DNA of 37,774 nucleotides from Clostridia bacterium. Lineage in GTDB: Bacteria > Bacillota > Clostridia > Christensenellales > Borkfalkiaceae. The stretch lies in the NCBI GenBank assembly GCA_017453885.1, contig JAFTDZ010000274.1, positions 1 through 37,774 on the forward strand, written 5' to 3'. The notes beneath the pieces were generated by a model, which did not search any database, was not told the origin of the DNA, and saw only the letters and a program-made list of their open reading frames with translations. The translations under genes and the position numbers were made by a program. Position 1 is the first letter of the stretch, and every line of letters starts with the position of its first letter. Positions 1 through 37,774 of the stretch are shown one piece after another.

Positions 1-1
1 A

Positions 2-694
2 AACGACGTGTTTATCGACGTAAGCAATTCCAAAGTCGCCGGCGCGATAATAGTTGCAGGCGAACACGGGCAAAATCTTCTTATCGACGGGCTTGAAAAA
101 CTTAAAATAAAAGTTTTTCTCGTGGATTCCTACTATTATCTGTCAAATAAGTACAATGAAATAAGAGCGTGCAATTATCCGGCGGGCGTCGAATGCGCGG
201 ATTATCTTATCGGAAAGAGCCATAAACGTTTCGCCGTGGTACGTTACAACAAACTTGCCTTCAGCATGCGGCAACGGTGCGACGGATTTACCGAACGCAT
301 AGCGGAAATGGGTTTCGACCGCCCGAAAACCTATTGCGTGGACGCCGTTCTCTCTGACGAGTGCGAAGAACTCGACAGGATGTTAAGGGAAATAAAGCCG
401 CCTTTCGCCGTTTTCTGTATGAATGATTTTCTCGCCAATCACGTGGTTTTTTACGTTCGTAAAAACGGGTTGCGCGTGCCGGAAGACGTTTCCGTAGTCG
501 GTTTTGACAACGCGCGTATCGTAGAACCTGCCGTTAAACTCACCACTTTCAACGTTCCGAAAATGGAAATGGGCAAAAGGGCTGCGGAACTTCTTATAGA
601 CAGCATAAACAGTAACGATAAAATCGTAGAGAAAACGGAGATAGCCGTAACGCTCGTAGAAGGCGAAAGCGTAGCGGATCTCAAAACAATATAA
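2..694 (+). CDS. LacI/GalR-family transcriptional regulator, C-terminal sugar-binding domain (5' end outside the window)
   Basis: The frame is open to the window edge. The product has the LacI-type periplasmic-binding-protein fold pattern (FAVFCMNDFLANHVVFYVRKNGLRVPEDVSVVGFDN). The N-terminal HTH would lie upstream of the window. Stop TAA at 692-694. Confidence 0.85.
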   Translation, partial: NDVFIDVSNSKVAGAIIVAGEHGQNLLIDGLEKLKIKVFLVDSYYYLSNKYNEIRACNYPAGVECADYLIGKSHKRFAVVRYNKLAFSMRQRCDGFTERIAEMGFDRPKTYCVDAVLSDECEELDRMLREIKPPFAVFCMNDFLANHVVFYVRKNGLRVPEDVSVVGFDNARIVEPAVKLTTFNVPKMEMGKRAAELLIDSINSNDKIVEKTEIAVTLVEGESVADLKTI

Positions 695-721
695 AAAGCA
701 ATACAAAGAGGACGGATCATA

Positions 722-970
722 ATGAAAATTACTACACAATGGACTTTGGCTATCGACGCGGGCGGTAAAGATATTTTCGCGGAAAGTTTTCCGGCGCAGG
801 TTCCCGGCGCGTGTCAACTTGATTATGCGAAACACGCGGGAATACCCGATCATAAATATTCGGATAACCATAAACTTTACGAAGATCTTAAAAACCACTT
901 CTGGAAGTATTCACCCTTATACCGAAGCGCAAAAAAGGCAAAAGATTGTTTTTCGTTTCCGAGGGGATAG
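722..970 (+). CDS. N-terminal fragment of a GH2 beta-mannosidase-like gene, in a different frame from the main body
   Basis: RBS AAGAGGA lies upstream of the ATG at 722. The peptide (FPAQVPGACQLDYAKHAGIPD...HFWKYSP) resembles the N-terminal sugar-binding beta-sandwich of GH2 beta-mannosidases. It ends at TAG 968-970 and overlaps the next ORF, which continues the same domain in frame 1. Confidence 0.6.
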   Translation: MKITTQWTLAIDAGGKDIFAESFPAQVPGACQLDYAKHAGIPDHKYSDNHKLYEDLKNHFWKYSPLYRSAKKAKDCFSFPRG

Positions 971-2985
971 ATTACGAATTCGAAATACGCATCGACGGAA
1001 ATACCGTTTTCTATCAGGAAGGAATGTTCCGTAAAGTCGATCTGGAGATCCCGGAAAACGCGGACGGAAAGATCCTCGAAGTGATCGTTTATCCCGCCCC
1101 GTCGAGGGCGGGGGCGACCAAGGGTGCGCAGGAAGCGGATCTGTCTTTCAAACCCGCGGTATGCTACGGCTGGGATTTCCATCCGCGGCTCGTAACGCAG
1201 GGAATATGGGGATATACTTATTTCGAGGAAAGGGAGCGTTCGTTCGTAAAAAACGTTTACGTAACTTACGAACTTTCGGAAGATCGGAAGAAGGCGGACG
1301 TTACCGTCGAAACGGAGACCGACGGAAACGGAGTTTTGTTCCTGACCGTCAAAGATCCTTTCGGCAAAATCGCATACCGCTCGGAAATAAACGGCTCAAA
1401 ACACGTATTTACTCTGGAAAACCCGTATTTATGGTGGTGCCATAATTACGGCGAACAAAACCTTTACTCCTTTGAGTTTTCATATACGGCGGAAGGTACC
1501 GTCCGGACGATAACGAAAAACATAGGGTTCAGGAGAATAAAACTTGTGGCGCAGGAATGCAACTGGTGGATAGACAGATTTCCGTTCACGCAGGGGTATC
1601 CGCCCATAACCGTAGAACTCAACGGTGTGCAGATCTTCGCGAAGGGTTCCAACTGGGTTCCGCCTGAAGTGTTTTTCGGGGAAATAACCGACGAGAGGTA
1701 CGAGCAACTTCTTTCGGCTTTTAAGGAAATGCACGGAAACTTTTTGAGGGTATGGGGCGGCGGCATCGTAAACAGAGAAAGTTTCTTTGAAATATGCGAC
1801 AGAGAAGGTATCCTTATCTGGCAGGAGTTCCCGCTTTCCTGCAACCACTATATCGACGACGAACATTATCTTAAAGTGGCGGAAGCGGAATCCGTGGAAA
1901 TCATCAAGCGGGTGAGGGAACACGCGTGCCTTGCCGTCTGGTGCGGCGGCAACGAATTATACGTAGGCGGCACGAGGAATACGCCGCAATCGCATATAAT
2001 AAGGCTTCTCAATCATTTGTGTTTCACGCTCGATAAAAACACGCCGTATCTGGATACTTCGCCTATGTTTGGAATGCGCCACGGGCATTATACTTTCAGC
2101 AATCACGAGTGGGAAGAATGTTTTCAATCATTCAATATAGTTAAGGCCACGGCGTACACGGAATTCGGCTGTCCTTCCCTTGCCGACTACGATTATCTCA
2201 AACAGGTAATACCCGAAGAAGACCTTAATCTTGAGGCGATTCTCGAGTGCAAACCGTCCTGGGTGGCGCACCACGCCGTTAAAGCCTGGACGGAAGACAG
2301 TTGGTTGCAGATAAAGAATATCGAACACTACTTCGGTAAAACAAAGGATCTTAAGGACGCCGCCGCAAAGAGCCAACTTATGCAGACCACGGGTTATAAA
2401 CTTATGTTCGAGGAAGCGAGGAAGCAGAGGCCGAATTGCGGTTTTGCCCTGAACTGGTGTTTTGATGAGCCGTACCCCAACGCGGCTGGCAACGCGCTTA
2501 TAAGTTATCCGGTAGTAAAGAAGCCCGCCTACTTCGGCGTGGAAAATTCTTTGAGAGACGTAGTTCTCTCCGCCCGCGTAAAGAAATTCAGTTGGGTGGA
2601 AGGCGAAACGTTTACCGCGGAGATATGGATGCTCAACGACGGTATAAAGGAAGTAAAGGAAGGGACGGCGGAAGTTCTTCTCAAGTTCGGCAACGAGGAA
2701 ATTCCCGTAATGAAATGGAATTACGGCAAGTTGGAAGCGAATACGAACAAGCAGGGGCATTCCGCCACGATAGTTCTGCCCAAGCGCAGATCCTGCGTTT
2801 TCGAACTTATTTTAAGGTGCGAACACCACGAGTACGACAACAGGTATAAACTGCTTTACTACAGCAAGGAAACCGCCGCGTTTGCCGAATCGCTCCGCGA
2901 AAAGCCCATGGATTTCGACGGTATCGTCGAAGAAACCATCGGGCTCGAAGACGTTGAAACGGAAATAATAAGGATAAAATTATGA
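946..2985 (+). CDS. Glycoside hydrolase family 2 (beta-mannosidase-like), main body; no signal peptide
   Basis: Motifs FFVSEGIDYEFEIRIDGN, NFLRVWGGGIVNRESFFEICDREGILIWQEFPLSC and AVWCGGNE (acid/base Glu context) are typical of GH2 beta-mannosidase-type enzymes. The TTG at 946 is only the ORF-track start. The real N-terminus is probably the 722 ORF, joined across a frameshift. Confidence 0.85.
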   Translation: MFFVSEGIDYEFEIRIDGNTVFYQEGMFRKVDLEIPENADGKILEVIVYPAPSRAGATKGAQEADLSFKPAVCYGWDFHPRLVTQGIWGYTYFEERERSFVKNVYVTYELSEDRKKADVTVETETDGNGVLFLTVKDPFGKIAYRSEINGSKHVFTLENPYLWWCHNYGEQNLYSFEFSYTAEGTVRTITKNIGFRRIKLVAQECNWWIDRFPFTQGYPPITVELNGVQIFAKGSNWVPPEVFFGEITDERYEQLLSAFKEMHGNFLRVWGGGIVNRESFFEICDREGILIWQEFPLSCNHYIDDEHYLKVAEAESVEIIKRVREHACLAVWCGGNELYVGGTRNTPQSHIIRLLNHLCFTLDKNTPYLDTSPMFGMRHGHYTFSNHEWEECFQSFNIVKATAYTEFGCPSLADYDYLKQVIPEEDLNLEAILECKPSWVAHHAVKAWTEDSWLQIKNIEHYFGKTKDLKDAAAKSQLMQTTGYKLMFEEARKQRPNCGFALNWCFDEPYPNAAGNALISYPVVKKPAYFGVENSLRDVVLSARVKKFSWVEGETFTAEIWMLNDGIKEVKEGTAEVLLKFGNEEIPVMKWNYGKLEANTNKQGHSATIVLPKRRSCVFELILRCEHHEYDNRYKLLYYSKETAAFAESLREKPMDFDGIVEETIGLEDVETEIIRIKL

Positions 2986-4190
2986 TATACGACGTGAAGG
3001 ATTATATTTCGTCAGAGGAAGATACCTTACAGACCGAACGCATACAGAGCGTTCTCGATATGTGCGGAGAAAACGGGGGTACCGTTGTTTTTCCGAGTGG
3101 CAGATATAAAGTATCGTCGCTGTATATTCATTCGAATACGACCGTTTATCTTCGGGCGGGCGCAGAAATAGCGGGTAGCGACAACTGCGAGGATTATAAA
3201 GTTTTTCCCGTTCCGGAAGGCGTTATCCTGTATTCGGACGTTACGCTTATCCCGCAACACGAACCGGACAGGAAGGAAAAAGACGAGTATCGCCGCGCGA
3301 TATTTTCCGCATATAACGAAACGGATATAAGCATCGTAGGCGAAAATGGCAGCATTATCGACGGCGTCGATTGTTTCGACGCGAACGGCGAGGAAAATTT
3401 TCGCGGGCCGCACGCAATATGGTTTTCGTCCTGCAGGAACGTGGTTTTGCGCGGATATACGGTGAAAAGAGCGGCTGATTTCGCGCACCAACTCGATAAT
3501 TGTATAAACGTAACGGCAAAAAACGTTAAATGCTCGGGCGGGCACGACGGGTTTCATTTGAATATGTGTCGTAACGTGTCGATCTCCGATTGCCTGATGG
3601 AAACGGGGGACGACTGTATTGCGGGAATAAACGTAACCAACCTCGTAGTGGAAAACTGTTACCTCAACACTTCGTGCAATATGTTCAGAATAGGCGGTAA
3701 AAATATTTCGGTAAAAAATTGCGAAATGAAAGGGATAGGAAAGTACCCGCACCGCCTTTCGCTTTACAAAGGTGACGGCGAATTTTTGCCCGAAGAACAA
3801 GGCAGGCGGAACACTTTGTTTGTAATGGAATTTTTTGCGAGCGAAACCGTACCGTTCGGGCAATCTTGCGACGTTTCTTTTACAAACTGTAAAATTACCG
3901 ATGCGGATCGTTTTATCCATTACGAGGCAAAAAACAGGCTTGCCCTTCACACGGGCGCGGCTCTTGCGGAAATAAAACTCGAAAACGTTTCCGTAGAAGT
4001 GCTCGAAGGCTGTTCGGTCGTGTCTGCCGATGAAAAAAATCCGTTGACGGTAACCGTAAAAAACATAACGGTGAACAACGTTGAAAATGTGATTTATCCT
4101 CTTTTTGACGGAAACGATAAAAACACGCGTTTTTTTAATCCGTGCAAAGGTCGAATGAACAGATTTAAGGGGAACAGATATTTTCAATAA
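2982..4190 (+). CDS. GH28-like right-handed beta-helix glycosidase (polygalacturonase/rhamnogalacturonase family), cytoplasmic
   Basis: The N-terminus matches the pectate_lyase_3/GH28 pattern (TERIQSVLDMCGENGGTVVFPSGRYKVSSLYIHSNTTVYL). The catalytic-region pattern is SGGHDGFHLNMCRNVSISDCLMETGDDCIAG. The ATGA start/stop overlap with the upstream GH2 (2982-2985) suggests translational coupling. Confidence 0.8.
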   Translation: MIYDVKDYISSEEDTLQTERIQSVLDMCGENGGTVVFPSGRYKVSSLYIHSNTTVYLRAGAEIAGSDNCEDYKVFPVPEGVILYSDVTLIPQHEPDRKEKDEYRRAIFSAYNETDISIVGENGSIIDGVDCFDANGEENFRGPHAIWFSSCRNVVLRGYTVKRAADFAHQLDNCINVTAKNVKCSGGHDGFHLNMCRNVSISDCLMETGDDCIAGINVTNLVVENCYLNTSCNMFRIGGKNISVKNCEMKGIGKYPHRLSLYKGDGEFLPEEQGRRNTLFVMEFFASETVPFGQSCDVSFTNCKITDADRFIHYEAKNRLALHTGAALAEIKLENVSVEVLEGCSVVSADEKNPLTVTVKNITVNNVENVIYPLFDGNDKNTRFFNPCKGRMNRFKGNRYFQ

Positions 4191-4206
4191 AACAGTGGGG
4201 GTTATT

Positions 4207-5259
4207 ATGAATAAGGAACTTTGGCAAAAAATAGAAGGCGAAACGTTTACTTTGTCACCGGAAAACGTAAACGGGGTAAAAGGCGGCGGCAGCAGGAACC
4301 TGCCTAACGAAAAACTTTCACCGAGGAGAATACTTCAACCTGAAGAAACGATAGTTCTTGCGGATATCGACGGGGAAGGCATTATCGAAAGTATGTGGTT
4401 CGGCGGTTACGTCGGAGCGAGATATATTTTAAGAATATTTTGGGATAACGAAAAAAATCCATCTGTCGAAGCGCCTTTATCCGCTTTTTTCGGCCACGCA
4501 TTTTACGCCGATGTGACCGGCGCGGACGGTAATTATAATTTCCTCAATTCCGCGAAAATCATGGTTGCGCCGTGTCGCGGTTTTAACTGCTATTGGCAGA
4601 TGCCTTTCAAAAAACGTTGTATGATCACGCTTGAAAACAGAAGCGAAACCGTTCTTGACGTATATTATTCGATAACTTGGAGAAAATGCGGTATCGGAAA
4701 CGATTTCAGATATTTTTGCGCGTCGTATCGGCAGGCTTTTCCCGTTAAAAGCGGAGCGGAATATATCGCTTTGGATAACGTTAAGTGTTCGGGGCATCTC
4801 GCAGGGATAACTCTGGCGGTCAACGTAAACGAACCCGATTGTTGTTGGTGTGAAGGCGAAGTGAAAATGTATTTGGACGGAGAGGCTTATCCTACCGTGA
4901 ATTACACCGGAACGGAAGATTATTTCGGCGGCGCTTTCTGTTTCGGTAAGGAAATCGAATGCCGCAAATACGGTCAATACAGCGGGTTATATCAAGGAGT
5001 ATATTCTATTTCGGGCGGGTTGAACAACGGAACATCCAACGTCGGCAAAAAGTTTATGCTGTATCGTTTTCACGAAAAAGATCCCATAACGTTTACAAAC
5101 GATATAAAAGTTACCATACAGTGCATATATTACGATTTTGATAAAAACGAGTGGCATTACCGTAACGACGATTACGCTACGGTAGTATATTGGTATCAGG
5201 ATTCTCCGAAAGCCGATTTGCCGGCGCTACCATCGGATAACGAGATTCAATTACCGTAA
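4207..5259 (+). CDS. DUF2961 / GH172-like glycosidase, cytoplasmic
   Basis: Remembered DUF2961 signatures are present: DIDGEGIIESMWFGG, YTGTEDYFGGAF and ATVVYWYQDSP. The ATG at 4207 follows a GGGGG RBS. The GTG at 4195 from the ORF track is less likely to be the start. Confidence 0.65.
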   Translation: MNKELWQKIEGETFTLSPENVNGVKGGGSRNLPNEKLSPRRILQPEETIVLADIDGEGIIESMWFGGYVGARYILRIFWDNEKNPSVEAPLSAFFGHAFYADVTGADGNYNFLNSAKIMVAPCRGFNCYWQMPFKKRCMITLENRSETVLDVYYSITWRKCGIGNDFRYFCASYRQAFPVKSGAEYIALDNVKCSGHLAGITLAVNVNEPDCCWCEGEVKMYLDGEAYPTVNYTGTEDYFGGAFCFGKEIECRKYGQYSGLYQGVYSISGGLNNGTSNVGKKFMLYRFHEKDPITFTNDIKVTIQCIYYDFDKNEWHYRNDDYATVVYWYQDSPKADLPALPSDNEIQLP

Positions 5260-5284
5260 AAGATCATTCGATGCCGCGCCCATT

Positions 5285-5467
5285 TTATTTGAGTTTTCGA
5301 TATGAAAGAGGGGCGTATTCCGTATGGCTTTTGAAAAACACTGCGAACTGCGCGTATGAAGCGAAACCGCCTCGTTCGCGTATTTCCGCAACGGAAAGTT
5401 TTTTCTCTTTCAATAATTTTTCAGCGAGCGCAAATGATAAAAATTCTTCCGGCGATAAGGTGCCCAT
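5285..5467 (-). pseudogene. Remnant of an AraC/XylS-family regulator (only the C-terminal HTH half)
   Basis: MGTLSPEEFLSFALAEKLLKEKKLSVAEIRERGGFASYAQFAVFFKSHTEYAPLSYRKLK matches the second helix-turn-helix of HTH_18 (GF.s..yF.r.FK...G..P..YR). There is no sensor domain. The upstream part of the 126-aa ORF is nonsense-like and overlaps the kinase promoter. Confidence 0.55.
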
Positions 5468-5542
5468 CTCCCGCCGGAAGATTTTTTTTGTAAAAACGCG
5501 CGGTTTCTTTATTTCGCAAAAGAGCAACCCTGCGCAAATGTA

Positions 5543-5571
5543 TTGATATTTGCGGGAAAATGTGTTACAAT
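5543..5571 (+). promoter_or_regulatory. SigA-type promoter for the hybrid kinase gene
   Basis: TTGATA (5543-5548), a 17-nt spacer, then TACAAT (5566-5571), preceded by a TGt extended -10 element. It lies about 40 nt upstream of the ATG at 5613. Confidence 0.5.
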
Positions 5572-5612
5572 TAATAAAGCAATTCAAAAACTTCCCTGAT
5601 CGGAGAAAAAGA

Positions 5613-8600
5613 ATGGACACAAACGGAAAAAAGCGCAACTCGGCATTGGTGGCGATCATCGGCATTATCGCCGTGATGCTGATACTCGTTGCAGGAACGG
5701 TATGGATGGGACAAAGGGCGAGAAAAGCGTCCGACGATGCGGTCAGAACGGTCAGTCTGCTCTATCTTGACGAACTTGCCGGTCGGCGCGAACAGGTCGT
5801 GGCGGATAATTTGCAAAGGCGCATCAATGATATGCGGACTTCGCTCGATTTGCTGACAGAGGAAGATTTGAGCGATCCGGAGCATTTGCAGGCTTATCAA
5901 GCAAAAATGAAACGCCTGTTCACGTTACAAAAATTCGCCTTTATAGACGATAACGGACTTATCTACACTTCGCTCGGAACGCAGACGGATATAGACGAAT
6001 ACAATATGGACTATCACTCCGTAAACGACGCCGAAATTTTTATCAAGAACCTTGAAAATGCGGATAAAACCGTTATTATCGCAATGCCGGTGGAACAAAT
6101 CCCTTTTAACGGTGAAAAACTGATAGTTTGCTTTATGGAAATAGACATGAAGGATATGCTTGCCGGCGTTTCGATGCAGGCGCAGGAAGGCAACGCTACC
6201 TTCACTAATATTTATACCAAAAACGGCATCGCGCTCAGCAATACCGTTCTCGGCGGTCTTGCCGTCGAAGATAATCTGCTCGACGCCTTATCGCAGGCAG
6301 AGTACGAAACGGGATATTCCTATGAAAAAGTCCGCGCGGACTTTGAAAACCTGAACGCCGGCGTTGCCTCGTTCGTATATAAAGACATAAGAGAAACTAT
6401 CAGTTACGTGCCGGTGGAAGGGACCGACTGGTTACTCACCTACCTGATCCGTGAAAGCGTTATCAGCGAACAAATCGGAGATATTTCCACGCAAACCGTC
6501 AAACAGAGCATAGTGATGTCCGCATTGACGGTCGCCTTGATGATGGTGATTTTTGTTTTTATTCTCGCGCTGAACCGCAAAAACACGAAACTTCTCCTCG
6601 CAAAGGAAACGGCGGATACGGAAAGCCGCATCAAACAGCAGGAACTGGAAGAAAAATTAAACCTGCAAAATCAATTGTTGCGGCAGGAGCGGCAGAACGA
6701 AACAATGATCGTTTTGCACGATATGCTGAAATCCGGCCCGTGGTTTATGGACTTCGATGAAAAAGGCGAAATGATTAACGTTATCTGGTCGGATACTTTC
6801 CGAAAAATGCTCGGTTATACCGGCAAGGAAGATTTCCCCGACGAATTAGAGTCCTGGTCAAATCTTCTCCACGAGGACGATAAAGAACGCGTGCTGAAAG
6901 AGTATAACGACACGATCAACGACTATTCCGTCCAAAAGATATACGACGTTGAATACCGTTTGCTTACGAAAAATCAGGGATGGAGATGGTTTCACGCCAT
7001 AGGCAAACCGTCCCGCCGTGCCGACGGAACGCCGATCACCTACATCGGCATTTTTATGGATATAACCCAGCAAAAAGAGATGGAGCAAATGCTCGCGGAA
7101 CAGCAGGTCGCGCTCAAGACCGCGCTCGATACGGCAGAACAGGCGAACAAAGCCAAAACCGTGTTCCTCTCGAATATGTCGCACGAGATACGCACGCCGA
7201 TGAACGCCATTATCGGGCTTGACAATATTGCCCTGAACGATCCTGAAACACCTGAAAGGACAAAGGGATACCTTATAAAGATCGGAACGGCTGCCGAACA
7301 CCTTTTGAATTTGATCAACGACATTCTGGATATGTCCCGAATCGAATCCGGCAGGATGGCGATCAAAAACGAGGAATTTCCTTTCTCCAAACTCCTCGAA
7401 TACATCAACACCATGATCAGCGGGCAATGTCAGGATAAGGGGTTGGAATATATCTGCCATATCAACGGCCATATTGACGACTACTATATCGGCGACAACA
7501 TGAAACTCCGTCAGGTGCTGATCAATATTCTCGGCAATGCCGTCAAATTCACGCCGCAAGGCGGAAAAGTTGAATTCAACGTTGAAAGAACGGCGCAATA
7601 CGACGGAAGAAGTACCGTCTCCTTCAAAATATCGGATACCGGTATCGGTATAAGCAAGGAATTCCTGCCGCATATATTTGACGCTTTCACGCAAGAGGAT
7701 TCGTCGTCAACAAATAAATACGGCAGTTCCGGTCTTGGTATGGCGATAACTAAAAACATCGTGGAACTGATGAATGGCGATATACGTGTCGAGAGCGAAA
7801 AAGGCGTCGGTACTACGTTTACCGTCACCGTCACGCTGATGGACGTAAAAGAGCATACGGCCGACTCCGAATACCGCGAAATCGATCTCGACGATATGGT
7901 GGTTCTGATCATAGACGACGATCCCGTCGCCTGCGAGCACGCGAAACTTGTGCTTGAAAAATCGGGTATCGCGTCCGAAACGGCGGTATCCGGCGCGGAA
8001 GCGATAGAAATGGTCAAACTCCGCCACGCGCGGATGGAGCCGTATAACCTTATTCTCGTGGACTGGAAGATGCCGGAGATGGACGGCGTTGAAACGACGA
8101 GGAAAATACGCGAAATCGTCGGCAACGAATCCGCAATCATCATTCTCACCGCCTACAAATGGGACGACGTTTTGGAAGATGCGACAAATGCCGGCGTTGA
8201 CAGTTTCATTTCAAAACCGCTGTTCGCCGCCAATGTGATCGAAGAATTCGAGGGCGCTGTAAAACGCAAAGGCGCCGTTAAAAATCGGAAGAAAAAGGTC
8301 CGGTTGGAAGGCCGCAGGGTACTTCTTGCCGAGGACGTGGAGATCAACGCCGAAATAATGAAAATGATCCTTCAGACGCATAAGATCGAAGTTGACCTTG
8401 CCGAAAACGGCAGAATCGCCGTTGAAAAATTTTCGGAACGTCCCGCGAAATATTACGACGCGATCTTAATGGATATACGTATGCCGGAAATGGACGGGCT
8501 GGAAGCGACGCGCGCAATTCGCAAACTCGATCGTTCCGACGCGAAAACCGTTCCCGTTATAGCGATGACCGCAAACGCCTTTGACGAGGACGTTCAGCGT

Positions 8601-8708
8601 TCGCTTCAGGCGGGCATGACCGCTCACCTGTCCAAACCCGTAGAGCCGGAAAAATTGTTTCAGGTACTCGAAGAACTTATCGGGGAAGCCGACCGCGCGG
8701 ATTCCTGA
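5613..8708 (+). CDS. Hybrid sensor histidine kinase: TM, Cache-like extracytoplasmic domain, TM, coiled coil, PAS, HisKA, HATPase_c and two receiver domains
   Basis: GGAG RBS lies 8 nt upstream of the ATG at 5613. The H-box is SHEIRTPMNAI (His codon 7182-7184). The N/G boxes are NILGNAVKFT, DTGIGIS and GSSGLGMAI. REC1 has LVDWKMPEMDG (Asp codon 8061-8063) and REC2 has LMDIRMPEMDG (Asp codon 8472-8474). No Hpt or DNA-binding domain is present. Confidence 0.95.
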   Translation: MDTNGKKRNSALVAIIGIIAVMLILVAGTVWMGQRARKASDDAVRTVSLLYLDELAGRREQVVADNLQRRINDMRTSLDLLTEEDLSDPEHLQAYQAKMKRLFTLQKFAFIDDNGLIYTSLGTQTDIDEYNMDYHSVNDAEIFIKNLENADKTVIIAMPVEQIPFNGEKLIVCFMEIDMKDMLAGVSMQAQEGNATFTNIYTKNGIALSNTVLGGLAVEDNLLDALSQAEYETGYSYEKVRADFENLNAGVASFVYKDIRETISYVPVEGTDWLLTYLIRESVISEQIGDISTQTVKQSIVMSALTVALMMVIFVFILALNRKNTKLLLAKETADTESRIKQQELEEKLNLQNQLLRQERQNETMIVLHDMLKSGPWFMDFDEKGEMINVIWSDTFRKMLGYTGKEDFPDELESWSNLLHEDDKERVLKEYNDTINDYSVQKIYDVEYRLLTKNQGWRWFHAIGKPSRRADGTPITYIGIFMDITQQKEMEQMLAEQQVALKTALDTAEQANKAKTVFLSNMSHEIRTPMNAIIGLDNIALNDPETPERTKGYLIKIGTAAEHLLNLINDILDMSRIESGRMAIKNEEFPFSKLLEYINTMISGQCQDKGLEYICHINGHIDDYYIGDNMKLRQVLINILGNAVKFTPQGGKVEFNVERTAQYDGRSTVSFKISDTGIGISKEFLPHIFDAFTQEDSSSTNKYGSSGLGMAITKNIVELMNGDIRVESEKGVGTTFTVTVTLMDVKEHTADSEYREIDLDDMVVLIIDDDPVACEHAKLVLEKSGIASETAVSGAEAIEMVKLRHARMEPYNLILVDWKMPEMDGVETTRKIREIVGNESAIIILTAYKWDDVLEDATNAGVDSFISKPLFAANVIEEFEGAVKRKGAVKNRKKKVRLEGRRVLLAEDVEINAEIMKMILQTHKIEVDLAENGRIAVEKFSERPAKYYDAILMDIRMPEMDGLEATRAIRKLDRSDAKTVPVIAMTANAFDEDVQRSLQAGMTAHLSKPVEPEKLFQVLEELIGEADRADS

Positions 8709-8741
8709 ACGCGTTTGAAGTGGTTCGGATAATATAAGCGT

Positions 8742-8787
8742 AAAAAAAGGAAACGATATTCTTTTACGGAATCCCGTTTCCTTTTTT
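8742..8787. terminator. Bidirectional rho-independent terminator between the convergent kinase and GH43 genes
   Basis: The stem AAAAAAAGGAAACG (8742-8755) pairs with CGTTTCCTTTTTT (8775-8787). An A-tract on the left and a T-tract on the right let it work in both directions. Confidence 0.8.
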
Positions 8788-8825
8788 GCTTCGGATATTT
8801 CTAAAAATGTTAATTGTTTTGCCGT

Positions 8826-9863
8826 TTATATTTTCCACTCCCGCAGAAAACGGATACGGGGGGTATCGGCGTCGAATACTACGGGCAACCACACGTAATT
8901 TGCCTCGGAAGTGTTTTCGTCGGAGAGGGAACGCAGATCTTCGCCCGTGTATTTTTTCTTCGCCTTATCGCTGAATATCCCGTAAAACACTTCGCGTATA
9001 TCCGGCATATCTTCAACGAGGTCGGTTAGCCACCTGTCGCCGAGGGCGATATAAACGTCCTCTTTCAGCGGGTGGCGGAAAACCGACGAAAATTGCGAGC
9101 GGAATGAATTTTCGTTCTTGTCGCCAACGCACGGGTTGCCGAGGTCTTTCCATTCTCCGTGCAGGTCGGTAATTTCGTGCAGCGCCGAAGGATTCGGAAA
9201 GTAACCCGTCGTGCCGGACGAAAGCATATAGATTTTCCCGCCTCTTTTGAATACCGCGGGCGCCTCTCTCACAAACGGCGGGCATTCGGAATGCAGGTGC
9301 GCGGAATATTTATCGGAAAGCCCCGTGTAATCCTCGTCGAGTTCGTATAATACCATGCAGTCGTGCGGGTTTTCGAAAACGACGTAGGCTTTTCCGTTCT
9401 CCTCAAACAGATCGAAATCGCCCGCGCGGAAAGGTTCGGGGATTATTTCCTTGATAAAAATCATATTTTTAAGGCTTTTCCCTACGCATATGGAAAACCC
9501 GCAGGCGCCGAAGTCCGTGCGGGAAGTCTTTGCCCAAAGCACGTAATTGCCCGTCTTTTTATTGTAAATTATATGCGGCCTGTCCATTATGTTGGAAGGG
9601 TGAAAGGGGTTGCTTTTATCCTCGCTCTCTTTTACTGCAAAGCCTTCGTCCCGCCAGTTGTATAGATCGGCGGAAGAATACAATTTCACGCCGTGGTGCC
9701 AGAAGGGGCAACGCTCGCCCGTCGCCGTGCCGGTAACGCCTTCCTTATTTTCGCCGTACCACCAGAATTTTTCTTCGGCGTAAATTATCGAACCGCCGTG
9801 CGCCTGTATGCGTTTGCCGGAAGCGTCGTACCAGATCTTACCCGGCCGTATTTTATCGTACAT
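8826..9863 (-). CDS. GH43 five-bladed beta-propeller glycosidase (subfamily-24-like, exo-beta-1,3-galactanase type?), cytoplasmic
   Basis: The N-terminus KIWYDASGKRIQAHGGSIIYAEEKFWWYGENKEG matches the remembered GH43_24 pattern (W.D..G..IQAHGG....YYWYGE). There is no signal peptide. RBS AAAGGAGAAA lies upstream. Confidence 0.75.
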   Translation of the reverse strand: MYDKIRPGKIWYDASGKRIQAHGGSIIYAEEKFWWYGENKEGVTGTATGERCPFWHHGVKLYSSADLYNWRDEGFAVKESEDKSNPFHPSNIMDRPHIIYNKKTGNYVLWAKTSRTDFGACGFSICVGKSLKNMIFIKEIIPEPFRAGDFDLFEENGKAYVVFENPHDCMVLYELDEDYTGLSDKYSAHLHSECPPFVREAPAVFKRGGKIYMLSSGTTGYFPNPSALHEITDLHGEWKDLGNPCVGDKNENSFRSQFSSVFRHPLKEDVYIALGDRWLTDLVEDMPDIREVFYGIFSDKAKKKYTGEDLRSLSDENTSEANYVWLPVVFDADTPRIRFLREWKI

Positions 9864-9885
9864 AAAAGTTTCTCCTTTTTCTGAA

Positions 9886-9914
9886 ATTATACTATTTTTA
9901 CGGCGAGTTGTAAA
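9886..9914 (-). promoter_or_regulatory. SigA-type promoter for the GH43 gene
   Basis: On the minus strand: TTTACA (9914-9909), a 17-nt spacer, then TATAAT (9891-9886). It lies about 23 nt upstream of the start codon region with its AGGAG RBS. Confidence 0.5.
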
Positions 9915-9957
9915 GCGAAAGAAATTAAAGCGTTTTACTTATCCGGCAAAATAAAGA

Positions 9958-10003
9958 TCCCGCGGCGGCACGAAGGCGAAAACATCGTTCGTACCCCGCG
10001 GGA
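9958..10003 (-). terminator. Possible terminator downstream of the DUF4434-like gene
   Basis: An 8-bp GC-rich stem, TCCCGCGG (9958-9965) with CCGCGGGA (9996-10003), encloses a 30-nt loop containing an inner 5-bp stem. On the minus strand it is followed by CTTTATTTT. The large loop makes this call weak. Confidence 0.3.
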
Positions 10004-10025
10004 AAAATCCTGCGATTGCGGTAAA

Positions 10026-10913
10026 TTATTTTTTGCCGTAATAATCTACGTAGCGGGCGTAAAGGTTTCTCGCGGCGGGATAGGTAGACTGCGGCGAAAG
10101 GAAATGCGAAAATTCAAACATTATCGTCTTTTCCGCATAGGGAGAGAGTAGTTCTATCTTGCGCTTTAACAGTTCGAACGAAATGGGGTAATAAACGCCC
10201 GTTTTCGGCAGATCCCTCTCTATTGCCTCCGCGTTCTGCCAGAATTCTATGCCGTGCTTTTTGCATATCGGGCGGATGTTTTCGTAATATTCCTTCATCA
10301 GGTCAACGCCGAACGATCCGTCCTGAAAGGAGCATATATCAATATTTTTACCGCTTTTATTGAATATATCGTCCCACTCGGCGGCGCTTTCTTTAGGGGA
10401 AAGTTCGTAGAAGAAAGGGCTTATCATCACCTTTTTATCAGGCGTTTTTTCCTTGCACATATCCGAAAGCGCGCTGAAAATATCGGTTATATTAAGTATG
10501 TTGTTTCCCACTTCGTGCGGAATATACCATCCGTAAAAGGAAGGTATATCGCCGTATTTTTCCACTATTTCTTTAACGAAAAGTTTATTTTGCTTTATTT
10601 CCGTTTCGGCGTCGCCGTCGTTCCAGGTCAGGTTGGAAATATACATTCCCACGAAAACCTTCATATTCCTCTCCGCGGCTTTTTTCAGGATCATTCCCGC
10701 AAAGTCGTCCGATTCTTCGGTCCTGTACGTGGGGAATATCTTTGAAACGTAATTGGTGCGGTTATAAAAACCGCCGCGGATAAGTATAAGCGTGTCGATG
10801 CCTACTCCCTTCATATAGTCGAGGTCTTTCGCCCATTGTTCGTCCGACCAGTTCTGGGAAGGAATGTCGTAAGTCACGTCGTCTATAAACGTGCCCGTTA
10901 TGGGAAACTTCAT
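10026..10913 (-). CDS. DUF4434-like TIM-barrel protein (putative glycosidase), cytoplasmic
   Basis: The N-terminus FPITGTFIDDVTYDIPSQNWSDEQWAKDLDYMKGVGIDTLILIRGG resembles the DUF4434 family pattern as I remember it. The ORF is clean, with an AGGGGT RBS. Confidence 0.55.
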   Translation of the reverse strand: MKFPITGTFIDDVTYDIPSQNWSDEQWAKDLDYMKGVGIDTLILIRGGFYNRTNYVSKIFPTYRTEESDDFAGMILKKAAERNMKVFVGMYISNLTWNDGDAETEIKQNKLFVKEIVEKYGDIPSFYGWYIPHEVGNNILNITDIFSALSDMCKEKTPDKKVMISPFFYELSPKESAAEWDDIFNKSGKNIDICSFQDGSFGVDLMKEYYENIRPICKKHGIEFWQNAEAIERDLPKTGVYYPISFELLKRKIELLSPYAEKTIMFEFSHFLSPQSTYPAARNLYARYVDYYGKK

Positions 10914-10965
10914 TTTTCATACCCCTTTTTTTGTTTTTTTACGGCTTATTATCCCGTCAAAACAT

Positions 10966-10994
10966 ATTATAACATTGATAAGTCGGGCAGTCAA
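10966..10994 (-). promoter_or_regulatory. SigA-type promoter for the DUF4434-like gene
   Basis: On the minus strand: TTGACT (10994-10989), a 17-nt spacer, then TATAAT (10971-10966), with a TGt extended -10 element. Confidence 0.6.
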
Positions 10995-11108
10995 GCGCGG
11001 ATTTTAGCATAATGATAACTGCGTTTTAACGATTATTAACTTTATCTTTTTTTTACTTTCGCATATGCAAAGGTGAAAAAATGTTAAATTACAAGTTTTA
11101 TTTTGCTA

Positions 11109-11137
11109 TTGATATTGAAAAAAAAATAGAATAAAAT
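11109..11137 (+). promoter_or_regulatory. Candidate promoter for the GH78 gene and possibly the long downstream gene block
   Basis: TTGATA (11109-11114), a 17-nt spacer, then TAAAAT (11132-11137), in an AT-rich divergent intergenic region. Confidence 0.4.
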
Positions 11138-11165
11138 ACAATCAGAAAATAATTTTCGGCGATAT

Positions 11166-13559
11166 ATGATGAAAAGAGTTTACGATTTGCGCTGCCGCGG
11201 AGAGAGCGCGGCGCTCGGAATTTTCGATAACGCTTATTTTACCTGGCGAACGGAAGGCATAGCAAGGCAGGAAAGTTTTCGCTTGCGCGTTTTCGATCCG
11301 GCGGGGAATGTTATATCGGAAAGATCGGAGAAGTCGCCCTACGGAATATGTTACGCGTCCTTAGCCGAACTTATTCCTTTTACGAGATATTACTTCACCG
11401 TGGAAACGGACGACGGCGATGCGGTCACCGTATCCGAAAAAGGGTTCTTCATCAGCGGAAAAAAAGACGTTTTCGACGGGGCGAAGTGGATATCCGACGG
11501 AAGGCATTTCGTCGCGGAAGGAAAGGCGCTGGATTCGCCCGCGGTATATTTTCTCAAAAAATTTTTCGTGGACCGCGTTCCCGATACCGCCGTAATAAGC
11601 GTTTGCGGCCTCGGGTTTTACGAATTGTATATAAACGGTAAAAAGGTTGGCGACAGGGTGCTCGAACCCGCCTTCACCGAATACGATAAGAGGATACTCT
11701 ATTCTTCTTACGAAGTTTCACCGATGCTGAAAGAGGGTGAAAACGTTATCGAAGCGATCGTCGGCGACGGTTGGTACAACCAGACTACGACCGATACCTG
11801 GGGCTTTTACAGGGCGCCCTGGCGGGATTGCCCGAAGATGATCTTCCGCCTCGACGCGGGCAATCTTACGCTCGTATCTGACGAGAGTTGGCAATGCTCC
11901 CGCGGGGAGATCTATGCCGACGCCGTGCGTGCGGGCGAATATACGGATTTCAACGCGGAAAGAAAATACTTCGCCTGCTCCGTTTCAACTCCGCCGGGCG
12001 GCATGCCGGAACCTTCCTTTCTTCCGCCGATAAGGGAGTGCGAGGTCGTTTTACCCGTCGCCGTAAAGAGGTATGAGGGAAAGGTCGTTTACGACTTCGG
12101 AAAGAATATGTCGGGATACGTTTCCGCTATTTTTTGCGGGAAAAAGGGGACTAAAGTTTCTGTTTGTTATTCGGACAGGCTGACCGGAAACGGCGACGCG
12201 GACAACGAGAGCAACTCTATGTATATATCCGACGAAGGACTTTTATACCAGACGGACGTGTGTATTCTCTCCGGCGGCAAGGACGATTACAAACCGAAAT
12301 TCACCTACCACGGTTTCAGATACGCCGTTATCCGCGGCGACGCATTCGCCGACGAAGTAAAGGCTTATTTCGTACATACGGATCTGAAAAGGAAATTGTA
12401 TTTCGGCAGTTCGTCCGCCGCGTTGAACGATTTATATAATATGTCGATTCGGTCGATACTCTCGAACTATCACGGCTTTCCTACCGATTGCCCTCACCGC
12501 GAGAAAAACGGGTGGACGGGCGACGCCCAACTATCGCTCGAAACCTGTGTTTACAATTTCGATATGCGGGAAGCGTATCTTAAATGGCTCGGAGATTTCG
12601 CAGTCGCGCAAAGGCCGTCCGGTCAGATCCCCGCTATCGTTCCCACGTGCGGCTGGGGCTATAACTGGGGCAGCGGCCCCGCTTGGGATATCGCTTTTTT
12701 CCGCGTTACGCAGGCGCTTTACGATCATTACGGGGATAAAGAATCCGCGGTAAAATTCTATCCGCGCTTACTCGAATATTTCGATTATATTTCTTCTTAT
12801 GAAAAAGACGGGCTTGTTTGCGTAGGGCTCGGCGACTGGAATTACCCGAAAAATATCGATTTCGCCGTATGCCCTACGGAACTTACCGACAGCGGTTACT
12901 ACAAGATGATGGCGGAGATCTTAGCGGAGATATCGGACATCGCGGGTGACGGAAAAGGGGCGTTTTTCCGCGAAAAAGCGGACTTTATCAAATCCGCGAT
13001 ACTAAAAAAGCACGGCGGGGAGAAAAGCCTTACCGGGCTTGCCGCGCTATCGTATTTCGGAACTGCCGACAGAACAGAAGAAGTGGTCAATTATCTTGAA
13101 AAACACGATTACGCCGTACACGCTGGCATACTCGGCGTTAAATTCATTCTCGATACGCTCGGAAAGAGCGGGCGGACGGATGCAGGCTATAAAATGCTCG
13201 CGCGCAAAAATTACCCGTCTTTCGGCTACTGGATAGAGAACGGGCAGACGACGCTGTGCGAGGATTTCGAACTTACAAATTCGCTCAACCACCATATGTT
13301 CAGCCCCGTTGCGGAGTTTATAATAAAGTATATTTGCGGCGTTACGGCGCAGCCGGACGGCGATGTTTTTATCAAACCGAACCTTCCGCAAGGGGTGGAA
13401 AACGTTGACGTTTCATTGGAAACGTTTAAGGGAAAATACCGTATAAATATATATCGTAAAAACGGAAAAGTCGCCTTTTTCGCAGATTATCCGCAGGGCG
13501 GCAAAGTTTTTGCGGAAGGCGCTACCGAGGCGGAAGTTATTGACAGGGGAAACATATGA
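11166..13559 (+). CDS. Alpha-L-rhamnosidase, GH78, cytoplasmic
   Basis: GFYELYINGKKVGDRVLEPAFTEYDKRILYSSYEVSPMLKEGENVIEAIVGDGWY is the Bac_rhamnosid N-domain pattern. FPTDCPHREKNGWTGDAQL is the (alpha/alpha)6 catalytic-domain pattern. There is no signal peptide. Confidence 0.9.
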   Translation: MMKRVYDLRCRGESAALGIFDNAYFTWRTEGIARQESFRLRVFDPAGNVISERSEKSPYGICYASLAELIPFTRYYFTVETDDGDAVTVSEKGFFISGKKDVFDGAKWISDGRHFVAEGKALDSPAVYFLKKFFVDRVPDTAVISVCGLGFYELYINGKKVGDRVLEPAFTEYDKRILYSSYEVSPMLKEGENVIEAIVGDGWYNQTTTDTWGFYRAPWRDCPKMIFRLDAGNLTLVSDESWQCSRGEIYADAVRAGEYTDFNAERKYFACSVSTPPGGMPEPSFLPPIRECEVVLPVAVKRYEGKVVYDFGKNMSGYVSAIFCGKKGTKVSVCYSDRLTGNGDADNESNSMYISDEGLLYQTDVCILSGGKDDYKPKFTYHGFRYAVIRGDAFADEVKAYFVHTDLKRKLYFGSSSAALNDLYNMSIRSILSNYHGFPTDCPHREKNGWTGDAQLSLETCVYNFDMREAYLKWLGDFAVAQRPSGQIPAIVPTCGWGYNWGSGPAWDIAFFRVTQALYDHYGDKESAVKFYPRLLEYFDYISSYEKDGLVCVGLGDWNYPKNIDFAVCPTELTDSGYYKMMAEILAEISDIAGDGKGAFFREKADFIKSAILKKHGGEKSLTGLAALSYFGTADRTEEVVNYLEKHDYAVHAGILGVKFILDTLGKSGRTDAGYKMLARKNYPSFGYWIENGQTTLCEDFELTNSLNHHMFSPVAEFIIKYICGVTAQPDGDVFIKPNLPQGVENVDVSLETFKGKYRINIYRKNGKVAFFADYPQGGKVFAEGATEAEVIDRGNI

Positions 13560-16342
13560 ACGAATTTCTTACCGTAAAACCGAAAAACATTCTCTATGGC
13601 GACCGCGTGAAACTTTCGTTTTCGTTTACCGTGAACAGCCTGACGGACGATTTGGAAGAGGACGAAAACTTTCCCTACCCGGACGAGATATTGAACGTGA
13701 ACTTCGGAGAGACGGAAAAGTTTCCTTCCGATATGATCTATCAATCGAAATTCACGGTTTGTAAAAACGGCGATAAACTCAATTTTTACGGCTACGCGCC
13801 GGATTGGGCGAGAAAGACCGATCCGATACGCGATAAGTACGGCAACGATCTTTTTCAGGTCGGTAAAAAGTATAGTGCAGAGATCGTTCTTACCCGCAAC
13901 ACCGTTCGCATAAGCATAGACGGCGTCGCTTCCGACCTGTACGCGAACGCGCGCGAAGGAATAACGGACGTGGCGTTTTATGTGAGAAAAGGGCAGGATA
14001 TTACTGTGGAGAACTGTATCCTCGAGGAGCATCCTTCACCGGAAATACGCCTTGACGCCACGCTTGAAAAATTACTTTCCGCGGGCGCTTTCGCGGGGTA
14101 TCTGAACTACGTCGTGTCCGAAGAAGGGGTATATTTCAATCGCCTCAATACTATACAGAATATAAAATGCACCACCTGCAACTCCGGCGCGAGGGACAGC
14201 GGAGTTTCGCTCGATATATATACCGATTCTACCCGAGTGGAAATAGAATACTTCGTTGCGGACTGCGGCTTGCCCGTTTACGATCTTCAGTTCGGTTTTC
14301 TGGTAAACGGTAAAAAGATTTCCACGCCCGTTCGCAATGCGTCGAAAGGTCACGCGTATAAGGACGTTTTTACCGTTCCCGAAAATCTGCGCGGTGAAAA
14401 CCGCCTTACGTTGTATTTTTCAACGAACTTTACTTTGGCGGTAAAAAAAGTGTCACTCGATATAAACGCCCGCGTCGCCGCCGTAAAAAAGAGAAAAACC
14501 GCCTATTTCTTCGGCGATTCCATAACCGAGGGAAGCGAGTGTATCGATCCTTCATCACTTTTCGCAAACCGCGTGTGCGAGGCGTTTTCTCTCAAGGGCT
14601 TAAATCAGGCGGTATCGGGCAGAACTTTCAACGATTACAACGTTTTGGGCGATTATCCCGAAACGCCCGATTACGTGATGATCGCAAACGGCACAAACAG
14701 TTTCTGCATGGGCACCGCCGATAAGGAAAAGACTTTTTCCGAACTTGACGGGCTTATGACCGGCGTTATCGGCAACGTGAAGGAAAAGTTTCCGTCGGCA
14801 AAAATCATAGCCCTTCTCCCGATATGGAGATCGGACGAGGAAGGCGTGAACTTTTCGCTTAAAGAAACGAGCGCGAAGATGGCGGAAGTGTATTCCCGCT
14901 ATCCGAAGATTTGCGTTATAGATTGCTATTCGTTCATTCCGCCGGAAGAAAAGTGGTTTTCAAACCCGCAACTCGCCCTGCATCCCGTTTCGGCGGGGCA
15001 TGAAAAATATGCGGAAAACCTTATTCGTTCTCTTTCGGAAATAATGGGTAAGCCGTACCGTGAAAATCATAAAAGCCTCGCAAAACACGCGTTAAACGGG
15101 GTTAAACCGCTTTTTTACGAGGAGCGGGAAACCGTTCTCGCTCTTATAAAACGGCACGCCTTCAAGGTCATAAAGCCGCCCGAATACAAACTGAAATATC
15201 CGTTTACCGAGCCGGGGCTCGCGTATTCGCACACGCTTTGGGATCTCGACGGGTATCTCACCATCAAGTCCCTTTCGGACGCCGCCGAACTTCTCAAAGA
15301 GGACGAAACGTTCGATTACGAAAAGCATCGCGCCATGATAAACGAGGCTGCGAAGGGTAACGTTCTCAACTTTCTTGATTTTCAGGAAGAGGACGGGTTC
15401 GTTCCCATAATGATTAGATCCGACGTTTACGACGACGATTACGCCCGCCGCCCGAACACCTTCAACGCTCAGAAAGGGTGCTTGTGCAAGGCGGCGCTTA
15501 TCGCCTGCGAACTGAACGGCGACTACGATTGGATAGATACCGCCAAACTTGAAAAATACCTCGATTTTATGCGAAATACGCAGTTTGACGAGAAGAGCGG
15601 GCTTTATTTCTGGGCTGACGACGTTATGATCGGAATGGACAACAACCCCGCCGTTTTCGGCAGACGCCCGCGTACGGGAGCGGACATATACCTGAATTCG
15701 TTTATTGCGGACGACCTCTCCGCCCTCGTGAAGATAAAGGAGAAAAAGGGCGAGGACGCCGCATTATGGAAAGCCCGCCGCGACGAACTTATCTCGGCGA
15801 TAGAGCGTGAAACGTGGGACGAACGCGACGGTTTATATTACTCGCAGGATATCGACGTAAAAACCAACGAAACGGAAATTTTCCATAAAGGGCTCGGCGC
15901 TTTCTGGAAAACGATGCCGCTGAAAATAGAAACGTTCGCGTGTTATATGCCGCTCGCGTTCGGATTTGCAAACGACGGCAGGGCAAAGAGGGCGCTCGAA
16001 AGGCTTTCCGGCGACGGGTTGACGGCGCCTTACGGGATAAGGACGGTTTCAAAGTATGAAAAAATGTACGACCTAACGCCTTCAAACAACCCGTCTAACT
16101 GGTTGGGAGCCGTGTGGGGGCTTTCGTGTTACACGGCGTTTGAGGCGTACCTCAACTACGGCAGAGAGGACAAGGCGCGGGAAGTTTACGAAGCCACGCT
16201 CGAACTCTATTATAACGGAATAAAGAAAGTCGGCAGCATGAACGAGTCCTATAACCCGGAAACGGGCGAGGGAATATATTACGATATGTTCTTCAGTTAC
16301 AACACGCTGATCGCGTCGATGATGCGCGAAATAGGCGGTTAA
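13556..16342 (+). CDS. Fusion protein: N-terminal beta-sandwich region, SGNH/GDSL esterase (CE2-like) and C-terminal (alpha/alpha)6 glycosidase (GH63/GH37/GDE_C-like); cytoplasmic
   Basis: SGNH block I is AYFFGDSITEG, block III is MIANGTNS and block V is LHPVSAGHEKY. The C-terminal part (FLDFQEEDGFVPIMI, YFWADDVMIGMDNNP, PYGIRTVS, NPSNWLGAVWGLSCY, MNESYNPETGEG) resembles trehalase/GH63-type barrels. The ATGA overlap with the GH78 stop lies at 13556-13559. Confidence 0.75.
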   Translation: MNEFLTVKPKNILYGDRVKLSFSFTVNSLTDDLEEDENFPYPDEILNVNFGETEKFPSDMIYQSKFTVCKNGDKLNFYGYAPDWARKTDPIRDKYGNDLFQVGKKYSAEIVLTRNTVRISIDGVASDLYANAREGITDVAFYVRKGQDITVENCILEEHPSPEIRLDATLEKLLSAGAFAGYLNYVVSEEGVYFNRLNTIQNIKCTTCNSGARDSGVSLDIYTDSTRVEIEYFVADCGLPVYDLQFGFLVNGKKISTPVRNASKGHAYKDVFTVPENLRGENRLTLYFSTNFTLAVKKVSLDINARVAAVKKRKTAYFFGDSITEGSECIDPSSLFANRVCEAFSLKGLNQAVSGRTFNDYNVLGDYPETPDYVMIANGTNSFCMGTADKEKTFSELDGLMTGVIGNVKEKFPSAKIIALLPIWRSDEEGVNFSLKETSAKMAEVYSRYPKICVIDCYSFIPPEEKWFSNPQLALHPVSAGHEKYAENLIRSLSEIMGKPYRENHKSLAKHALNGVKPLFYEERETVLALIKRHAFKVIKPPEYKLKYPFTEPGLAYSHTLWDLDGYLTIKSLSDAAELLKEDETFDYEKHRAMINEAAKGNVLNFLDFQEEDGFVPIMIRSDVYDDDYARRPNTFNAQKGCLCKAALIACELNGDYDWIDTAKLEKYLDFMRNTQFDEKSGLYFWADDVMIGMDNNPAVFGRRPRTGADIYLNSFIADDLSALVKIKEKKGEDAALWKARRDELISAIERETWDERDGLYYSQDIDVKTNETEIFHKGLGAFWKTMPLKIETFACYMPLAFGFANDGRAKRALERLSGDGLTAPYGIRTVSKYEKMYDLTPSNNPSNWLGAVWGLSCYTAFEAYLNYGREDKAREVYEATLELYYNGIKKVGSMNESYNPETGEGIYYDMFFSYNTLIASMMREIGG

Positions 16343-16386
16343 TTAAAAAAATCAATAAGCGGCTTGAAGCCGTAAAGGAGGAAATT

Positions 16387-19300
16387 ATGAAAAAAAGAAA
16401 CTTACTTACACTTCTTTCCGTGATTCTCGCTTTATCTCTGGCGATAGGATTTTCCACGATGTACGTATCGGCGGAAGGAGAAACAACGGTCGATTACGCG
16501 CTTGACGGCGCGAAGTGGCAGAGATCGACTAATGCGGCGTTCGACGCCGACGGTATGCGCGCGACTGCCGCGTCCTACGCGTGGGTGACGAACGAGGTAG
16601 GCGGAAATTCCACCGTAAAAGTAACTTCCGTCGCGAACATAGCGGACAGCACCTGGGGATATTCCTGGGTAATGGTCAAGTCCGACGGCACGCAGACGGC
16701 ATGGGATCCCGGGCAGGCAACTTCTACCGGTAACTTCATCGCCGTGGGCATAGGTCGGTCGGCGGGCGCGGTTTACGTTTACGAATGCGCAGACGGCGAA
16801 GTCACTGTGGATAAAGCCTGGCGTGATTTCAATAACGCGTTCGTATGGTACGAGGACAGGGGAACCACCGTTTACGAGATCACTTCGACGGATACCGATA
16901 CGGGCGTTAAACTCGATATAACCATAACAGGTAAAGAGAACGCCCAAGCCGGCGGCAGCGCCGTGTGCAGTTGGACGTATAACTCCGCAAACAAACAACT
17001 TTGGGGAAATCAGAACATTATAATCGGTCACACCGGCAGCGGAACTTTCGACGGAACTCAATATTATAAATACAACGTTGAAGTTACCGACAGGGCTTCC
17101 GCCTACGTTTACGATCCTTATACCCGTTACGATAACGACGCGGAAAAGTGGGGAACTTTATCCAACGTGACCGTTACCGATAGCGGAATGTATCAGACGG
17201 CAAATTCTTCCTCTGCGATAACTACGCCGTTCGGCGGCAACGCAACTATAAAGTTGGACGTGGACTTCGTGGAAGCGGCAGGCGGCTGGGGCGGCCTTAT
17301 GGTTATGGTGAAAGGCTCCGCGGAAGATTACGCGGCGACCGCGTGGGGTTGGGGATCGCCCGATCGCCCGGTGGTAAATTCGGCGCAAGGCAGTTGGATC
17401 GCCGTGTTTATCGGCAACGGCAAATGCGGCGTTATAACCTGCGATAACGGTACGGTCACCGAAAAGACGGACGCCGAAGCGTTTACCGGAATAAACGGAA
17501 ATTCCTTCTGGTACGTTCATAAACAGAAAAACTCTTTCGTCATCACTACCGAAGATTATGCCGACGGAGCGAAGATAAATATAGCCTTTACCCCTTCCGG
17601 TTACGCGGCAAACACTGGTGACACATATTTTTATACGGCGAATATAGAAAATAAGGCGCTTTGGGGCGAACAAAGCCTCGCCGTTCTCACGACCACGGGC
17701 GGCGGAACGTATAACGCCGAAACCAACGCTTACGGCGTTAAGATAGCCGCCGAAGATTCCGGTTACGAGTATGTAGTTGACGACGGCAGCGTCCGTTACG
17801 ATAACGACGCGGAAAAATGGGAAACTTTATCCAACGTGACCGTTACCGAGGACGGAATGTATCAGACTAACGCCGTCAACGGAAATTCTTCCGCGGTATC
17901 CGTCGCTTTCGGCGCAAACGCCACCGTTAAACTTACCGTTGACTACGTAAATGCGAACGGCGGTTACGGCGGACTTATCGTTATGGTAAAAGGCACCGCG
18001 GCGGATTACGCCGGCACGGTGTGGAAATGGGACAGTGCCACCGCGAGCGCAACTTCGGCGCAAGGCAGTTGGGTAGCCGTATATATCTATAACGGAGCCG
18101 CGGGCGTATATATCTGCAAGAACGGCGTTGTTACCGATATTTCCAATGCGTTTGCGGGAATAAACGGGTATTCCTTCTGGTACGTTCACAAACAGACGAA
18201 TACTTTCGTAATTACTACCGAAGATACCGCGACCGGCGCGAACGTTACTATATCGTTCACACCGTCCGGCCATGAAAGCAACACGGGGGCGACTTTCTCC
18301 TACACGGCGTCCGTTGAGGATAAGATGATATGGGGCGAGCAGAATCTCTCCGTGGTAAGCCTTTTCGGCGGCGGAACTTACGGTGCGGATACCAACGCTT
18401 ACAGCGTAAAAGTCAAGGCGGAAGCGTCCGAATACAATAAAGACATGGCGAAGGCTTACGAAGTTTCTGCGCTTATAAGCGCGATCTCCTACGAGGAAAT
18501 AACCGCCGCCAATTACACCGCGGTGAGGAACGCGACCGTAGCCGCGAGAACCGCTTACGACGCACTGACGCAGGCGCAGAAAAACCTTATAAACGAAGCG
18601 GAATACGCAGTTCTCACAAAGGCGGAAAGCGACCTTGAAAATGTGGACGCGTTGGTACTTGCGCAGTACGCGATAAGCATTCTGCCCGAAGGCGCGTTTA
18701 CCGTTGAAAATTACGAGGAAAATAAAGAACTCGTCCTCGACGCTTACGAAAAATACTCCGCACTCACCGACGAGCAGAAAGCGGAAATTTCAGATGACGA
18801 TACGCAGAAACTTCTTTCGCTGAAGGCTGCGCTCGACGAGTTTACCGTAAATTACGAAAAAGCGGCGGAAGTTGACGGAATGATAGCGACGCTTCCCGAA
18901 ACGATAACCGTTTACGGTGAGAATATGCGCGCGATAACCGCGGCGAAAGCGGCATACGACGCCCTTACCGACTATCAGAAAACACTCGTCGCGTCGTCGG
19001 CAAAACTCACCGCGGCGCTCAAAGCCCTCTCGGCTTATGAATACGCGCTTTACGGCAACGATTACAACTTTACCGCAAGCGAGGAGAATTTCGCCCACGT
19101 CGGCACCGAAGGCAGAATGGAATATTCCGAAAACGGCGTTACCGTAAACATAGGCGATAACGGGCAGAGTTTCGTTCTCGGCAGAAAACTCGGTAACGGC
19201 GAAACCGTTCAGTTCGTGATAGATTCCCGCCTTACCAATTCCGGTTGGGGCAACTTCTACTTCGTATTCAAGCACGACGAACCCGTAACGTGCCACAGCA

Positions 19301-20472
19301 AAGGCGCTTGGGCGCAGAGCGGTAACTACGCCGTTTTCCTTATCGGTACCGACGGCTTCAAAGTAGTCGAATGCGTAAACGGCGTTCTCCCCATGGGCGA
19401 AGATCCGAACGGAAATCCCATCGCTCAATGGTCAACGATTCTGGACGATCCTTCCACCCTCGAGGGCGCGAATAATTACGACGTGTGGTATGTGTGGAAG
19501 CAGGTGACCGTAGTTACGATAACCACCGTAGATAAGATAGACGAGGAAGACGGATTTATAGGTTGGGAAGCCACCATAACCTTGACAGGCGGAAATTCCG
19601 GCGCAACGATAACGCGGAAGTATTCTTCCACCAACACGGCGGTACAAGGCGCGGGTTACGTAGGAGTGGAATTCTTTACCGGCGCTAAGATAAACGAGGG
19701 AAGCGGCGGATTCAATCTGAGAAGCGTTACCGTAAAGGGCGTTGAAACTTACGACGCCAAGGCGGAAAAAGCCAAAGCAGTTTCCGAAAAGATAGCCTCT
19801 CTTCCCGAAGATATCACCGCCGAAAACGTTGAGAGCGTAAAGGCGATCATCGCGGAGATAAAAGAGAGTTACGCCGCTCTCGACGACGAATATAAGCAGA
19901 CCGTGGAAAACTACGGTAAAGTTGCCGAAACCGAAGCCGCCGTGGCGGTTTACGAATCCGGCGTTAAAGTAGCCGCGGTAACGGCTGAAATAGCGGGGCT
20001 CGGAGAAGCGGGAAATACAAGGGCTTCCTATTCCGAAGCGAGGGCTTCGTATCTCTCCGTGAACGCCGCTTACGAAGCGCTTACCGACGCCGAAAAGGCT
20101 GCCGTAACGAACGCCGATAAACTCGCCGCGTTCAGGGCGGCGCTCGAGGCGCTCAAGGCGGATATAGATGCCGCCGACGGAACGGACGCGCTCATCACCG
20201 CGCTTATAACCGACGTTACCGCCGAAAACATCAACGACGCGAAAGCCGCTTACGAAGCCGCATATAACGCCTACGCGGCGCTTACCGACGCGCAGAAGGC
20301 TCTTCTCACCGAGGACGCCGCCGTTATCGAAACCGTTAAAGCCGCTATAGACGCGATCGAAACGCCCGAAAAGAAAGGTTGCTTCGGCGGGATCGACGCG
20401 GGGTACGGCATCATCTCGGCGTTTGCGGCGCTCGCTCTCGCGGCGGTCGCGAAGAGGAGATTCGCAAGATAG
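16387..20472 (+). CDS. 1361-aa secreted modular surface protein: signal peptide, four copies of an unassigned ~220-aa beta-rich module, two Ala-rich helical repeat regions and a KKGC/TM/basic C-terminal tail
   Basis: Strong RBS AAAGGAGGAAATT-ATG. The signal peptide is MKKRNLLTLLSVILALSLAIGFSTMYVSA/EG. Modules span roughly aa 30-243, 244-466, 467-690 and 905-1130. The helical repeats carry A-Y-x-A-L-T-D-x-Q-K six times. The tail is KKGCFGGIDAGYGIISAFAALALAAVAKRRFAR. Confidence 0.85.
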   Translation: MKKRNLLTLLSVILALSLAIGFSTMYVSAEGETTVDYALDGAKWQRSTNAAFDADGMRATAASYAWVTNEVGGNSTVKVTSVANIADSTWGYSWVMVKSDGTQTAWDPGQATSTGNFIAVGIGRSAGAVYVYECADGEVTVDKAWRDFNNAFVWYEDRGTTVYEITSTDTDTGVKLDITITGKENAQAGGSAVCSWTYNSANKQLWGNQNIIIGHTGSGTFDGTQYYKYNVEVTDRASAYVYDPYTRYDNDAEKWGTLSNVTVTDSGMYQTANSSSAITTPFGGNATIKLDVDFVEAAGGWGGLMVMVKGSAEDYAATAWGWGSPDRPVVNSAQGSWIAVFIGNGKCGVITCDNGTVTEKTDAEAFTGINGNSFWYVHKQKNSFVITTEDYADGAKINIAFTPSGYAANTGDTYFYTANIENKALWGEQSLAVLTTTGGGTYNAETNAYGVKIAAEDSGYEYVVDDGSVRYDNDAEKWETLSNVTVTEDGMYQTNAVNGNSSAVSVAFGANATVKLTVDYVNANGGYGGLIVMVKGTAADYAGTVWKWDSATASATSAQGSWVAVYIYNGAAGVYICKNGVVTDISNAFAGINGYSFWYVHKQTNTFVITTEDTATGANVTISFTPSGHESNTGATFSYTASVEDKMIWGEQNLSVVSLFGGGTYGADTNAYSVKVKAEASEYNKDMAKAYEVSALISAISYEEITAANYTAVRNATVAARTAYDALTQAQKNLINEAEYAVLTKAESDLENVDALVLAQYAISILPEGAFTVENYEENKELVLDAYEKYSALTDEQKAEISDDDTQKLLSLKAALDEFTVNYEKAAEVDGMIATLPETITVYGENMRAITAAKAAYDALTDYQKTLVASSAKLTAALKALSAYEYALYGNDYNFTASEENFAHVGTEGRMEYSENGVTVNIGDNGQSFVLGRKLGNGETVQFVIDSRLTNSGWGNFYFVFKHDEPVTCHSKGAWAQSGNYAVFLIGTDGFKVVECVNGVLPMGEDPNGNPIAQWSTILDDPSTLEGANNYDVWYVWKQVTVVTITTVDKIDEEDGFIGWEATITLTGGNSGATITRKYSSTNTAVQGAGYVGVEFFTGAKINEGSGGFNLRSVTVKGVETYDAKAEKAKAVSEKIASLPEDITAENVESVKAIIAEIKESYAALDDEYKQTVENYGKVAETEAAVAVYESGVKVAAVTAEIAGLGEAGNTRASYSEARASYLSVNAAYEALTDAEKAAVTNADKLAAFRAALEALKADIDAADGTDALITALITDVTAENINDAKAAYEAAYNAYAALTDAQKALLTEDAAVIETVKAAIDAIETPEKKGCFGGIDAGYGIISAFAALALAAVAKRRFAR
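17116..18453 (+). repeat. Tandem in-frame duplication, 2 x 669 nt (223 aa), inside the surface-protein gene
   Basis: 17125-17196 matches 17794-17865 with about 5 mismatches in 72 nt. 17502-17558 matches 18171-18227 with about 7 mismatches in 57 nt. The offset is exactly 669 nt in both cases. The rest of the units are similar at protein level. Confidence 0.85.
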
Positions 20473-20486
20473 TTCAACGTTGCTTT

Positions 20487-20526
20487 GCGGTTGCGGCTTG
20501 ACCGCCGCAACCGCTTAAAAGTTTTT
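20487..20526 (+). terminator. Rho-independent-like hairpin after the surface-protein gene
   Basis: A perfect 11-bp stem, GCGGTTGCGGC (20487-20497) with GCCGCAACCGC (20504-20514), has a 6-nt loop and is followed by TTAAAAGTTTTT. The next gene starts only 24 nt later, so it probably terminates only partially. Confidence 0.65.
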
Positions 20527-20549
20527 ATAAAAGCGCAAAGAGGTTCAAC

Positions 20550-22415
20550 TTGAAAAGTTTTTACGCAAAAATCAGAACGGCAATACTTATCGCCGCCGCG
20601 GCGATGCTTTGCTTTATATTGTGTTCCTGTTCCGCCGCGGAGGTAAACCTCGCCCGCGACGGCAGCGGGACCGCCACCGTGAGAATAGCCAAAACTTACA
20701 TCGACGACGGCGTTACCGTTTCCGTTACGGAAAAAGACGTAAAGGACAGGATAGACGGCTTGATAAAAGCGGTGGAATACAGTTCCGGCATGGAGAACAG
20801 GTTAAAACTGAGATCTATCAAAGATGCCGGCGAATTTTACTCTGTAAATCTTTCTTTCATGCGCGCTCAATATATCTGTACATACGGCGGTGACGCGGGC
20901 TATTACTCTTATAAAAAGTCCTCGGAATTCGTAAAGGAGGCGGACAGCGTAGCCACGCTTACGGAATATTGGTATTACGGTTCTTATAAACCGTATCTTA
21001 AAAGTTACGAAAACGCCAAATACAACTTCGCCAACTACAGGCGGCCGAGCGCAAACGCCGCTCTCAAACCAAAGCGCGCCGGCGCGGAACTTACCGAGGC
21101 TGAAGTTGCCGGACTGTTTTCGGAAAGCGGAGAACTTGCGGAAAATGCCCGCGGGCGCATATTCACTTTTTACATAGCGGATATGGAATGGCTTGAAAGC
21201 ATAACTTTCAACTTCAAAGGGAAAGTAGAGGTTTACGCCGGTACCGGAACGGTTACCGCGGGCGAACGCTCGCTGACCGTCACGCCCGTAACCGAAAAGG
21301 CGGACATAACGGGTATAGACGCCGACGGGGAAGTGATTCACGAAACTCGCGACGTAAAATGTTTTGTCGGCTACGTATATTTCACGCTCGAAGCGAATAA
21401 AGCCGCCGTCGGCATATTCGCCGTTCTCGGCGTCGCTCTCGCCGGCTTCGTTATTTACGGAATAATTACCGGCGTTTTCAAAAGGTTTTTCAAAGGGAAA
21501 TTCTTCAGGTCGCTCGTCAGGAACTACGACCTGTATCTTATGGTCATACCGGGCGTAGTTCTGCTCTTTTTGTTCGCGTATCTGCCGATGGGCGGCGTAA
21601 CGCTCGCCTTCAAAAACTACCGCACTACGGACGGGATATGGAGAAGCGAGTGGACGTCTATGTTCGGGCTCAAAAATTTTTACGATCTGTTCGCGGAGAG
21701 GAACAGTTTCCCGCTGCTGATAAAAAACACTTTCGTGCTGGCGTTCTGGAAGTTTATTTTCGGTTTTCTTATCGCCATAGCGCTCGCGGTGCTGTTCAGT
21801 TATCTTAAAAACGGGCTGTTCAAAAAGACCGTTCAGACGATCTCTTACTTCCCGTATTTTATATCGTGGGTGGTAATTTCCACCATATCGTATATGTTTC
21901 TCGCCACCGACGGCGGAATACTCAACAAGGCGATAACCGCGTTCGGCGGAACGGCGATAAACTGGTACGCCTCGCCGAAATACTGGCCGTTCATTCTCAC
22001 CTTTACGGCTATGTGGCGAACGGCGGGGTATTCTACGATAATTTACCTCGCGGCGATAGTGAATATAAATCCGTCCCTTTACGAAGCGGCGACGATAGAC
22101 GGGGCGGGCAGGTTTCAGCAACTTCTGCACATCACCCTGCCGGGGCTTATCCCCGTTCTCGGGATACAGATAGTGTTCAGCCTCGGCAATCTCGTAAGGG
22201 ACGATTTCGACCAGATATACACCATGGTAAGGGGAAGCGCTCTGTTAAGGGACACCACCGATACCATAGGTAAAATAGTTTACGAAAATATAGGAACACC
22301 CTCGGCTTACAGCAGTACCGCCGCTATGGGGCTTTTGCAGGGATTAGTGGGGCTTATACTCGTGGTGACGAGCAACGCCATTTTAAAGCGCCACGACATT
22401 CAGGGCGCGTATTGA
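20550..22415 (+). CDS. ABC sugar-transporter permease (LplB/CUT1 type) fused to a ~310-aa N-terminal lipobox, extracytoplasmic domain and extra TM
   Basis: The TTG start lies 6 nt after the AAAGAGG RBS. The lipobox-like sequence is FILCSC (Cys27). A domain with no recognisable family spans about aa 28-284, and a TM spans aa 285-309. The canonical LplB-like core follows (NYDLYLMVIPGVVLLFLFAYLPMGGVTLAFKNY ... EAATIDGAGRFQQLLHITLP, the EAA loop). Confidence 0.85.
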   Translation: MKSFYAKIRTAILIAAAAMLCFILCSCSAAEVNLARDGSGTATVRIAKTYIDDGVTVSVTEKDVKDRIDGLIKAVEYSSGMENRLKLRSIKDAGEFYSVNLSFMRAQYICTYGGDAGYYSYKKSSEFVKEADSVATLTEYWYYGSYKPYLKSYENAKYNFANYRRPSANAALKPKRAGAELTEAEVAGLFSESGELAENARGRIFTFYIADMEWLESITFNFKGKVEVYAGTGTVTAGERSLTVTPVTEKADITGIDADGEVIHETRDVKCFVGYVYFTLEANKAAVGIFAVLGVALAGFVIYGIITGVFKRFFKGKFFRSLVRNYDLYLMVIPGVVLLFLFAYLPMGGVTLAFKNYRTTDGIWRSEWTSMFGLKNFYDLFAERNSFPLLIKNTFVLAFWKFIFGFLIAIALAVLFSYLKNGLFKKTVQTISYFPYFISWVVISTISYMFLATDGGILNKAITAFGGTAINWYASPKYWPFILTFTAMWRTAGYSTIIYLAAIVNINPSLYEAATIDGAGRFQQLLHITLPGLIPVLGIQIVFSLGNLVRDDFDQIYTMVRGSALLRDTTDTIGKIVYENIGTPSAYSSTAAMGLLQGLVGLILVVTSNAILKRHDIQGAY

Positions 22416-22426
22416 GAGGTGAAGGT

Positions 22427-23302
22427 ATGATAATACGTTCCAGAGGAGAAAAGATATTCGACGTGATAAACGTGTTTATCATGATCGTTTTCGCGGCGCT
22501 TTTCATAATACCCGCGCTTCTTATGATATGCTCGTCCTTCACCGCCACGCGGGAACTCACGCTTTACGGTTACAGCCTTATAATACGCAAATTTTCGCTC
22601 GAATACTACAAGAGCATTTTCGGAATGGAGAGCAATCAATTTGTGCTATCGCTCGGCAACTCCGTATTCGTATCGGGGCTGACCACCTTCTTTATGGTGC
22701 TTACGACGAGTTTCTTCGCCTACGCCATAACCCGCAAACAGATGAAATTCAAAAAGATTCTTTCGTTCTATCTTATTATCCCTATGCTGTTCAGCGGGGG
22801 CACCATACCTTATTACCTTATCGTGAACGGTTTGGGGCTGATGAATTCGCTTTGGGCTATAATACTGCCGGGTTCGGTCAGCGCCTGGTATATACTGCTC
22901 GTAAAAAATTTCTTTTCTTCGCTGTCCGAAAGTCTTAACGAGGCGGCGGAGATAGAGGGCGCGTCTAATTTTCAGGTGTTGTTTCACATAACGCTACCGC
23001 TCGGCTTTCCGATAATAGCCACCATAATATTATATACAGCCGTCGGCACCTGGAACGACTGGTTTCAGGCTTCCATATTTCTCGACAGCAATCACTATAA
23101 CCTCTGGCCGCTGCAGGCTTTCGTAAGGCGGCTGCAGGACAGCGACGAATTCTTAAAATCGTATTTCGGCAACACTTCGCTCAATTTCAACGGAATAAGA
23201 ACTGCCGCCGTTATACTGTCGCTGATACCGATAATTATGGTGTATCCGTTCGTTCAGCGTTTCTTCATAGAGGGAACGATGGTCGGTTCGGTAAAAGAAT
23301 AA
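22427..23302 (+). CDS. ABC sugar-transporter permease (LplC/CUT1 type)
   Basis: The ATG at 22427 follows a GAGGTGAAGG RBS. The EAA-loop region is EAAEIEGASNFQVLFHITLPLGFP. There are six predicted hydrophobic segments. Confidence 0.9.
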   Translation: MIIRSRGEKIFDVINVFIMIVFAALFIIPALLMICSSFTATRELTLYGYSLIIRKFSLEYYKSIFGMESNQFVLSLGNSVFVSGLTTFFMVLTTSFFAYAITRKQMKFKKILSFYLIIPMLFSGGTIPYYLIVNGLGLMNSLWAIILPGSVSAWYILLVKNFFSSLSESLNEAAEIEGASNFQVLFHITLPLGFPIIATIILYTAVGTWNDWFQASIFLDSNHYNLWPLQAFVRRLQDSDEFLKSYFGNTSLNFNGIRTAAVILSLIPIIMVYPFVQRFFIEGTMVGSVKE

Positions 23303-23324
23303 ACTCTTAAAAGGAGGAGATATT

Positions 23325-24995
23325 ATGAAAAAAATTATAGTTTTACTACTCGTTCTCTGCGTGGGAACGGCACTGTTCTCTTGTAAGAAAGAGAAGGTCA
23401 AAGATTCCACCGGCGAGGGAACTTCCGCTTCCCAAACCTGGGAAGAAGCCAAATCGAACAGCGTAAAAATAACCGTTTATATGGACGAGAGCAACGTTTA
23501 CGGCGCTTACGTAAGGGGCTCGGAAGAAAAATTCGTCAAGGACGCCGTGGAGAAAAAATTCTGGGAAGATACCGGCAACGCAATAGATCTGAACGTGATA
23601 ATAGAATCGCATTCTACTTTCAGCAACTCCTTCGCGGGTGTAATGTCCACGGGCGCGTGGGACGCTGCCGTATCCTATCTCGGGCAGGCGGGGCTTGAAG
23701 AGACCGTTCTGAATAACGACGTTACGCTCGACCTGACCGATTCTTTAAGAAGATACGGTTCGCACATATACGGCGAAAACGGCGCCGTTGACGACGAGGC
23801 GCTATACGCCGTTACGAACTTCAACGAGGAGATAATAGGTATCCCTTCGGTAAATCTCACCAAGCAAAAGGGCGTACTCGTGCGCAAGGACTATATGGCC
23901 GCCGTTGGATACACCGAGAGCAAAACCGAGGCGGAAAATTCCGGCGGAACGCTTAAATACTGCGGCACCATAAAGGATTTTGACCAAATGGTGCGCAAGA
24001 TGAAGGCGGAGATACCCAAGTGCGTAACGCCGCTTTCCGGCAACGTTTACGATATGGAGTTTACCCTTCTCGCAGGGGCTTACGGCACCGCAGGCTACCA
24101 GTACAGGTCGATAAATTACAACGATAACGGAACGATAAACGAAGTCGTACCCGGGTGGATATCGGAAAATTACGGCAAAGTTCTCAAGCAGGAATACGAC
24201 TGGGTAAAGGACGAAATATGGGAAGCGGACAACGCCACCATAACCGAGAGCGTAAGGCTTTCCAACCTCGCGGCGGGCAAGACGGCGGTTTATTTCGCCA
24301 ACCCCACCGTAACCAACCTTATAGACGTTTCGAGAAGGGTAAAAGCGATAGATTCTTCGGCGGAATTCGTACTGCTCGATCCGCTCGACGCGGTTGACGA
24401 ATCCGGCAACGCGATAGAGGGCACGGGCGCCTTCGTGGAAGTTTCCCGCACGACGGATTGCCTTATAGTAAACAAAAAATCCAAAAAGGCCGATCTCGTT
24501 ATAAAGTATCTCGACTGGATGTATTCGGATAAAGACAATTACGAACTCTGCGCTTACGGCGTAAAGGGCTCTCAATGGAAAGATTCTTCCTTCGGCAGCG
24601 ATTATTACGAATATGCGGACGATTATTACGTAGATCACAGACCGTATTCGGGCGTTTACGCCCTGCTCCACAACGACGAGATCTCCTGCCGCATCCTGAT
24701 GCAGTATAGCGAAACGGAGAGGAACTGGATAGAAAAGGTCAGGAATTATCCCTGCCTTTCCAACCCGACGGACGGAATGCTTTTCTACGGAATGAGCGCG
24801 CTTATAAACTCCAACTTCGTAACGGCGGAAGCGGATATGTATCTCAACTGCGCTACGAAGGCTTGGGCGGGCGCTTCCGATCCCGCGGTGACGTGGCCTG
24901 CCGCCTGCGAGCATTACAGAAATCAGGCGGGCGACTATATAGTATGGCTTACTAATCAATATAAACTTTACAAAGCCGCGAGGATCAACGGATAA
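23325..24995 (+). CDS. Large (556 aa) lipoprotein solute-binding protein of the ABC importer (LplA-like)
   Basis: RBS AAAGGAGGAG. The signal peptide has the lipobox LFSC. Its size and position directly after two CUT1 permeases are typical of LplA-type extracellular solute-binding proteins. Confidence 0.8.
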   Translation: MKKIIVLLLVLCVGTALFSCKKEKVKDSTGEGTSASQTWEEAKSNSVKITVYMDESNVYGAYVRGSEEKFVKDAVEKKFWEDTGNAIDLNVIIESHSTFSNSFAGVMSTGAWDAAVSYLGQAGLEETVLNNDVTLDLTDSLRRYGSHIYGENGAVDDEALYAVTNFNEEIIGIPSVNLTKQKGVLVRKDYMAAVGYTESKTEAENSGGTLKYCGTIKDFDQMVRKMKAEIPKCVTPLSGNVYDMEFTLLAGAYGTAGYQYRSINYNDNGTINEVVPGWISENYGKVLKQEYDWVKDEIWEADNATITESVRLSNLAAGKTAVYFANPTVTNLIDVSRRVKAIDSSAEFVLLDPLDAVDESGNAIEGTGAFVEVSRTTDCLIVNKKSKKADLVIKYLDWMYSDKDNYELCAYGVKGSQWKDSSFGSDYYEYADDYYVDHRPYSGVYALLHNDEISCRILMQYSETERNWIEKVRNYPCLSNPTDGMLFYGMSALINSNFVTAEADMYLNCATKAWAGASDPAVTWPAACEHYRNQAGDYIVWLTNQYKLYKAARING

Positions 24996-25050
24996 ACAAG
25001 CAACGGTCAAATAAAAAAACGCGCGTAAAGCGCGGCAGGAGGAAAAATAT

Positions 25051-26355
25051 ATGAAAAAATTAAGGATGATAACGGCAGTTTTCGCCGCAGCGGCGATCTT
25101 GGCGGCAATGCCGCTTTTCGCGGCGTCGGCAGAGGGCTATTCTTATGAAATAGCCGAGGAAAACGACCTCGCTTCCTGGCGGTACGACTGGAACACCGTG
25201 GAGATAGGCTCGGGCAAAACCGGTTTTGAAAGCGGAAACCTGAAAATGGAGAACATAAATCAGGGCACCGCGAACTACGCACTTTACAAAACAAACAAAT
25301 TCAACGAATTTCAACTCGATTTTTACGCAAATCTGTATCTGCCTTCCCCGAGCGACACGGGCAAGGACGGAACAGATTACGCCAACCTTTACTTGACTTT
25401 TTATATCGATTTCGACGACGCTTCTCTCGTTGAGAACGCGGCTATGGCGGCTTGCCCGTGGACTATGAACAAGGGCTGGTTCTCCGTGTGCTTCGAGAGA
25501 ATACAGGGTTACAGCAAAATTCAGTTCCTCGTCAACGAAACTTTCGACGGTCACGGAGAAACCCGTTACTTCCTCGATAAGGACTGCGTAACCGCTTCCA
25601 CCGACTGGTGCGACAACAAATATCATTGGTTCAGAATAACCGCGCAAAGTACCCGCACGGCGGATTTCGCCACGTCCGGCTGTACTTACACCGTTTATAT
25701 CGACGGGGAAAAGGAAGCCGAAACTTTCCTTTGCGACAGGATATATTCCAACACCAACCTCGCGTGGGAAGAAGTCAGGTTCAGCGAGAAGAAGGGATAC
25801 TTCGGCTTCTGGGCTTCAAGCGGTTACGGAATGGGTATGGGCACAGCCGAAACCGGCGCTATGGCGGATATAAAAAATCTTTCCGTAACATCTTTCGACG
25901 GCGGGAACGACACCCCGTATCCGAGGTCGGCTATGCCCGTTGCGAATATTTCCGCCAACAATTCTTTCTCTCCAGAAGCGAGTTACGAAACGGGCGAAGA
26001 TATAGAGATAAGGCTTGCCGATCTGTTCGAGTACGACGGCGAGGATAAATTAACATATACCGCTTCTTACAACGGAGAGCCGATAGGCGAGATAAAGAAC
26101 AACTATTTCGTATGGAACCCGACGGAAGAGGGCGTTTACGATATTGACTTCACGGCGGTCACCGCAGACGATCTCTCCGCAGCGAACAAAGTCCGCCTGC
26201 GCGTGGTAAAAGGCGCCGCGCCCGTTCAGCCTGCGGAAAGTTCCGATAAAGTAAGCGAAAAGACTTCTAAAAAAGGTTGCGGTTCGTCTGTTTCCGCAGG
26301 TTTCAGCGGCATTGTTTTGCTCGCCGTTTTCGCCCTGCGCAAAAAGAGAGCGTGA
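25051..26355 (+). CDS. Secreted surface protein: ConA/LamG-like beta-sandwich (pattern-level guess), Ig-like domain and KKGC/TM/basic C-terminal tail
   Basis: RBS GGAGGA. The signal peptide ends AASA/EG. There is no catalytic motif I recognise. The end-of-domain pattern KKGYFGFWASSG...MADIKNLSVTSFD is reminiscent of lectin-like jelly rolls. The tail is KKGCGSSVSAGFSGIVLLAVFALRKKRA. Confidence 0.7.
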   Translation: MKKLRMITAVFAAAAILAAMPLFAASAEGYSYEIAEENDLASWRYDWNTVEIGSGKTGFESGNLKMENINQGTANYALYKTNKFNEFQLDFYANLYLPSPSDTGKDGTDYANLYLTFYIDFDDASLVENAAMAACPWTMNKGWFSVCFERIQGYSKIQFLVNETFDGHGETRYFLDKDCVTASTDWCDNKYHWFRITAQSTRTADFATSGCTYTVYIDGEKEAETFLCDRIYSNTNLAWEEVRFSEKKGYFGFWASSGYGMGMGTAETGAMADIKNLSVTSFDGGNDTPYPRSAMPVANISANNSFSPEASYETGEDIEIRLADLFEYDGEDKLTYTASYNGEPIGEIKNNYFVWNPTEEGVYDIDFTAVTADDLSAANKVRLRVVKGAAPVQPAESSDKVSEKTSKKGCGSSVSAGFSGIVLLAVFALRKKRA

Positions 26356-26367
26356 GCGGAAAAGACC

Positions 26368-27969
26368 ATGAAAAAGATATTTTCTATTATTATAACGGCG
26401 ATCATGGCTATTTCTCTTTCCGCCTGCGGAACAAAACCGGATTCTTCCGCCGGCGTTTCCGCGGGTAAAGATATTATTTCGATAAGTGATTCCGCCATAG
26501 CGGCGGGGTACGCGCGGTACGACGTGACTTCCGCCCTTAAAAGAAAGACGGAGGGCTTCGGCGCGCAGTTCGATACGTGCGTACTTGACAGGAACAACAA
26601 ACATCTTACCGACTGGGAAGTTTATAAAAAGGCGGTAAAAACTTCTAACCTGCAGGCGGTAAGGATAAGATTTTATCCCGAAATGTACGAGAGGATGAAC
26701 GATAATTCCGATCCGGATACGTTCGATTTCGAAAGCCCGAACGTGGATTTCAACTCCATAGAGATGGGCTATCTGTATAAACTTCTCGACCTTTTCGAGG
26801 AAAACGGCGTGCGCGTGGATCTTTCCTGGTACGGTTGCCGTTCCACTTTCGCTTCCGAGGACGGAAAAATAACGGGCAGTTGGCTCGGCGGCAAGTACGG
26901 CGAAAACGGCGTGAACAATTGGATGGTACAGCCCTCGCTCACCGAAAAACCCGCGGAAGAGTTTGCCGAATCCGTTGCGGCTTGCCTCTATTACCTCATA
27001 GAGGTGAAAAAATATACCTGCCTTTACGAATACAGCCTTTTTCCCGAGCCGGAAGGCGTGATCAAAGATATGGATCTCTACGGGAAGATAGCCGCGCTCA
27101 CGAAGGAAAAACTCGCCGGATACGGCATTGCGGATAAAATTTTGTTTTCCGGCCCCGCCGACTACGGCAACAATGCCGAAAACCTTAAAAACAAATATTT
27201 AAGCGGTAAATATCCTTACGACAAGGTAGATTCTTCCGTTTACTGTTTCCACGGTACCACGTCCGTCAGCGGTGTGGAGAGGGCGCCTTCGCCCAATGCG
27301 GCAATGTACGAATTTGCCAAAAATCACGTTGACGTATGCGAGGAGTTCGGCGCGTCCTGGGGCGTTGCCGAATGCGGAACGAGCAACTTTATTACCGCGG
27401 TCACCAACGCCGATACCGAACTTTACGACAGGGCTATAACGATGGCGCGCTTCCTTATAAATTTATGTAACGCCGGTTGCACGAATATCAAATATTTCGT
27501 TTTCGGCGACTGCAGTTACGACGGGATACTCAACGAGGAAGGGCTGTTCAGGTTCGCAAGATCCGCGTACTCGGATTCCGCGATAGATTATCAGGCGAAG
27601 CCCGTGTGGTACGCTTGGTCGCTTCTTATGCGTTACACCGATATAGGCAGCGAGGTTTATCCTATAACCGTAAATTACGACGACGGCGACGACGAGGTTT
27701 GCATAACGGCTTTTCGCTTGCCCGACGGCAGTTGGACTTACGCCGCCGCTAACATAGGCGGCGGGCAGAAGAAGATAGCGCTCGTAAACGGCAGGGCGGA
27801 CAGACCTTCCTCAATGAAGATATTCCGCCTCACCGCGGCGAGTACTCCTTCGGGAGCCGACGCCGAACTGAAAATTATAGATAAGTACGGCGATGCGGAC
27901 GCGTCCGGCGGCGTGGCGTATTTCACTATACCCGCTAACGGCATAGCGGTGCTTTCGGATAAAGAATAA
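26368..27969 (+). CDS. Lipoprotein, putative clan GH-A-like (beta/alpha)8 glycosidase with C-terminal beta-sandwich; family not assignable
   Basis: The lipobox is LSAC. GFGAQFD is like the GH30-type N-terminal motif. The candidate acid/base Glu is in LFPEPEG and the candidate nucleophile Glu is in WGVAECG. It is a paralog of the next gene. Confidence 0.65.
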   Translation: MKKIFSIIITAIMAISLSACGTKPDSSAGVSAGKDIISISDSAIAAGYARYDVTSALKRKTEGFGAQFDTCVLDRNNKHLTDWEVYKKAVKTSNLQAVRIRFYPEMYERMNDNSDPDTFDFESPNVDFNSIEMGYLYKLLDLFEENGVRVDLSWYGCRSTFASEDGKITGSWLGGKYGENGVNNWMVQPSLTEKPAEEFAESVAACLYYLIEVKKYTCLYEYSLFPEPEGVIKDMDLYGKIAALTKEKLAGYGIADKILFSGPADYGNNAENLKNKYLSGKYPYDKVDSSVYCFHGTTSVSGVERAPSPNAAMYEFAKNHVDVCEEFGASWGVAECGTSNFITAVTNADTELYDRAITMARFLINLCNAGCTNIKYFVFGDCSYDGILNEEGLFRFARSAYSDSAIDYQAKPVWYAWSLLMRYTDIGSEVYPITVNYDDGDDEVCITAFRLPDGSWTYAAANIGGGQKKIALVNGRADRPSSMKIFRLTAASTPSGADAELKIIDKYGDADASGGVAYFTIPANGIAVLSDKE

Positions 27970-27983
27970 AGGAGATAACGTTC

Positions 27984-29543
27984 GTGAATATGAAAAAATT
28001 TATTTGTTTTATTCTCGCGGCGACGGTTTTGTTTCTCGTTTCGTGCAAGAACGGAGATTCTTCCGTTCCCGATAAAGGCGCGATAACGGGGGAGATCGCC
28101 GTAAACGCGGGTTATGTCCGTTACGACGTGGGCAAAAAACTTCCCGATCCGATAGTCGGTTTCGGGGCGCAGATGGATACGGATATATTTATGCCTTACA
28201 ACAAGATGACCGAAGAGGACGAAGCCCTTTGGGAAGAGCGTATAAAGGATATGAATATCCGCTATACAAGGATAAAGATGTTCCCCGAATTTTTCGAACG
28301 CGCCAACGACAATGACGATCCCGACGTTTTCGATTGGGATTCCGAGGGCGTGGATTTCGATTGCGCGGAGATGCAGGCTTTATATAAAATTCTCGACCTG
28401 TGCGAAAAATACGATATAAAGGCGGATCTGAGTTGGTACGATTGCTGGAGCAATTTCAAGTCTTACGACGGAACGGTAAACGGCAGTTGGCTTGCGGTCG
28501 ATCAATCCGGCTGGGCGAAGGCTCCTAAAGATTTTTACGAGTACGCGGAAAACATTTCCGCCTGCCTGCAATACCTTATCAATGTAAAAAAATACACTTG
28601 TCTTTGGGGCTTCAGCAATATAGCCGAAGGGTTCATCGACGAAAACAACGTTAAAAGTTGGCCCGCCTACGTGGAGAGTTGCCGCATCATCGACGAAAAA
28701 TTAAAAAAAGACGGAATAAGGGATAAAATAAGGTTTATAAGTTCCACCGAGCGCGGCATAATTAAATATTTCAAAGAGGAATACGGCGAGATAAAGGACT
28801 ATTTTGACGTTGTAGGGCTCGGCAATTACAGTTGGGACAATAACGATCCGAACGAGGCTATCTATTCTTACTATGCGGATCTTCGTGAGGCGGTCGATGA
28901 ATTCGGCGTGCGCGACATAGTGATCTCCGAATTCTGCGAGGGCAAGCACTTTACGGACGCGGTCAATAAAACGGACATCGACGACTATACAGCCGGTCTG
29001 TATATAGCGCGCTTTTGCATAAACGCCGCTTCCGAAGGCGTTACCGGTTTCGACCACTATATCCTCGGCGACGTGTGGTTTACCGACTCCTACGTTCACA
29101 CGATGGGGCTTTGGATGTACCGCGACAGCAACGTGAAAAACCCCGAATATATTTCCTGGGCGGCTCACCCCGAATATTATTTTTACGGGCTTATCTGCAA
29201 ATATAACGAGCCGGGCAGTTACGTTTACAGGCTCGACCAGAAGTTGAATTCCGTATACGACGACAGAGATCCCGATATATGCTGCGTGGCTTTCAACCTG
29301 CCTGACGGCAGTTGGTCTTACTATCTGGCGAACAGCGGCTCTTCGGGCAAAAAGATCGCTATAGTAAACGCCCTCGCAAACCGCCCCGCCAGAATGAATT
29401 GCTACAAGATAACCGAAGCGGGCATTCCGGAGGACAGGGCTTGCGTTCTGCCTTCGGCTTATACGCAGATAGACGCGAGCGACGGCGTGGCTTACGTTAC
29501 CGTTCCGGCGAACGGTTTCGTGGTGGTATCCGACAGAAAATAA
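27984..29543 (+). CDS. Lipoprotein, tandem paralog of 26368-27969 (putative clan GH-A-like glycosidase)
   Basis: The GTG start lies 9 nt after the AAGGAG RBS. The lipobox is LVSC. Blocks shared with the upstream gene are GFGAQ.DT, DDPD.FD, DLSWY, NGSWL, CL.YLI.VKKYTCL, LPDGSW.Y and GVAY.T.PANG..V.SD. Confidence 0.65.
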   Translation: MNMKKFICFILAATVLFLVSCKNGDSSVPDKGAITGEIAVNAGYVRYDVGKKLPDPIVGFGAQMDTDIFMPYNKMTEEDEALWEERIKDMNIRYTRIKMFPEFFERANDNDDPDVFDWDSEGVDFDCAEMQALYKILDLCEKYDIKADLSWYDCWSNFKSYDGTVNGSWLAVDQSGWAKAPKDFYEYAENISACLQYLINVKKYTCLWGFSNIAEGFIDENNVKSWPAYVESCRIIDEKLKKDGIRDKIRFISSTERGIIKYFKEEYGEIKDYFDVVGLGNYSWDNNDPNEAIYSYYADLREAVDEFGVRDIVISEFCEGKHFTDAVNKTDIDDYTAGLYIARFCINAASEGVTGFDHYILGDVWFTDSYVHTMGLWMYRDSNVKNPEYISWAAHPEYYFYGLICKYNEPGSYVYRLDQKLNSVYDDRDPDICCVAFNLPDGSWSYYLANSGSSGKKIAIVNALANRPARMNCYKITEAGIPEDRACVLPSAYTQIDASDGVAYVTVPANGFVVVSDRK

Positions 29544-29559
29544 TTGCGGGAGTGTTACT

Positions 29560-31521
29560 ATGAAAAATTTACGCAACGCGCTCGTTTGCGTTATCGTTTT
29601 TGCATTTATTTCAGCCGCGGGTATCCGCGCGGAAACAACGTTTGCCGACAGCGAAGAAGTCACCGCGAGTATAGAGAGGTTGAGTCCGTTCTTTATGGTT
29701 GCGCCGTCGATAGTGGCGGACGTGGAAACCGAAGAACAACTCAACGCCTACCGCGCGAGCAAAATGGAAGTTTGCCCCGCAACGCTGATACTCAGGATAG
29801 ATTCGTCGCTCAACGTGACCGATAAGGACGGAAACGCCGTAACGATGCGCGATACGCTCGGCAATACTTATACGGGATTTCACGCTATACGCGCAAACCT
29901 GAAAAAGCGGCATATGCTTGTAGCCGTGTATCTGCGCGGCGAAGAGGAGGAAGAAGCGCTTTCCTCGTATCTTGCGGAAAATCAGGAAATTTACGATCTA
30001 ACCGTAATTTCGGCCGACGCCTCGCTCGTCAAAAAAGCGAGGGAAAACAACCCATATATCCGCGGCGCCGTGGACTATTCCGCTACTGCGGATAAAGCGG
30101 ACGTTCGGGCGATAACGGCGGAGAGCAATTTATCTAAGGCGAACTGCGTTATTCTCTCGCAGGCGCAGGCGGATAAGGAAACTTGCTATCGCATTCAGTC
30201 GATGTTCAAGTCCGTTTGGGTAAGGGCGGAAGGAACGGAAGATTACGATTATCTCAAGGCGGTATCGACCGGCGCTTACGGCGTGATAACCAGATCCGCC
30301 GACGTCGGCGCTCTCTACGACCTTAACGACCGTTTCGACGGTAACGGAAGGAGTTTTTCGCTCCCGCATTCCTTTTACAACATAGGGCACAGGGGCTGTA
30401 ATTCCGCGCCGGAAAATACGCTTAAAGCCTGTCGCCTTGCCTATGAAGGCGGCGCCACGCACATAGAAATAGACGTTAAAGTTTCAAGCGACGGAAAGTT
30501 GTTCGTCTTTCACGATAACGATCTTTCCGCAAATACTTCCGCGTCGGGGAATCCGGAAAACTACACGCTCGAACAACTTAAAAACATCGACGTAATCGGG
30601 TTTGACAAAGCCGACGCGGGCAACGCAAAAAGTTTCCCCGAGGAGCAGGCGGAAAAGATAGCCTCTCTCGACGATATTTTCGACTATTTCAAGGATAAGG
30701 ACGATATAATAATAATCTGCGAGATAAAAACGGTAAATCCGAAAGTAGTTCAACTTCTCGGCGAAAAGATAGAAGAATACGGAATGTACGGCAAAGTGGT
30801 TTCCATAGCGTTCGCATTGGATATGCTCGGGCGCATGGAGGAAAACAAACTTACCGCCCGTATCCCCACGGCGTATCTCGGCACAGTGGCGGACGCGTCG
30901 CTTGCGGACAGGTTAAAGGATCTTTCCTCAAACAACACCGCGAGCAACGTGCCGCTCGGCACAAACCTTTACCGCATGGGGCTGAAAGATCGCGGCTTCG
31001 TTTACTACGCTTGGACGTACAATACCGAAAAGGCGGTTCAGAACGCGATCAAATCGGGCGCGGTGGGCATAACGAGCAACGTCACCCCGTCTATCGGCAA
31101 GTATCCGAGGAAGATAACGCCTGCGGAAAGTTATACGCTCGATGAAACCGCGGATATTTCTTCCGCGGTATTTCCCGCAAAGGTGACCTGTTTCGACAGG
31201 ACGGAGAGCATAGAGGAATGTTCGGTATTCGCTTACCGCACAAACGGCGACAGCGCGGAAGTTATCCTTCAATACACCGATCCGTACGGAATTTACACTC
31301 TCTACAGCGACGCCGTTACCGTTGAATTTTTACGGAACGACGAAGAATCTTCTTCCGCGGCGGCTTCTTCTGAAAGCGCCGAGGAAAGCGGTTTGAACGG
31401 AAATTCCGCGCCCGGCGAAAGCGCGGGTAAAAAAGGCTGTAAAGGCGGGTTCGGCGCCGAAGGGTTATCCGTCGTTTTTGCCGCCGCGATCATCGCAATA
31501 AATAAAAGACGTGAAAAATAA
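29560..31521 (+). CDS. Secreted glycerophosphodiester phosphodiesterase (GDPD) domain protein with KKGC/TM/basic C-terminal tail
   Basis: The signal peptide ends GIRA/ET. The GDPD core is FYNIGHRGCNSAPENTLKACRLAYEGGATHIEIDVKVSSDGKLFVFHDNDL (HRG...PENT...E.D...HD). An N-terminal region of about 270 aa is unassigned, and an Ig-like region follows the GDPD domain. The tail is KKGCKGGFGAEGLSVVFAAAIIAINKRREK. Confidence 0.85.
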   Translation: MKNLRNALVCVIVFAFISAAGIRAETTFADSEEVTASIERLSPFFMVAPSIVADVETEEQLNAYRASKMEVCPATLILRIDSSLNVTDKDGNAVTMRDTLGNTYTGFHAIRANLKKRHMLVAVYLRGEEEEEALSSYLAENQEIYDLTVISADASLVKKARENNPYIRGAVDYSATADKADVRAITAESNLSKANCVILSQAQADKETCYRIQSMFKSVWVRAEGTEDYDYLKAVSTGAYGVITRSADVGALYDLNDRFDGNGRSFSLPHSFYNIGHRGCNSAPENTLKACRLAYEGGATHIEIDVKVSSDGKLFVFHDNDLSANTSASGNPENYTLEQLKNIDVIGFDKADAGNAKSFPEEQAEKIASLDDIFDYFKDKDDIIIICEIKTVNPKVVQLLGEKIEEYGMYGKVVSIAFALDMLGRMEENKLTARIPTAYLGTVADASLADRLKDLSSNNTASNVPLGTNLYRMGLKDRGFVYYAWTYNTEKAVQNAIKSGAVGITSNVTPSIGKYPRKITPAESYTLDETADISSAVFPAKVTCFDRTESIEECSVFAYRTNGDSAEVILQYTDPYGIYTLYSDAVTVEFLRNDEESSSAAASSESAEESGLNGNSAPGESAGKKGCKGGFGAEGLSVVFAAAIIAINKRREK

Positions 31522-31522
31522 T

Positions 31523-32731
31523 ATGAAAGACATCGACTATCTCAAAGAGAAATATTACCCGATATTCAAGGAAGAATTGTTTGACAGTTGCATTCCATTC
31601 TGGCTCGAACACGGCAAGGACGAAAAAAACGGCGGTCTTTATACCTGCCTCGACAGGACGGGCGAGATCTTTTCCGAGGACAAAAGCGTGTGGATGCAAG
31701 GCCGTTGCGGTTATACCTTCTCGCACGTTTCAAACGTTTTCGGGCGGAACGAAGAATACCTTTCCTTTGCGAAGAGTTGCATAGATTTCGAGGATAAACA
31801 TTGCTTCGATACGGACGGCAGAATGTTCTTCAAGGTAACGGCGGACGGCAAGCCTTTAAGAAAGCGCAGATATTGGTTCAGCGAATCCTTTTACGTTCTC
31901 GCGCAGGCGGAATATTATATGGCTACGGGTGAGGAGAGATCGCTTGTTTCCGCCCGTCGCGTTTACGATATGATAAACGGAATATTTATCGATCCGTCGT
32001 CCGATCCGTTTAAGATCTACCCCAAAACCTGTCCGGAAACGCGAAGGTTCAAGGGGCTTTCGGAAGCGATGATACTTTTCAATACCTCTTACGTAATGCG
32101 CAAGGCGGACGCGGAGAGAAGGGAATATTACGCCGCTACCGCAGACCTTTGCCTTAAAGAGATAAAAAATCATTATTTTCCGGAAATGTCCGTCCTTTTG
32201 GAAAACGTTACCGAGGATAACCGATACGACGGCAGCACTTCAGACGGCAGAATAATAAACCCCGGGCACGATATGGAGTGCGCGTTCTTCCTGTTGCAGG
32301 AAGCGTTATATCGCAAGGACGAGGCGCTTGTGACCTTTGCGGAAACGATATTTCTCGACGCATGGCGCAGGGGGCGCGATGAAAAATACGGCGGCATTTT
32401 ATACTTTGTAGACGCGGAAAACAAACCCGTGGAGGCTTACGAACACGATATGAAGTTGTGGTGGGTACACAACGAATGTATGAACGCCGCTCTCCTTCTG
32501 CTGTATGCCACGGGAAAAAGCGTTTACGCTGAAATATTCGACGAGGTCGCCTCGTATTCTCTCTCGCATTTCAGCGACCGCGAGTACGGCGAATGGTTCG
32601 GCTATCTCCGCAGGGACGGTATTCCCACCGAACCGCCGTGCAAGGGCTGTTCGTTCAAGGGGCCTTTCCACGTTCTCCGCAACCTTGCCGCCATGCTCAA
32701 CATCTTCGACGGCAAGCCCGGACTTATCTGA
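31523..32731 (+). CDS. N-acylglucosamine 2-epimerase (AGE/RenBP) superfamily protein; could be an aldose, cellobiose or mannobiose 2-epimerase type
   Basis: IPFWLEHGKDEKNGGLYTCLDRTGEIFSEDKSVWMQGRCGYTFSHV, PGHDMECAFFLL and KLWWVHNECMNA fit the AGE (alpha/alpha)6 family. The start is uncertain: ATG at 31523 or GTG at 31511, and neither has a good RBS. Confidence 0.75.
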   Translation: MKDIDYLKEKYYPIFKEELFDSCIPFWLEHGKDEKNGGLYTCLDRTGEIFSEDKSVWMQGRCGYTFSHVSNVFGRNEEYLSFAKSCIDFEDKHCFDTDGRMFFKVTADGKPLRKRRYWFSESFYVLAQAEYYMATGEERSLVSARRVYDMINGIFIDPSSDPFKIYPKTCPETRRFKGLSEAMILFNTSYVMRKADAERREYYAATADLCLKEIKNHYFPEMSVLLENVTEDNRYDGSTSDGRIINPGHDMECAFFLLQEALYRKDEALVTFAETIFLDAWRRGRDEKYGGILYFVDAENKPVEAYEHDMKLWWVHNECMNAALLLLYATGKSVYAEIFDEVASYSLSHFSDREYGEWFGYLRRDGIPTEPPCKGCSFKGPFHVLRNLAAMLNIFDGKPGLI

Positions 32732-32748
32732 CCTTGCTTACCAAACGA

Positions 32749-32777
32749 AAAAAGGCTTGATTGTTTCAAGCCTTTTT
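32749..32777. terminator. Bidirectional rho-independent terminator between the convergent AGE and AraC genes
   Basis: AAAAAGGCTTGA (32749-32760) pairs with TCAAGCCTTTTT (32766-32777) around a 5-nt loop. It is flanked by an A-tract and a T-tract. Confidence 0.8.
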
Positions 32778-32779
32778 AT

Positions 32780-33679
32780 CTATTCGCTTTCTTTTCCTTC
32801 AAGCGCCTGTTGGCGGTAGGCGTTCGGGCTTACTCCGTATATCCGCTTGAAAGCCCTGCTGAATACGTATATCGAGGAGTAATTGAGCGCGTTGGAAATT
32901 TCCGTTACGGAAAGATTTCCTTCGTCGAGCAGTTCTTTCGCGCGCGAAAGTTTTTTGTTGATATAATATGTGTAAAGCGAGGAGCCGAATTTATTCTTGA
33001 AGATTCTCGAAAGGTAAATATAGTTGTAATGCAACACGTCGCACACGTCGGTTATCTTCGTCATCTCGGCAAAGTTGTTGTCAATATAATGCACTATCTG
33101 AAAATAAATATTCTGTTCGTTGTCGAAAGAGATCGGGCGGTATTGTTTCGTTTCGGCAAGGTTCACGCGCTGGTAGATATTCACGCAGAAAAGTTTTATG
33201 GTAAGTTCGAGTTGCACGTCGGAAAGTTCCGCGTTGCTCTCTATCACCGACAGCAAATTTCTGAAGGAGAGGTCTAAATCGGGCAAATTCCTTTTGCGGT
33301 AATGCGGGTGCATGCGCATAAGTTCCGCATTGTATAATATTTTGCGGTATGGAGAATCCTCTTTGAAACTGAACGCGAGGAAGTAATATCGCAGGGGCTG
33401 TTTCTGGTCGGATTCTATCATATGGCTCTCCTGCGGCAGAGAGATGAAAAGGTCGTTTTTTTCTACCGGCGTTTTAATGTTTGCCGCGTAGAAGAACCCG
33501 GAGCCTTCCGTTATAAAAGAAAATTCAAAAAAATCGTCGTGAATGTGTTCGTTCAGGTGCGAACCGTTGTCGCAGTAAATTTCGCCGAGTTGATATAGCA
33601 GCAGGTCGTTCAGTTCTCTCGGAGAGTTTATGTAGTCGAAATCGTACAGAAACCTGTGTTTTTGTATTATGTTTTTCAT
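32780..33679 (-). CDS. AraC-family transcriptional regulator (cupin-type sensor domain plus HTH_18)
   Basis: The C-terminus is ITDVCDVLHYNYIYLSRIFKNKFGSSLYTYYINKKLSRAKELLDEGNLSVTEISNALNYSSIYVFSRAFKRIYGVSPNAYRQ. The N-terminus is a cupin-like AraC_binding region (HIHDDFFEFSFITEGSG). Confidence 0.9.
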   Translation of the reverse strand: MKNIIQKHRFLYDFDYINSPRELNDLLLYQLGEIYCDNGSHLNEHIHDDFFEFSFITEGSGFFYAANIKTPVEKNDLFISLPQESHMIESDQKQPLRYYFLAFSFKEDSPYRKILYNAELMRMHPHYRKRNLPDLDLSFRNLLSVIESNAELSDVQLELTIKLFCVNIYQRVNLAETKQYRPISFDNEQNIYFQIVHYIDNNFAEMTKITDVCDVLHYNYIYLSRIFKNKFGSSLYTYYINKKLSRAKELLDEGNLSVTEISNALNYSSIYVFSRAFKRIYGVSPNAYRQQALEGKESE

Positions 33680-33994
33680 TTTCCATTCCCTTTAACAATA
33701 AGTTAAAAATAGTTAAATCATATAACTTCTCTTTTATTATAATCTATTTATATCACAAAATCCATAACAATATACAACTTTTTATTTAACAAAACAAAAC
33801 TTTGATAATAATTTTGTTAAACGAAAAGCGGATAGCCGTTAGCGTAACGGCGCTTTAATCGAAAGCGATGTCGCGTATCTCGCCCGCACCGATAAAGGCG
33901 TAAGCGCCGTTCGTATTTTACAATCGTCTGACGCCTCTTATGAGGATATTATAGCAAAAAAAACAATAAACGTCCGCTTTTGATGCGTTTTTTC

Positions 33995-34023
33995 TTGAAA
34001 AACAGTCGGCTTTCGGTTATAAT
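33995..34023 (+). promoter_or_regulatory. SigA-type promoter for the kinase/araD operon
   Basis: TTGAAA (33995-34000), a 17-nt spacer, then TATAAT (34018-34023). The RBS AAAGGAG at 34031-34037 precedes the ATG at 34045. Confidence 0.6.
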
Positions 34024-34044
34024 AATATAAAAGGAGAAACGATT

Positions 34045-35592
34045 ATGATACTCGGAATAGAACTCGGATCCACGAGAGTAAAGTCCGTTCTTATAGACGG
34101 GCAAGGCAAAACGGTGGCGGTCGGCGGCTACGAATGGGAAAACGAACTTAAGGACGGATTGTGGACTTATTCGCTCGAAAACGTAGAAAAAGCCCTGAAG
34201 GGCAGTTATTCTTCGCTCAACGCCGCGTACAGGCAGAAGTACGGCGAGTACATAACCGAACTCGACGCGATAGGCATTTCCGCCATGATGCACGGTTACC
34301 TCGCTTTCGATAAGGACGACAACCTTCTCGTTCCCTTCAGAACCTGGCGCAACACCAACACCGAGCGCGCGGCGGAAGAACTCACGCGGGAACTCGGTTT
34401 CAATATGCCCCAACGGTGGACGGCTACGCATTTTTACCAGGCGGTTATCGACGGAGAGGAACACGCGCGCAATGTCGCATATCTCACCACGCTTTCCGGT
34501 TACGTTCACGAAAAACTTACGGGCAGAAAGGTTTTGGGCGTAGGCGACGCGTCCGGAATGTTCCCCGTGGAAGGAAATAATTACGATAAGGCGCGCGTGA
34601 AAAAGTATAACGCGTTGCTCGAAAAACACGGTTTAACGCGTGATTTAGGGGACTTATTACCCAAAATACTCCTCGCGGGCGAGGATGCCGGCCGCTTGAC
34701 GGAAGAAGGCGCCGCTTTCCTCGACGAGGGCGGGAACTTAAAGGCGGGCGCCGTTTTGTGCGCTCCCGAAGGCGACGCCGGCACCGGCATGGTGGCTACT
34801 AATTCGGTAAGGGAAAGGACGGGCAACGTTTCCGCGGGTACTTCTGCTTTCGCGATGATAGTGCTCGATAAACCGCTCGGCGAAGTACATACGGAAATAG
34901 ACGTGGTCACCACTCCGTCCGGACTACCCGTCGCCATGGTCCACGCGAACAACTGCACTTCCGAAATAAACGCTTGGGTAAACCTGTTCGACGAGGCCGT
35001 TAAACTTTTCGGCGGCAACGTGAACAAGGGCGAACTGTATGAAAAACTCTTCCGCGTTTCGGCGGAGAGCGACGGCGACGTCGGCGGGATATTCGCCTGC
35101 AACTTCCTCTCGGGGGAACCTATAGCGGAAGTCAAAGAGGGCAGACCTATGGTGTTCCGCGAGGCGGGCGGAAAGTTCGATCTCGCCAACTTTATGCAGG
35201 CGCAGATTTATTCCGCGGTGGCGGCGCTCGACTTCGGAATGGAGATTCTCAAAAAGGAAGGCGTGGCGATAGACGGCATTTGCGGACACGGCGGTTTTTT
35301 CAAGACCGAGGGGATAGGTCAGGCGGCGATGAGCGCGGCGCTCGGCGCACCCGTCACGGTGATGAAGAACGCGGGCGAAGGCGGCGCTTACGGCATAGCC
35401 CTTCTCGCCTTGTACCGCCTTGTTAAAAAGGATGGCGAAACTCTGGCGGACTTCCTCGATAAACACTTTGAAAACGAGGAGAAGGTAACCCTTTCCGCGA
35501 CCGACAAAGACAGGGAAAAATTCGGGAATTTTATGAAGACGTACCGCGCGGGGTTGCATGCGGAAAGAGCCGCCGCGAGGGGGAAAGAGTAA
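34045..35592 (+). CDS. FGGY-family carbohydrate kinase, probable L-ribulokinase of the clostridial AraK type
   Basis: The N-terminal ATPase motif is MILGIELGSTRVKSVLID. FGGY blocks are GISAMMHGYLAFD and PEGDAGTGMVATN. It overlaps araD by 1 nt (TAATG at 35590-35594). Assignment as ribulokinase rests on this context and on the known non-orthologous AraK of Clostridium acetobutylicum. Confidence 0.7.
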   Translation: MILGIELGSTRVKSVLIDGQGKTVAVGGYEWENELKDGLWTYSLENVEKALKGSYSSLNAAYRQKYGEYITELDAIGISAMMHGYLAFDKDDNLLVPFRTWRNTNTERAAEELTRELGFNMPQRWTATHFYQAVIDGEEHARNVAYLTTLSGYVHEKLTGRKVLGVGDASGMFPVEGNNYDKARVKKYNALLEKHGLTRDLGDLLPKILLAGEDAGRLTEEGAAFLDEGGNLKAGAVLCAPEGDAGTGMVATNSVRERTGNVSAGTSAFAMIVLDKPLGEVHTEIDVVTTPSGLPVAMVHANNCTSEINAWVNLFDEAVKLFGGNVNKGELYEKLFRVSAESDGDVGGIFACNFLSGEPIAEVKEGRPMVFREAGGKFDLANFMQAQIYSAVAALDFGMEILKKEGVAIDGICGHGGFFKTEGIGQAAMSAALGAPVTVMKNAGEGGAYGIALLALYRLVKKDGETLADFLDKHFENEEKVTLSATDKDREKFGNFMKTYRAGLHAERAAARGKE

Positions 35593-36284
35593 TGTATGAA
35601 GATATAAAAAAGCGGGTTTTCCGGCAGAACGAAGAACTTGTAAAGCGCGGGCTTGTAACGCTCACTTGGGGCAACGCCAGCGCGATAATGCGTGAAAAAG
35701 GCCTCGTTTGCATAAAACCGAGCGGAGTTCCTTACGAAGATATGACCGCCGACGATATGGTTATAGTCGATATGGAAGGGAACGTGGTCGAGGGCAGATA
35801 CCGCCCTTCTTCGGATACGCCCACTCACCTTTATCTCTATAAGGTCTTTGCCGATATAGGCGGGATAGTCCACACGCATTCGTCGAACGCCGTAGCCTGG
35901 GCGCAGGCGGGCAGAAGCATACCCGCTTACGGCACCACCCATGCGGACGCGTTCTATGGCGACGTGCCATGCTCCCGCTCCCTCCGCGCTGAAGAAGTTA
36001 AAACGGATTACGAATACAACACCGGCGCGGTAATTGCGGAAACCTTCAAGGGGAAAGATCACAACGCCGTACCCGCCGTCCTCGTGAAAAACCACGGGCC
36101 CTTCACTTGGGGCGCCACGGTGGAAAAGGCTGTGGAAAACGCGGTCACGCTCGAGGAAGTTGCTAAAACGGCGTATCTTACGGAAGGCATAGATCGCGGC
36201 GCGGCGCGCGTAGATGGATATTTGTTGGATAAGCATTATTTCCGCAAACACGGCAAAGGCGCCTACTACGGGCAGAAAAAATAA
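35592..36284 (+). CDS. araD: L-ribulose-5-phosphate 4-epimerase
   Basis: The class II aldolase/adducin fold shows AraD-typical blocks: LVTLTWGNASAI, IKPSGVPYEDMTADDMVIVDMEGNVVEG, PSSDTPTHLYLY, IVHTHSSNAVAWAQAG and YGTTHADAFYGDVPC. Its length of 230 aa also fits. Confidence 0.9.
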   Translation: MYEDIKKRVFRQNEELVKRGLVTLTWGNASAIMREKGLVCIKPSGVPYEDMTADDMVIVDMEGNVVEGRYRPSSDTPTHLYLYKVFADIGGIVHTHSSNAVAWAQAGRSIPAYGTTHADAFYGDVPCSRSLRAEEVKTDYEYNTGAVIAETFKGKDHNAVPAVLVKNHGPFTWGATVEKAVENAVTLEEVAKTAYLTEGIDRGAARVDGYLLDKHYFRKHGKGAYYGQKK

Positions 36285-36575
36285 GATAGATCGCTTTATG
36301 CGAACTCCGGCGCGGCTTATCGGAAAAGAGAAACGTGTCGCCGTAAGTAAGAAATCCGTCCGCTCGGCAGATATAGTTCAGAATAGAATAAGTTTATCGC
36401 AAAAGAACTTTTCTTCTTAATGAAGAACTGTCCGAAAATGCCGACGAAAGCGACAAAACCACCGGTTAACGTTTGATAAAGGCGGCTTTTCTTTTTTGCG
36501 GGCGCGGAATTGCGAAGCGAAAATTTCCGTTTTTATTTTTTAACGGAAAATTCCCCCGAATCATTCGGCAAACTG

Positions 36576-36604
36576 TTGACAAAAATCGAATATTCTGTTA
36601 TATT
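36576..36604 (+). promoter_or_regulatory. Near-consensus SigA-type promoter for the FAD-protein gene
   Basis: TTGACA (36576-36581), a 17-nt spacer, then TATATT (36599-36604). It lies 48 nt upstream of the ATG at 36652, which has a GAGGTGA RBS. Confidence 0.6.
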
Positions 36605-36651
36605 TACAAAGTGTTCAATACGGACGCTTTGATTTTTTTTGAGGTGATAAA

Positions 36652-37774
36652 ATGAAAACCGACGTAGTTATCGTTGGCGCCGGCCCCGCGGGGATATTTA
36701 CCGCTTACGAGATGATAGCGAAGGGCAGTACGAAGAAGATAATTCTTGTGGAGAAGGGCGTGAATATCGAGCGCCGCGCCTGCCCGAAGATAAAGACGCA
36801 GAAGTGCATGAACTGCAAACCTTACTGCCACATAACCACGGGCTTTTCCGGCGCGGGGGCTTTTTCCGACGGAAAACTTTCCTTGAGTTACGAGGTGGGC
36901 GGAGATCTTCCCACGCTTATCGGCGCGGAAAAGGCGCAGGAAACGATTGACTATGCGGACGGCATATACCTTTCTTTCGGGGCGGATACCCACGTTGAAG
37001 GCGTAAGCAATTACGAGGAAGTAAAGGAAATACGCAAGCAGGCGATAAAGGCGGGGCTTAAACTCGTAGATTGCCCCATAAGGCATATGGGCACCGAAAA
37101 GGCGCAGCATATTTACCTTGAAATAGAGAAATTTCTTCAGGACCACGGCGTGGAAATGCTTTTCCGCCACGAGTGTACGGACATCATCCTCGAAAACGGC
37201 GTGTGCAAGGGCGTTCGTCTTCTTTGCGACGGCGTAGAAAAGGAGGTTTATGCCGAAAGCACCGTTATAGCAACCGGCAGGCGCGGGGCGGACTGGCTGG
37301 AAAAACTCTGCGAGCAGAACAACATAATGCACCTTCCCGGCACGGTGGATATAGGCGTCAGGGTGGAAGTCAGGAACGAGGTCATGGAGAAGGTGAACAA
37401 GGTGCTTTACGAATCCAAACTTATAGGCTATCCGCACCCGTTCAAGAACAAGGTGAGAACTTTCTGCCAGAACCCCGGCGGTTTCGTCAGTCAGGAAAAT
37501 TACGACAACGACCTCGCCGTGGTGAACGGGCATTCTTATAAGGAATACAAGTCGGATAACACCAACCTCGCCATACTCTGTTCGCACAATTTTTCCGTGC
37601 CGTTCAATCAACCCATAGCCTACGCGCAGAAGGTCGGGGAACTTACTAATATGCTCGGAGCGGGGCATATACTCGTTCAGCGTTTCGGGGATATTCTCGA
37701 CGGAAAGAGGACTTGGCCGAAGGAACTTGCGCAGTCCAACGTTCGCCCGACGCTCGTTGACGCCGTTGCGGGCG
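36652..37774 (+). CDS. FAD-dependent protein of the COG2509 type (uncharacterised FAD-dependent dehydrogenase), 3' end outside the window
   Basis: This ORF is absent from the ORF track because it has no stop in the window. I translated it by hand: MKTDVVIVGAGPAGIFTAYEMIAKGSTKKIILVEKG (GxGxxG Rossmann) ... CMNCKPYCHITTGFSGAGAFSDGKL ... VIATGRRGADWL ... FCQNPGGFVSQE. Frame 1 is open through 37774. Confidence 0.8.
   Translation, partial: MKTDVVIVGAGPAGIFTAYEMIAKGSTKKIILVEKGVNIERRACPKIKTQKCMNCKPYCHITTGFSGAGAFSDGKLSLSYEVGGDLPTLIGAEKAQETIDYADGIYLSFGADTHVEGVSNYEEVKEIRKQAIKAGLKLVDCPIRHMGTEKAQHIYLEIEKFLQDHGVEMLFRHECTDIILENGVCKGVRLLCDGVEKEVYAESTVIATGRRGADWLEKLCEQNNIMHLPGTVDIGVRVEVRNEVMEKVNKVLYESKLIGYPHPFKNKVRTFCQNPGGFVSQENYDNDLAVVNGHSYKEYKSDNTNLAILCSHNFSVPFNQPIAYAQKVGELTNMLGAGHILVQRFGDILDGKRTWPKELAQSNVRPTLVDAVAG

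Follow-up and report, generated by a model that had tools for sequence, protein, structure and literature searches.

Does the run of closely spaced genes at positions 16387-32731 of the window (the whole stretch of DNA analysed, 37,774 nucleotides) encode a polysaccharide-utilisation system, and what do its exported proteins look like? An earlier note had described nine to ten same-strand genes with tiny gaps. Strand and spacing were as described, while the count is nine and not ten. The open reading frames (ORFs) G1 to G9 lie on the plus strand with junctions of 77, -4, 22, 55, 12, 14, 16 and -11 nt by ORF coordinates (Table 1). Seven of the products are exported or membrane proteins, one is a second permease and one a cytoplasmic enzyme. 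The same-strand run begins further 5': the gene for GH78, an accessory to the cassette, is its first member, and the gap ahead of G1 is only 44 nt. The two halves of the SGNH and GH63-like fusion are separate genes flanking the cassette in the related loci L006 and L009. The AraC-family gene is probably the regulator of the cassette.

Table 1. Coordinates of the cassette, its subfeatures and its neighbours in the window
Feature	Position	Strand	Assignment	Basis
GH78	11166..13559	+	alpha-L-rhamnosidase, cytoplasmic	Bac_rhamnosid6H 216 bits, N-terminal and concanavalin-like domains (Pfam)
Fusion	13556..16342	+	N-terminal region, SGNH esterase, MGH1/GH63-like six-hairpin glycosidase; cytoplasmic	Pfam Lipase_GDSL_2, MGH1-like_GH
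G1	16387..20472	+	secreted surface protein, 1361 aa	signal peptide, C-terminal TM segment
G1 modules	16489-17121, 17122-17790, 17791-18456, 19054-19761	+	four repeats of ~220 aa
G1 anchor	20377-20472	+	C-terminal Gly-Cys anchor
G2	20550..22415	+	ABC permease with N-terminal lipoprotein-like ectodomain	Pfam PF00528 44.8 bits; UgpA/MalF-type NCBIfam matches
G2 ectodomain	20550-21401	+	residues 1-284	BPD_transp_1 at residues ~320-621
G3	22412..23302	+	second ABC permease, MalG/UgpE type	Pfam PF00528; NCBIfam MalG 77 bits, under equivalog cut-off
G4	23325..24995	+	solute-binding lipoprotein (SBP), 556 aa	lipobox ALFSC; weak SBP_bac_1
G5	25051..26355	+	secreted, 434 aa; predicted concanavalin/L-type-lectin-like beta-sandwich and Ig-like module	AlphaFold2, Foldseek
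G5 anchor	26275-26355	+	Gly-Cys anchor	G409-C410 invariant
G6	26368..27969	+	lipoprotein, 533 aa; predicted retaining clan GH-A hydrolase of unclassified family	AlphaFold2, Foldseek, invariant Glu pair
G6 E227	27046-27048	+	predicted acid/base	motif F-P-E-P-E-G
G6 E335	27370-27372	+	predicted nucleophile	motif A-E-C-G-T
G7	27984..29543	+	lipoprotein, 519 aa; G6 paralogue	36% identity to G6, E 3e-97
G7 E215	28626-28628	+	predicted acid/base	motif I-A-E-G-F
G7 E316	28929-28931	+	predicted nucleophile	motif I-S-E-F-C-E-G
G8	29560..31521	+	secreted glycerophosphodiester phosphodiesterase-family (GDPD) protein, 653 aa	Pfam GDPD 84 bits, residues 277-507
G8 anchor	31435-31521	+	Gly-Cys anchor
G9	31511..32731	+	cytoplasmic AGE-family (N-acylglucosamine 2-epimerase-like) protein	Pfam GlcNAc_2-epim 155 bits
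AraC	32780..33679	-	AraC-family regulator	Pfam HTH_18, AraC_binding

A scan for promoters and terminators gave no signal exceeding that of shuffled sequences, so that spacing and synteny are what the operon structure rests on. One could argue that the block is no single functional unit and that independent surface-protein genes, a sugar transporter and unrelated enzymes merely share a strand: promoter and terminator signals mark no single operon, internal promoters could fit the 77-nt and 55-nt gaps, and G1, G8 and G9 are variably present among relatives. Yet the junctions are just -11 to 77 nt, and of 27 genome loci, which come from different gut MAG species, about 20 keep the core genes in the order G2-G3-G4-G5-G6-G7 (protein identity 35-70%), with the G6-type gene ahead of the G7-type gene. 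The same core is adjoined upstream by G1-like genes (about 12 loci), downstream by an AGE gene (10 loci) and by AraC homologues (12 loci), which are usually divergent from G2. The synteny of the core is more than chance, which confirms the overall observation of the earlier note, and we consider it very improbable that the block lacks a common function; the cassette genes would be co-transcribed. Its variable neighbours are genes for the recurring cytoplasmic AGE epimerase, GH78 (adjoining in 5 related loci), GH127-like, GH28, DUF4434 and GH63-like proteins as well as for GDPD. Because these accessory genes differ between loci and GDPD occurs in only 3, the full nine-gene set of the window is not the unit that is conserved.

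Export was assessed by an N-terminal hydrophobic segment with a Kyte-Doolittle 12-mer maximum of at least 2.5, a crude test and not a SignalP prediction. By this measure export signals were confined to G1, G2 and G4 to G8. The signal peptides of G1, G5 and G8 are of the cleavable type, and lipoboxes are present in G2 (LCSC), G4 (LFSC), G6 (LSAC) and G7 (LVSC); these proteins are presumably displayed at the surface. The classical CAZymes of the window (GH2, GH28, DUF2961/GH172, GH43, DUF4434, GH78 and the SGNH and GH63-like fusion), like the G9 epimerase, scored at most 1.07 in this crude test and are without signal peptide, as had been claimed for the CAZymes beforehand. A C-terminal Gly-Cys anchor is conserved on G1, G5 and G8, whose tails have a short invariant-Cys motif, a hydrophobic segment and a basic cluster in this order. 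No NCBIfam model matched these tails, and the loci, to which the search was confined, showed no Rce1/CPBP-type protease.

The anticipated CUT1 importer of two permeases and a lipoprotein SBP was recovered. Besides the two BPD_transp_1 proteins, a profile of 17 G4 orthologues matched the Listeria Lin1841 SBP (5ysb, CUT1) with an E of 4e-7, while G4 itself covered positions 9-305 of the 307 of Pfam SBP_bac_1 with an E of 0.006, which does not reach the cut-off. CUT1 sugar importers with large lipoprotein SBPs, e.g. Bacillus subtilis LplABC, likewise combine two permeases of the MalF/MalG-UgpA/UgpE type with a lipoprotein SBP, and as in these systems no ABC ATPase is encoded within the locus. In contrast to them G4 is very divergent, its PDB match being at the profile level only, and G2 possesses an N-terminal ectodomain of about 285 aa with a lipobox of its own. 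The fusion of this lipoprotein-like ectodomain to the first permease is conserved in relatives, and the lipobox Cys is invariant in 14 orthologues; the ectodomain had no PDB profile match and no assignable fold. Three surface proteins with binding modules had been proposed for the locus; the apparent extra one is this ectodomain, fused in frame to the permease.

G1 and G5 are the candidate capture proteins. The four G1 modules are joined by helical spacers with the motif AYxALTxxQK. G1 matched nothing in Pfam, NCBIfam or the PDB, with a sub-threshold LTXXQ in the Pfam and NCBIfam scans, and its modules have no assignable fold. G5, present in 20 related loci, gave nothing in Pfam and NCBIfam. 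Its AlphaFold2 model was of moderate confidence (pLDDT 73) and in Foldseek matched the SraP lectin region (E 4e-10), the mannose lectin YwfG, Sas6 and an archaeal legume-lectin domain. The L-type-lectin adhesins (SraP binding region, 4m00; Lactococcus YwfG, 7yl5) and Ruminococcus bromii Sas6 (7uww) carry a lectin-like sandwich and an Ig-like module on a surface stalk, an arrangement also predicted for G5, although identity to G5 is 8-17% and G5 is without a Pfam domain. Because of the pLDDT of the model and because the fold is common to GH16-type enzymes, the designation of G5 as a binding protein is not secure.

G6 and G7 had been noted as lipoproteins resembling TIM-barrel hydrolases of no recognisable family. 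At the family level the latter held, 'no CAZy family' referring to comparisons with Pfam, NCBIfam and the PDB: neither protein matched Pfam or NCBIfam, nor Pfam Glyco_hydro_30, 30C or 79 at E <= 0.01, and the PDB sequence search returned nothing for G6 and chance-level hits for G7 (E >= 0.35). By fold, however, they are no orphans and fall within clan GH-A. The AlphaFold2 model of G6 (pLDDT 92.7, pTM 0.90) is a (beta/alpha)8 barrel with a beta-sandwich, in agreement with the proposed TIM barrel, and Foldseek matched it to GH30 xylanases, GH79 beta-glucuronidases/heparanase and GH51 with a probability of 1.00 and E down to 1e-17 (GH30 and GH79, 1e-17 to 1e-15). E227 and E335 lie where strands 219-224 and 331-336 end, i.e. 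strands 4 and 7, the catalytic positions of clan GH-A. GH30 enzymes (AcXbh30A, 7n6o; XynC, 3kl0; glucosylceramidase) and GH79 enzymes (Acidobacterium beta-glucuronidase, 3vny; Burkholderia heparanase, 5bwi) share with the G6 model the barrel and appended sandwich at a target-normalised TM of 0.63-0.76, and their acid/base Glu after strand 4 and nucleophile Glu on strand 7 correspond to those predicted for G6 and G7. On the other hand, identity is 10-15%, a Pfam family match is lacking, the Asn-Glu-Pro of the clan is replaced by Pro-Glu-Pro in G6 and Ala-Glu in G7, and no counterpart could be assigned for PExYERxNDNxDP, a long and conserved motif in a loop.

The loss of this Asn could signify altered chemistry or, less likely, lost activity. 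G6 and G7 might then be non-catalytic glycan-binding lipoproteins with degenerate glycosidase folds, serving as extra binders or as a scaffold for the transporter with depolymerisation taking place elsewhere; the Asn before the acid/base Glu is missing in both clades, and two paralogues next to an SBP and an ectodomain-bearing permease would suit such a role. Yet inactive glycosidase homologues usually lose catalytic-position and barrel-rim residues, and in 40 family members down to 34% identity both Glu and the barrel-rim residues R99, E105, E108, D112, N113 and Y292 are invariant. Furthermore, hhalign of the family against 23 wider relatives aligned the Glu pair with the N-E-P and the nucleophile (E-G) Glu at an E of 3e-72, and a profile of these relatives matched GH79, GH30 and GH5 structures (E 9e-9 to 3e-6). 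The wider relatives retain N-E-P and, like true enzymes, are fused to other modules (CBM_4_9, dockerin, SLH and T9SS tails), which marks them as secreted carbohydrate-active enzymes. A purely binding role of G6 and G7 is therefore quite unlikely. We favor the view that they are hydrolases, and by sequence and model they probably form a new clan GH-A family with GH30, GH79 and GH5 as its nearest neighbours.

The surface phosphodiesterase and the cytoplasmic epimerase named in the earlier note were both found. G8 has extra N- and C-terminal regions, a signal peptide and a C-terminal TM segment, and its orthologues follow G7 in L007, L010 and L014 only. G9 reached 300 bits with the NCBIfam AGE equivalog, under the cut-off of 600, and matched AGE in the PDB (8bry) with an E of 6e-87 as compared to about 1e-20 for cellobiose 2-epimerases. 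A GDPD at the surface, together with an epimerase whose nearest kin are true GlcNAc 2-epimerases, would fit the chemistry of Gram-positive wall polymers, e.g. ManNAc-GlcNAc linkage units and glycerophosphate. The locus might accordingly maintain or recycle the envelope: G6 and G7 would pare back a secondary wall polysaccharide or teichoic-acid-like polymer of the cell itself, G8 would cleave glycerophosphate, and the fragments would be re-imported, with AGE recycling ManNAc or GlcNAc. Every surface component is membrane-tethered near the wall, and GH78 could serve rhamnose-rich wall polysaccharides. However, the genes conserved alongside the cassette encode a sugar regulator of the AraC type and plant-type debranching enzymes of the cytoplasm (GH78, GH127-like, GH28, GH32, GH43), araBD is nearby, GDPD and AGE occur in only 3 and 10 related loci, respectively, and no wall-biosynthesis genes are linked. 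In addition, it is foraging systems that typically have lectin-like capture proteins. Envelope recycling is thus an unlikely function.

A Gram-positive polysaccharide-utilisation locus (gpPUL) has as its minimum an enzyme that degrades polysaccharide, a transporter for carbohydrate and a transcriptional regulator (PMC5320581). With the predicted surface glycosidases G6 and G7, cytoplasmic GH78 and others, the CUT1-type pair with SBP and AraC, the block comes under this definition, which supports the gpPUL logic suggested earlier. The gpPULs of Roseburia and Eubacterium rectale (Sheridan et al. 2016, PMC5320581) also have their glycoside hydrolases encoded at one locus with an ABC transporter for carbohydrate and a regulator, and follow the same logic of extracellular cleavage, oligosaccharide import and cytoplasmic exo-hydrolysis. 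Unlike those, the exported enzymes here match no Pfam, NCBIfam or PDB family, the surface proteins have lipoboxes and a Gly-Cys tail instead of LPXTG, and one permease bears a fused lipoprotein-like ectodomain. Bacteroides Sus-like PULs work alike with lipid-anchored surface hydrolases, non-catalytic glycan binders, oligosaccharide import and internal exo-enzymes; the present locus, with ABC import and without a SusC/SusD pair or an outer membrane, is not a member of that family.

Taken together, the block is likely to serve an uncultured gut Firmicute as a polysaccharide-utilisation cassette of the Gram-positive kind. Lectin-like G5 and multi-module G1 would hold the glycan at the surface, kept on the membrane by their C-terminal Gly-Cys/TM/basic tails, while the membrane-tethered G6 and G7 would cut it as retaining clan GH-A enzymes. 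In some lineages the surface GDPD G8 may remove or cleave a phosphodiester decoration. G4 would bind the oligosaccharides for import via G2 and G3, energised by an ATPase encoded elsewhere. In the cytoplasm exo-enzymes without signal peptide, the GH78 rhamnosidase and the SGNH esterase-GH63-like fusion, in relatives also GH127-like, GH28, DUF4434 and GH32 proteins, would dismantle them before the AGE-type 2-epimerase G9 acts; the AraC regulator would control the set. The substrate may tentatively be a beta-D- or alpha-L-linked plant glycan of the pectic or arabinogalactan type with rhamnose; a microbial cell-wall glycan with rhamnose, N-acetylhexosamine and phosphodiester is a doubtful candidate, and the remaining probability falls to something else. 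The type of locus is otherwise ordinary, and the probable new family of G6 and G7 offers a good biochemical lead.

The nine genes G1 to G9 occupy positions 16387-32731 as + strand ORFs, with consecutive junctions of 77, -4, 22, 55, 12, 14, 16 and -11 nt. This bears out the tight one-strand block described in the earlier note. The same-strand run starts upstream of G1 at a GH78 gene (11166), which overlaps the next gene by 4 nt; the latter ends 44 nt before G1. In a promoter and terminator scan of 15500-34200 the counts equalled those of shuffled sequences, so operon boundaries could not be called. Rfam and tRNA scans of the window gave no match. Export was assessed by a simple hydropathy and lipobox test, not by SignalP. 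N-terminal hydrophobic maxima were 2.5-3.2 for G1, G2 and G4-G8, and lipoboxes were present in G2, G4, G6 and G7, whereas GH2, GH28, DUF2961/GH172, GH43, DUF4434, GH78, the SGNH+GH63-like protein and G9 scored at most 1.07. The test parted the two sets cleanly, in agreement with the contrast drawn earlier between exported proteins lacking a recognisable family and classical CAZymes located in the cytoplasm.

Coordinates of the genes, motifs and flanking features in the window
Feature	Position	Strand	Length	Description
Upstream ORF	8-694			enters from window start, different frame from GH2 ORF
GH2 ORF	946-2985			TTG start
Hybrid histidine kinase	5550-8708		1052 aa	two receiver domains
DUF4434 gene	10026-10913	-		cytoplasmic, 185 bits
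SGNH + GH63/MGH1-like gene	13556-16342		928 aa	single fused ORF
G1	16387-20472	+	1361 aa	multi-module surface protein
G1 helical units	18552-18585, 18951-18984, 20067-20100, 20247-20301			A-Y-x-A-L-T-x-x-Q-K
G1 Gly-Cys tail	20377-20472			C-terminal
G2	20550-22415	+	621 aa	permease
G2 ectodomain	20550-21401		284 aa	N-terminal
G3	22412-23302	+	296 aa	permease
G4	23325-24995	+	556 aa	SBP
G5	25051-26355	+	434 aa	lectin-like protein
G5 Gly-Cys tail	26275-26355			C-terminal
G6	26368-27969	+	533 aa	lipoprotein, predicted hydrolase
G6 acid/base motif	27040-27057			P-E-P
G7	27984-29543	+	519 aa	lipoprotein, predicted hydrolase
G7 acid/base motif	28617-28634			A-E
G8	29560-31521	+	653 aa	GDPD
G8 Gly-Cys tail	31435-31521			C-terminal
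G9	31511-32731	+	406 aa	AGE-family protein
AraC-family regulator gene	32780-33679			
Sigma-70-like site	33995-34023			11/12 matches
FGGY kinase and AraD genes	34045-36284			AraD 355 bits

The flanking genes identified by family scans encode GH2, GH28, DUF2961, a hybrid histidine kinase, GH43, DUF4434, GH78, the SGNH+MGH1/GH63-like protein, AraC, an FGGY kinase and AraD. The GH2 ORF covers no more than the final part of the GH2 N-terminal sugar-binding domain; it may be frameshifted or truncated, or the ORF before it may be a separate upstream gene. The hybrid histidine kinase, whose gene separates GH43 from the GH2-GH28-GH172 group, has a membrane-flanked sensor region at its N-terminus and may serve the wider carbohydrate region as a second regulator. 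The FGGY kinase and the L-ribulose-5-phosphate 4-epimerase AraD follow the AraC gene, look like an L-arabinose catabolic pair adjoining the locus, and the top-ranking sigma-70-like site in the scan lies ahead of them.

G6 and G7, the two lipoproteins, share 36% identity (E 3e-97) and are paralogues. Neither they nor G5 had a Pfam or NCBIfam match at E ≤ 0.01. Against PDB sequences G6 had no match, while G7, like G1, G5 and a single-sequence search with G4, gave chance-level hits only (E 0.17 or weaker). A word-indexed search of 5.8 billion proteins yielded 58 close clusters, all unnamed and devoid of Pfam domains, and none of eight homologues looked up in cluster-member records was named by any source. 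When 1.84 billion representatives were searched exhaustively with a profile, 983 clusters were reached at E ≤ 1e-3 (148 at E ≤ 1e-30), so the narrow G6/G7 family is nested in a larger superfamily. Of 58 wider relatives scanned with Pfam, 13 had CBM_4_9, 4 had dockerins, 2 had SLH domains and another 2 had T9SS tails; weak matches to Glyco_hydro_30C (11 relatives) and GH5 (6) and matches to GH39 (2) were also seen. Judged by these domains, the wider relatives are typical secreted carbohydrate-active enzymes.

An AlphaFold2 model of G6 built from 40 sequences (pLDDT 92.7, pTM 0.90) showed a (beta/alpha)8 barrel of eight alternating strand/helix units followed by a C-terminal beta-sandwich. Foldseek against the PDB retrieved GH30 xylanases and a xylobiohydrolase, GH79 beta-glucuronidases and heparanase, SrfJ and GH51 with E-values of 1e-17 to 1e-14 at 10-15% identity (11-13% to GH30); the probability was 1.00 for GH30, GH79 and GH51. 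Two glutamates, E227 after strand 219-224 and E335 within strand 331-336, sit where strands 4 and 7 end, at the catalytic positions of clan GH-A, and both are invariant in the 40 sequences. Profile alignment with 23 wider relatives (hhalign, E 3e-72) placed E227 on the Glu of their N-E-P motif and E335 on the nucleophile Glu (E-G). The model and the Foldseek matches agree with the earlier note's reading of the two lipoproteins as TIM-barrel hydrolases, hydrolysis itself being predicted. A non-catalytic role of G6/G7, in which the barrel would have lost its activity, is disfavoured because the catalytic and rim residues are invariant. G6 and G7 are therefore very probably clan GH-A glycosidases, with a retaining double-displacement mechanism as the prediction.

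The family shares the barrel and the Glu pair of strands 4 and 7 with clan GH-A, but not the Asn of N-E-P. This residue, kept by the wider relatives, is absent before the acid/base Glu in 40/40 sequences: its place is taken by Pro in the G6 clade (P-E-P, within S-x-F-P-E-P-[EDN]-G) and by Ala in the G7 clade (A-E, within S-x-I-A-E), with one sequence having E-E. The Asn is typical of clan GH-A but not strictly defining, and it usually contacts the 2-hydroxyl of the substrate. Its loss hints at an unusual sugar in the -1 subsite and proves nothing; the altered P-E-P/A-E motif may reflect an unusual substituent or configuration at C2 of that sugar.

Membership of G6/G7 in GH30 or GH79 was rejected because of the lack of a sequence-level match in Pfam and the PDB. 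At E ≤ 0.01 neither protein matched Pfam Glyco_hydro_30 or Glyco_hydro_30C, and the family profile reached a glucosylceramidase in the PDB at E 0.14 only. For GH79 there was likewise no Pfam match, and the sole link was transitive, leading via the wider relatives to the leech hyaluronoglucuronidase 7eyo; the profile of 23 wider relatives hit structures of GH79 (E 9e-9), GH30 (4e-8) and GH5_4 (3e-6). A search of the literature on recently founded clan GH-A families returned nothing related to G6/G7. Being outside Pfam, NCBIfam and the PDB, G6/G7 probably constitute a new clan GH-A family as judged against those libraries.

An AlphaFold2 model of G5 (pLDDT 73) consisted of a concanavalin/L-type-lectin-like sandwich and an Ig-like module. 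The nearest structures were the SraP lectin region, the mannose lectin YwfG, Sas6 and an archaeal legume-lectin domain. Glycan binding is the best reading of this model; GH16-type enzymes have the same fold, so catalysis by G5 is also possible. G1 contains four repeats of a module of ~220 aa that is assigned to no family. With one repeat as query, a homologue search of a large database retrieved nothing, G1 itself not being recovered either. Helical units with the consensus AYxALTxxQK sit between and after these beta-rich modules and probably form a stalk; they matched the LTXXQ family of Pfam below threshold only. An hhalign comparison of the G1 repeat with the G5 family gave a probability of 0.7%, i.e. 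no detectable module is common to G1 and G5.

G1, G5 and G8 lack LPxT[GAN] and NPxTG motifs, and sortase anchoring was rejected for want of an LPXTG signal. Instead, all three end in [K/x]-[K/G/S]-G-C-[K/G]-[G/S], followed by ~20 hydrophobic residues and a Lys/Arg cluster. The same tail was found on 27 G1-, G5- and GDPD-like proteins of related loci (L001-L024) in addition to the three window proteins. Position +2 was G or S in 27/27 cases, though the search pattern did not impose it, and Gly-Cys is invariant in the G5 family. The tripartite architecture of Cys motif, hydrophobic segment and basic cluster is that of the MYXO-CTERM-type Cys sorting signals described by Haft, whose paper on Cys-containing sorting signals does not mention Firmicutes. 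Searched alone against NCBIfam, even at E ≤ 10, the three tails had no match. They may represent a new sorting signal, for which we use the term GC-CTERM.

G2 and G3 are BPD_transp_1 permeases by Pfam, of the MalF/UgpA and MalG/UgpE types by NCBIfam. The permease pair resembles that of a CUT1 ABC importer. No ABC ATPase ORF of the MsmK/MalK type was present in the window; many Firmicute CUT1 systems use a shared ATPase encoded elsewhere. G4 matched SBP_bac_1 with 17 bits (E 0.006), below the Pfam cut-off of 26, and a profile of 17 G4 orthologues retrieved the Listeria oligosaccharide SBP Lin1841 at E 4e-7 over residues 61-218 only. In G2 an N-terminal ectodomain of about 285 residues, joined in frame to the membrane domain that follows, contains an RDGSG motif and a lipobox Cys of its own that is invariant; the fusion is kept in 14 aligned orthologues. 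The ectodomain has no Pfam relative and a PDB profile search gave no match. Might it serve SBP docking or substrate channelling?

In G8, residues 277-507 matched GDPD (PF03009) with 84.1 bits against a cut-off of 23.6; no NCBIfam equivalog cut-off was reached. G9 has the AGE-family fold (Pfam 155 bits, cut-off 23.4), its score of 299.7 bits for the NCBIfam AGE equivalog being below the cut-off of 600. Its nearest structures were AGEs (E 6e-87), and cellobiose 2-epimerases matched far less well. A literature search for PDB codes 8BRY, 8BRZ and 8BS0 found nothing. A mannan/cellobiose-2-epimerase pathway was rejected, as G9 is much closer to true AGEs and no GH130-type phosphorylase was noted in the window or among the recurrent neighbours.

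A scan of genome collections yielded 27 related loci, all in gut MAGs. Among these MAGs are uncultured Clostridia, members of the Christensenellaceae, Candidatus Scatosoma, Erysipelotrichaceae and 'Bacilli', and their sources include humans (Hadza and Nepali cohorts) and roe deer; L002-L005 and L017 stem from fibre-intervention, Hadza and Nepali cohorts. Components were counted per locus by tblastn and ORF clustering, extra neighbours being assigned by Pfam. The G6/G7 family was present in 25 loci with 45 genes, usually a G6-type followed by a G7-type gene, G5 in 20, the SBP in 19, G2 with its ectodomain in 18 and G3 in 15 loci. G1-like genes occurred in 12, AraC, adjacent to the cassette, in 12, AGE in 10, GH127-like and GH78 in 5 each, GH32 in 3-4 and GDPD in 3 loci. 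From these counts the conserved unit is G2-G7 plus AraC, while G1, G8, G9 and the glycosidases of the cytoplasm are accessories that vary between lineages. The window's G6 has its closest relative (71% identity) in a locus with the order G1-like, G2, G3, SBP, G5, G6, G7, a third paralogue, AGE, GH127-like and GH28. An ENA assembly holds a near-identical copy of the window's locus. Adjacency of the genes by chance is disfavoured by this synteny, which extends over about 20 species-level MAGs.

Further neighbours recurred beside the cassette. The SGNH-containing half (3 loci) and the GH63-like half (4 loci) of the fused window ORF occur in L006 (1359-2942 and 13206-14459) and L009 as two distinct genes, one to each side of the cassette, so genes have been fused or rearranged. 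DUF4434 genes were found in five loci (L001, L011-L013, L022), often directly 5' of the AGE gene; a literature search on DUF4434 gave nothing relevant. GFO/IDH/MocA oxidoreductases were present in six loci, among them L006 (14456-16393), and three loci had a xylose-isomerase-like TIM-barrel protein; these neighbours hint at an oxidative step of the 3-keto-sugar type on imported sugars.

A Gram-positive PUL (gpPUL) has been defined as comprising one or more enzymes that degrade polysaccharides, a system for transporting carbohydrates and a transcriptional regulator (Sheridan et al. 2016, PMC5320581). The locus encodes G6 and G7, predicted clan GH-A hydrolases by fold and conserved Glu pair, and in addition GH78 and GH63-like proteins, which belong to recognised GH families but are cytoplasmic and probably exo-acting. 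By sequence it also has a carbohydrate transport system, consisting of the predicted permeases G2/G3 and the SBP, and a putative AraC-type regulator, homologues of which adjoin the cassette in 12 related loci. The locus thus agrees with the published definition, its degrading-enzyme part resting on the predicted hydrolases G6/G7. The block and the PUL-type interpretation of the earlier note are upheld, and a Gram-positive PUL is the most economical reading of the locus. G5 and G1 would capture the glycan, G6 and G7 would cleave it at the surface, and G8 would optionally cleave phosphodiesters. Products would be bound by G4 and imported by G2/G3 with an ATPase encoded elsewhere. In the cytoplasm GH78, the SGNH esterase/GH63-like protein and others would debranch them before epimerisation by G9, all under AraC control. 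An envelope self-recycling system is disfavoured as an alternative use of the cassette in view of the sugar regulator and the plant-type cytoplasmic enzymes.

With respect to the substrate of such a PUL, clan GH-A chemistry is directed at equatorial beta-D or alpha-L linkages. The recurrent GH78, GH127-like, GH28, GH43 and araBD neighbours point to rhamnose- and arabinose-bearing plant glycans of the pectic or arabinogalactan type; the AGE-like G9 and the occasional GDPD keep microbial glycans containing N-acetylhexosamine and phosphodiesters in play. We consider it rather unlikely, though conceivable, that all features combine as follows: G6/G7 found a new GH family whose P-E-P/A-E motif accommodates an unusual -1 sugar with an axial, N-acetylated or otherwise modified C2, fitting the linked GlcNAc/ManNAc 2-epimerase; the target is a glycan for which degradation by gut Firmicutes is not yet known, e.g. 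a rhamnose-, N-acetylhexosamine- and phosphodiester-bearing microbial wall polysaccharide or a complex pectic domain; and display relies on a new Clostridial Gly-Cys C-terminal sorting signal together with a permease into which a lipoprotein ectodomain is built.

The gpPUL type of locus is known; its exported enzymes here form a probable new clan GH-A family, and some anchoring and fusion features are unusual. We regard the locus as a solid enzyme-discovery lead in uncultured gut Clostridia and not as a conceptual surprise. Such bacteria, among them Christensenellaceae-like organisms and Candidatus Scatosoma with its relatives, are plentiful in the guts of humans and animals. Little is known of what they feed on, and the cassette, being compact and conserved, gives access to one of their substrates. 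Characterisation of G6, G7, G5 and the SBP would yield a further CAZy family and better annotation for many metagenomic 'hypothetical lipoproteins', and might bring to light a new glycan niche, dietary or microbial. How Gram-positive bacteria without LPXTG anchoring organise glycan capture at the surface may be learned from the Gly-Cys tail and from the fusion of ectodomain and permease.

What the first reader, a model, noticed from the sequence alone, without database searches (positions are those of the whole stretch)
20371..31521. Three unrelated secreted proteins share a non-LPXTG C-terminal tail: KKGC, Gly/Ser spacer, TM helix, basic end
The last 28-33 residues of three signal-peptide proteins in one co-directional cluster have the same layout.
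- 20371-20469: KKGC FGGIDAGYG IISAFAALALAAVA KRRFAR.
- 26269-26352: KKGC GSSVSAGFSG IVLLAVFAL RKKRA.
- 31429-31518: KKGC KGGFGAEG LSVVFAAAIIAI NKRREK.

Even the DNA is similar (AAR AAA GGY TGY). Upstream of the tails, the three proteins have unrelated domains.

A short signature followed by a hydrophobic helix and a basic cluster at the extreme C-terminus is the hallmark of processed sorting signals. Known examples are LPXTG/sortase, PEP-CTERM/exosortase, GlyGly-CTERM/rhombosortase and MYXO-CTERM, the last of which also has an invariant Cys. This signature is not LPXTG, and no sortase-, exosortase- or rhombosortase-like gene is in the window.

The invariant Gly-Cys could be a cleavage or lipidation site, in effect a C-terminal lipobox. 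From memory I cannot say whether this motif is already covered by a curated CTERM model.
Basis: partly seen in the sequence, partly recalled or inferred. Interest (0 to 1): 0.8.

Follow-up and report, generated by a model that had tools for sequence, protein, structure and literature searches.

The report
Cysteine-type C-terminal anchor signal in gut Bacillota
Three unrelated secreted proteins in a sugar-utilisation gene cluster end in the same short tail (Gly-Cys, a membrane-spanning stretch, a basic end); this tail is conserved across gut Firmicutes and looks like an uncatalogued Gram-positive cousin of the cysteine-containing sorting signals known from myxobacteria.

Summary
ORFs 16387-20472, 25051-26355 and 29560-31521 each have an N-terminal signal peptide and end in KKGC, then 19-23 uncharged residues, then a Lys/Arg cluster. 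KKGC is expected 0.05 times in the window's proteome and occurs three times, always 28-33 residues from a C-terminus.

The tail is a conserved module. Orthologues of all three proteins in genomes of 27-55% G+C (Ca. Borkfalkia, Erysipelotrichaceae MAGs) keep it, while the linkers and the "KK" drift. A 10-tail profile searched against 1.84 billion proteins found 32 true hits, all at the extreme C-terminus, and 21 of them were new. An HMM built without the window tails picks out exactly the three window tails.

The core signature is G-C-x-[GS]-[STGN]. The distance from the Cys to the basic cluster is 19-23 residues (mode 21).

No NCBIfam or Pfam sorting-signal model covers the window tails. Related tails touch LPXTG_anchor (without LPXTG) and one passes GC_trans_RRR (MYXO-CTERM).

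The best reading is a Bacillota variant of the Cys-type tripartite sorting signals, which are lipidated and then cleaved by a CPBP protease. Processing is inferred, not shown. One related contig places an Lgt-like gene overlapping a CPBP gene 3.3 kb from three tail genes. That is a single-case lead only.

The parts
16387..20472 (+). 1361-aa secreted protein (by-eye signal peptide MKKRNLLTLLSVILALSLAIGFSTMYVSA; repeated beta-rich modules plus helical repeats; no Pfam domain above cut-off) carrying tail 1
   Evidence: Homologues P0008-P0011 (30-38% identity) keep a GC tail.
20371..20469 (+). Tail 1: KKGC (Cys codon 20380-20382), 23 uncharged or weakly polar residues, then KRRFAR and stop
   Evidence: Leave-window-out HMM E = 6.6e-7. 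Profile search 46.7 bits.
25051..26355 (+). 434-aa secreted protein of unknown fold (by-eye signal peptide MKKLRMITAVFAAAAILAAMPLFAASA) carrying tail 2
   Evidence: Syntenic ~447-453-aa orthologues in L004, L005, L006, L014 and L017 all end in a Cys tail.
26269..26352 (+). Tail 2: KKGC (Cys codon 26278-26280), 19 uncharged residues, then RKKRA and stop
   Evidence: Leave-window-out HMM E = 1e-8.
29560..31521 (+). 653-aa secreted glycerophosphodiester phosphodiesterase-family protein (PF03009, 84 bits) with an acidic Ser/Glu-rich linker, carrying tail 3
   Evidence: Orthologues P0002-P0005 (33-40% identity) keep GC tails; the more distant P0006 has a Cys-less TM tail.
31429..31518 (+). Tail 3: KKGC (Cys codon 31438-31440), 21 residues, then KRREK and stop
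   Evidence: Leave-window-out HMM E = 8.3e-5.
20550..23302 (+). Two ABC sugar-transporter permeases (BPD_transp_1) lying between the tail-bearing genes; context, not part of the tail
   Evidence: The same order is seen in L005, L006, L014 and L017.
23325..24995 (+). 556-aa N-terminal lipoprotein (lipobox LFSC), probably the solute-binding protein of the transporter; context
   Evidence: sequence. Syntenic orthologues.
26368..29543 (+). Two paralogous ~520-530-aa N-terminal lipoproteins (lipoboxes LSAC and LVSC) with no Pfam family; context. The same operon therefore uses N-terminal lipoboxes on some proteins and C-terminal Cys tails on others.
   Evidence: Conserved in L004, L005, L006, L014 and L017.

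Best explanation
The three tails belong to a conserved C-terminal sorting/anchoring domain of about 35 residues found in gut Bacillota. The domain consists of a disordered linker, the signature G-C-x-[GS]-[STGN], a span of 19-23 uncharged residues (mode 21), a cluster of 4-9 mostly Lys/Arg residues, and the stop codon. It is attached to unrelated Sec-exported proteins, many of them encoded in glycan-utilisation loci.

Proposed mechanism:
1. The N-terminal signal peptide exports the protein (inferred from sequence).
2. The tail stops transfer and holds the protein N-out/C-in. This places the invariant Cys at the outer membrane-water interface (inferred from the fixed Cys-to-basic-cluster distance).
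3. The Cys thiol is modified, most likely lipidated. The helix is then removed by an intramembrane protease of the CPBP/Rce1 type, as proposed for MYXO-CTERM. The enzyme or binding protein stays tethered to the cell surface next to its ABC importer (inferred by analogy, not shown).

This is a Gram-positive variant of the Cys-containing tripartite sorting signals (MYXO-CTERM/'GC_trans_RRR', Synerg-, JDVT- and CGP-CTERM). The confidence given is for the processed-signal reading. That the module itself is real and conserved is about 0.95.
For: - Shown, the module is real and non-random.
- Shown, orthologues of all three window proteins keep the Cys tail while the adjacent linkers diverge. They come from genomes of 27-55% G+C, including a contig whose NusA is identical to Ca. 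Borkfalkia WP_129226904.1 and the Erysipelotrichaceae MAG GCA_022767485.1.
- Shown, a 10-tail profile searched against 1.84e9 representative proteins gave 33 hits at E <= 1e-3. Thirty-two are true tails; 31 end 0-2 residues from the C-terminus and one ends 6 residues from it. Twenty-one come from proteins not related to the queries. The full-length ones (P0027, P0028, P0038, P0039) have signal peptides and unrelated bodies.
- Shown, in 39 aligned tails position -1 is G in 38, +2 is G or S in 39, and +3 is S/T/G/N in 36. Among 43 tails the Cys-to-basic distance is 19-23 residues, with 21 in 25 of them. A plain anchor would not need this constraint.
- Shown, in strain-level variants the tail varies but G-C does not.
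- Shown, a more distant GDPD homologue (P0006) has a longer, Cys-less hydrophobic tail instead.
- Shown, there is sequence contact with the known kind. The P0028 tail passes TIGR03382 GC_trans_RRR (20.7 vs 15.85 bits, model positions 1-26 of 27, starting at G-C). The P0002 tail aligns to MYXO-CTERM from its G-C at 12.1 bits.
- Literature: Cys-type tripartite signals are cleaved by CPBP proteases. MrtX cleavage of TraA needs the Cys, and lipidation by an Lgt-like enzyme is the working model (PMC11980579; Haft preprint).
- Lead, n=1: contig L008 has three GC-tail genes. Lying 3.3 kb away is a CPBP gene with intact EExxxR, FxxxH and HxxxN motifs. It overlaps by 26 nt an Lgt-family gene that scores below the curated Lgt cut-offs. 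The arrangement recurs in a second sample.
Against: - No step of processing is shown.
- No CPBP, Lgt or other candidate sorting enzyme is in the window or in 12 of the 13 independent tail-bearing loci examined, about 197 kb in total.
- The L008 CPBP's best curated match (MrtS, 44.6 bits) is non-specific. Control CPBPs from unrelated contexts score the same.
- The L008 Lgt-like gene sits in an operon with an ordinary N-terminal lipoprotein. It may simply be the housekeeping Lgt.
- In most tails the 21 uncharged residues are long enough for a stable, unprocessed TM anchor.
- A presumably monoderm cell does not need to cut a TM anchor to display a protein.
- The window tails themselves match no MYXO-, Synerg-, JDVT- or CGP-CTERM model.
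Confidence: 0.55

Rival explanations
1. The tail is a plain, unprocessed C-terminal transmembrane anchor (stop-transfer tail). The juxtamembrane Gly-Cys is conserved for another reason, such as a disulfide-linked dimer, S-acylation without cleavage, or packing against the neighbouring ABC permease.
For: - The uncharged span (mode 21 residues) followed by Lys/Arg obeys the positive-inside rule and suffices for a stable TM helix.
- No sorting enzyme is found in 12 of 13 loci.
- Distant homologues use a simple Cys-less TM tail for what is presumably the same purpose (P0006, P0013).
Against: - Simple anchors rarely keep an invariant Cys, G at -1, G or S at +2 and a fixed spacing across unrelated proteins and across taxa of 27-55% G+C.
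- In the window's own tails, charged residues (D at +5, E at +7) shorten the hydrophobic core to about 9-14 residues. That resembles cleaved signals more than permanent anchors.
- The architecture and part of the sequence coincide with signals known to be cleaved.
Confidence: 0.3
2. The tail is a degenerate LPXTG-type cell-wall sorting signal that is still handled by a sortase. The enzyme would cleave at or near G-C-G and link the protein to peptidoglycan.
For: - Tails of the low-G+C subfamily score 16-20 bits on TIGR01167 LPXTG_anchor (cut-off 15.9) and 19.8 bits on Pfam Gram_pos_anchor (cut-off 20).
- The hosts are Bacillota.
Against: - Those matches cover only model positions 9/10-34, the hydrophobic and basic parts. 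No tail contains LPXTG or a known variant.
- The window's tails do not hit the LPXTG models at all.
- The conserved residue is Cys, which no known sortase motif has.
- No sortase gene is in the window or in any of the fetched loci (gene tables).
Confidence: 0.06
3. The tail is the substrate of a rhomboid/rhombosortase-like or other non-CPBP intramembrane protease, a GlyGly-CTERM-like logic acting on the small G/S residues. The Cys would play a secondary role.
For: - The Cys is followed by small residues: G or S at +2 in 39 of 39 tails, and GGS in the largest subfamily. This is reminiscent of Gly-rich cleavage sites.
Against: - No hit to the GlyGly-CTERM model at E <= 10, or at E <= 1.
- About a third of the tails have K at +1, so they lack a GG pair.
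- The only strictly invariant residue is the Cys.
- No rhomboid gene is in any locus.
Confidence: 0.05
4. The resemblance is a chance or compositional similarity among three hydrophobic C-termini.
For: Short hydrophobic and basic tails are compositionally similar everywhere; many CTERM models give sub-threshold hits on the TM part.
Against: - Poisson P = 2.5e-5 for KKGC alone, before position is taken into account.
- Orthologues conserve the motif.
- The independent HMM recovers exactly the three tails.
- The database hits are all C-terminal.
Confidence: 0.01

Closest known systems
MYXO-CTERM (TIGR03901; older model TIGR03382 'GC_trans_RRR') with myxosortase MrtX, a CPBP/Rce1-like glutamic intramembrane protease
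   Same: - Tripartite C-terminal domain: Gly-Cys signature, one membrane span, basic cluster at the extreme C-terminus.
- Found on Sec-exported, otherwise unrelated proteins, behind disordered linkers, with several per locus or genome.
- One family member (P0028) passes the TIGR03382 cut-off.
   Different: - Hosts are Bacillota (Christensenellales, Erysipelotrichaceae), not Myxococcota or Bradymonadales. There is presumably no outer membrane or T2SS step.
- There is a single Cys (no GCGC), followed by [GS]-[STGN].
- The end is Lys-rich rather than Arg-rich.
- The window tails do not match either model.
- No Mrt-core protease has been identified. The L008 CPBP scores 17.6 bits against a cut-off of 100.
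Synerg-CTERM (TIGR04564) with MrtS; JDVT-CTERM with MrtJ; CGP-CTERM with MrtA
   Same: An invariant Cys in a small-residue signature, followed by a TM segment and a basic cluster. Synerg-CTERM also has a Ser/Gly-rich run next to the Cys.
   Different: - No invariant Pro in the TM (Synerg-CTERM), no DP nine residues after the Cys (JDVT-CTERM), and no GP directly after the Cys (CGP-CTERM).
- Scores are far below cut-off: 12.7 vs 22.5 bits for Synerg-CTERM.
- The lineages differ.
LPXTG cell-wall sorting signal with sortase (TIGR01167, PF00746)
   Same: - Gram-positive hosts.
- The hydrophobic segment plus R/K-K-K-R-E end is similar enough that 13 of 18 tails give E <= 1 on TIGR01167. At least five of them (16.3-19.8 bits) exceed its 15.9-bit cut-off.
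   Different: - There is no LPXTG-like pentapeptide.
- The conserved residue is Cys.
- The matches exclude the motif part of the model.
- The motif-to-membrane distance is shorter.
N-terminal lipoprotein lipobox with Lgt and Lsp
   Same: A Cys flanked by small residues ([GAS]-C-[GSK]) at the outer membrane interface next to one hydrophobic helix. The same operons also encode classical lipoproteins.
   Different: - The topology is a mirror image, with the helix C-terminal to the Cys.
- Positions -3/-2 are Lys/Ser/Glu, not Leu-[ASTVI].
- The motif lies at the C-terminus.

Membership tests
[quoted passage not shown] | Short signature with an invariant Cys, then a hydrophobic TM segment, then a basic cluster, at the extreme C-terminus of proteins that share no other homology | tested here: met
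   Cys in 43 of 43 tails, a 19-23-residue span, a 4-9-residue basic end, and unrelated protein bodies.
[quoted passage not shown] | A cognate CPBP (PF02517) intramembrane protease co-occurs in the same genomes | tested here: inconclusive
   No complete genome was available. One of 13 loci (L008) has a CPBP 3.3 kb from three tail genes. Its similarity to Mrt models is no better than that of control CPBPs.
[quoted passage not shown] | The tail is proteolytically removed, dependent on the Cys | not testable with these tools
   Needs mass spectrometry and mutants. Shown only for TraA/MrtX in M. xanthus (PMC11980579).
MYXO-CTERM (TIGR03901.2 / TIGR03382) | Score above the curated cut-off of the model | tested here: not met
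   Window tails: no hit at E <= 10. P0002 tail: 12.1 vs 20 bits. Only 1 of the 32 tails tested (P0028) passes TIGR03382, at 20.7 vs 15.85 bits.
MYXO-CTERM (TIGR03901.2 / TIGR03382) | Restricted to Myxococcota/Bradymonadales; frequent second Cys (GCGC) | tested here: not met
   Hosts are Bacillota. Position +2 is G or S, never C.
Synerg-CTERM (TIGR04564) | Ser/Gly cluster ending in Cys with no spacer, an invariant Pro within a Leu-rich TM, Synergistota | tested here: not met
   Best score 12.7 vs 22.5 bits, on the TM part only. No conserved Pro.
JDVT-CTERM / CGP-CTERM | DP motif nine residues after the Cys (JDVT); GP directly after the Cys (CGP) | tested here: not met
   Position table. No model hit.
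LPXTG sortase signal (TIGR01167 / PF00746) | LPXTG (or variant) pentapeptide upstream of the hydrophobic segment | tested here: not met
   No such motif in any tail. Model matches start at position 9-10 of 34, after the motif.
LPXTG sortase signal (TIGR01167 / PF00746) | Hydrophobic segment plus a positively charged tail at the C-terminus | tested here: met
   This is a generic feature and explains the above-cut-off TIGR01167 scores on some tails.
Bacterial lipoprotein lipobox (Lgt/Lsp substrates) | [LVI][ASTVI][GAS]-C at the end of an N-terminal signal peptide | tested here: not met
   The motif is C-terminal. Positions -3/-2 are mostly K/S/E and the hydrophobic helix follows the Cys. Only the small residue at -1 agrees.
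GlyGly-CTERM / PEP-CTERM / PGF-CTERM (rhombosortase, exosortase, archaeosortase) | Match to the curated signal model and its signature motif | tested here: not met
   Only sub-threshold hits on the TM part (PEP_CTERM <= 13.5 vs 16 bits). No GlyGly-CTERM hit.

The most novel reading that the evidence does not exclude
Gut Bacillota possess a dedicated 'C-terminal lipoprotein' pathway. A divergent Lgt paralogue would diacylglycerylate the invariant Cys of the G-C-x-[GS] tail. A translationally coupled CPBP/Rce1-like protease would then cut off the helix, as suggested by the overlapping CPBP and Lgt-like genes beside three tail-bearing genes in contig L008. If true, this would be the first Cys-type CTERM system in a monoderm. 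It would also point to the lipid transferase that is still missing from the MYXO-CTERM/myxosortase model.
Probability: 0.17. Interest if true: 0.85.

Novelty: new variant of a known kind. Interest (0 to 1): 0.62.

Why it matters
- It would add a Gram-positive member to the Cys-containing sorting signals. Those are so far described only from Myxococcota, some Pseudomonadota, Synergistota and Thermococcales.
- It marks a set of surface-displayed glycan-degrading and glycan-binding proteins in poorly studied gut Clostridia and Erysipelotrichia.
- It has an annotation consequence. The tails are currently unnamed ("hypothetical protein") or may be mislabelled, because some pass the LPXTG_anchor cut-off without an LPXTG motif and one passes a MYXO-CTERM model.
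- If the Lgt-like/CPBP pair proves to be the machinery, it gives a simple, testable two-gene system for an open question in the myxosortase field: which enzyme modifies the Cys before cleavage.

Tried and rejected
- Word-index homologue search with the three tails alone found nothing.
- Exact look-up of the 434-aa protein: not on record.
- Genome-collection scan with the L008 CPBP gave only three remote CPBPs (29-34% identity) in unrelated contexts. None had an Lgt neighbour, so the CPBP/Lgt link could not be replicated in another organism.
- Metagenome scan with a tail alignment. The 18-tail alignment was too diverse. The 6-tail alignment gave only two short contigs, L012 and L013. They contribute three more tail genes (one on L013, two adjacent on L012) but no enzyme.
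- Viral-contig scans with the Lgt-like protein and with the tails: nothing.
- PDB sequence search with the L008 Lgt-like and CPBP proteins: no hits.
- I first took the CPBP's best hit to MrtS as meaningful and rejected that after the control CPBPs scored the same.
- I considered the L008 pair as an Lgt plus LnsB-like N-acylation system. That is less likely, because LnsB lacks the CPBP catalytic motifs (PMC7387801) and the L008 protein keeps them. It is not excluded.
- Cluster-member look-ups for source names gave only "hypothetical protein" and two taxon clues (Erysipelotrichaceae MAG, Ca. Borkfalkia).
- Literature searches for a described Bacillota Cys-CTERM found none in the held library.
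- The long ORF 36604-37668 (-) is a spurious antisense frame. The real gene there is a + strand FAD-type oxidoreductase that runs off the window.

Full report
**1.

The window has three co-directional ORFs, 16387-20472 (1361 aa), 25051-26355 (434 aa) and 29560-31521 (653 aa).
- KKGC-FGGIDAGYGIISAFAALALAAVA-KRRFAR
- KKGC-GSSVSAGFSGIVLLAVFAL-RKKRA
- KKGC-KGGFGAEGLSVVFAAAIIAI-NKRREK

Each protein begins with a typical signal peptide. Only the third has a Pfam domain above cut-off (GDPD, PF03009, 84 bits). Pairwise BLAST finds nothing convincing between the three outside the tails.

KKGC is expected 0.054 times in the 11,948 residues of the window's 23 proteins. It occurs three times, always 28-33 residues from a C-terminus (Poisson P = 2.5e-5 before position is considered). 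The DNA agrees only over the 12 motif bases, so the tails are not recent copies of one another.

**2. Context**

The window is a Gram-positive glycan-utilisation locus. It encodes:
- GH2, GH28, DUF2961, GH43, DUF4434, an alpha-L-rhamnosidase and a GDSL/GH63-like fusion;
- a hybrid histidine kinase;
- two ABC permeases, a lipoprotein binding protein and two paralogous lipoproteins without a Pfam family;
- a GlcNAc-2-epimerase-like protein, an AraC regulator, an FGGY kinase and a class II aldolase.

There is no sortase, exosortase, rhomboid, CPBP or Lgt gene. The apparent 354-aa ORF at 36604-37668 (-) is antisense noise over a + strand oxidoreductase. Within one operon, some proteins carry classical N-terminal lipoboxes (LFSC, LSAC, LVSC) and three carry the C-terminal Cys tail.

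**3. The tail is conserved in orthologues, but as G-C, not KKGC**

Homologues of the GDPD protein at 33-40% identity end as follows:
- ...KNGCGSHLAAG...IRSKRT
- ...GKGCKGSAVGG...KKSKTN
- ...SSGCGSSLVGG...KKKREN
- ...GGCRSSLNAG...KRARLL

A more distant homologue (P0006) has a longer, Cys-less TM tail.

Homologues of the 1361-aa protein at 30-38% identity end as follows:
- ...KKGCKGTTTGG...KKRRK (an Erysipelotrichaceae MAG protein, MCI5744725.1)
- ...AGCGSNAAYAG...KKKRA
- ...FGCKGSIASS...KKKKR

Fetched contigs show the same gene order in six other assemblies whose G+C ranges from 27.5% to 51%: large tail protein, two permeases, binding protein, ~450-aa tail protein, two ~520-aa lipoproteins, GDPD tail protein. 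The ~450-aa orthologue of the window's second protein carries a Cys tail in every one. One of these reads GGGKCSGS, so only the Cys is strictly invariant.

Contig L001 carries a NusA identical to Ca. Borkfalkia WP_129226904.1 (Clostridia, Christensenellales). Within strain-level clusters the tail varies at several positions but never at G-C.

**4. The tail is a module on unrelated proteins**

A profile of ten tails (34 positions) was searched against 1.84 billion representative proteins and gave 33 hits at E <= 1e-3. One is a false positive, an internal repeat.
- Of the other 32, 31 matches end 0-2 residues from the C-terminus and one ends 6 residues from it.
- Twenty-one come from proteins unrelated to the queries.
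- Many are fragments from short contigs. The full-length ones (853, 505, 686 and 905 aa) have signal peptides and dissimilar bodies.

The largest subfamily reads (E/K)KKGC(G/K)GS(I/V)VASIFGVLALAG.VVVLRKKREE. Scanning every fetched locus showed that essentially every gene ending in a hydrophobic-plus-basic tail has the Cys motif. An HMM built from 36 non-window tails recovers all of these and nothing else in 161,596 six-frame residues. In the window it hits only the three reported tails (E = 1e-8, 6.6e-7, 8.3e-5; next best 0.36).

**5. Anatomy**

Thirty-nine tails were aligned on the Cys:
- Position -1 is G in 38.
- Position +1 is G (17) or K (13), with N, R, S or F in the rest.
- Position +2 is G or S in all 39.
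- Position +3 is S/T/G/N in 36.
- Positions -2 and -3 are often K.

Among 43 distinct tails, the distance from the Cys to the first residue of the basic cluster is 19-23, with 21 in 25 of them. The basic end is 4-9 residues long. The Cys therefore sits one membrane span away from the cytoplasmic basic cluster, at the outer interface. In the window's own tails, D at +5 or E at +7 leaves only about 9-14 strongly hydrophobic residues.

**6. Comparison with curated models**

- None of the three window tails matches any NCBIfam (release 20.0) or Pfam sorting-signal model. The only hit is Rumino_NPXTG at 12.6 vs 23.5 bits, on the TM part.
- Twenty-six further tails gave mostly sub-threshold, TM-only hits.
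- Exception 1: the low-G+C subfamily scores 16-20 bits on TIGR01167 LPXTG_anchor (cut-off 15.9). The match covers only model positions 9/10-34, after the LPXTG motif, which the tails lack. One more tail (P0009) reaches 16.1 bits in the same way.
- Exception 2: the P0028 tail scores 20.7 bits (cut-off 15.85) on TIGR03382 "GC_trans_RRR", an older MYXO-CTERM model. The match covers positions 1-26 of 27 and starts at its G-C.

The family thus lies next to, but outside, the known models. Source annotations seen were only "hypothetical protein" or a misleading "tetratricopeptide repeat protein".

**7. What is known about this kind of signal**

Haft's preprint (10.1101/2023.06.07.544157) defines four Cys-containing tripartite C-terminal signals:
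- MYXO-CTERM (Myxococcota, Bradymonadales)
- JDVT-CTERM (some Pseudomonadota)
- Synerg-CTERM (Synergistota)
- CGP-CTERM (Thermococcales)

It assigns each a CPBP/Rce1-like glutamic intramembrane protease. The text does not mention Firmicutes, Bacillota or Clostridia at all, and "Gram-positive" occurs only in the LPXTG/sortase background.

Guo, Haft and Wall (PMC11980579) showed that MrtX cleaves the MYXO-CTERM of TraA and that this needs the conserved cysteines. They proposed prior lipidation of the Cys by a still unidentified transferase and named Lgt as the leading candidate. Searches of the held library found no description of a Bacillota counterpart.

**8. Mechanism proposed**

Shown: a conserved, modular, C-terminal Cys-TM-basic domain on Sec-exported proteins.

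Inferred:
- N-out/C-in insertion with the Cys at the outer interface.
- Modification of the Cys thiol, probably lipidation.
- Removal of the helix by an intramembrane protease.
- A C-terminally tethered enzyme or binding protein next to its ABC importer.

I put about 0.55 on this processed-signal reading and about 0.3 on an unprocessed tail anchor with a conserved juxtamembrane Cys. Sortase- or rhomboid-type processing gets small probabilities.

**9. A lead on the machinery (n = 1)**

Contig L008 (31% G+C) has three tail-bearing genes (...KKGCGGSVV......DKGCGGAIM......DEGCGGSVV...). A divergent operon begins next to them, and its CPBP gene lies 3.3 kb from the nearest tail gene. The operon encodes a LacI regulator, an N-terminal lipoprotein hydrolase, a 252-aa PF02517 CPBP protein, a 250-aa PF01790 Lgt-family protein and an esterase. 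The CPBP gene's end overlaps the start of the Lgt-family gene by 26 nt. The same arrangement is present in an independent sample, so it is not an assembly chimera.

The Lgt-like protein scores well below the curated Lgt cut-offs (129.7 vs 334 bits; 63.3 vs 118.9 bits). The CPBP keeps the EExxxR, FxxxH and HxxxN motifs (motif definitions from my own knowledge of the CPBP family). S. aureus LnsB, by contrast, has lost them (PMC7387801).

Cautions:
- The CPBP's best match, MrtS, is no better than for control CPBPs.
- The Lgt-like gene could be the organism's ordinary lgt, serving the adjacent lipoprotein.
- None of the other 12 tail-bearing loci (about 197 kb in total) holds either gene.
- I could not find a second organism with the pair.

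A housekeeping sorting enzyme is not expected to be linked to its substrates, so the negatives are weak. The positive is a single case.

**10. Verdict**

The tail is a sorting-signal-like module that current models do not cover. Its signature is G-C-x-[GS]-[STGN] rather than KKGC. It belongs to an already described kind (Cys-type tripartite CTERM signals) in a new lineage and envelope type. Processing is not demonstrated.
- Novelty: new variant of a known kind.
- Interest: 0.62.
- The decisive work is a genome-wide census with phylogenetic profiling, plus C-terminal mass spectrometry with Cys mutants.

Noticed in passing
L008:944-2429 (- strand); also L022:3363-4848: A CPBP/Rce1-like gene overlaps an Lgt-family gene by 26 nt. 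Both lie inside a LacI-regulated catabolic operon, 3.3 kb from three Cys-tail genes. The Lgt-like protein scores below the curated Lgt cut-offs. The arrangement is seen in two independent samples.
   Followed up: partly
tails of P0030, P0031, P0036, P0023, P0019 and P0009: The curated LPXTG_anchor model TIGR01167 exceeds its own cut-off (16-20 vs 15.9 bits) on tails that contain no LPXTG motif. One tail (P0028) passes the MYXO-CTERM model TIGR03382. Automatic annotation may therefore mislabel these proteins.
   Followed up: partly
window 20550-22415 (+): The first ABC permease (621 aa) has an N-terminal extension of about 300 aa, with a lipoprotein-like start (ILCSCS) and an extracytoplasmic domain ahead of the BPD_transp_1 core. 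The long form (602-627 aa) is conserved in the syntenic loci L005, L006, L014 and L017.
   Followed up: no
window 26368-27969 and 27984-29543 (+): Two tandem paralogous lipoproteins of ~520-530 aa match no Pfam family. They are conserved as a pair in most syntenic loci (L004, L005, L006, L014, L017); L020 holds a similar ~517-aa gene. They may represent an undescribed glycoside hydrolase or binding family.
   Followed up: no
P0029 (63 aa, from the representative search): A short ORF in which a lipoprotein-type signal peptide ending in the lipobox-like GLAGC runs straight into the ...GCGSNAAYAGF...KKKRA tail of the P0009 family. It is either a chimera or frameshift, or a curiosity that joins an N-terminal lipobox to the C-terminal motif at the shared G-C.
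   Followed up: no
P0006 (GDPD homologue) and P0012, P0013 (homologues of the 1361-aa protein): More distant homologues replace the Cys tail with Cys-less C-terminal TM anchors (for example ...TDNTGLIIGLLVGGGVLVLGAAVAAMVVIRRRKRQ). The C-terminal anchoring device is apparently swapped between lineages.
   Followed up: no
window 16387-20472 (+): The 1361-aa protein contains several ~200-aa repeats without a Pfam match. It also has repeated helical 'A.YDALT..QK' units that only weakly touch PF07813 (LTXXQ, 22.1 vs 24.3 bits).
   Followed up: no
window 36604-37668 (-) versus about 36646-37774 (+): The long minus-strand ORF is an antisense artefact. The real gene is a + strand FAD/NAD-binding oxidoreductase (MKTDVVIVGAGPAG...) that runs off the 3' end of the window.
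   Followed up: yes

What the first reader, a model, noticed from the sequence alone, without database searches (positions are those of the whole stretch)
20550..21476. ABC permease carries a ~310-aa N-terminal extension with a lipobox, an extracytoplasmic domain and an extra TM helix
LplB-type CUT1 permeases normally begin about 20 residues before the NYxLYLMxxPG segment. Here that segment starts at about aa 325 of a single uninterrupted ORF.

The extension consists of a signal peptide with a lipobox-like FILCSC (Cys27), about 255 residues of a domain I cannot assign, and one TM helix (aa 285-309).

The topology is self-consistent. The domain sits outside, the extra TM crosses inward, and the permease N-terminus ends up in the cytoplasm as usual. 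There is no in-frame Met between the extra TM and the conserved LYLM segment, so the permease cannot be a separate gene.

An extracellular domain hard-wired to the channel could dock the SBP or the surface glycan-capture proteins, loosely like the MalF P2 loop.
Basis: partly seen in the sequence, partly recalled or inferred. Interest (0 to 1): 0.65.

Follow-up and report, generated by a model that had tools for sequence, protein, structure and literature searches.

The report
ABC sugar permease fused to accessory domain
A gut-bacterial sugar-uptake channel protein really does carry an extra ~310-residue outward-facing, membrane-anchored domain; the same uncharacterised domain is encoded in other bacteria as a separate gene just upstream of the same kind of channel, so it looks like a previously unnoticed accessory part of these transporters.

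Summary
Window 20550-22415(+) is one 621-aa ORF made of these parts:
- a signal peptide with lipobox (Cys27)
- an outside domain of about 255 aa
- one extra TM helix (aa 284-309)
- a 16-aa basic linker
- a normal 6-TM LplB/CUT1 permease

It is not an assembly artefact. Forty-five independent homologues (36-61% identity, 590-637 aa) keep the same architecture, and Cys27 is invariant. Contigs from four other sequencing runs show only substitutions.

The new finding is that the extension belongs to a small unannotated family, with no Pfam, NCBIfam, PDB or BFVD match. The AF2 model is confident (pLDDT 92). The family also occurs as stand-alone 303-363-aa proteins with a signal, the domain and a C-terminal TM. 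In 7 of 7 loci examined, that gene lies immediately upstream of an LplB-like permease, a second permease and usually a ~550-aa SBP-like protein. Fused forms with long linkers sit among stand-alone forms in a rough tree, which suggests repeated fusion.

I conclude it is an accessory subunit of a subclass of LplBC importers, hard-wired here. Its function is inferred, not shown; I favour docking or retention of the lipoprotein SBP, as the MalF P2 loop does. I rate it a new variant of a known kind, of moderate interest.

The parts
20537..20543 (+). Shine-Dalgarno-like AAAGAGG, 6 nt upstream of the TTG start
   Evidence: Read directly from the sequence. The N-terminus aligns with the Met starts of the homologues.
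20550..20630 (+). Signal peptide with lipobox (aa 1-27: basic n-region, hydrophobic core, L24-C25-S26-C27). Cys27 is the predicted lipidated first residue of the mature protein.
   Evidence: Hydropathy segment 4-35 and 3 K/R in aa 1-12. Cys27 is invariant in 46 homologues with S/G/A at position -1. Lipidation itself is inferred.
20631..21398 (+). Extracytoplasmic mixed alpha/beta domain (aa 28-283) of an unannotated family. It starts 2 residues after the lipid anchor and ends 3 residues before the TM helix.
   Evidence: AF2 model with pLDDT 92 and pTM 0.83. No Pfam or NCBIfam hit. No PDB or BFVD fold match and no PDB sequence-profile match. Homologous to the stand-alone family: hhalign probability 100%, E 8e-55.
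21399..21476 (+). Extra transmembrane helix (aa 284-309), running from outside to inside
   Evidence: Hydropathy segment 282-311. AF2 helix 284-307. Present in every family member, fused or stand-alone.
21477..21524 (+). Short basic cytoplasmic linker (aa 310-325, KRFFKGKFFRSLVR), corresponding to the usual N-terminal tail of LplB permeases
   Evidence: 6 K/R in aa 309-328. Unfused LplB relatives start aligning at query residues about 294-333.
21525..22415 (+). LplB-type (CUT1) type I ABC importer transmembrane domain, 6 TM helices (aa 326-621), with the NYDLYLM motif and the EAA loop at aa 511-532 (nt 22080-22145)
   Evidence: Pfam BPD_transp_1, E 1.5e-11. NCBIfam hits to UgpA, GlcT and MalF. 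Foldseek hits to AlgM1 4TQV_A (E 4.5e-14, TMt 0.70), MalF and SugA.
22412..23302 (+). Partner permease (LplC/MalG-like). Its ORF overlaps the stop codon of the fused gene.
   Evidence: Pfam BPD_transp_1. NCBIfam MalG, E 1.7e-21. Syntenic in all fused and stand-alone loci.
23325..24995 (+). 556-aa lipoprotein, the putative substrate-binding protein of the system
   Evidence: N-terminus ...LFSC. Weak SBP_bac_1 hit, E 0.0059, spanning profile positions 9-305 of 307. Homologues follow the permease pair in fused and stand-alone loci. The gene at the equivalent position in L089 carries PF01547.

Best explanation
**What it is (shown).** The 621-aa protein is a natural fusion of two units.
- Unit (i) is a member of a small, unannotated family of cell-surface membrane proteins. 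Each has an N-terminal signal (a lipobox in this clade), a ~255-aa extracytoplasmic alpha/beta domain and a C-terminal TM helix.
- Unit (ii) is an ordinary LplB-type (CUT1) ABC sugar-importer permease.
- In other Clostridia, unit (i) is a separate gene directly upstream of the LplB-like gene, overlapping it or within about 20 nt.

**What follows (strong inference).** The family is therefore an accessory subunit of a subclass of LplB/LplC/SBP importers. In the window's clade it is hard-wired through a 16-residue cytoplasmic linker.

**How it sits (inferred from sequence and model).**
- Cys27 is lipid-modified and the signal peptide is removed.
- The domain lies on the outer leaflet, pinned at both ends: by the lipid 2 residues before its first strand, and by the TM helix 3 residues after its last strand.
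- The extra helix packs beside permease TM1.

**What it does (inference, not shown).** It adds an outward-facing surface next to the LplB/LplC mouth. That surface docks or retains the cognate 556-aa lipoprotein SBP and so helps hand oligosaccharide to the channel. This is functionally like the MalF P2 loop, but it is not homologous to it.

**My confidence by level.**
- Real conserved fusion: about 0.97.
- Accessory subunit that physically works with LplB: about 0.85.
- SBP docking or hand-over as the specific role: about 0.35.
For: **The architecture is conserved.**
- 45 homologous clusters share it at 36-61% identity, and Cys27 is invariant.
- In a scan of species-representative genomes, 19 of the 79 best LplB loci carry the fusion. 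All are uncultured gut Clostridia-type MAGs.

**The domain also exists as a stand-alone protein.**
- An exhaustive HMMER search with aa 1-325 finds 43 representative clusters. About half are fused (598-721 aa) and about half are stand-alone (303-363 aa).
- All have both hydrophobic segments.
- A profile-profile comparison of fused and stand-alone sets gives probability 100%, E 8e-55, over 285 columns.

**The stand-alone gene is coupled to the permease gene.**
- 7 of 7 stand-alone genes lie immediately upstream of an LplB-like permease, overlapping it or within about 20 nt.
- In the 5 loci with enough downstream sequence a second permease follows, and in 4 a ~550-aa protein follows that.

**Fusion probably happened more than once.** In a rough NJ tree, fused members with long 44-90-aa linkers are interspersed among stand-alone ones.

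**The domain model is confident, and the topology is consistent.**
- The AF2 domain model has pLDDT 92.
- Positive-inside charges and the EAA loop position support the topology.

**Weak hint of an outer-face contact.** Residues that distinguish module-associated permeases from 62 other LplB permeases lie mostly in or near the extracytoplasmic loops TM3-4 and TM5-6: Y473, W479, Q540, M559, T570, G574.

**A separate SBP exists.** An SBP-like lipoprotein gene is present in every such locus.
Against: - There is no direct evidence for any binding partner. No multimer modelling was possible, and the inter-domain geometry of the full-length model is unreliable (pTM 0.54).
- The invariant residues of the domain are almost all Gly, Pro, Phe or Cys. 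No conserved binding or catalytic site stands out.
- The SBP556-type protein also occurs in three related loci that lack the module (L027, L029, L049). The module is therefore not strictly needed for that type of SBP.
- The loop differences may simply reflect shared ancestry, and the comparison set was chosen by motif.
- Lipidation of Cys27 is predicted only, and position -2 of the lipobox (Cys) is atypical.
Confidence: 0.55

Rival explanations
1. The module is an assembly, stability or membrane-organisation factor for the LplB/LplC heterodimer. Its extra TM helix and doubly anchored ectodomain would stabilise or localise the translocator, with no direct role in SBP docking or substrate handling.
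For: - Its only constant partners are the two permeases.
- The conserved residues are structural: Gly, Pro and aromatics.
- The TM helix and short linker hold it against TM1.
- SBP556-type proteins exist without it.
Against: - A ~255-aa folded ectodomain is a large investment for a pure stabiliser.
- Most LplB/LplC pairs work without one: 60 of the 79 loci have none.
Confidence: 0.22
2. The ectodomain binds glycan, or bridges to the surface glycan-capture proteins. It would concentrate oligosaccharides released by the neighbouring surface enzymes at the channel, or tether the transporter to those C-terminally anchored surface proteins.
For: - The fused clade sits in a strongly conserved locus: a giant surface protein, a 434-aa anchored protein, two unknown lipoproteins, GH78 and others (Pfam).
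- The domain is Tyr-rich, with 20 Tyr in 254 aa.
Against: - Stand-alone members occur in loci with different neighbours. L005, for example, has dehydrogenases and an EamA transporter upstream, and L089 has unrelated genes.
- No CBM or lectin family or fold is matched.
- No conserved aromatic platform could be identified without model coordinates.
Confidence: 0.15
3. The extension is a fused substrate-binding domain, as in OpuA or GlnPQ-type importers, where the SBD is part of the permease polypeptide.
For: - SBD-TMD fusions are a known architecture (PMC3971661).
- A MalE-MalF fusion exists in Bdellovibrio (PMC6906923).
Against: - No periplasmic-binding-protein family or fold is matched.
- A separate SBP-like lipoprotein gene follows the permeases in every locus.
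- The secondary structure is not the two-lobe alpha/beta Rossmann-like pattern of SBPs.
Confidence: 0.04
4. It is an artefact: a missed stop or frameshift has joined a lipoprotein gene to a normal permease gene in this assembly.
For: Stand-alone versions of the module do exist upstream of LplB genes in other organisms, often with overlapping stop and start codons. A 1-nt error could mimic a fusion.
Against: - 45 independent protein clusters from many assemblies have the same continuous ORF, with a conserved short linker.
- 19 species-representative genomes carry it.
- Contigs of 4 other runs show no indel across 20500-22500.
- There is no in-frame start codon for a separate permease.
Confidence: 0.02

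Closest known systems
MalF P2 loop of the E. coli maltose importer MalFGK2-E
   Same: - Both are large folded extracytoplasmic domains that are part of a CUT1 type I importer TMD.
- In MalF, the domain binds the SBP (MalE) throughout the transport cycle (PMC6906923).
- MalF also has extra N-terminal TM helices beyond the core (PMC3971661).
   Different: - P2 is an Ig-like insertion between TM3 and TM4. Here the domain is N-terminal, lipid-anchored and followed by its own TM helix.
- There is no fold or sequence similarity. The domain model gives no significant PDB match at all, and MalF matches only the permease half of the full-length model.
- Here the module also exists as a separate gene.
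SBD-TMD fusion importers (OpuA, GlnPQ; MalE-MalF fusion of Bdellovibrio)
   Same: In both, an extracytoplasmic protein that works with the translocator is covalently fused to the permease, sometimes at its N-terminus (PMC3971661; PMC6906923).
   Different: - The fused unit here is not an SBP-fold domain.
- A separate SBP-like gene is retained.
LplB/LplC/LplA-type (KEGG 'aldouronate transport system') CUT1 importers of Bacillota
   Same: - The C-terminal half is a typical LplB permease, with the NYxLYLM motif, the EAA loop, an LplC partner and a large ~550-aa lipoprotein SBP.
- JGI names homologues 'putative aldouronate transport system permease protein'.
- The closest solved fold is AlgM1 of the alginate importer.
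   Different: - Ordinary members start at about query residue 310-330 and have no module gene within 8 kb.
- The gene order here is permease-permease-SBP.

Membership tests
Type I ABC importer transmembrane domain (Pfam BPD_transp_1; CUT1 / LplB subfamily) | BPD_transp_1 profile match above the gathering threshold | tested here: met
   44.8 bits against a cut-off of 26.4, at aa 407-589.
Type I ABC importer transmembrane domain (Pfam BPD_transp_1; CUT1 / LplB subfamily) | EAA coupling-loop motif (EAA-x3-G-x9-I-x-LP) between TM4 and TM5 of the 6-TM core | tested here: met
   YEAATIDGAGRFQQLLHITLPG at aa 511-532. E512, A513, D517, G518 and P531 are invariant in 46 homologues.
Type I ABC importer transmembrane domain (Pfam BPD_transp_1; CUT1 / LplB subfamily) | Fold of solved CUT1 permeases | tested here: met
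   Foldseek matches AlgM1 4TQV_A (E 4.5e-14, 30% identity, TMt 0.70), MalF and SugA. All cover only about 250-350 columns, that is, the C-terminal half.
Type I ABC importer transmembrane domain (Pfam BPD_transp_1; CUT1 / LplB subfamily) | Adjacent second permease gene and an SBP gene | tested here: met
   A MalG/LplC-like gene lies at 22412-23302. The 556-aa lipoprotein has a weak SBP_bac_1 hit. This order is conserved.
Type I ABC importer transmembrane domain (Pfam BPD_transp_1; CUT1 / LplB subfamily) | Cognate ABC ATPase | tested here: not met
   None of the 23 large ORFs scanned against Pfam has an ABC_tran domain. The remaining ORFs of 200 aa or more were not scanned and overlap these genes. 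From general knowledge, CUT1 systems of Bacillota commonly use a shared MsmX/MsmK-type ATPase encoded elsewhere, so this does not argue against membership.
Bacterial lipoprotein (Lgt/LspA substrate) | Basic n-region, hydrophobic h-region, lipobox [LVI][ASTVI][GAS]C | tested here: inconclusive
   MKSFYAKIRT... then a hydrophobic core, then L-C-S-C27. Positions -3 and -1 fit, but position -2 (Cys) is atypical. Cys27 is invariant and position -1 is always S, G or A in 46 homologues. No dedicated predictor (SignalP/LipoP) was available.
Bacterial lipoprotein (Lgt/LspA substrate) | Demonstrated diacylglycerol modification and signal peptidase II cleavage | not testable with these tools
   This needs palmitate labelling, globomycin sensitivity or mass spectrometry.
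MalF P2-type SBP-docking domain | Ig-like domain inserted between TM3 and TM4 of the permease | tested here: not met
   The domain is N-terminal to the permease core. The domain model gives no significant PDB match, MalF included.
MalF P2-type SBP-docking domain | Direct binding of the cognate SBP | not testable with these tools
   No multimer prediction or experiment was available.
SBD-fused ABC importers (OpuA/GlnP type) | The fused extracytoplasmic domain has a periplasmic-binding-protein fold | tested here: not met
   No SBP family in Pfam or NCBIfam. No PDB fold match or profile match.
New family: 'LplB-associated doubly anchored ectodomain' (defined here) | N-terminal signal or anchor, ~250-aa domain matching the A2 profile, and a C-terminal TM helix; encoded fused to, or immediately upstream of, an LplB-like permease | tested here: met
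   The window protein scores E 1.7e-105 against the A2 HMM, though it is itself one of the A2 sequences. All 40 representatives tested match at E of about 1e-18 or better, and all near-full-length ones have both hydrophobic segments. Genomic coupling holds in 7 of 7 stand-alone cases.

The most novel reading that the evidence does not exclude
The extension defines a previously unrecognised accessory component, with a fold not represented in the PDB, of a subclass of Gram-positive CUT1 oligosaccharide importers.
- It would be a doubly membrane-anchored ectodomain that physically couples the lipoprotein SBP, or the surface glycan-processing machinery, to the translocator.
- It has been fused to the permease several times independently.
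- If so, some type I ABC importers have a fifth, structurally new subunit class that shapes how substrate is delivered at the Gram-positive surface.
Probability: 0.35. Interest if true: 0.7.

Novelty: new variant of a known kind. Interest (0 to 1): 0.55.

Why it matters
**Current picture.** Type I ABC importers are usually described as two TMDs, two NBDs and an SBP. Extra extracytoplasmic parts are known in very few cases, the MalF P2 loop being the textbook one. Little is known about how Gram-positive gut bacteria hand oligosaccharides from surface enzymes to lipoprotein SBPs and then to the channel.

**What this adds.** A confidently modelled, unannotated domain family sits beside an LplB-type permease in every case examined, either as a coupled upstream gene or fused to it. 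It is a concrete candidate for a new accessory subunit. The split-versus-fused pattern predicts a physical partnership that can be tested directly.

**Practical consequences.**
- Public annotation calls these proteins simply 'sugar ABC transporter permease', so half of each protein is currently invisible to annotation.
- The family deserves a domain model of its own.

**Ecological setting.**
- The carriers are uncultured gut or rumen Clostridia.
- The locus is rich in rhamnosidase- and pectin-type enzymes, so it bears on fibre degradation.

Tried and rejected
**Searches that found nothing for the extension.**
- The word-indexed protein search with the extension alone found nothing. With the stand-alone alignment it returned only 2 proteins. 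These are limits of the tool, not biological results. The exhaustive HMMER search was the one that worked.
- The search for related loci with the N-domain alignment failed because no stretch was conserved enough. I used the full-length alignment instead.
- Pfam and NCBIfam gave nothing for the extension or for 10 homologues. Only noise hits appeared, on the TM helix and in a few other short stretches.
- Foldseek with the domain model against PDB and BFVD gave a best E of about 1e-2. No full-length hit exceeded a TM-score of 0.25, and only short ~80-residue fragments aligned better. The low-ranking hits (hot-dog dehydratase, START-like, kinase, Fab, OST48) were rejected as noise.
- A sequence-profile search of the PDB gave nothing below E 0.39.

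**Ideas rejected.**
- An enzymatic role: no conserved polar or catalytic residues. Invariant Ser79 sits in an S-G helix cap, and Lys48 does not appear in the stand-alone clade's consensus.
- A second copy of the module in the window: none.

**Checks that were uninformative.**
- The promoter/terminator scan around the operon was not above the shuffled expectation.
- Literature searches for LplB extensions or accessory ectodomains of CUT1 importers found no description of this module.
- The full-length AF2 model was too uncertain between domains (pTM 0.54) to read a docking geometry from it.
Full report
**1. The observation**

Window 20550-22415(+) is a single 621-aa ORF. It starts at TTG, 6 nt after an AAAGAGG Shine-Dalgarno-like sequence. 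Pfam recognises only BPD_transp_1, at aa 407-589. NCBIfam gives UgpA, GlcT and MalF-type permease hits, all starting at aa 326 or later. Residues 1-309 match nothing in Pfam or NCBIfam, even at permissive thresholds.

Hydropathy analysis shows hydrophobic segments at aa 4-35 and 282-311, followed by the permease helices. There are 3 K/R in aa 1-12 and 6 K/R in aa 309-328. Between aa 280 and 345 the only in-frame start codons are ATG at M331, inside the LYLM motif, and TTG at 341.

**2. It is not an artefact**

- A full-length protein search returned 45 independent clusters of 590-637 aa that cover 96-100% of the query at 36-61% identity.
- In their alignment, Cys27 is invariant and always preceded by S, G or A. 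The hydrophobic segment before the permease core is present throughout.
- A scan of one genome per species (185,579 species) found 428 LplB-like permeases. Among the best 79 loci, 19 carry the fused architecture. These are L007-L024 and L026, although the L026 copy is interrupted (511-aa ORF). All come from uncultured gut MAGs labelled Clostridia, Christensenellaceae, Ca. Scatosoma, 'Bacilli' or Erysipelotrichaceae.
- The other 60 loci (Paenibacillus, Cohnella, Butyrivibrio, Treponema and others) align only from query residues about 294-333. This confirms where ordinary LplB permeases begin.
- Logan contigs from four other gut or bovine-gut runs lie on 20500-22500 with substitutions only. One contig crosses the junction, covering 20941-21794.

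**3. What the extension is**

An exhaustive HMMER search of 1.84 billion representative proteins with aa 1-325 found only 43 clusters. About half are fused proteins of 598-721 aa. About half are stand-alone proteins of 303-363 aa.

Every full-length member has an N-terminal hydrophobic signal, the ~250-aa domain and a C-terminal TM helix. All 40 representatives tested match a profile built from the fused clade, and the full-length ones do so at E 1e-32 to 1e-80. A profile-profile comparison of the fused and stand-alone sets gives probability 100%, E 8e-55, over 285 columns.

I looked up the genomic context of seven stand-alone members (P0059, P0060, P0062, P0067, P0069, P0078, P0095).
- In all seven, the gene is immediately upstream of the next gene. 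It overlaps it in five cases, leaves a 2-nt gap in one (L088) and an 18-nt gap in one (L086).
- In five loci that next gene is a BPD_transp_1 permease, and a second permease follows it. A ~550-aa protein homologous to the window's 556-aa lipoprotein then follows in four of them.
- In L004 the next gene is cut by the contig end, but its translation shows an LplB-type N-terminus.
- In L088 the next gene is also cut and was not identified.

This is a classic split-versus-fused (Rosetta-stone) pattern.

A rough NJ tree of the domain shows two groups.
- Clade I, which contains the window protein, is uniformly fused. Its members have a lipobox Cys and, in nearly all cases where the linker could be measured, a short ~15-residue linker.
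- Clade II is mostly stand-alone. Its members usually have a 'GF[TS]' motif instead of a lipobox Cys. Fused members with long 44-90-aa linkers are interspersed among them. Those linkers look like a retained charged tail joined to the permease N-terminus.

This suggests several independent fusions. The tree is only approximate.

**4. Structure**

AF2 on a 27-sequence alignment of the module gives a confident model (mean pLDDT 92, pTM 0.83).
- It is a mixed alpha/beta domain. The first strand begins 2 residues after Cys27.
- A long final beta-hairpin (247-256 and 262-280) runs almost directly into the TM helix at 284-307.
- Both ends of the domain are therefore at the membrane surface.

Foldseek finds no significant match in the PDB or in BFVD. 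The best E is about 1e-2, no full-length hit exceeds a TM-score of 0.25, and only short ~80-residue fragments align better. A sequence-profile search of the PDB also finds nothing.

The full-length model reproduces the same domain. Its C-terminal half matches AlgM1 of the alginate importer (E 4.5e-14, 30% identity), MalF and SugA. No hit extends into the N-terminal half. The inter-domain geometry is unreliable (pTM 0.54).

**5. Topology**

The EAA coupling loop (aa 511-532, invariant core residues) must face the ATPase in the cytoplasm; this is established for type I importers (PMC3971661). With six core helices, that requires the N-terminus of permease TM1 to be inside. The extra helix therefore runs from outside to inside, and aa 28-283 lie outside. 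This agrees with the signal peptide and lipobox and with the positive-inside charge distribution. No dedicated predictor was available.

**6. Locus context**

The fused clade sits in a strongly syntenic locus. The order is:
- GH78 rhamnosidase and a GDSL/GH63-like protein
- a giant surface protein (1361 aa in the window)
- in many loci, a divergently transcribed AraC regulator directly upstream of the fused gene (in the window it lies further downstream, at 32780-33679, minus strand)
- the module-LplB fusion, then LplC, then the 556-aa lipoprotein
- a 434-aa anchored protein
- two paralogous ~525-aa lipoproteins with no family match
- a GDPD-domain protein and/or an N-acylglucosamine-2-epimerase-like protein

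The window also holds GH2, GH28-like, DUF2961, GH43, DUF4434, a hybrid histidine kinase, an FGGY kinase and a class II aldolase. This points to a rhamnose- or pectin-type glycan utilisation locus; the substrate is an inference.

None of the 23 large ORFs scanned against Pfam has an ABC ATPase domain. From general knowledge, this is usual for CUT1 systems of Bacillota, which often share an MsmX-type ATPase.

Stand-alone members sit in different neighbourhoods. The only constant partners of the module are the two permeases and, usually, the SBP.

**7. Mechanism**

Shown:
- The fusion is real and conserved.
- The module is an autonomous family.
- Its gene is coupled to LplB-like genes.

Strongly inferred:
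- It is a stoichiometric accessory subunit that sits beside LplB TM1 on the outer face.

Inferred only:
- Its job. I favour an SBP docking or retention surface, analogous in function to the MalF P2 loop. That loop binds MalE with micromolar affinity throughout the transport cycle (PMC6906923).

One weak supporting hint comes from comparing permeases. Residues shared by module-associated permeases, both fused and split, but rare in 62 other LplB permeases lie mostly in or near the extracytoplasmic TM3-4 and TM5-6 loops: Y473, W479, Q540, M559, T570, G574. This may simply reflect shared ancestry, and the comparison set was chosen by motif.

Evidence against a strict SBP link: SBP556-type proteins occur in three related loci that lack the module.

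Rivals:
- a stabilising or organising factor for LplB/LplC
- a glycan-binding or bridging domain
- a fused SBD (rejected: no SBP fold, and a separate SBP gene is present)
- an enzyme (rejected: the invariant residues are Gly, Pro, Phe and Cys)
- an artefact (rejected)

**8. Comparison with what is known, and novelty**

- The C-terminal half is an ordinary LplB/CUT1 permease.
- The extension works, at most, like MalF P2 or like an SBD fusion. It is a member of neither: its position, fold and family tests all fail.
- Public records call these proteins 'sugar ABC transporter permease'.
- No paper in the searchable library describes the module.

I classify it as a new variant of a known kind: a type I ABC importer with an unannotated, possibly new-fold accessory ectodomain that alternates between separate-gene and fused states. 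Interest is moderate, at 0.55. The architecture and the family are solid and new to annotation. The function remains to be shown.

Noticed in passing
window 16387-20472(+), 25051-26355(+), 29560-31521(+): Three secreted proteins of the locus (1361 aa, 434 aa, and the 653-aa GDPD-domain protein) end in the same kind of tail: KKGC-x(1-3)-G, a hydrophobic stretch, then a K/R cluster. It looks like a shared C-terminal sorting or anchoring signal with a conserved Cys. Pfam and NCBIfam scans reported no C-terminal sorting-signal model; the GDPD protein was scanned against Pfam only.
   Followed up: partly
window 26368-27969(+) and 27984-29543(+): Two paralogous ~525-aa lipoproteins (LSAC / LVSC signals, GFGAQ-DT motif) have no Pfam or NCBIfam match. 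They are conserved just downstream of the transporter in most fused-clade loci. They may be unknown surface glycoside hydrolases or binding proteins.
   Followed up: partly
window 16387-20472(+): The 1361-aa surface protein contains obvious internal repeats. The segment ...RYDNDAEKW(G/E)TLSNVTVT(D/E).GMYQT... recurs with about 230-aa spacing, and Ala/Glu-rich helical segments follow. Its only Pfam hit is a sub-threshold LTXXQ match.
   Followed up: no
window 20473-20549: The 77-nt gap between the surface-protein gene and the fused permease gene holds a GC-rich inverted repeat (GCGGTTGCGGC-TTGA-CCGCCGCAACCGC) followed by an A/T-rich stretch. The consensus terminator scan did not list it. It may be a partial terminator or attenuator that sets the expression ratio.
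   Followed up: partly
L001 7301-7780, L086 7152-7634, L087 9491-9970 (and the genes that follow): In three stand-alone-module loci, the SBP-like gene is followed by a conserved 159-160-aa protein with no Pfam hit. In two of these (L001 and L087) a beta-helix (pectate-lyase-like) protein comes next; in L086 the next gene runs off the locus. This may be another conserved, uncharacterised component of that variant.
   Followed up: no
L026 7944-10347: In this MAG the fused gene appears interrupted. The ORF is 511 aa, the module profile matches only to position 229, and the permease match is spread over 8001-10323. This could be a frameshift, an insertion or an assembly problem.
   Followed up: no
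window 20802-22130(-): A 442-aa ORF lies antisense to the fused permease gene. There is no evidence that it is a gene, and it is probably a by-product of the codon usage of the sense gene.
   Followed up: no
stand-alone and clade II family members (P0059-P0095): Most clade II members replace the lipobox Cys with a conserved 'G-F-[TS]' motif at the end of the signal segment. It is unclear whether this is a signal peptidase I site or an uncleaved anchor. If uncleaved, the ectodomain would be held by two TM helices.
   Followed up: partly
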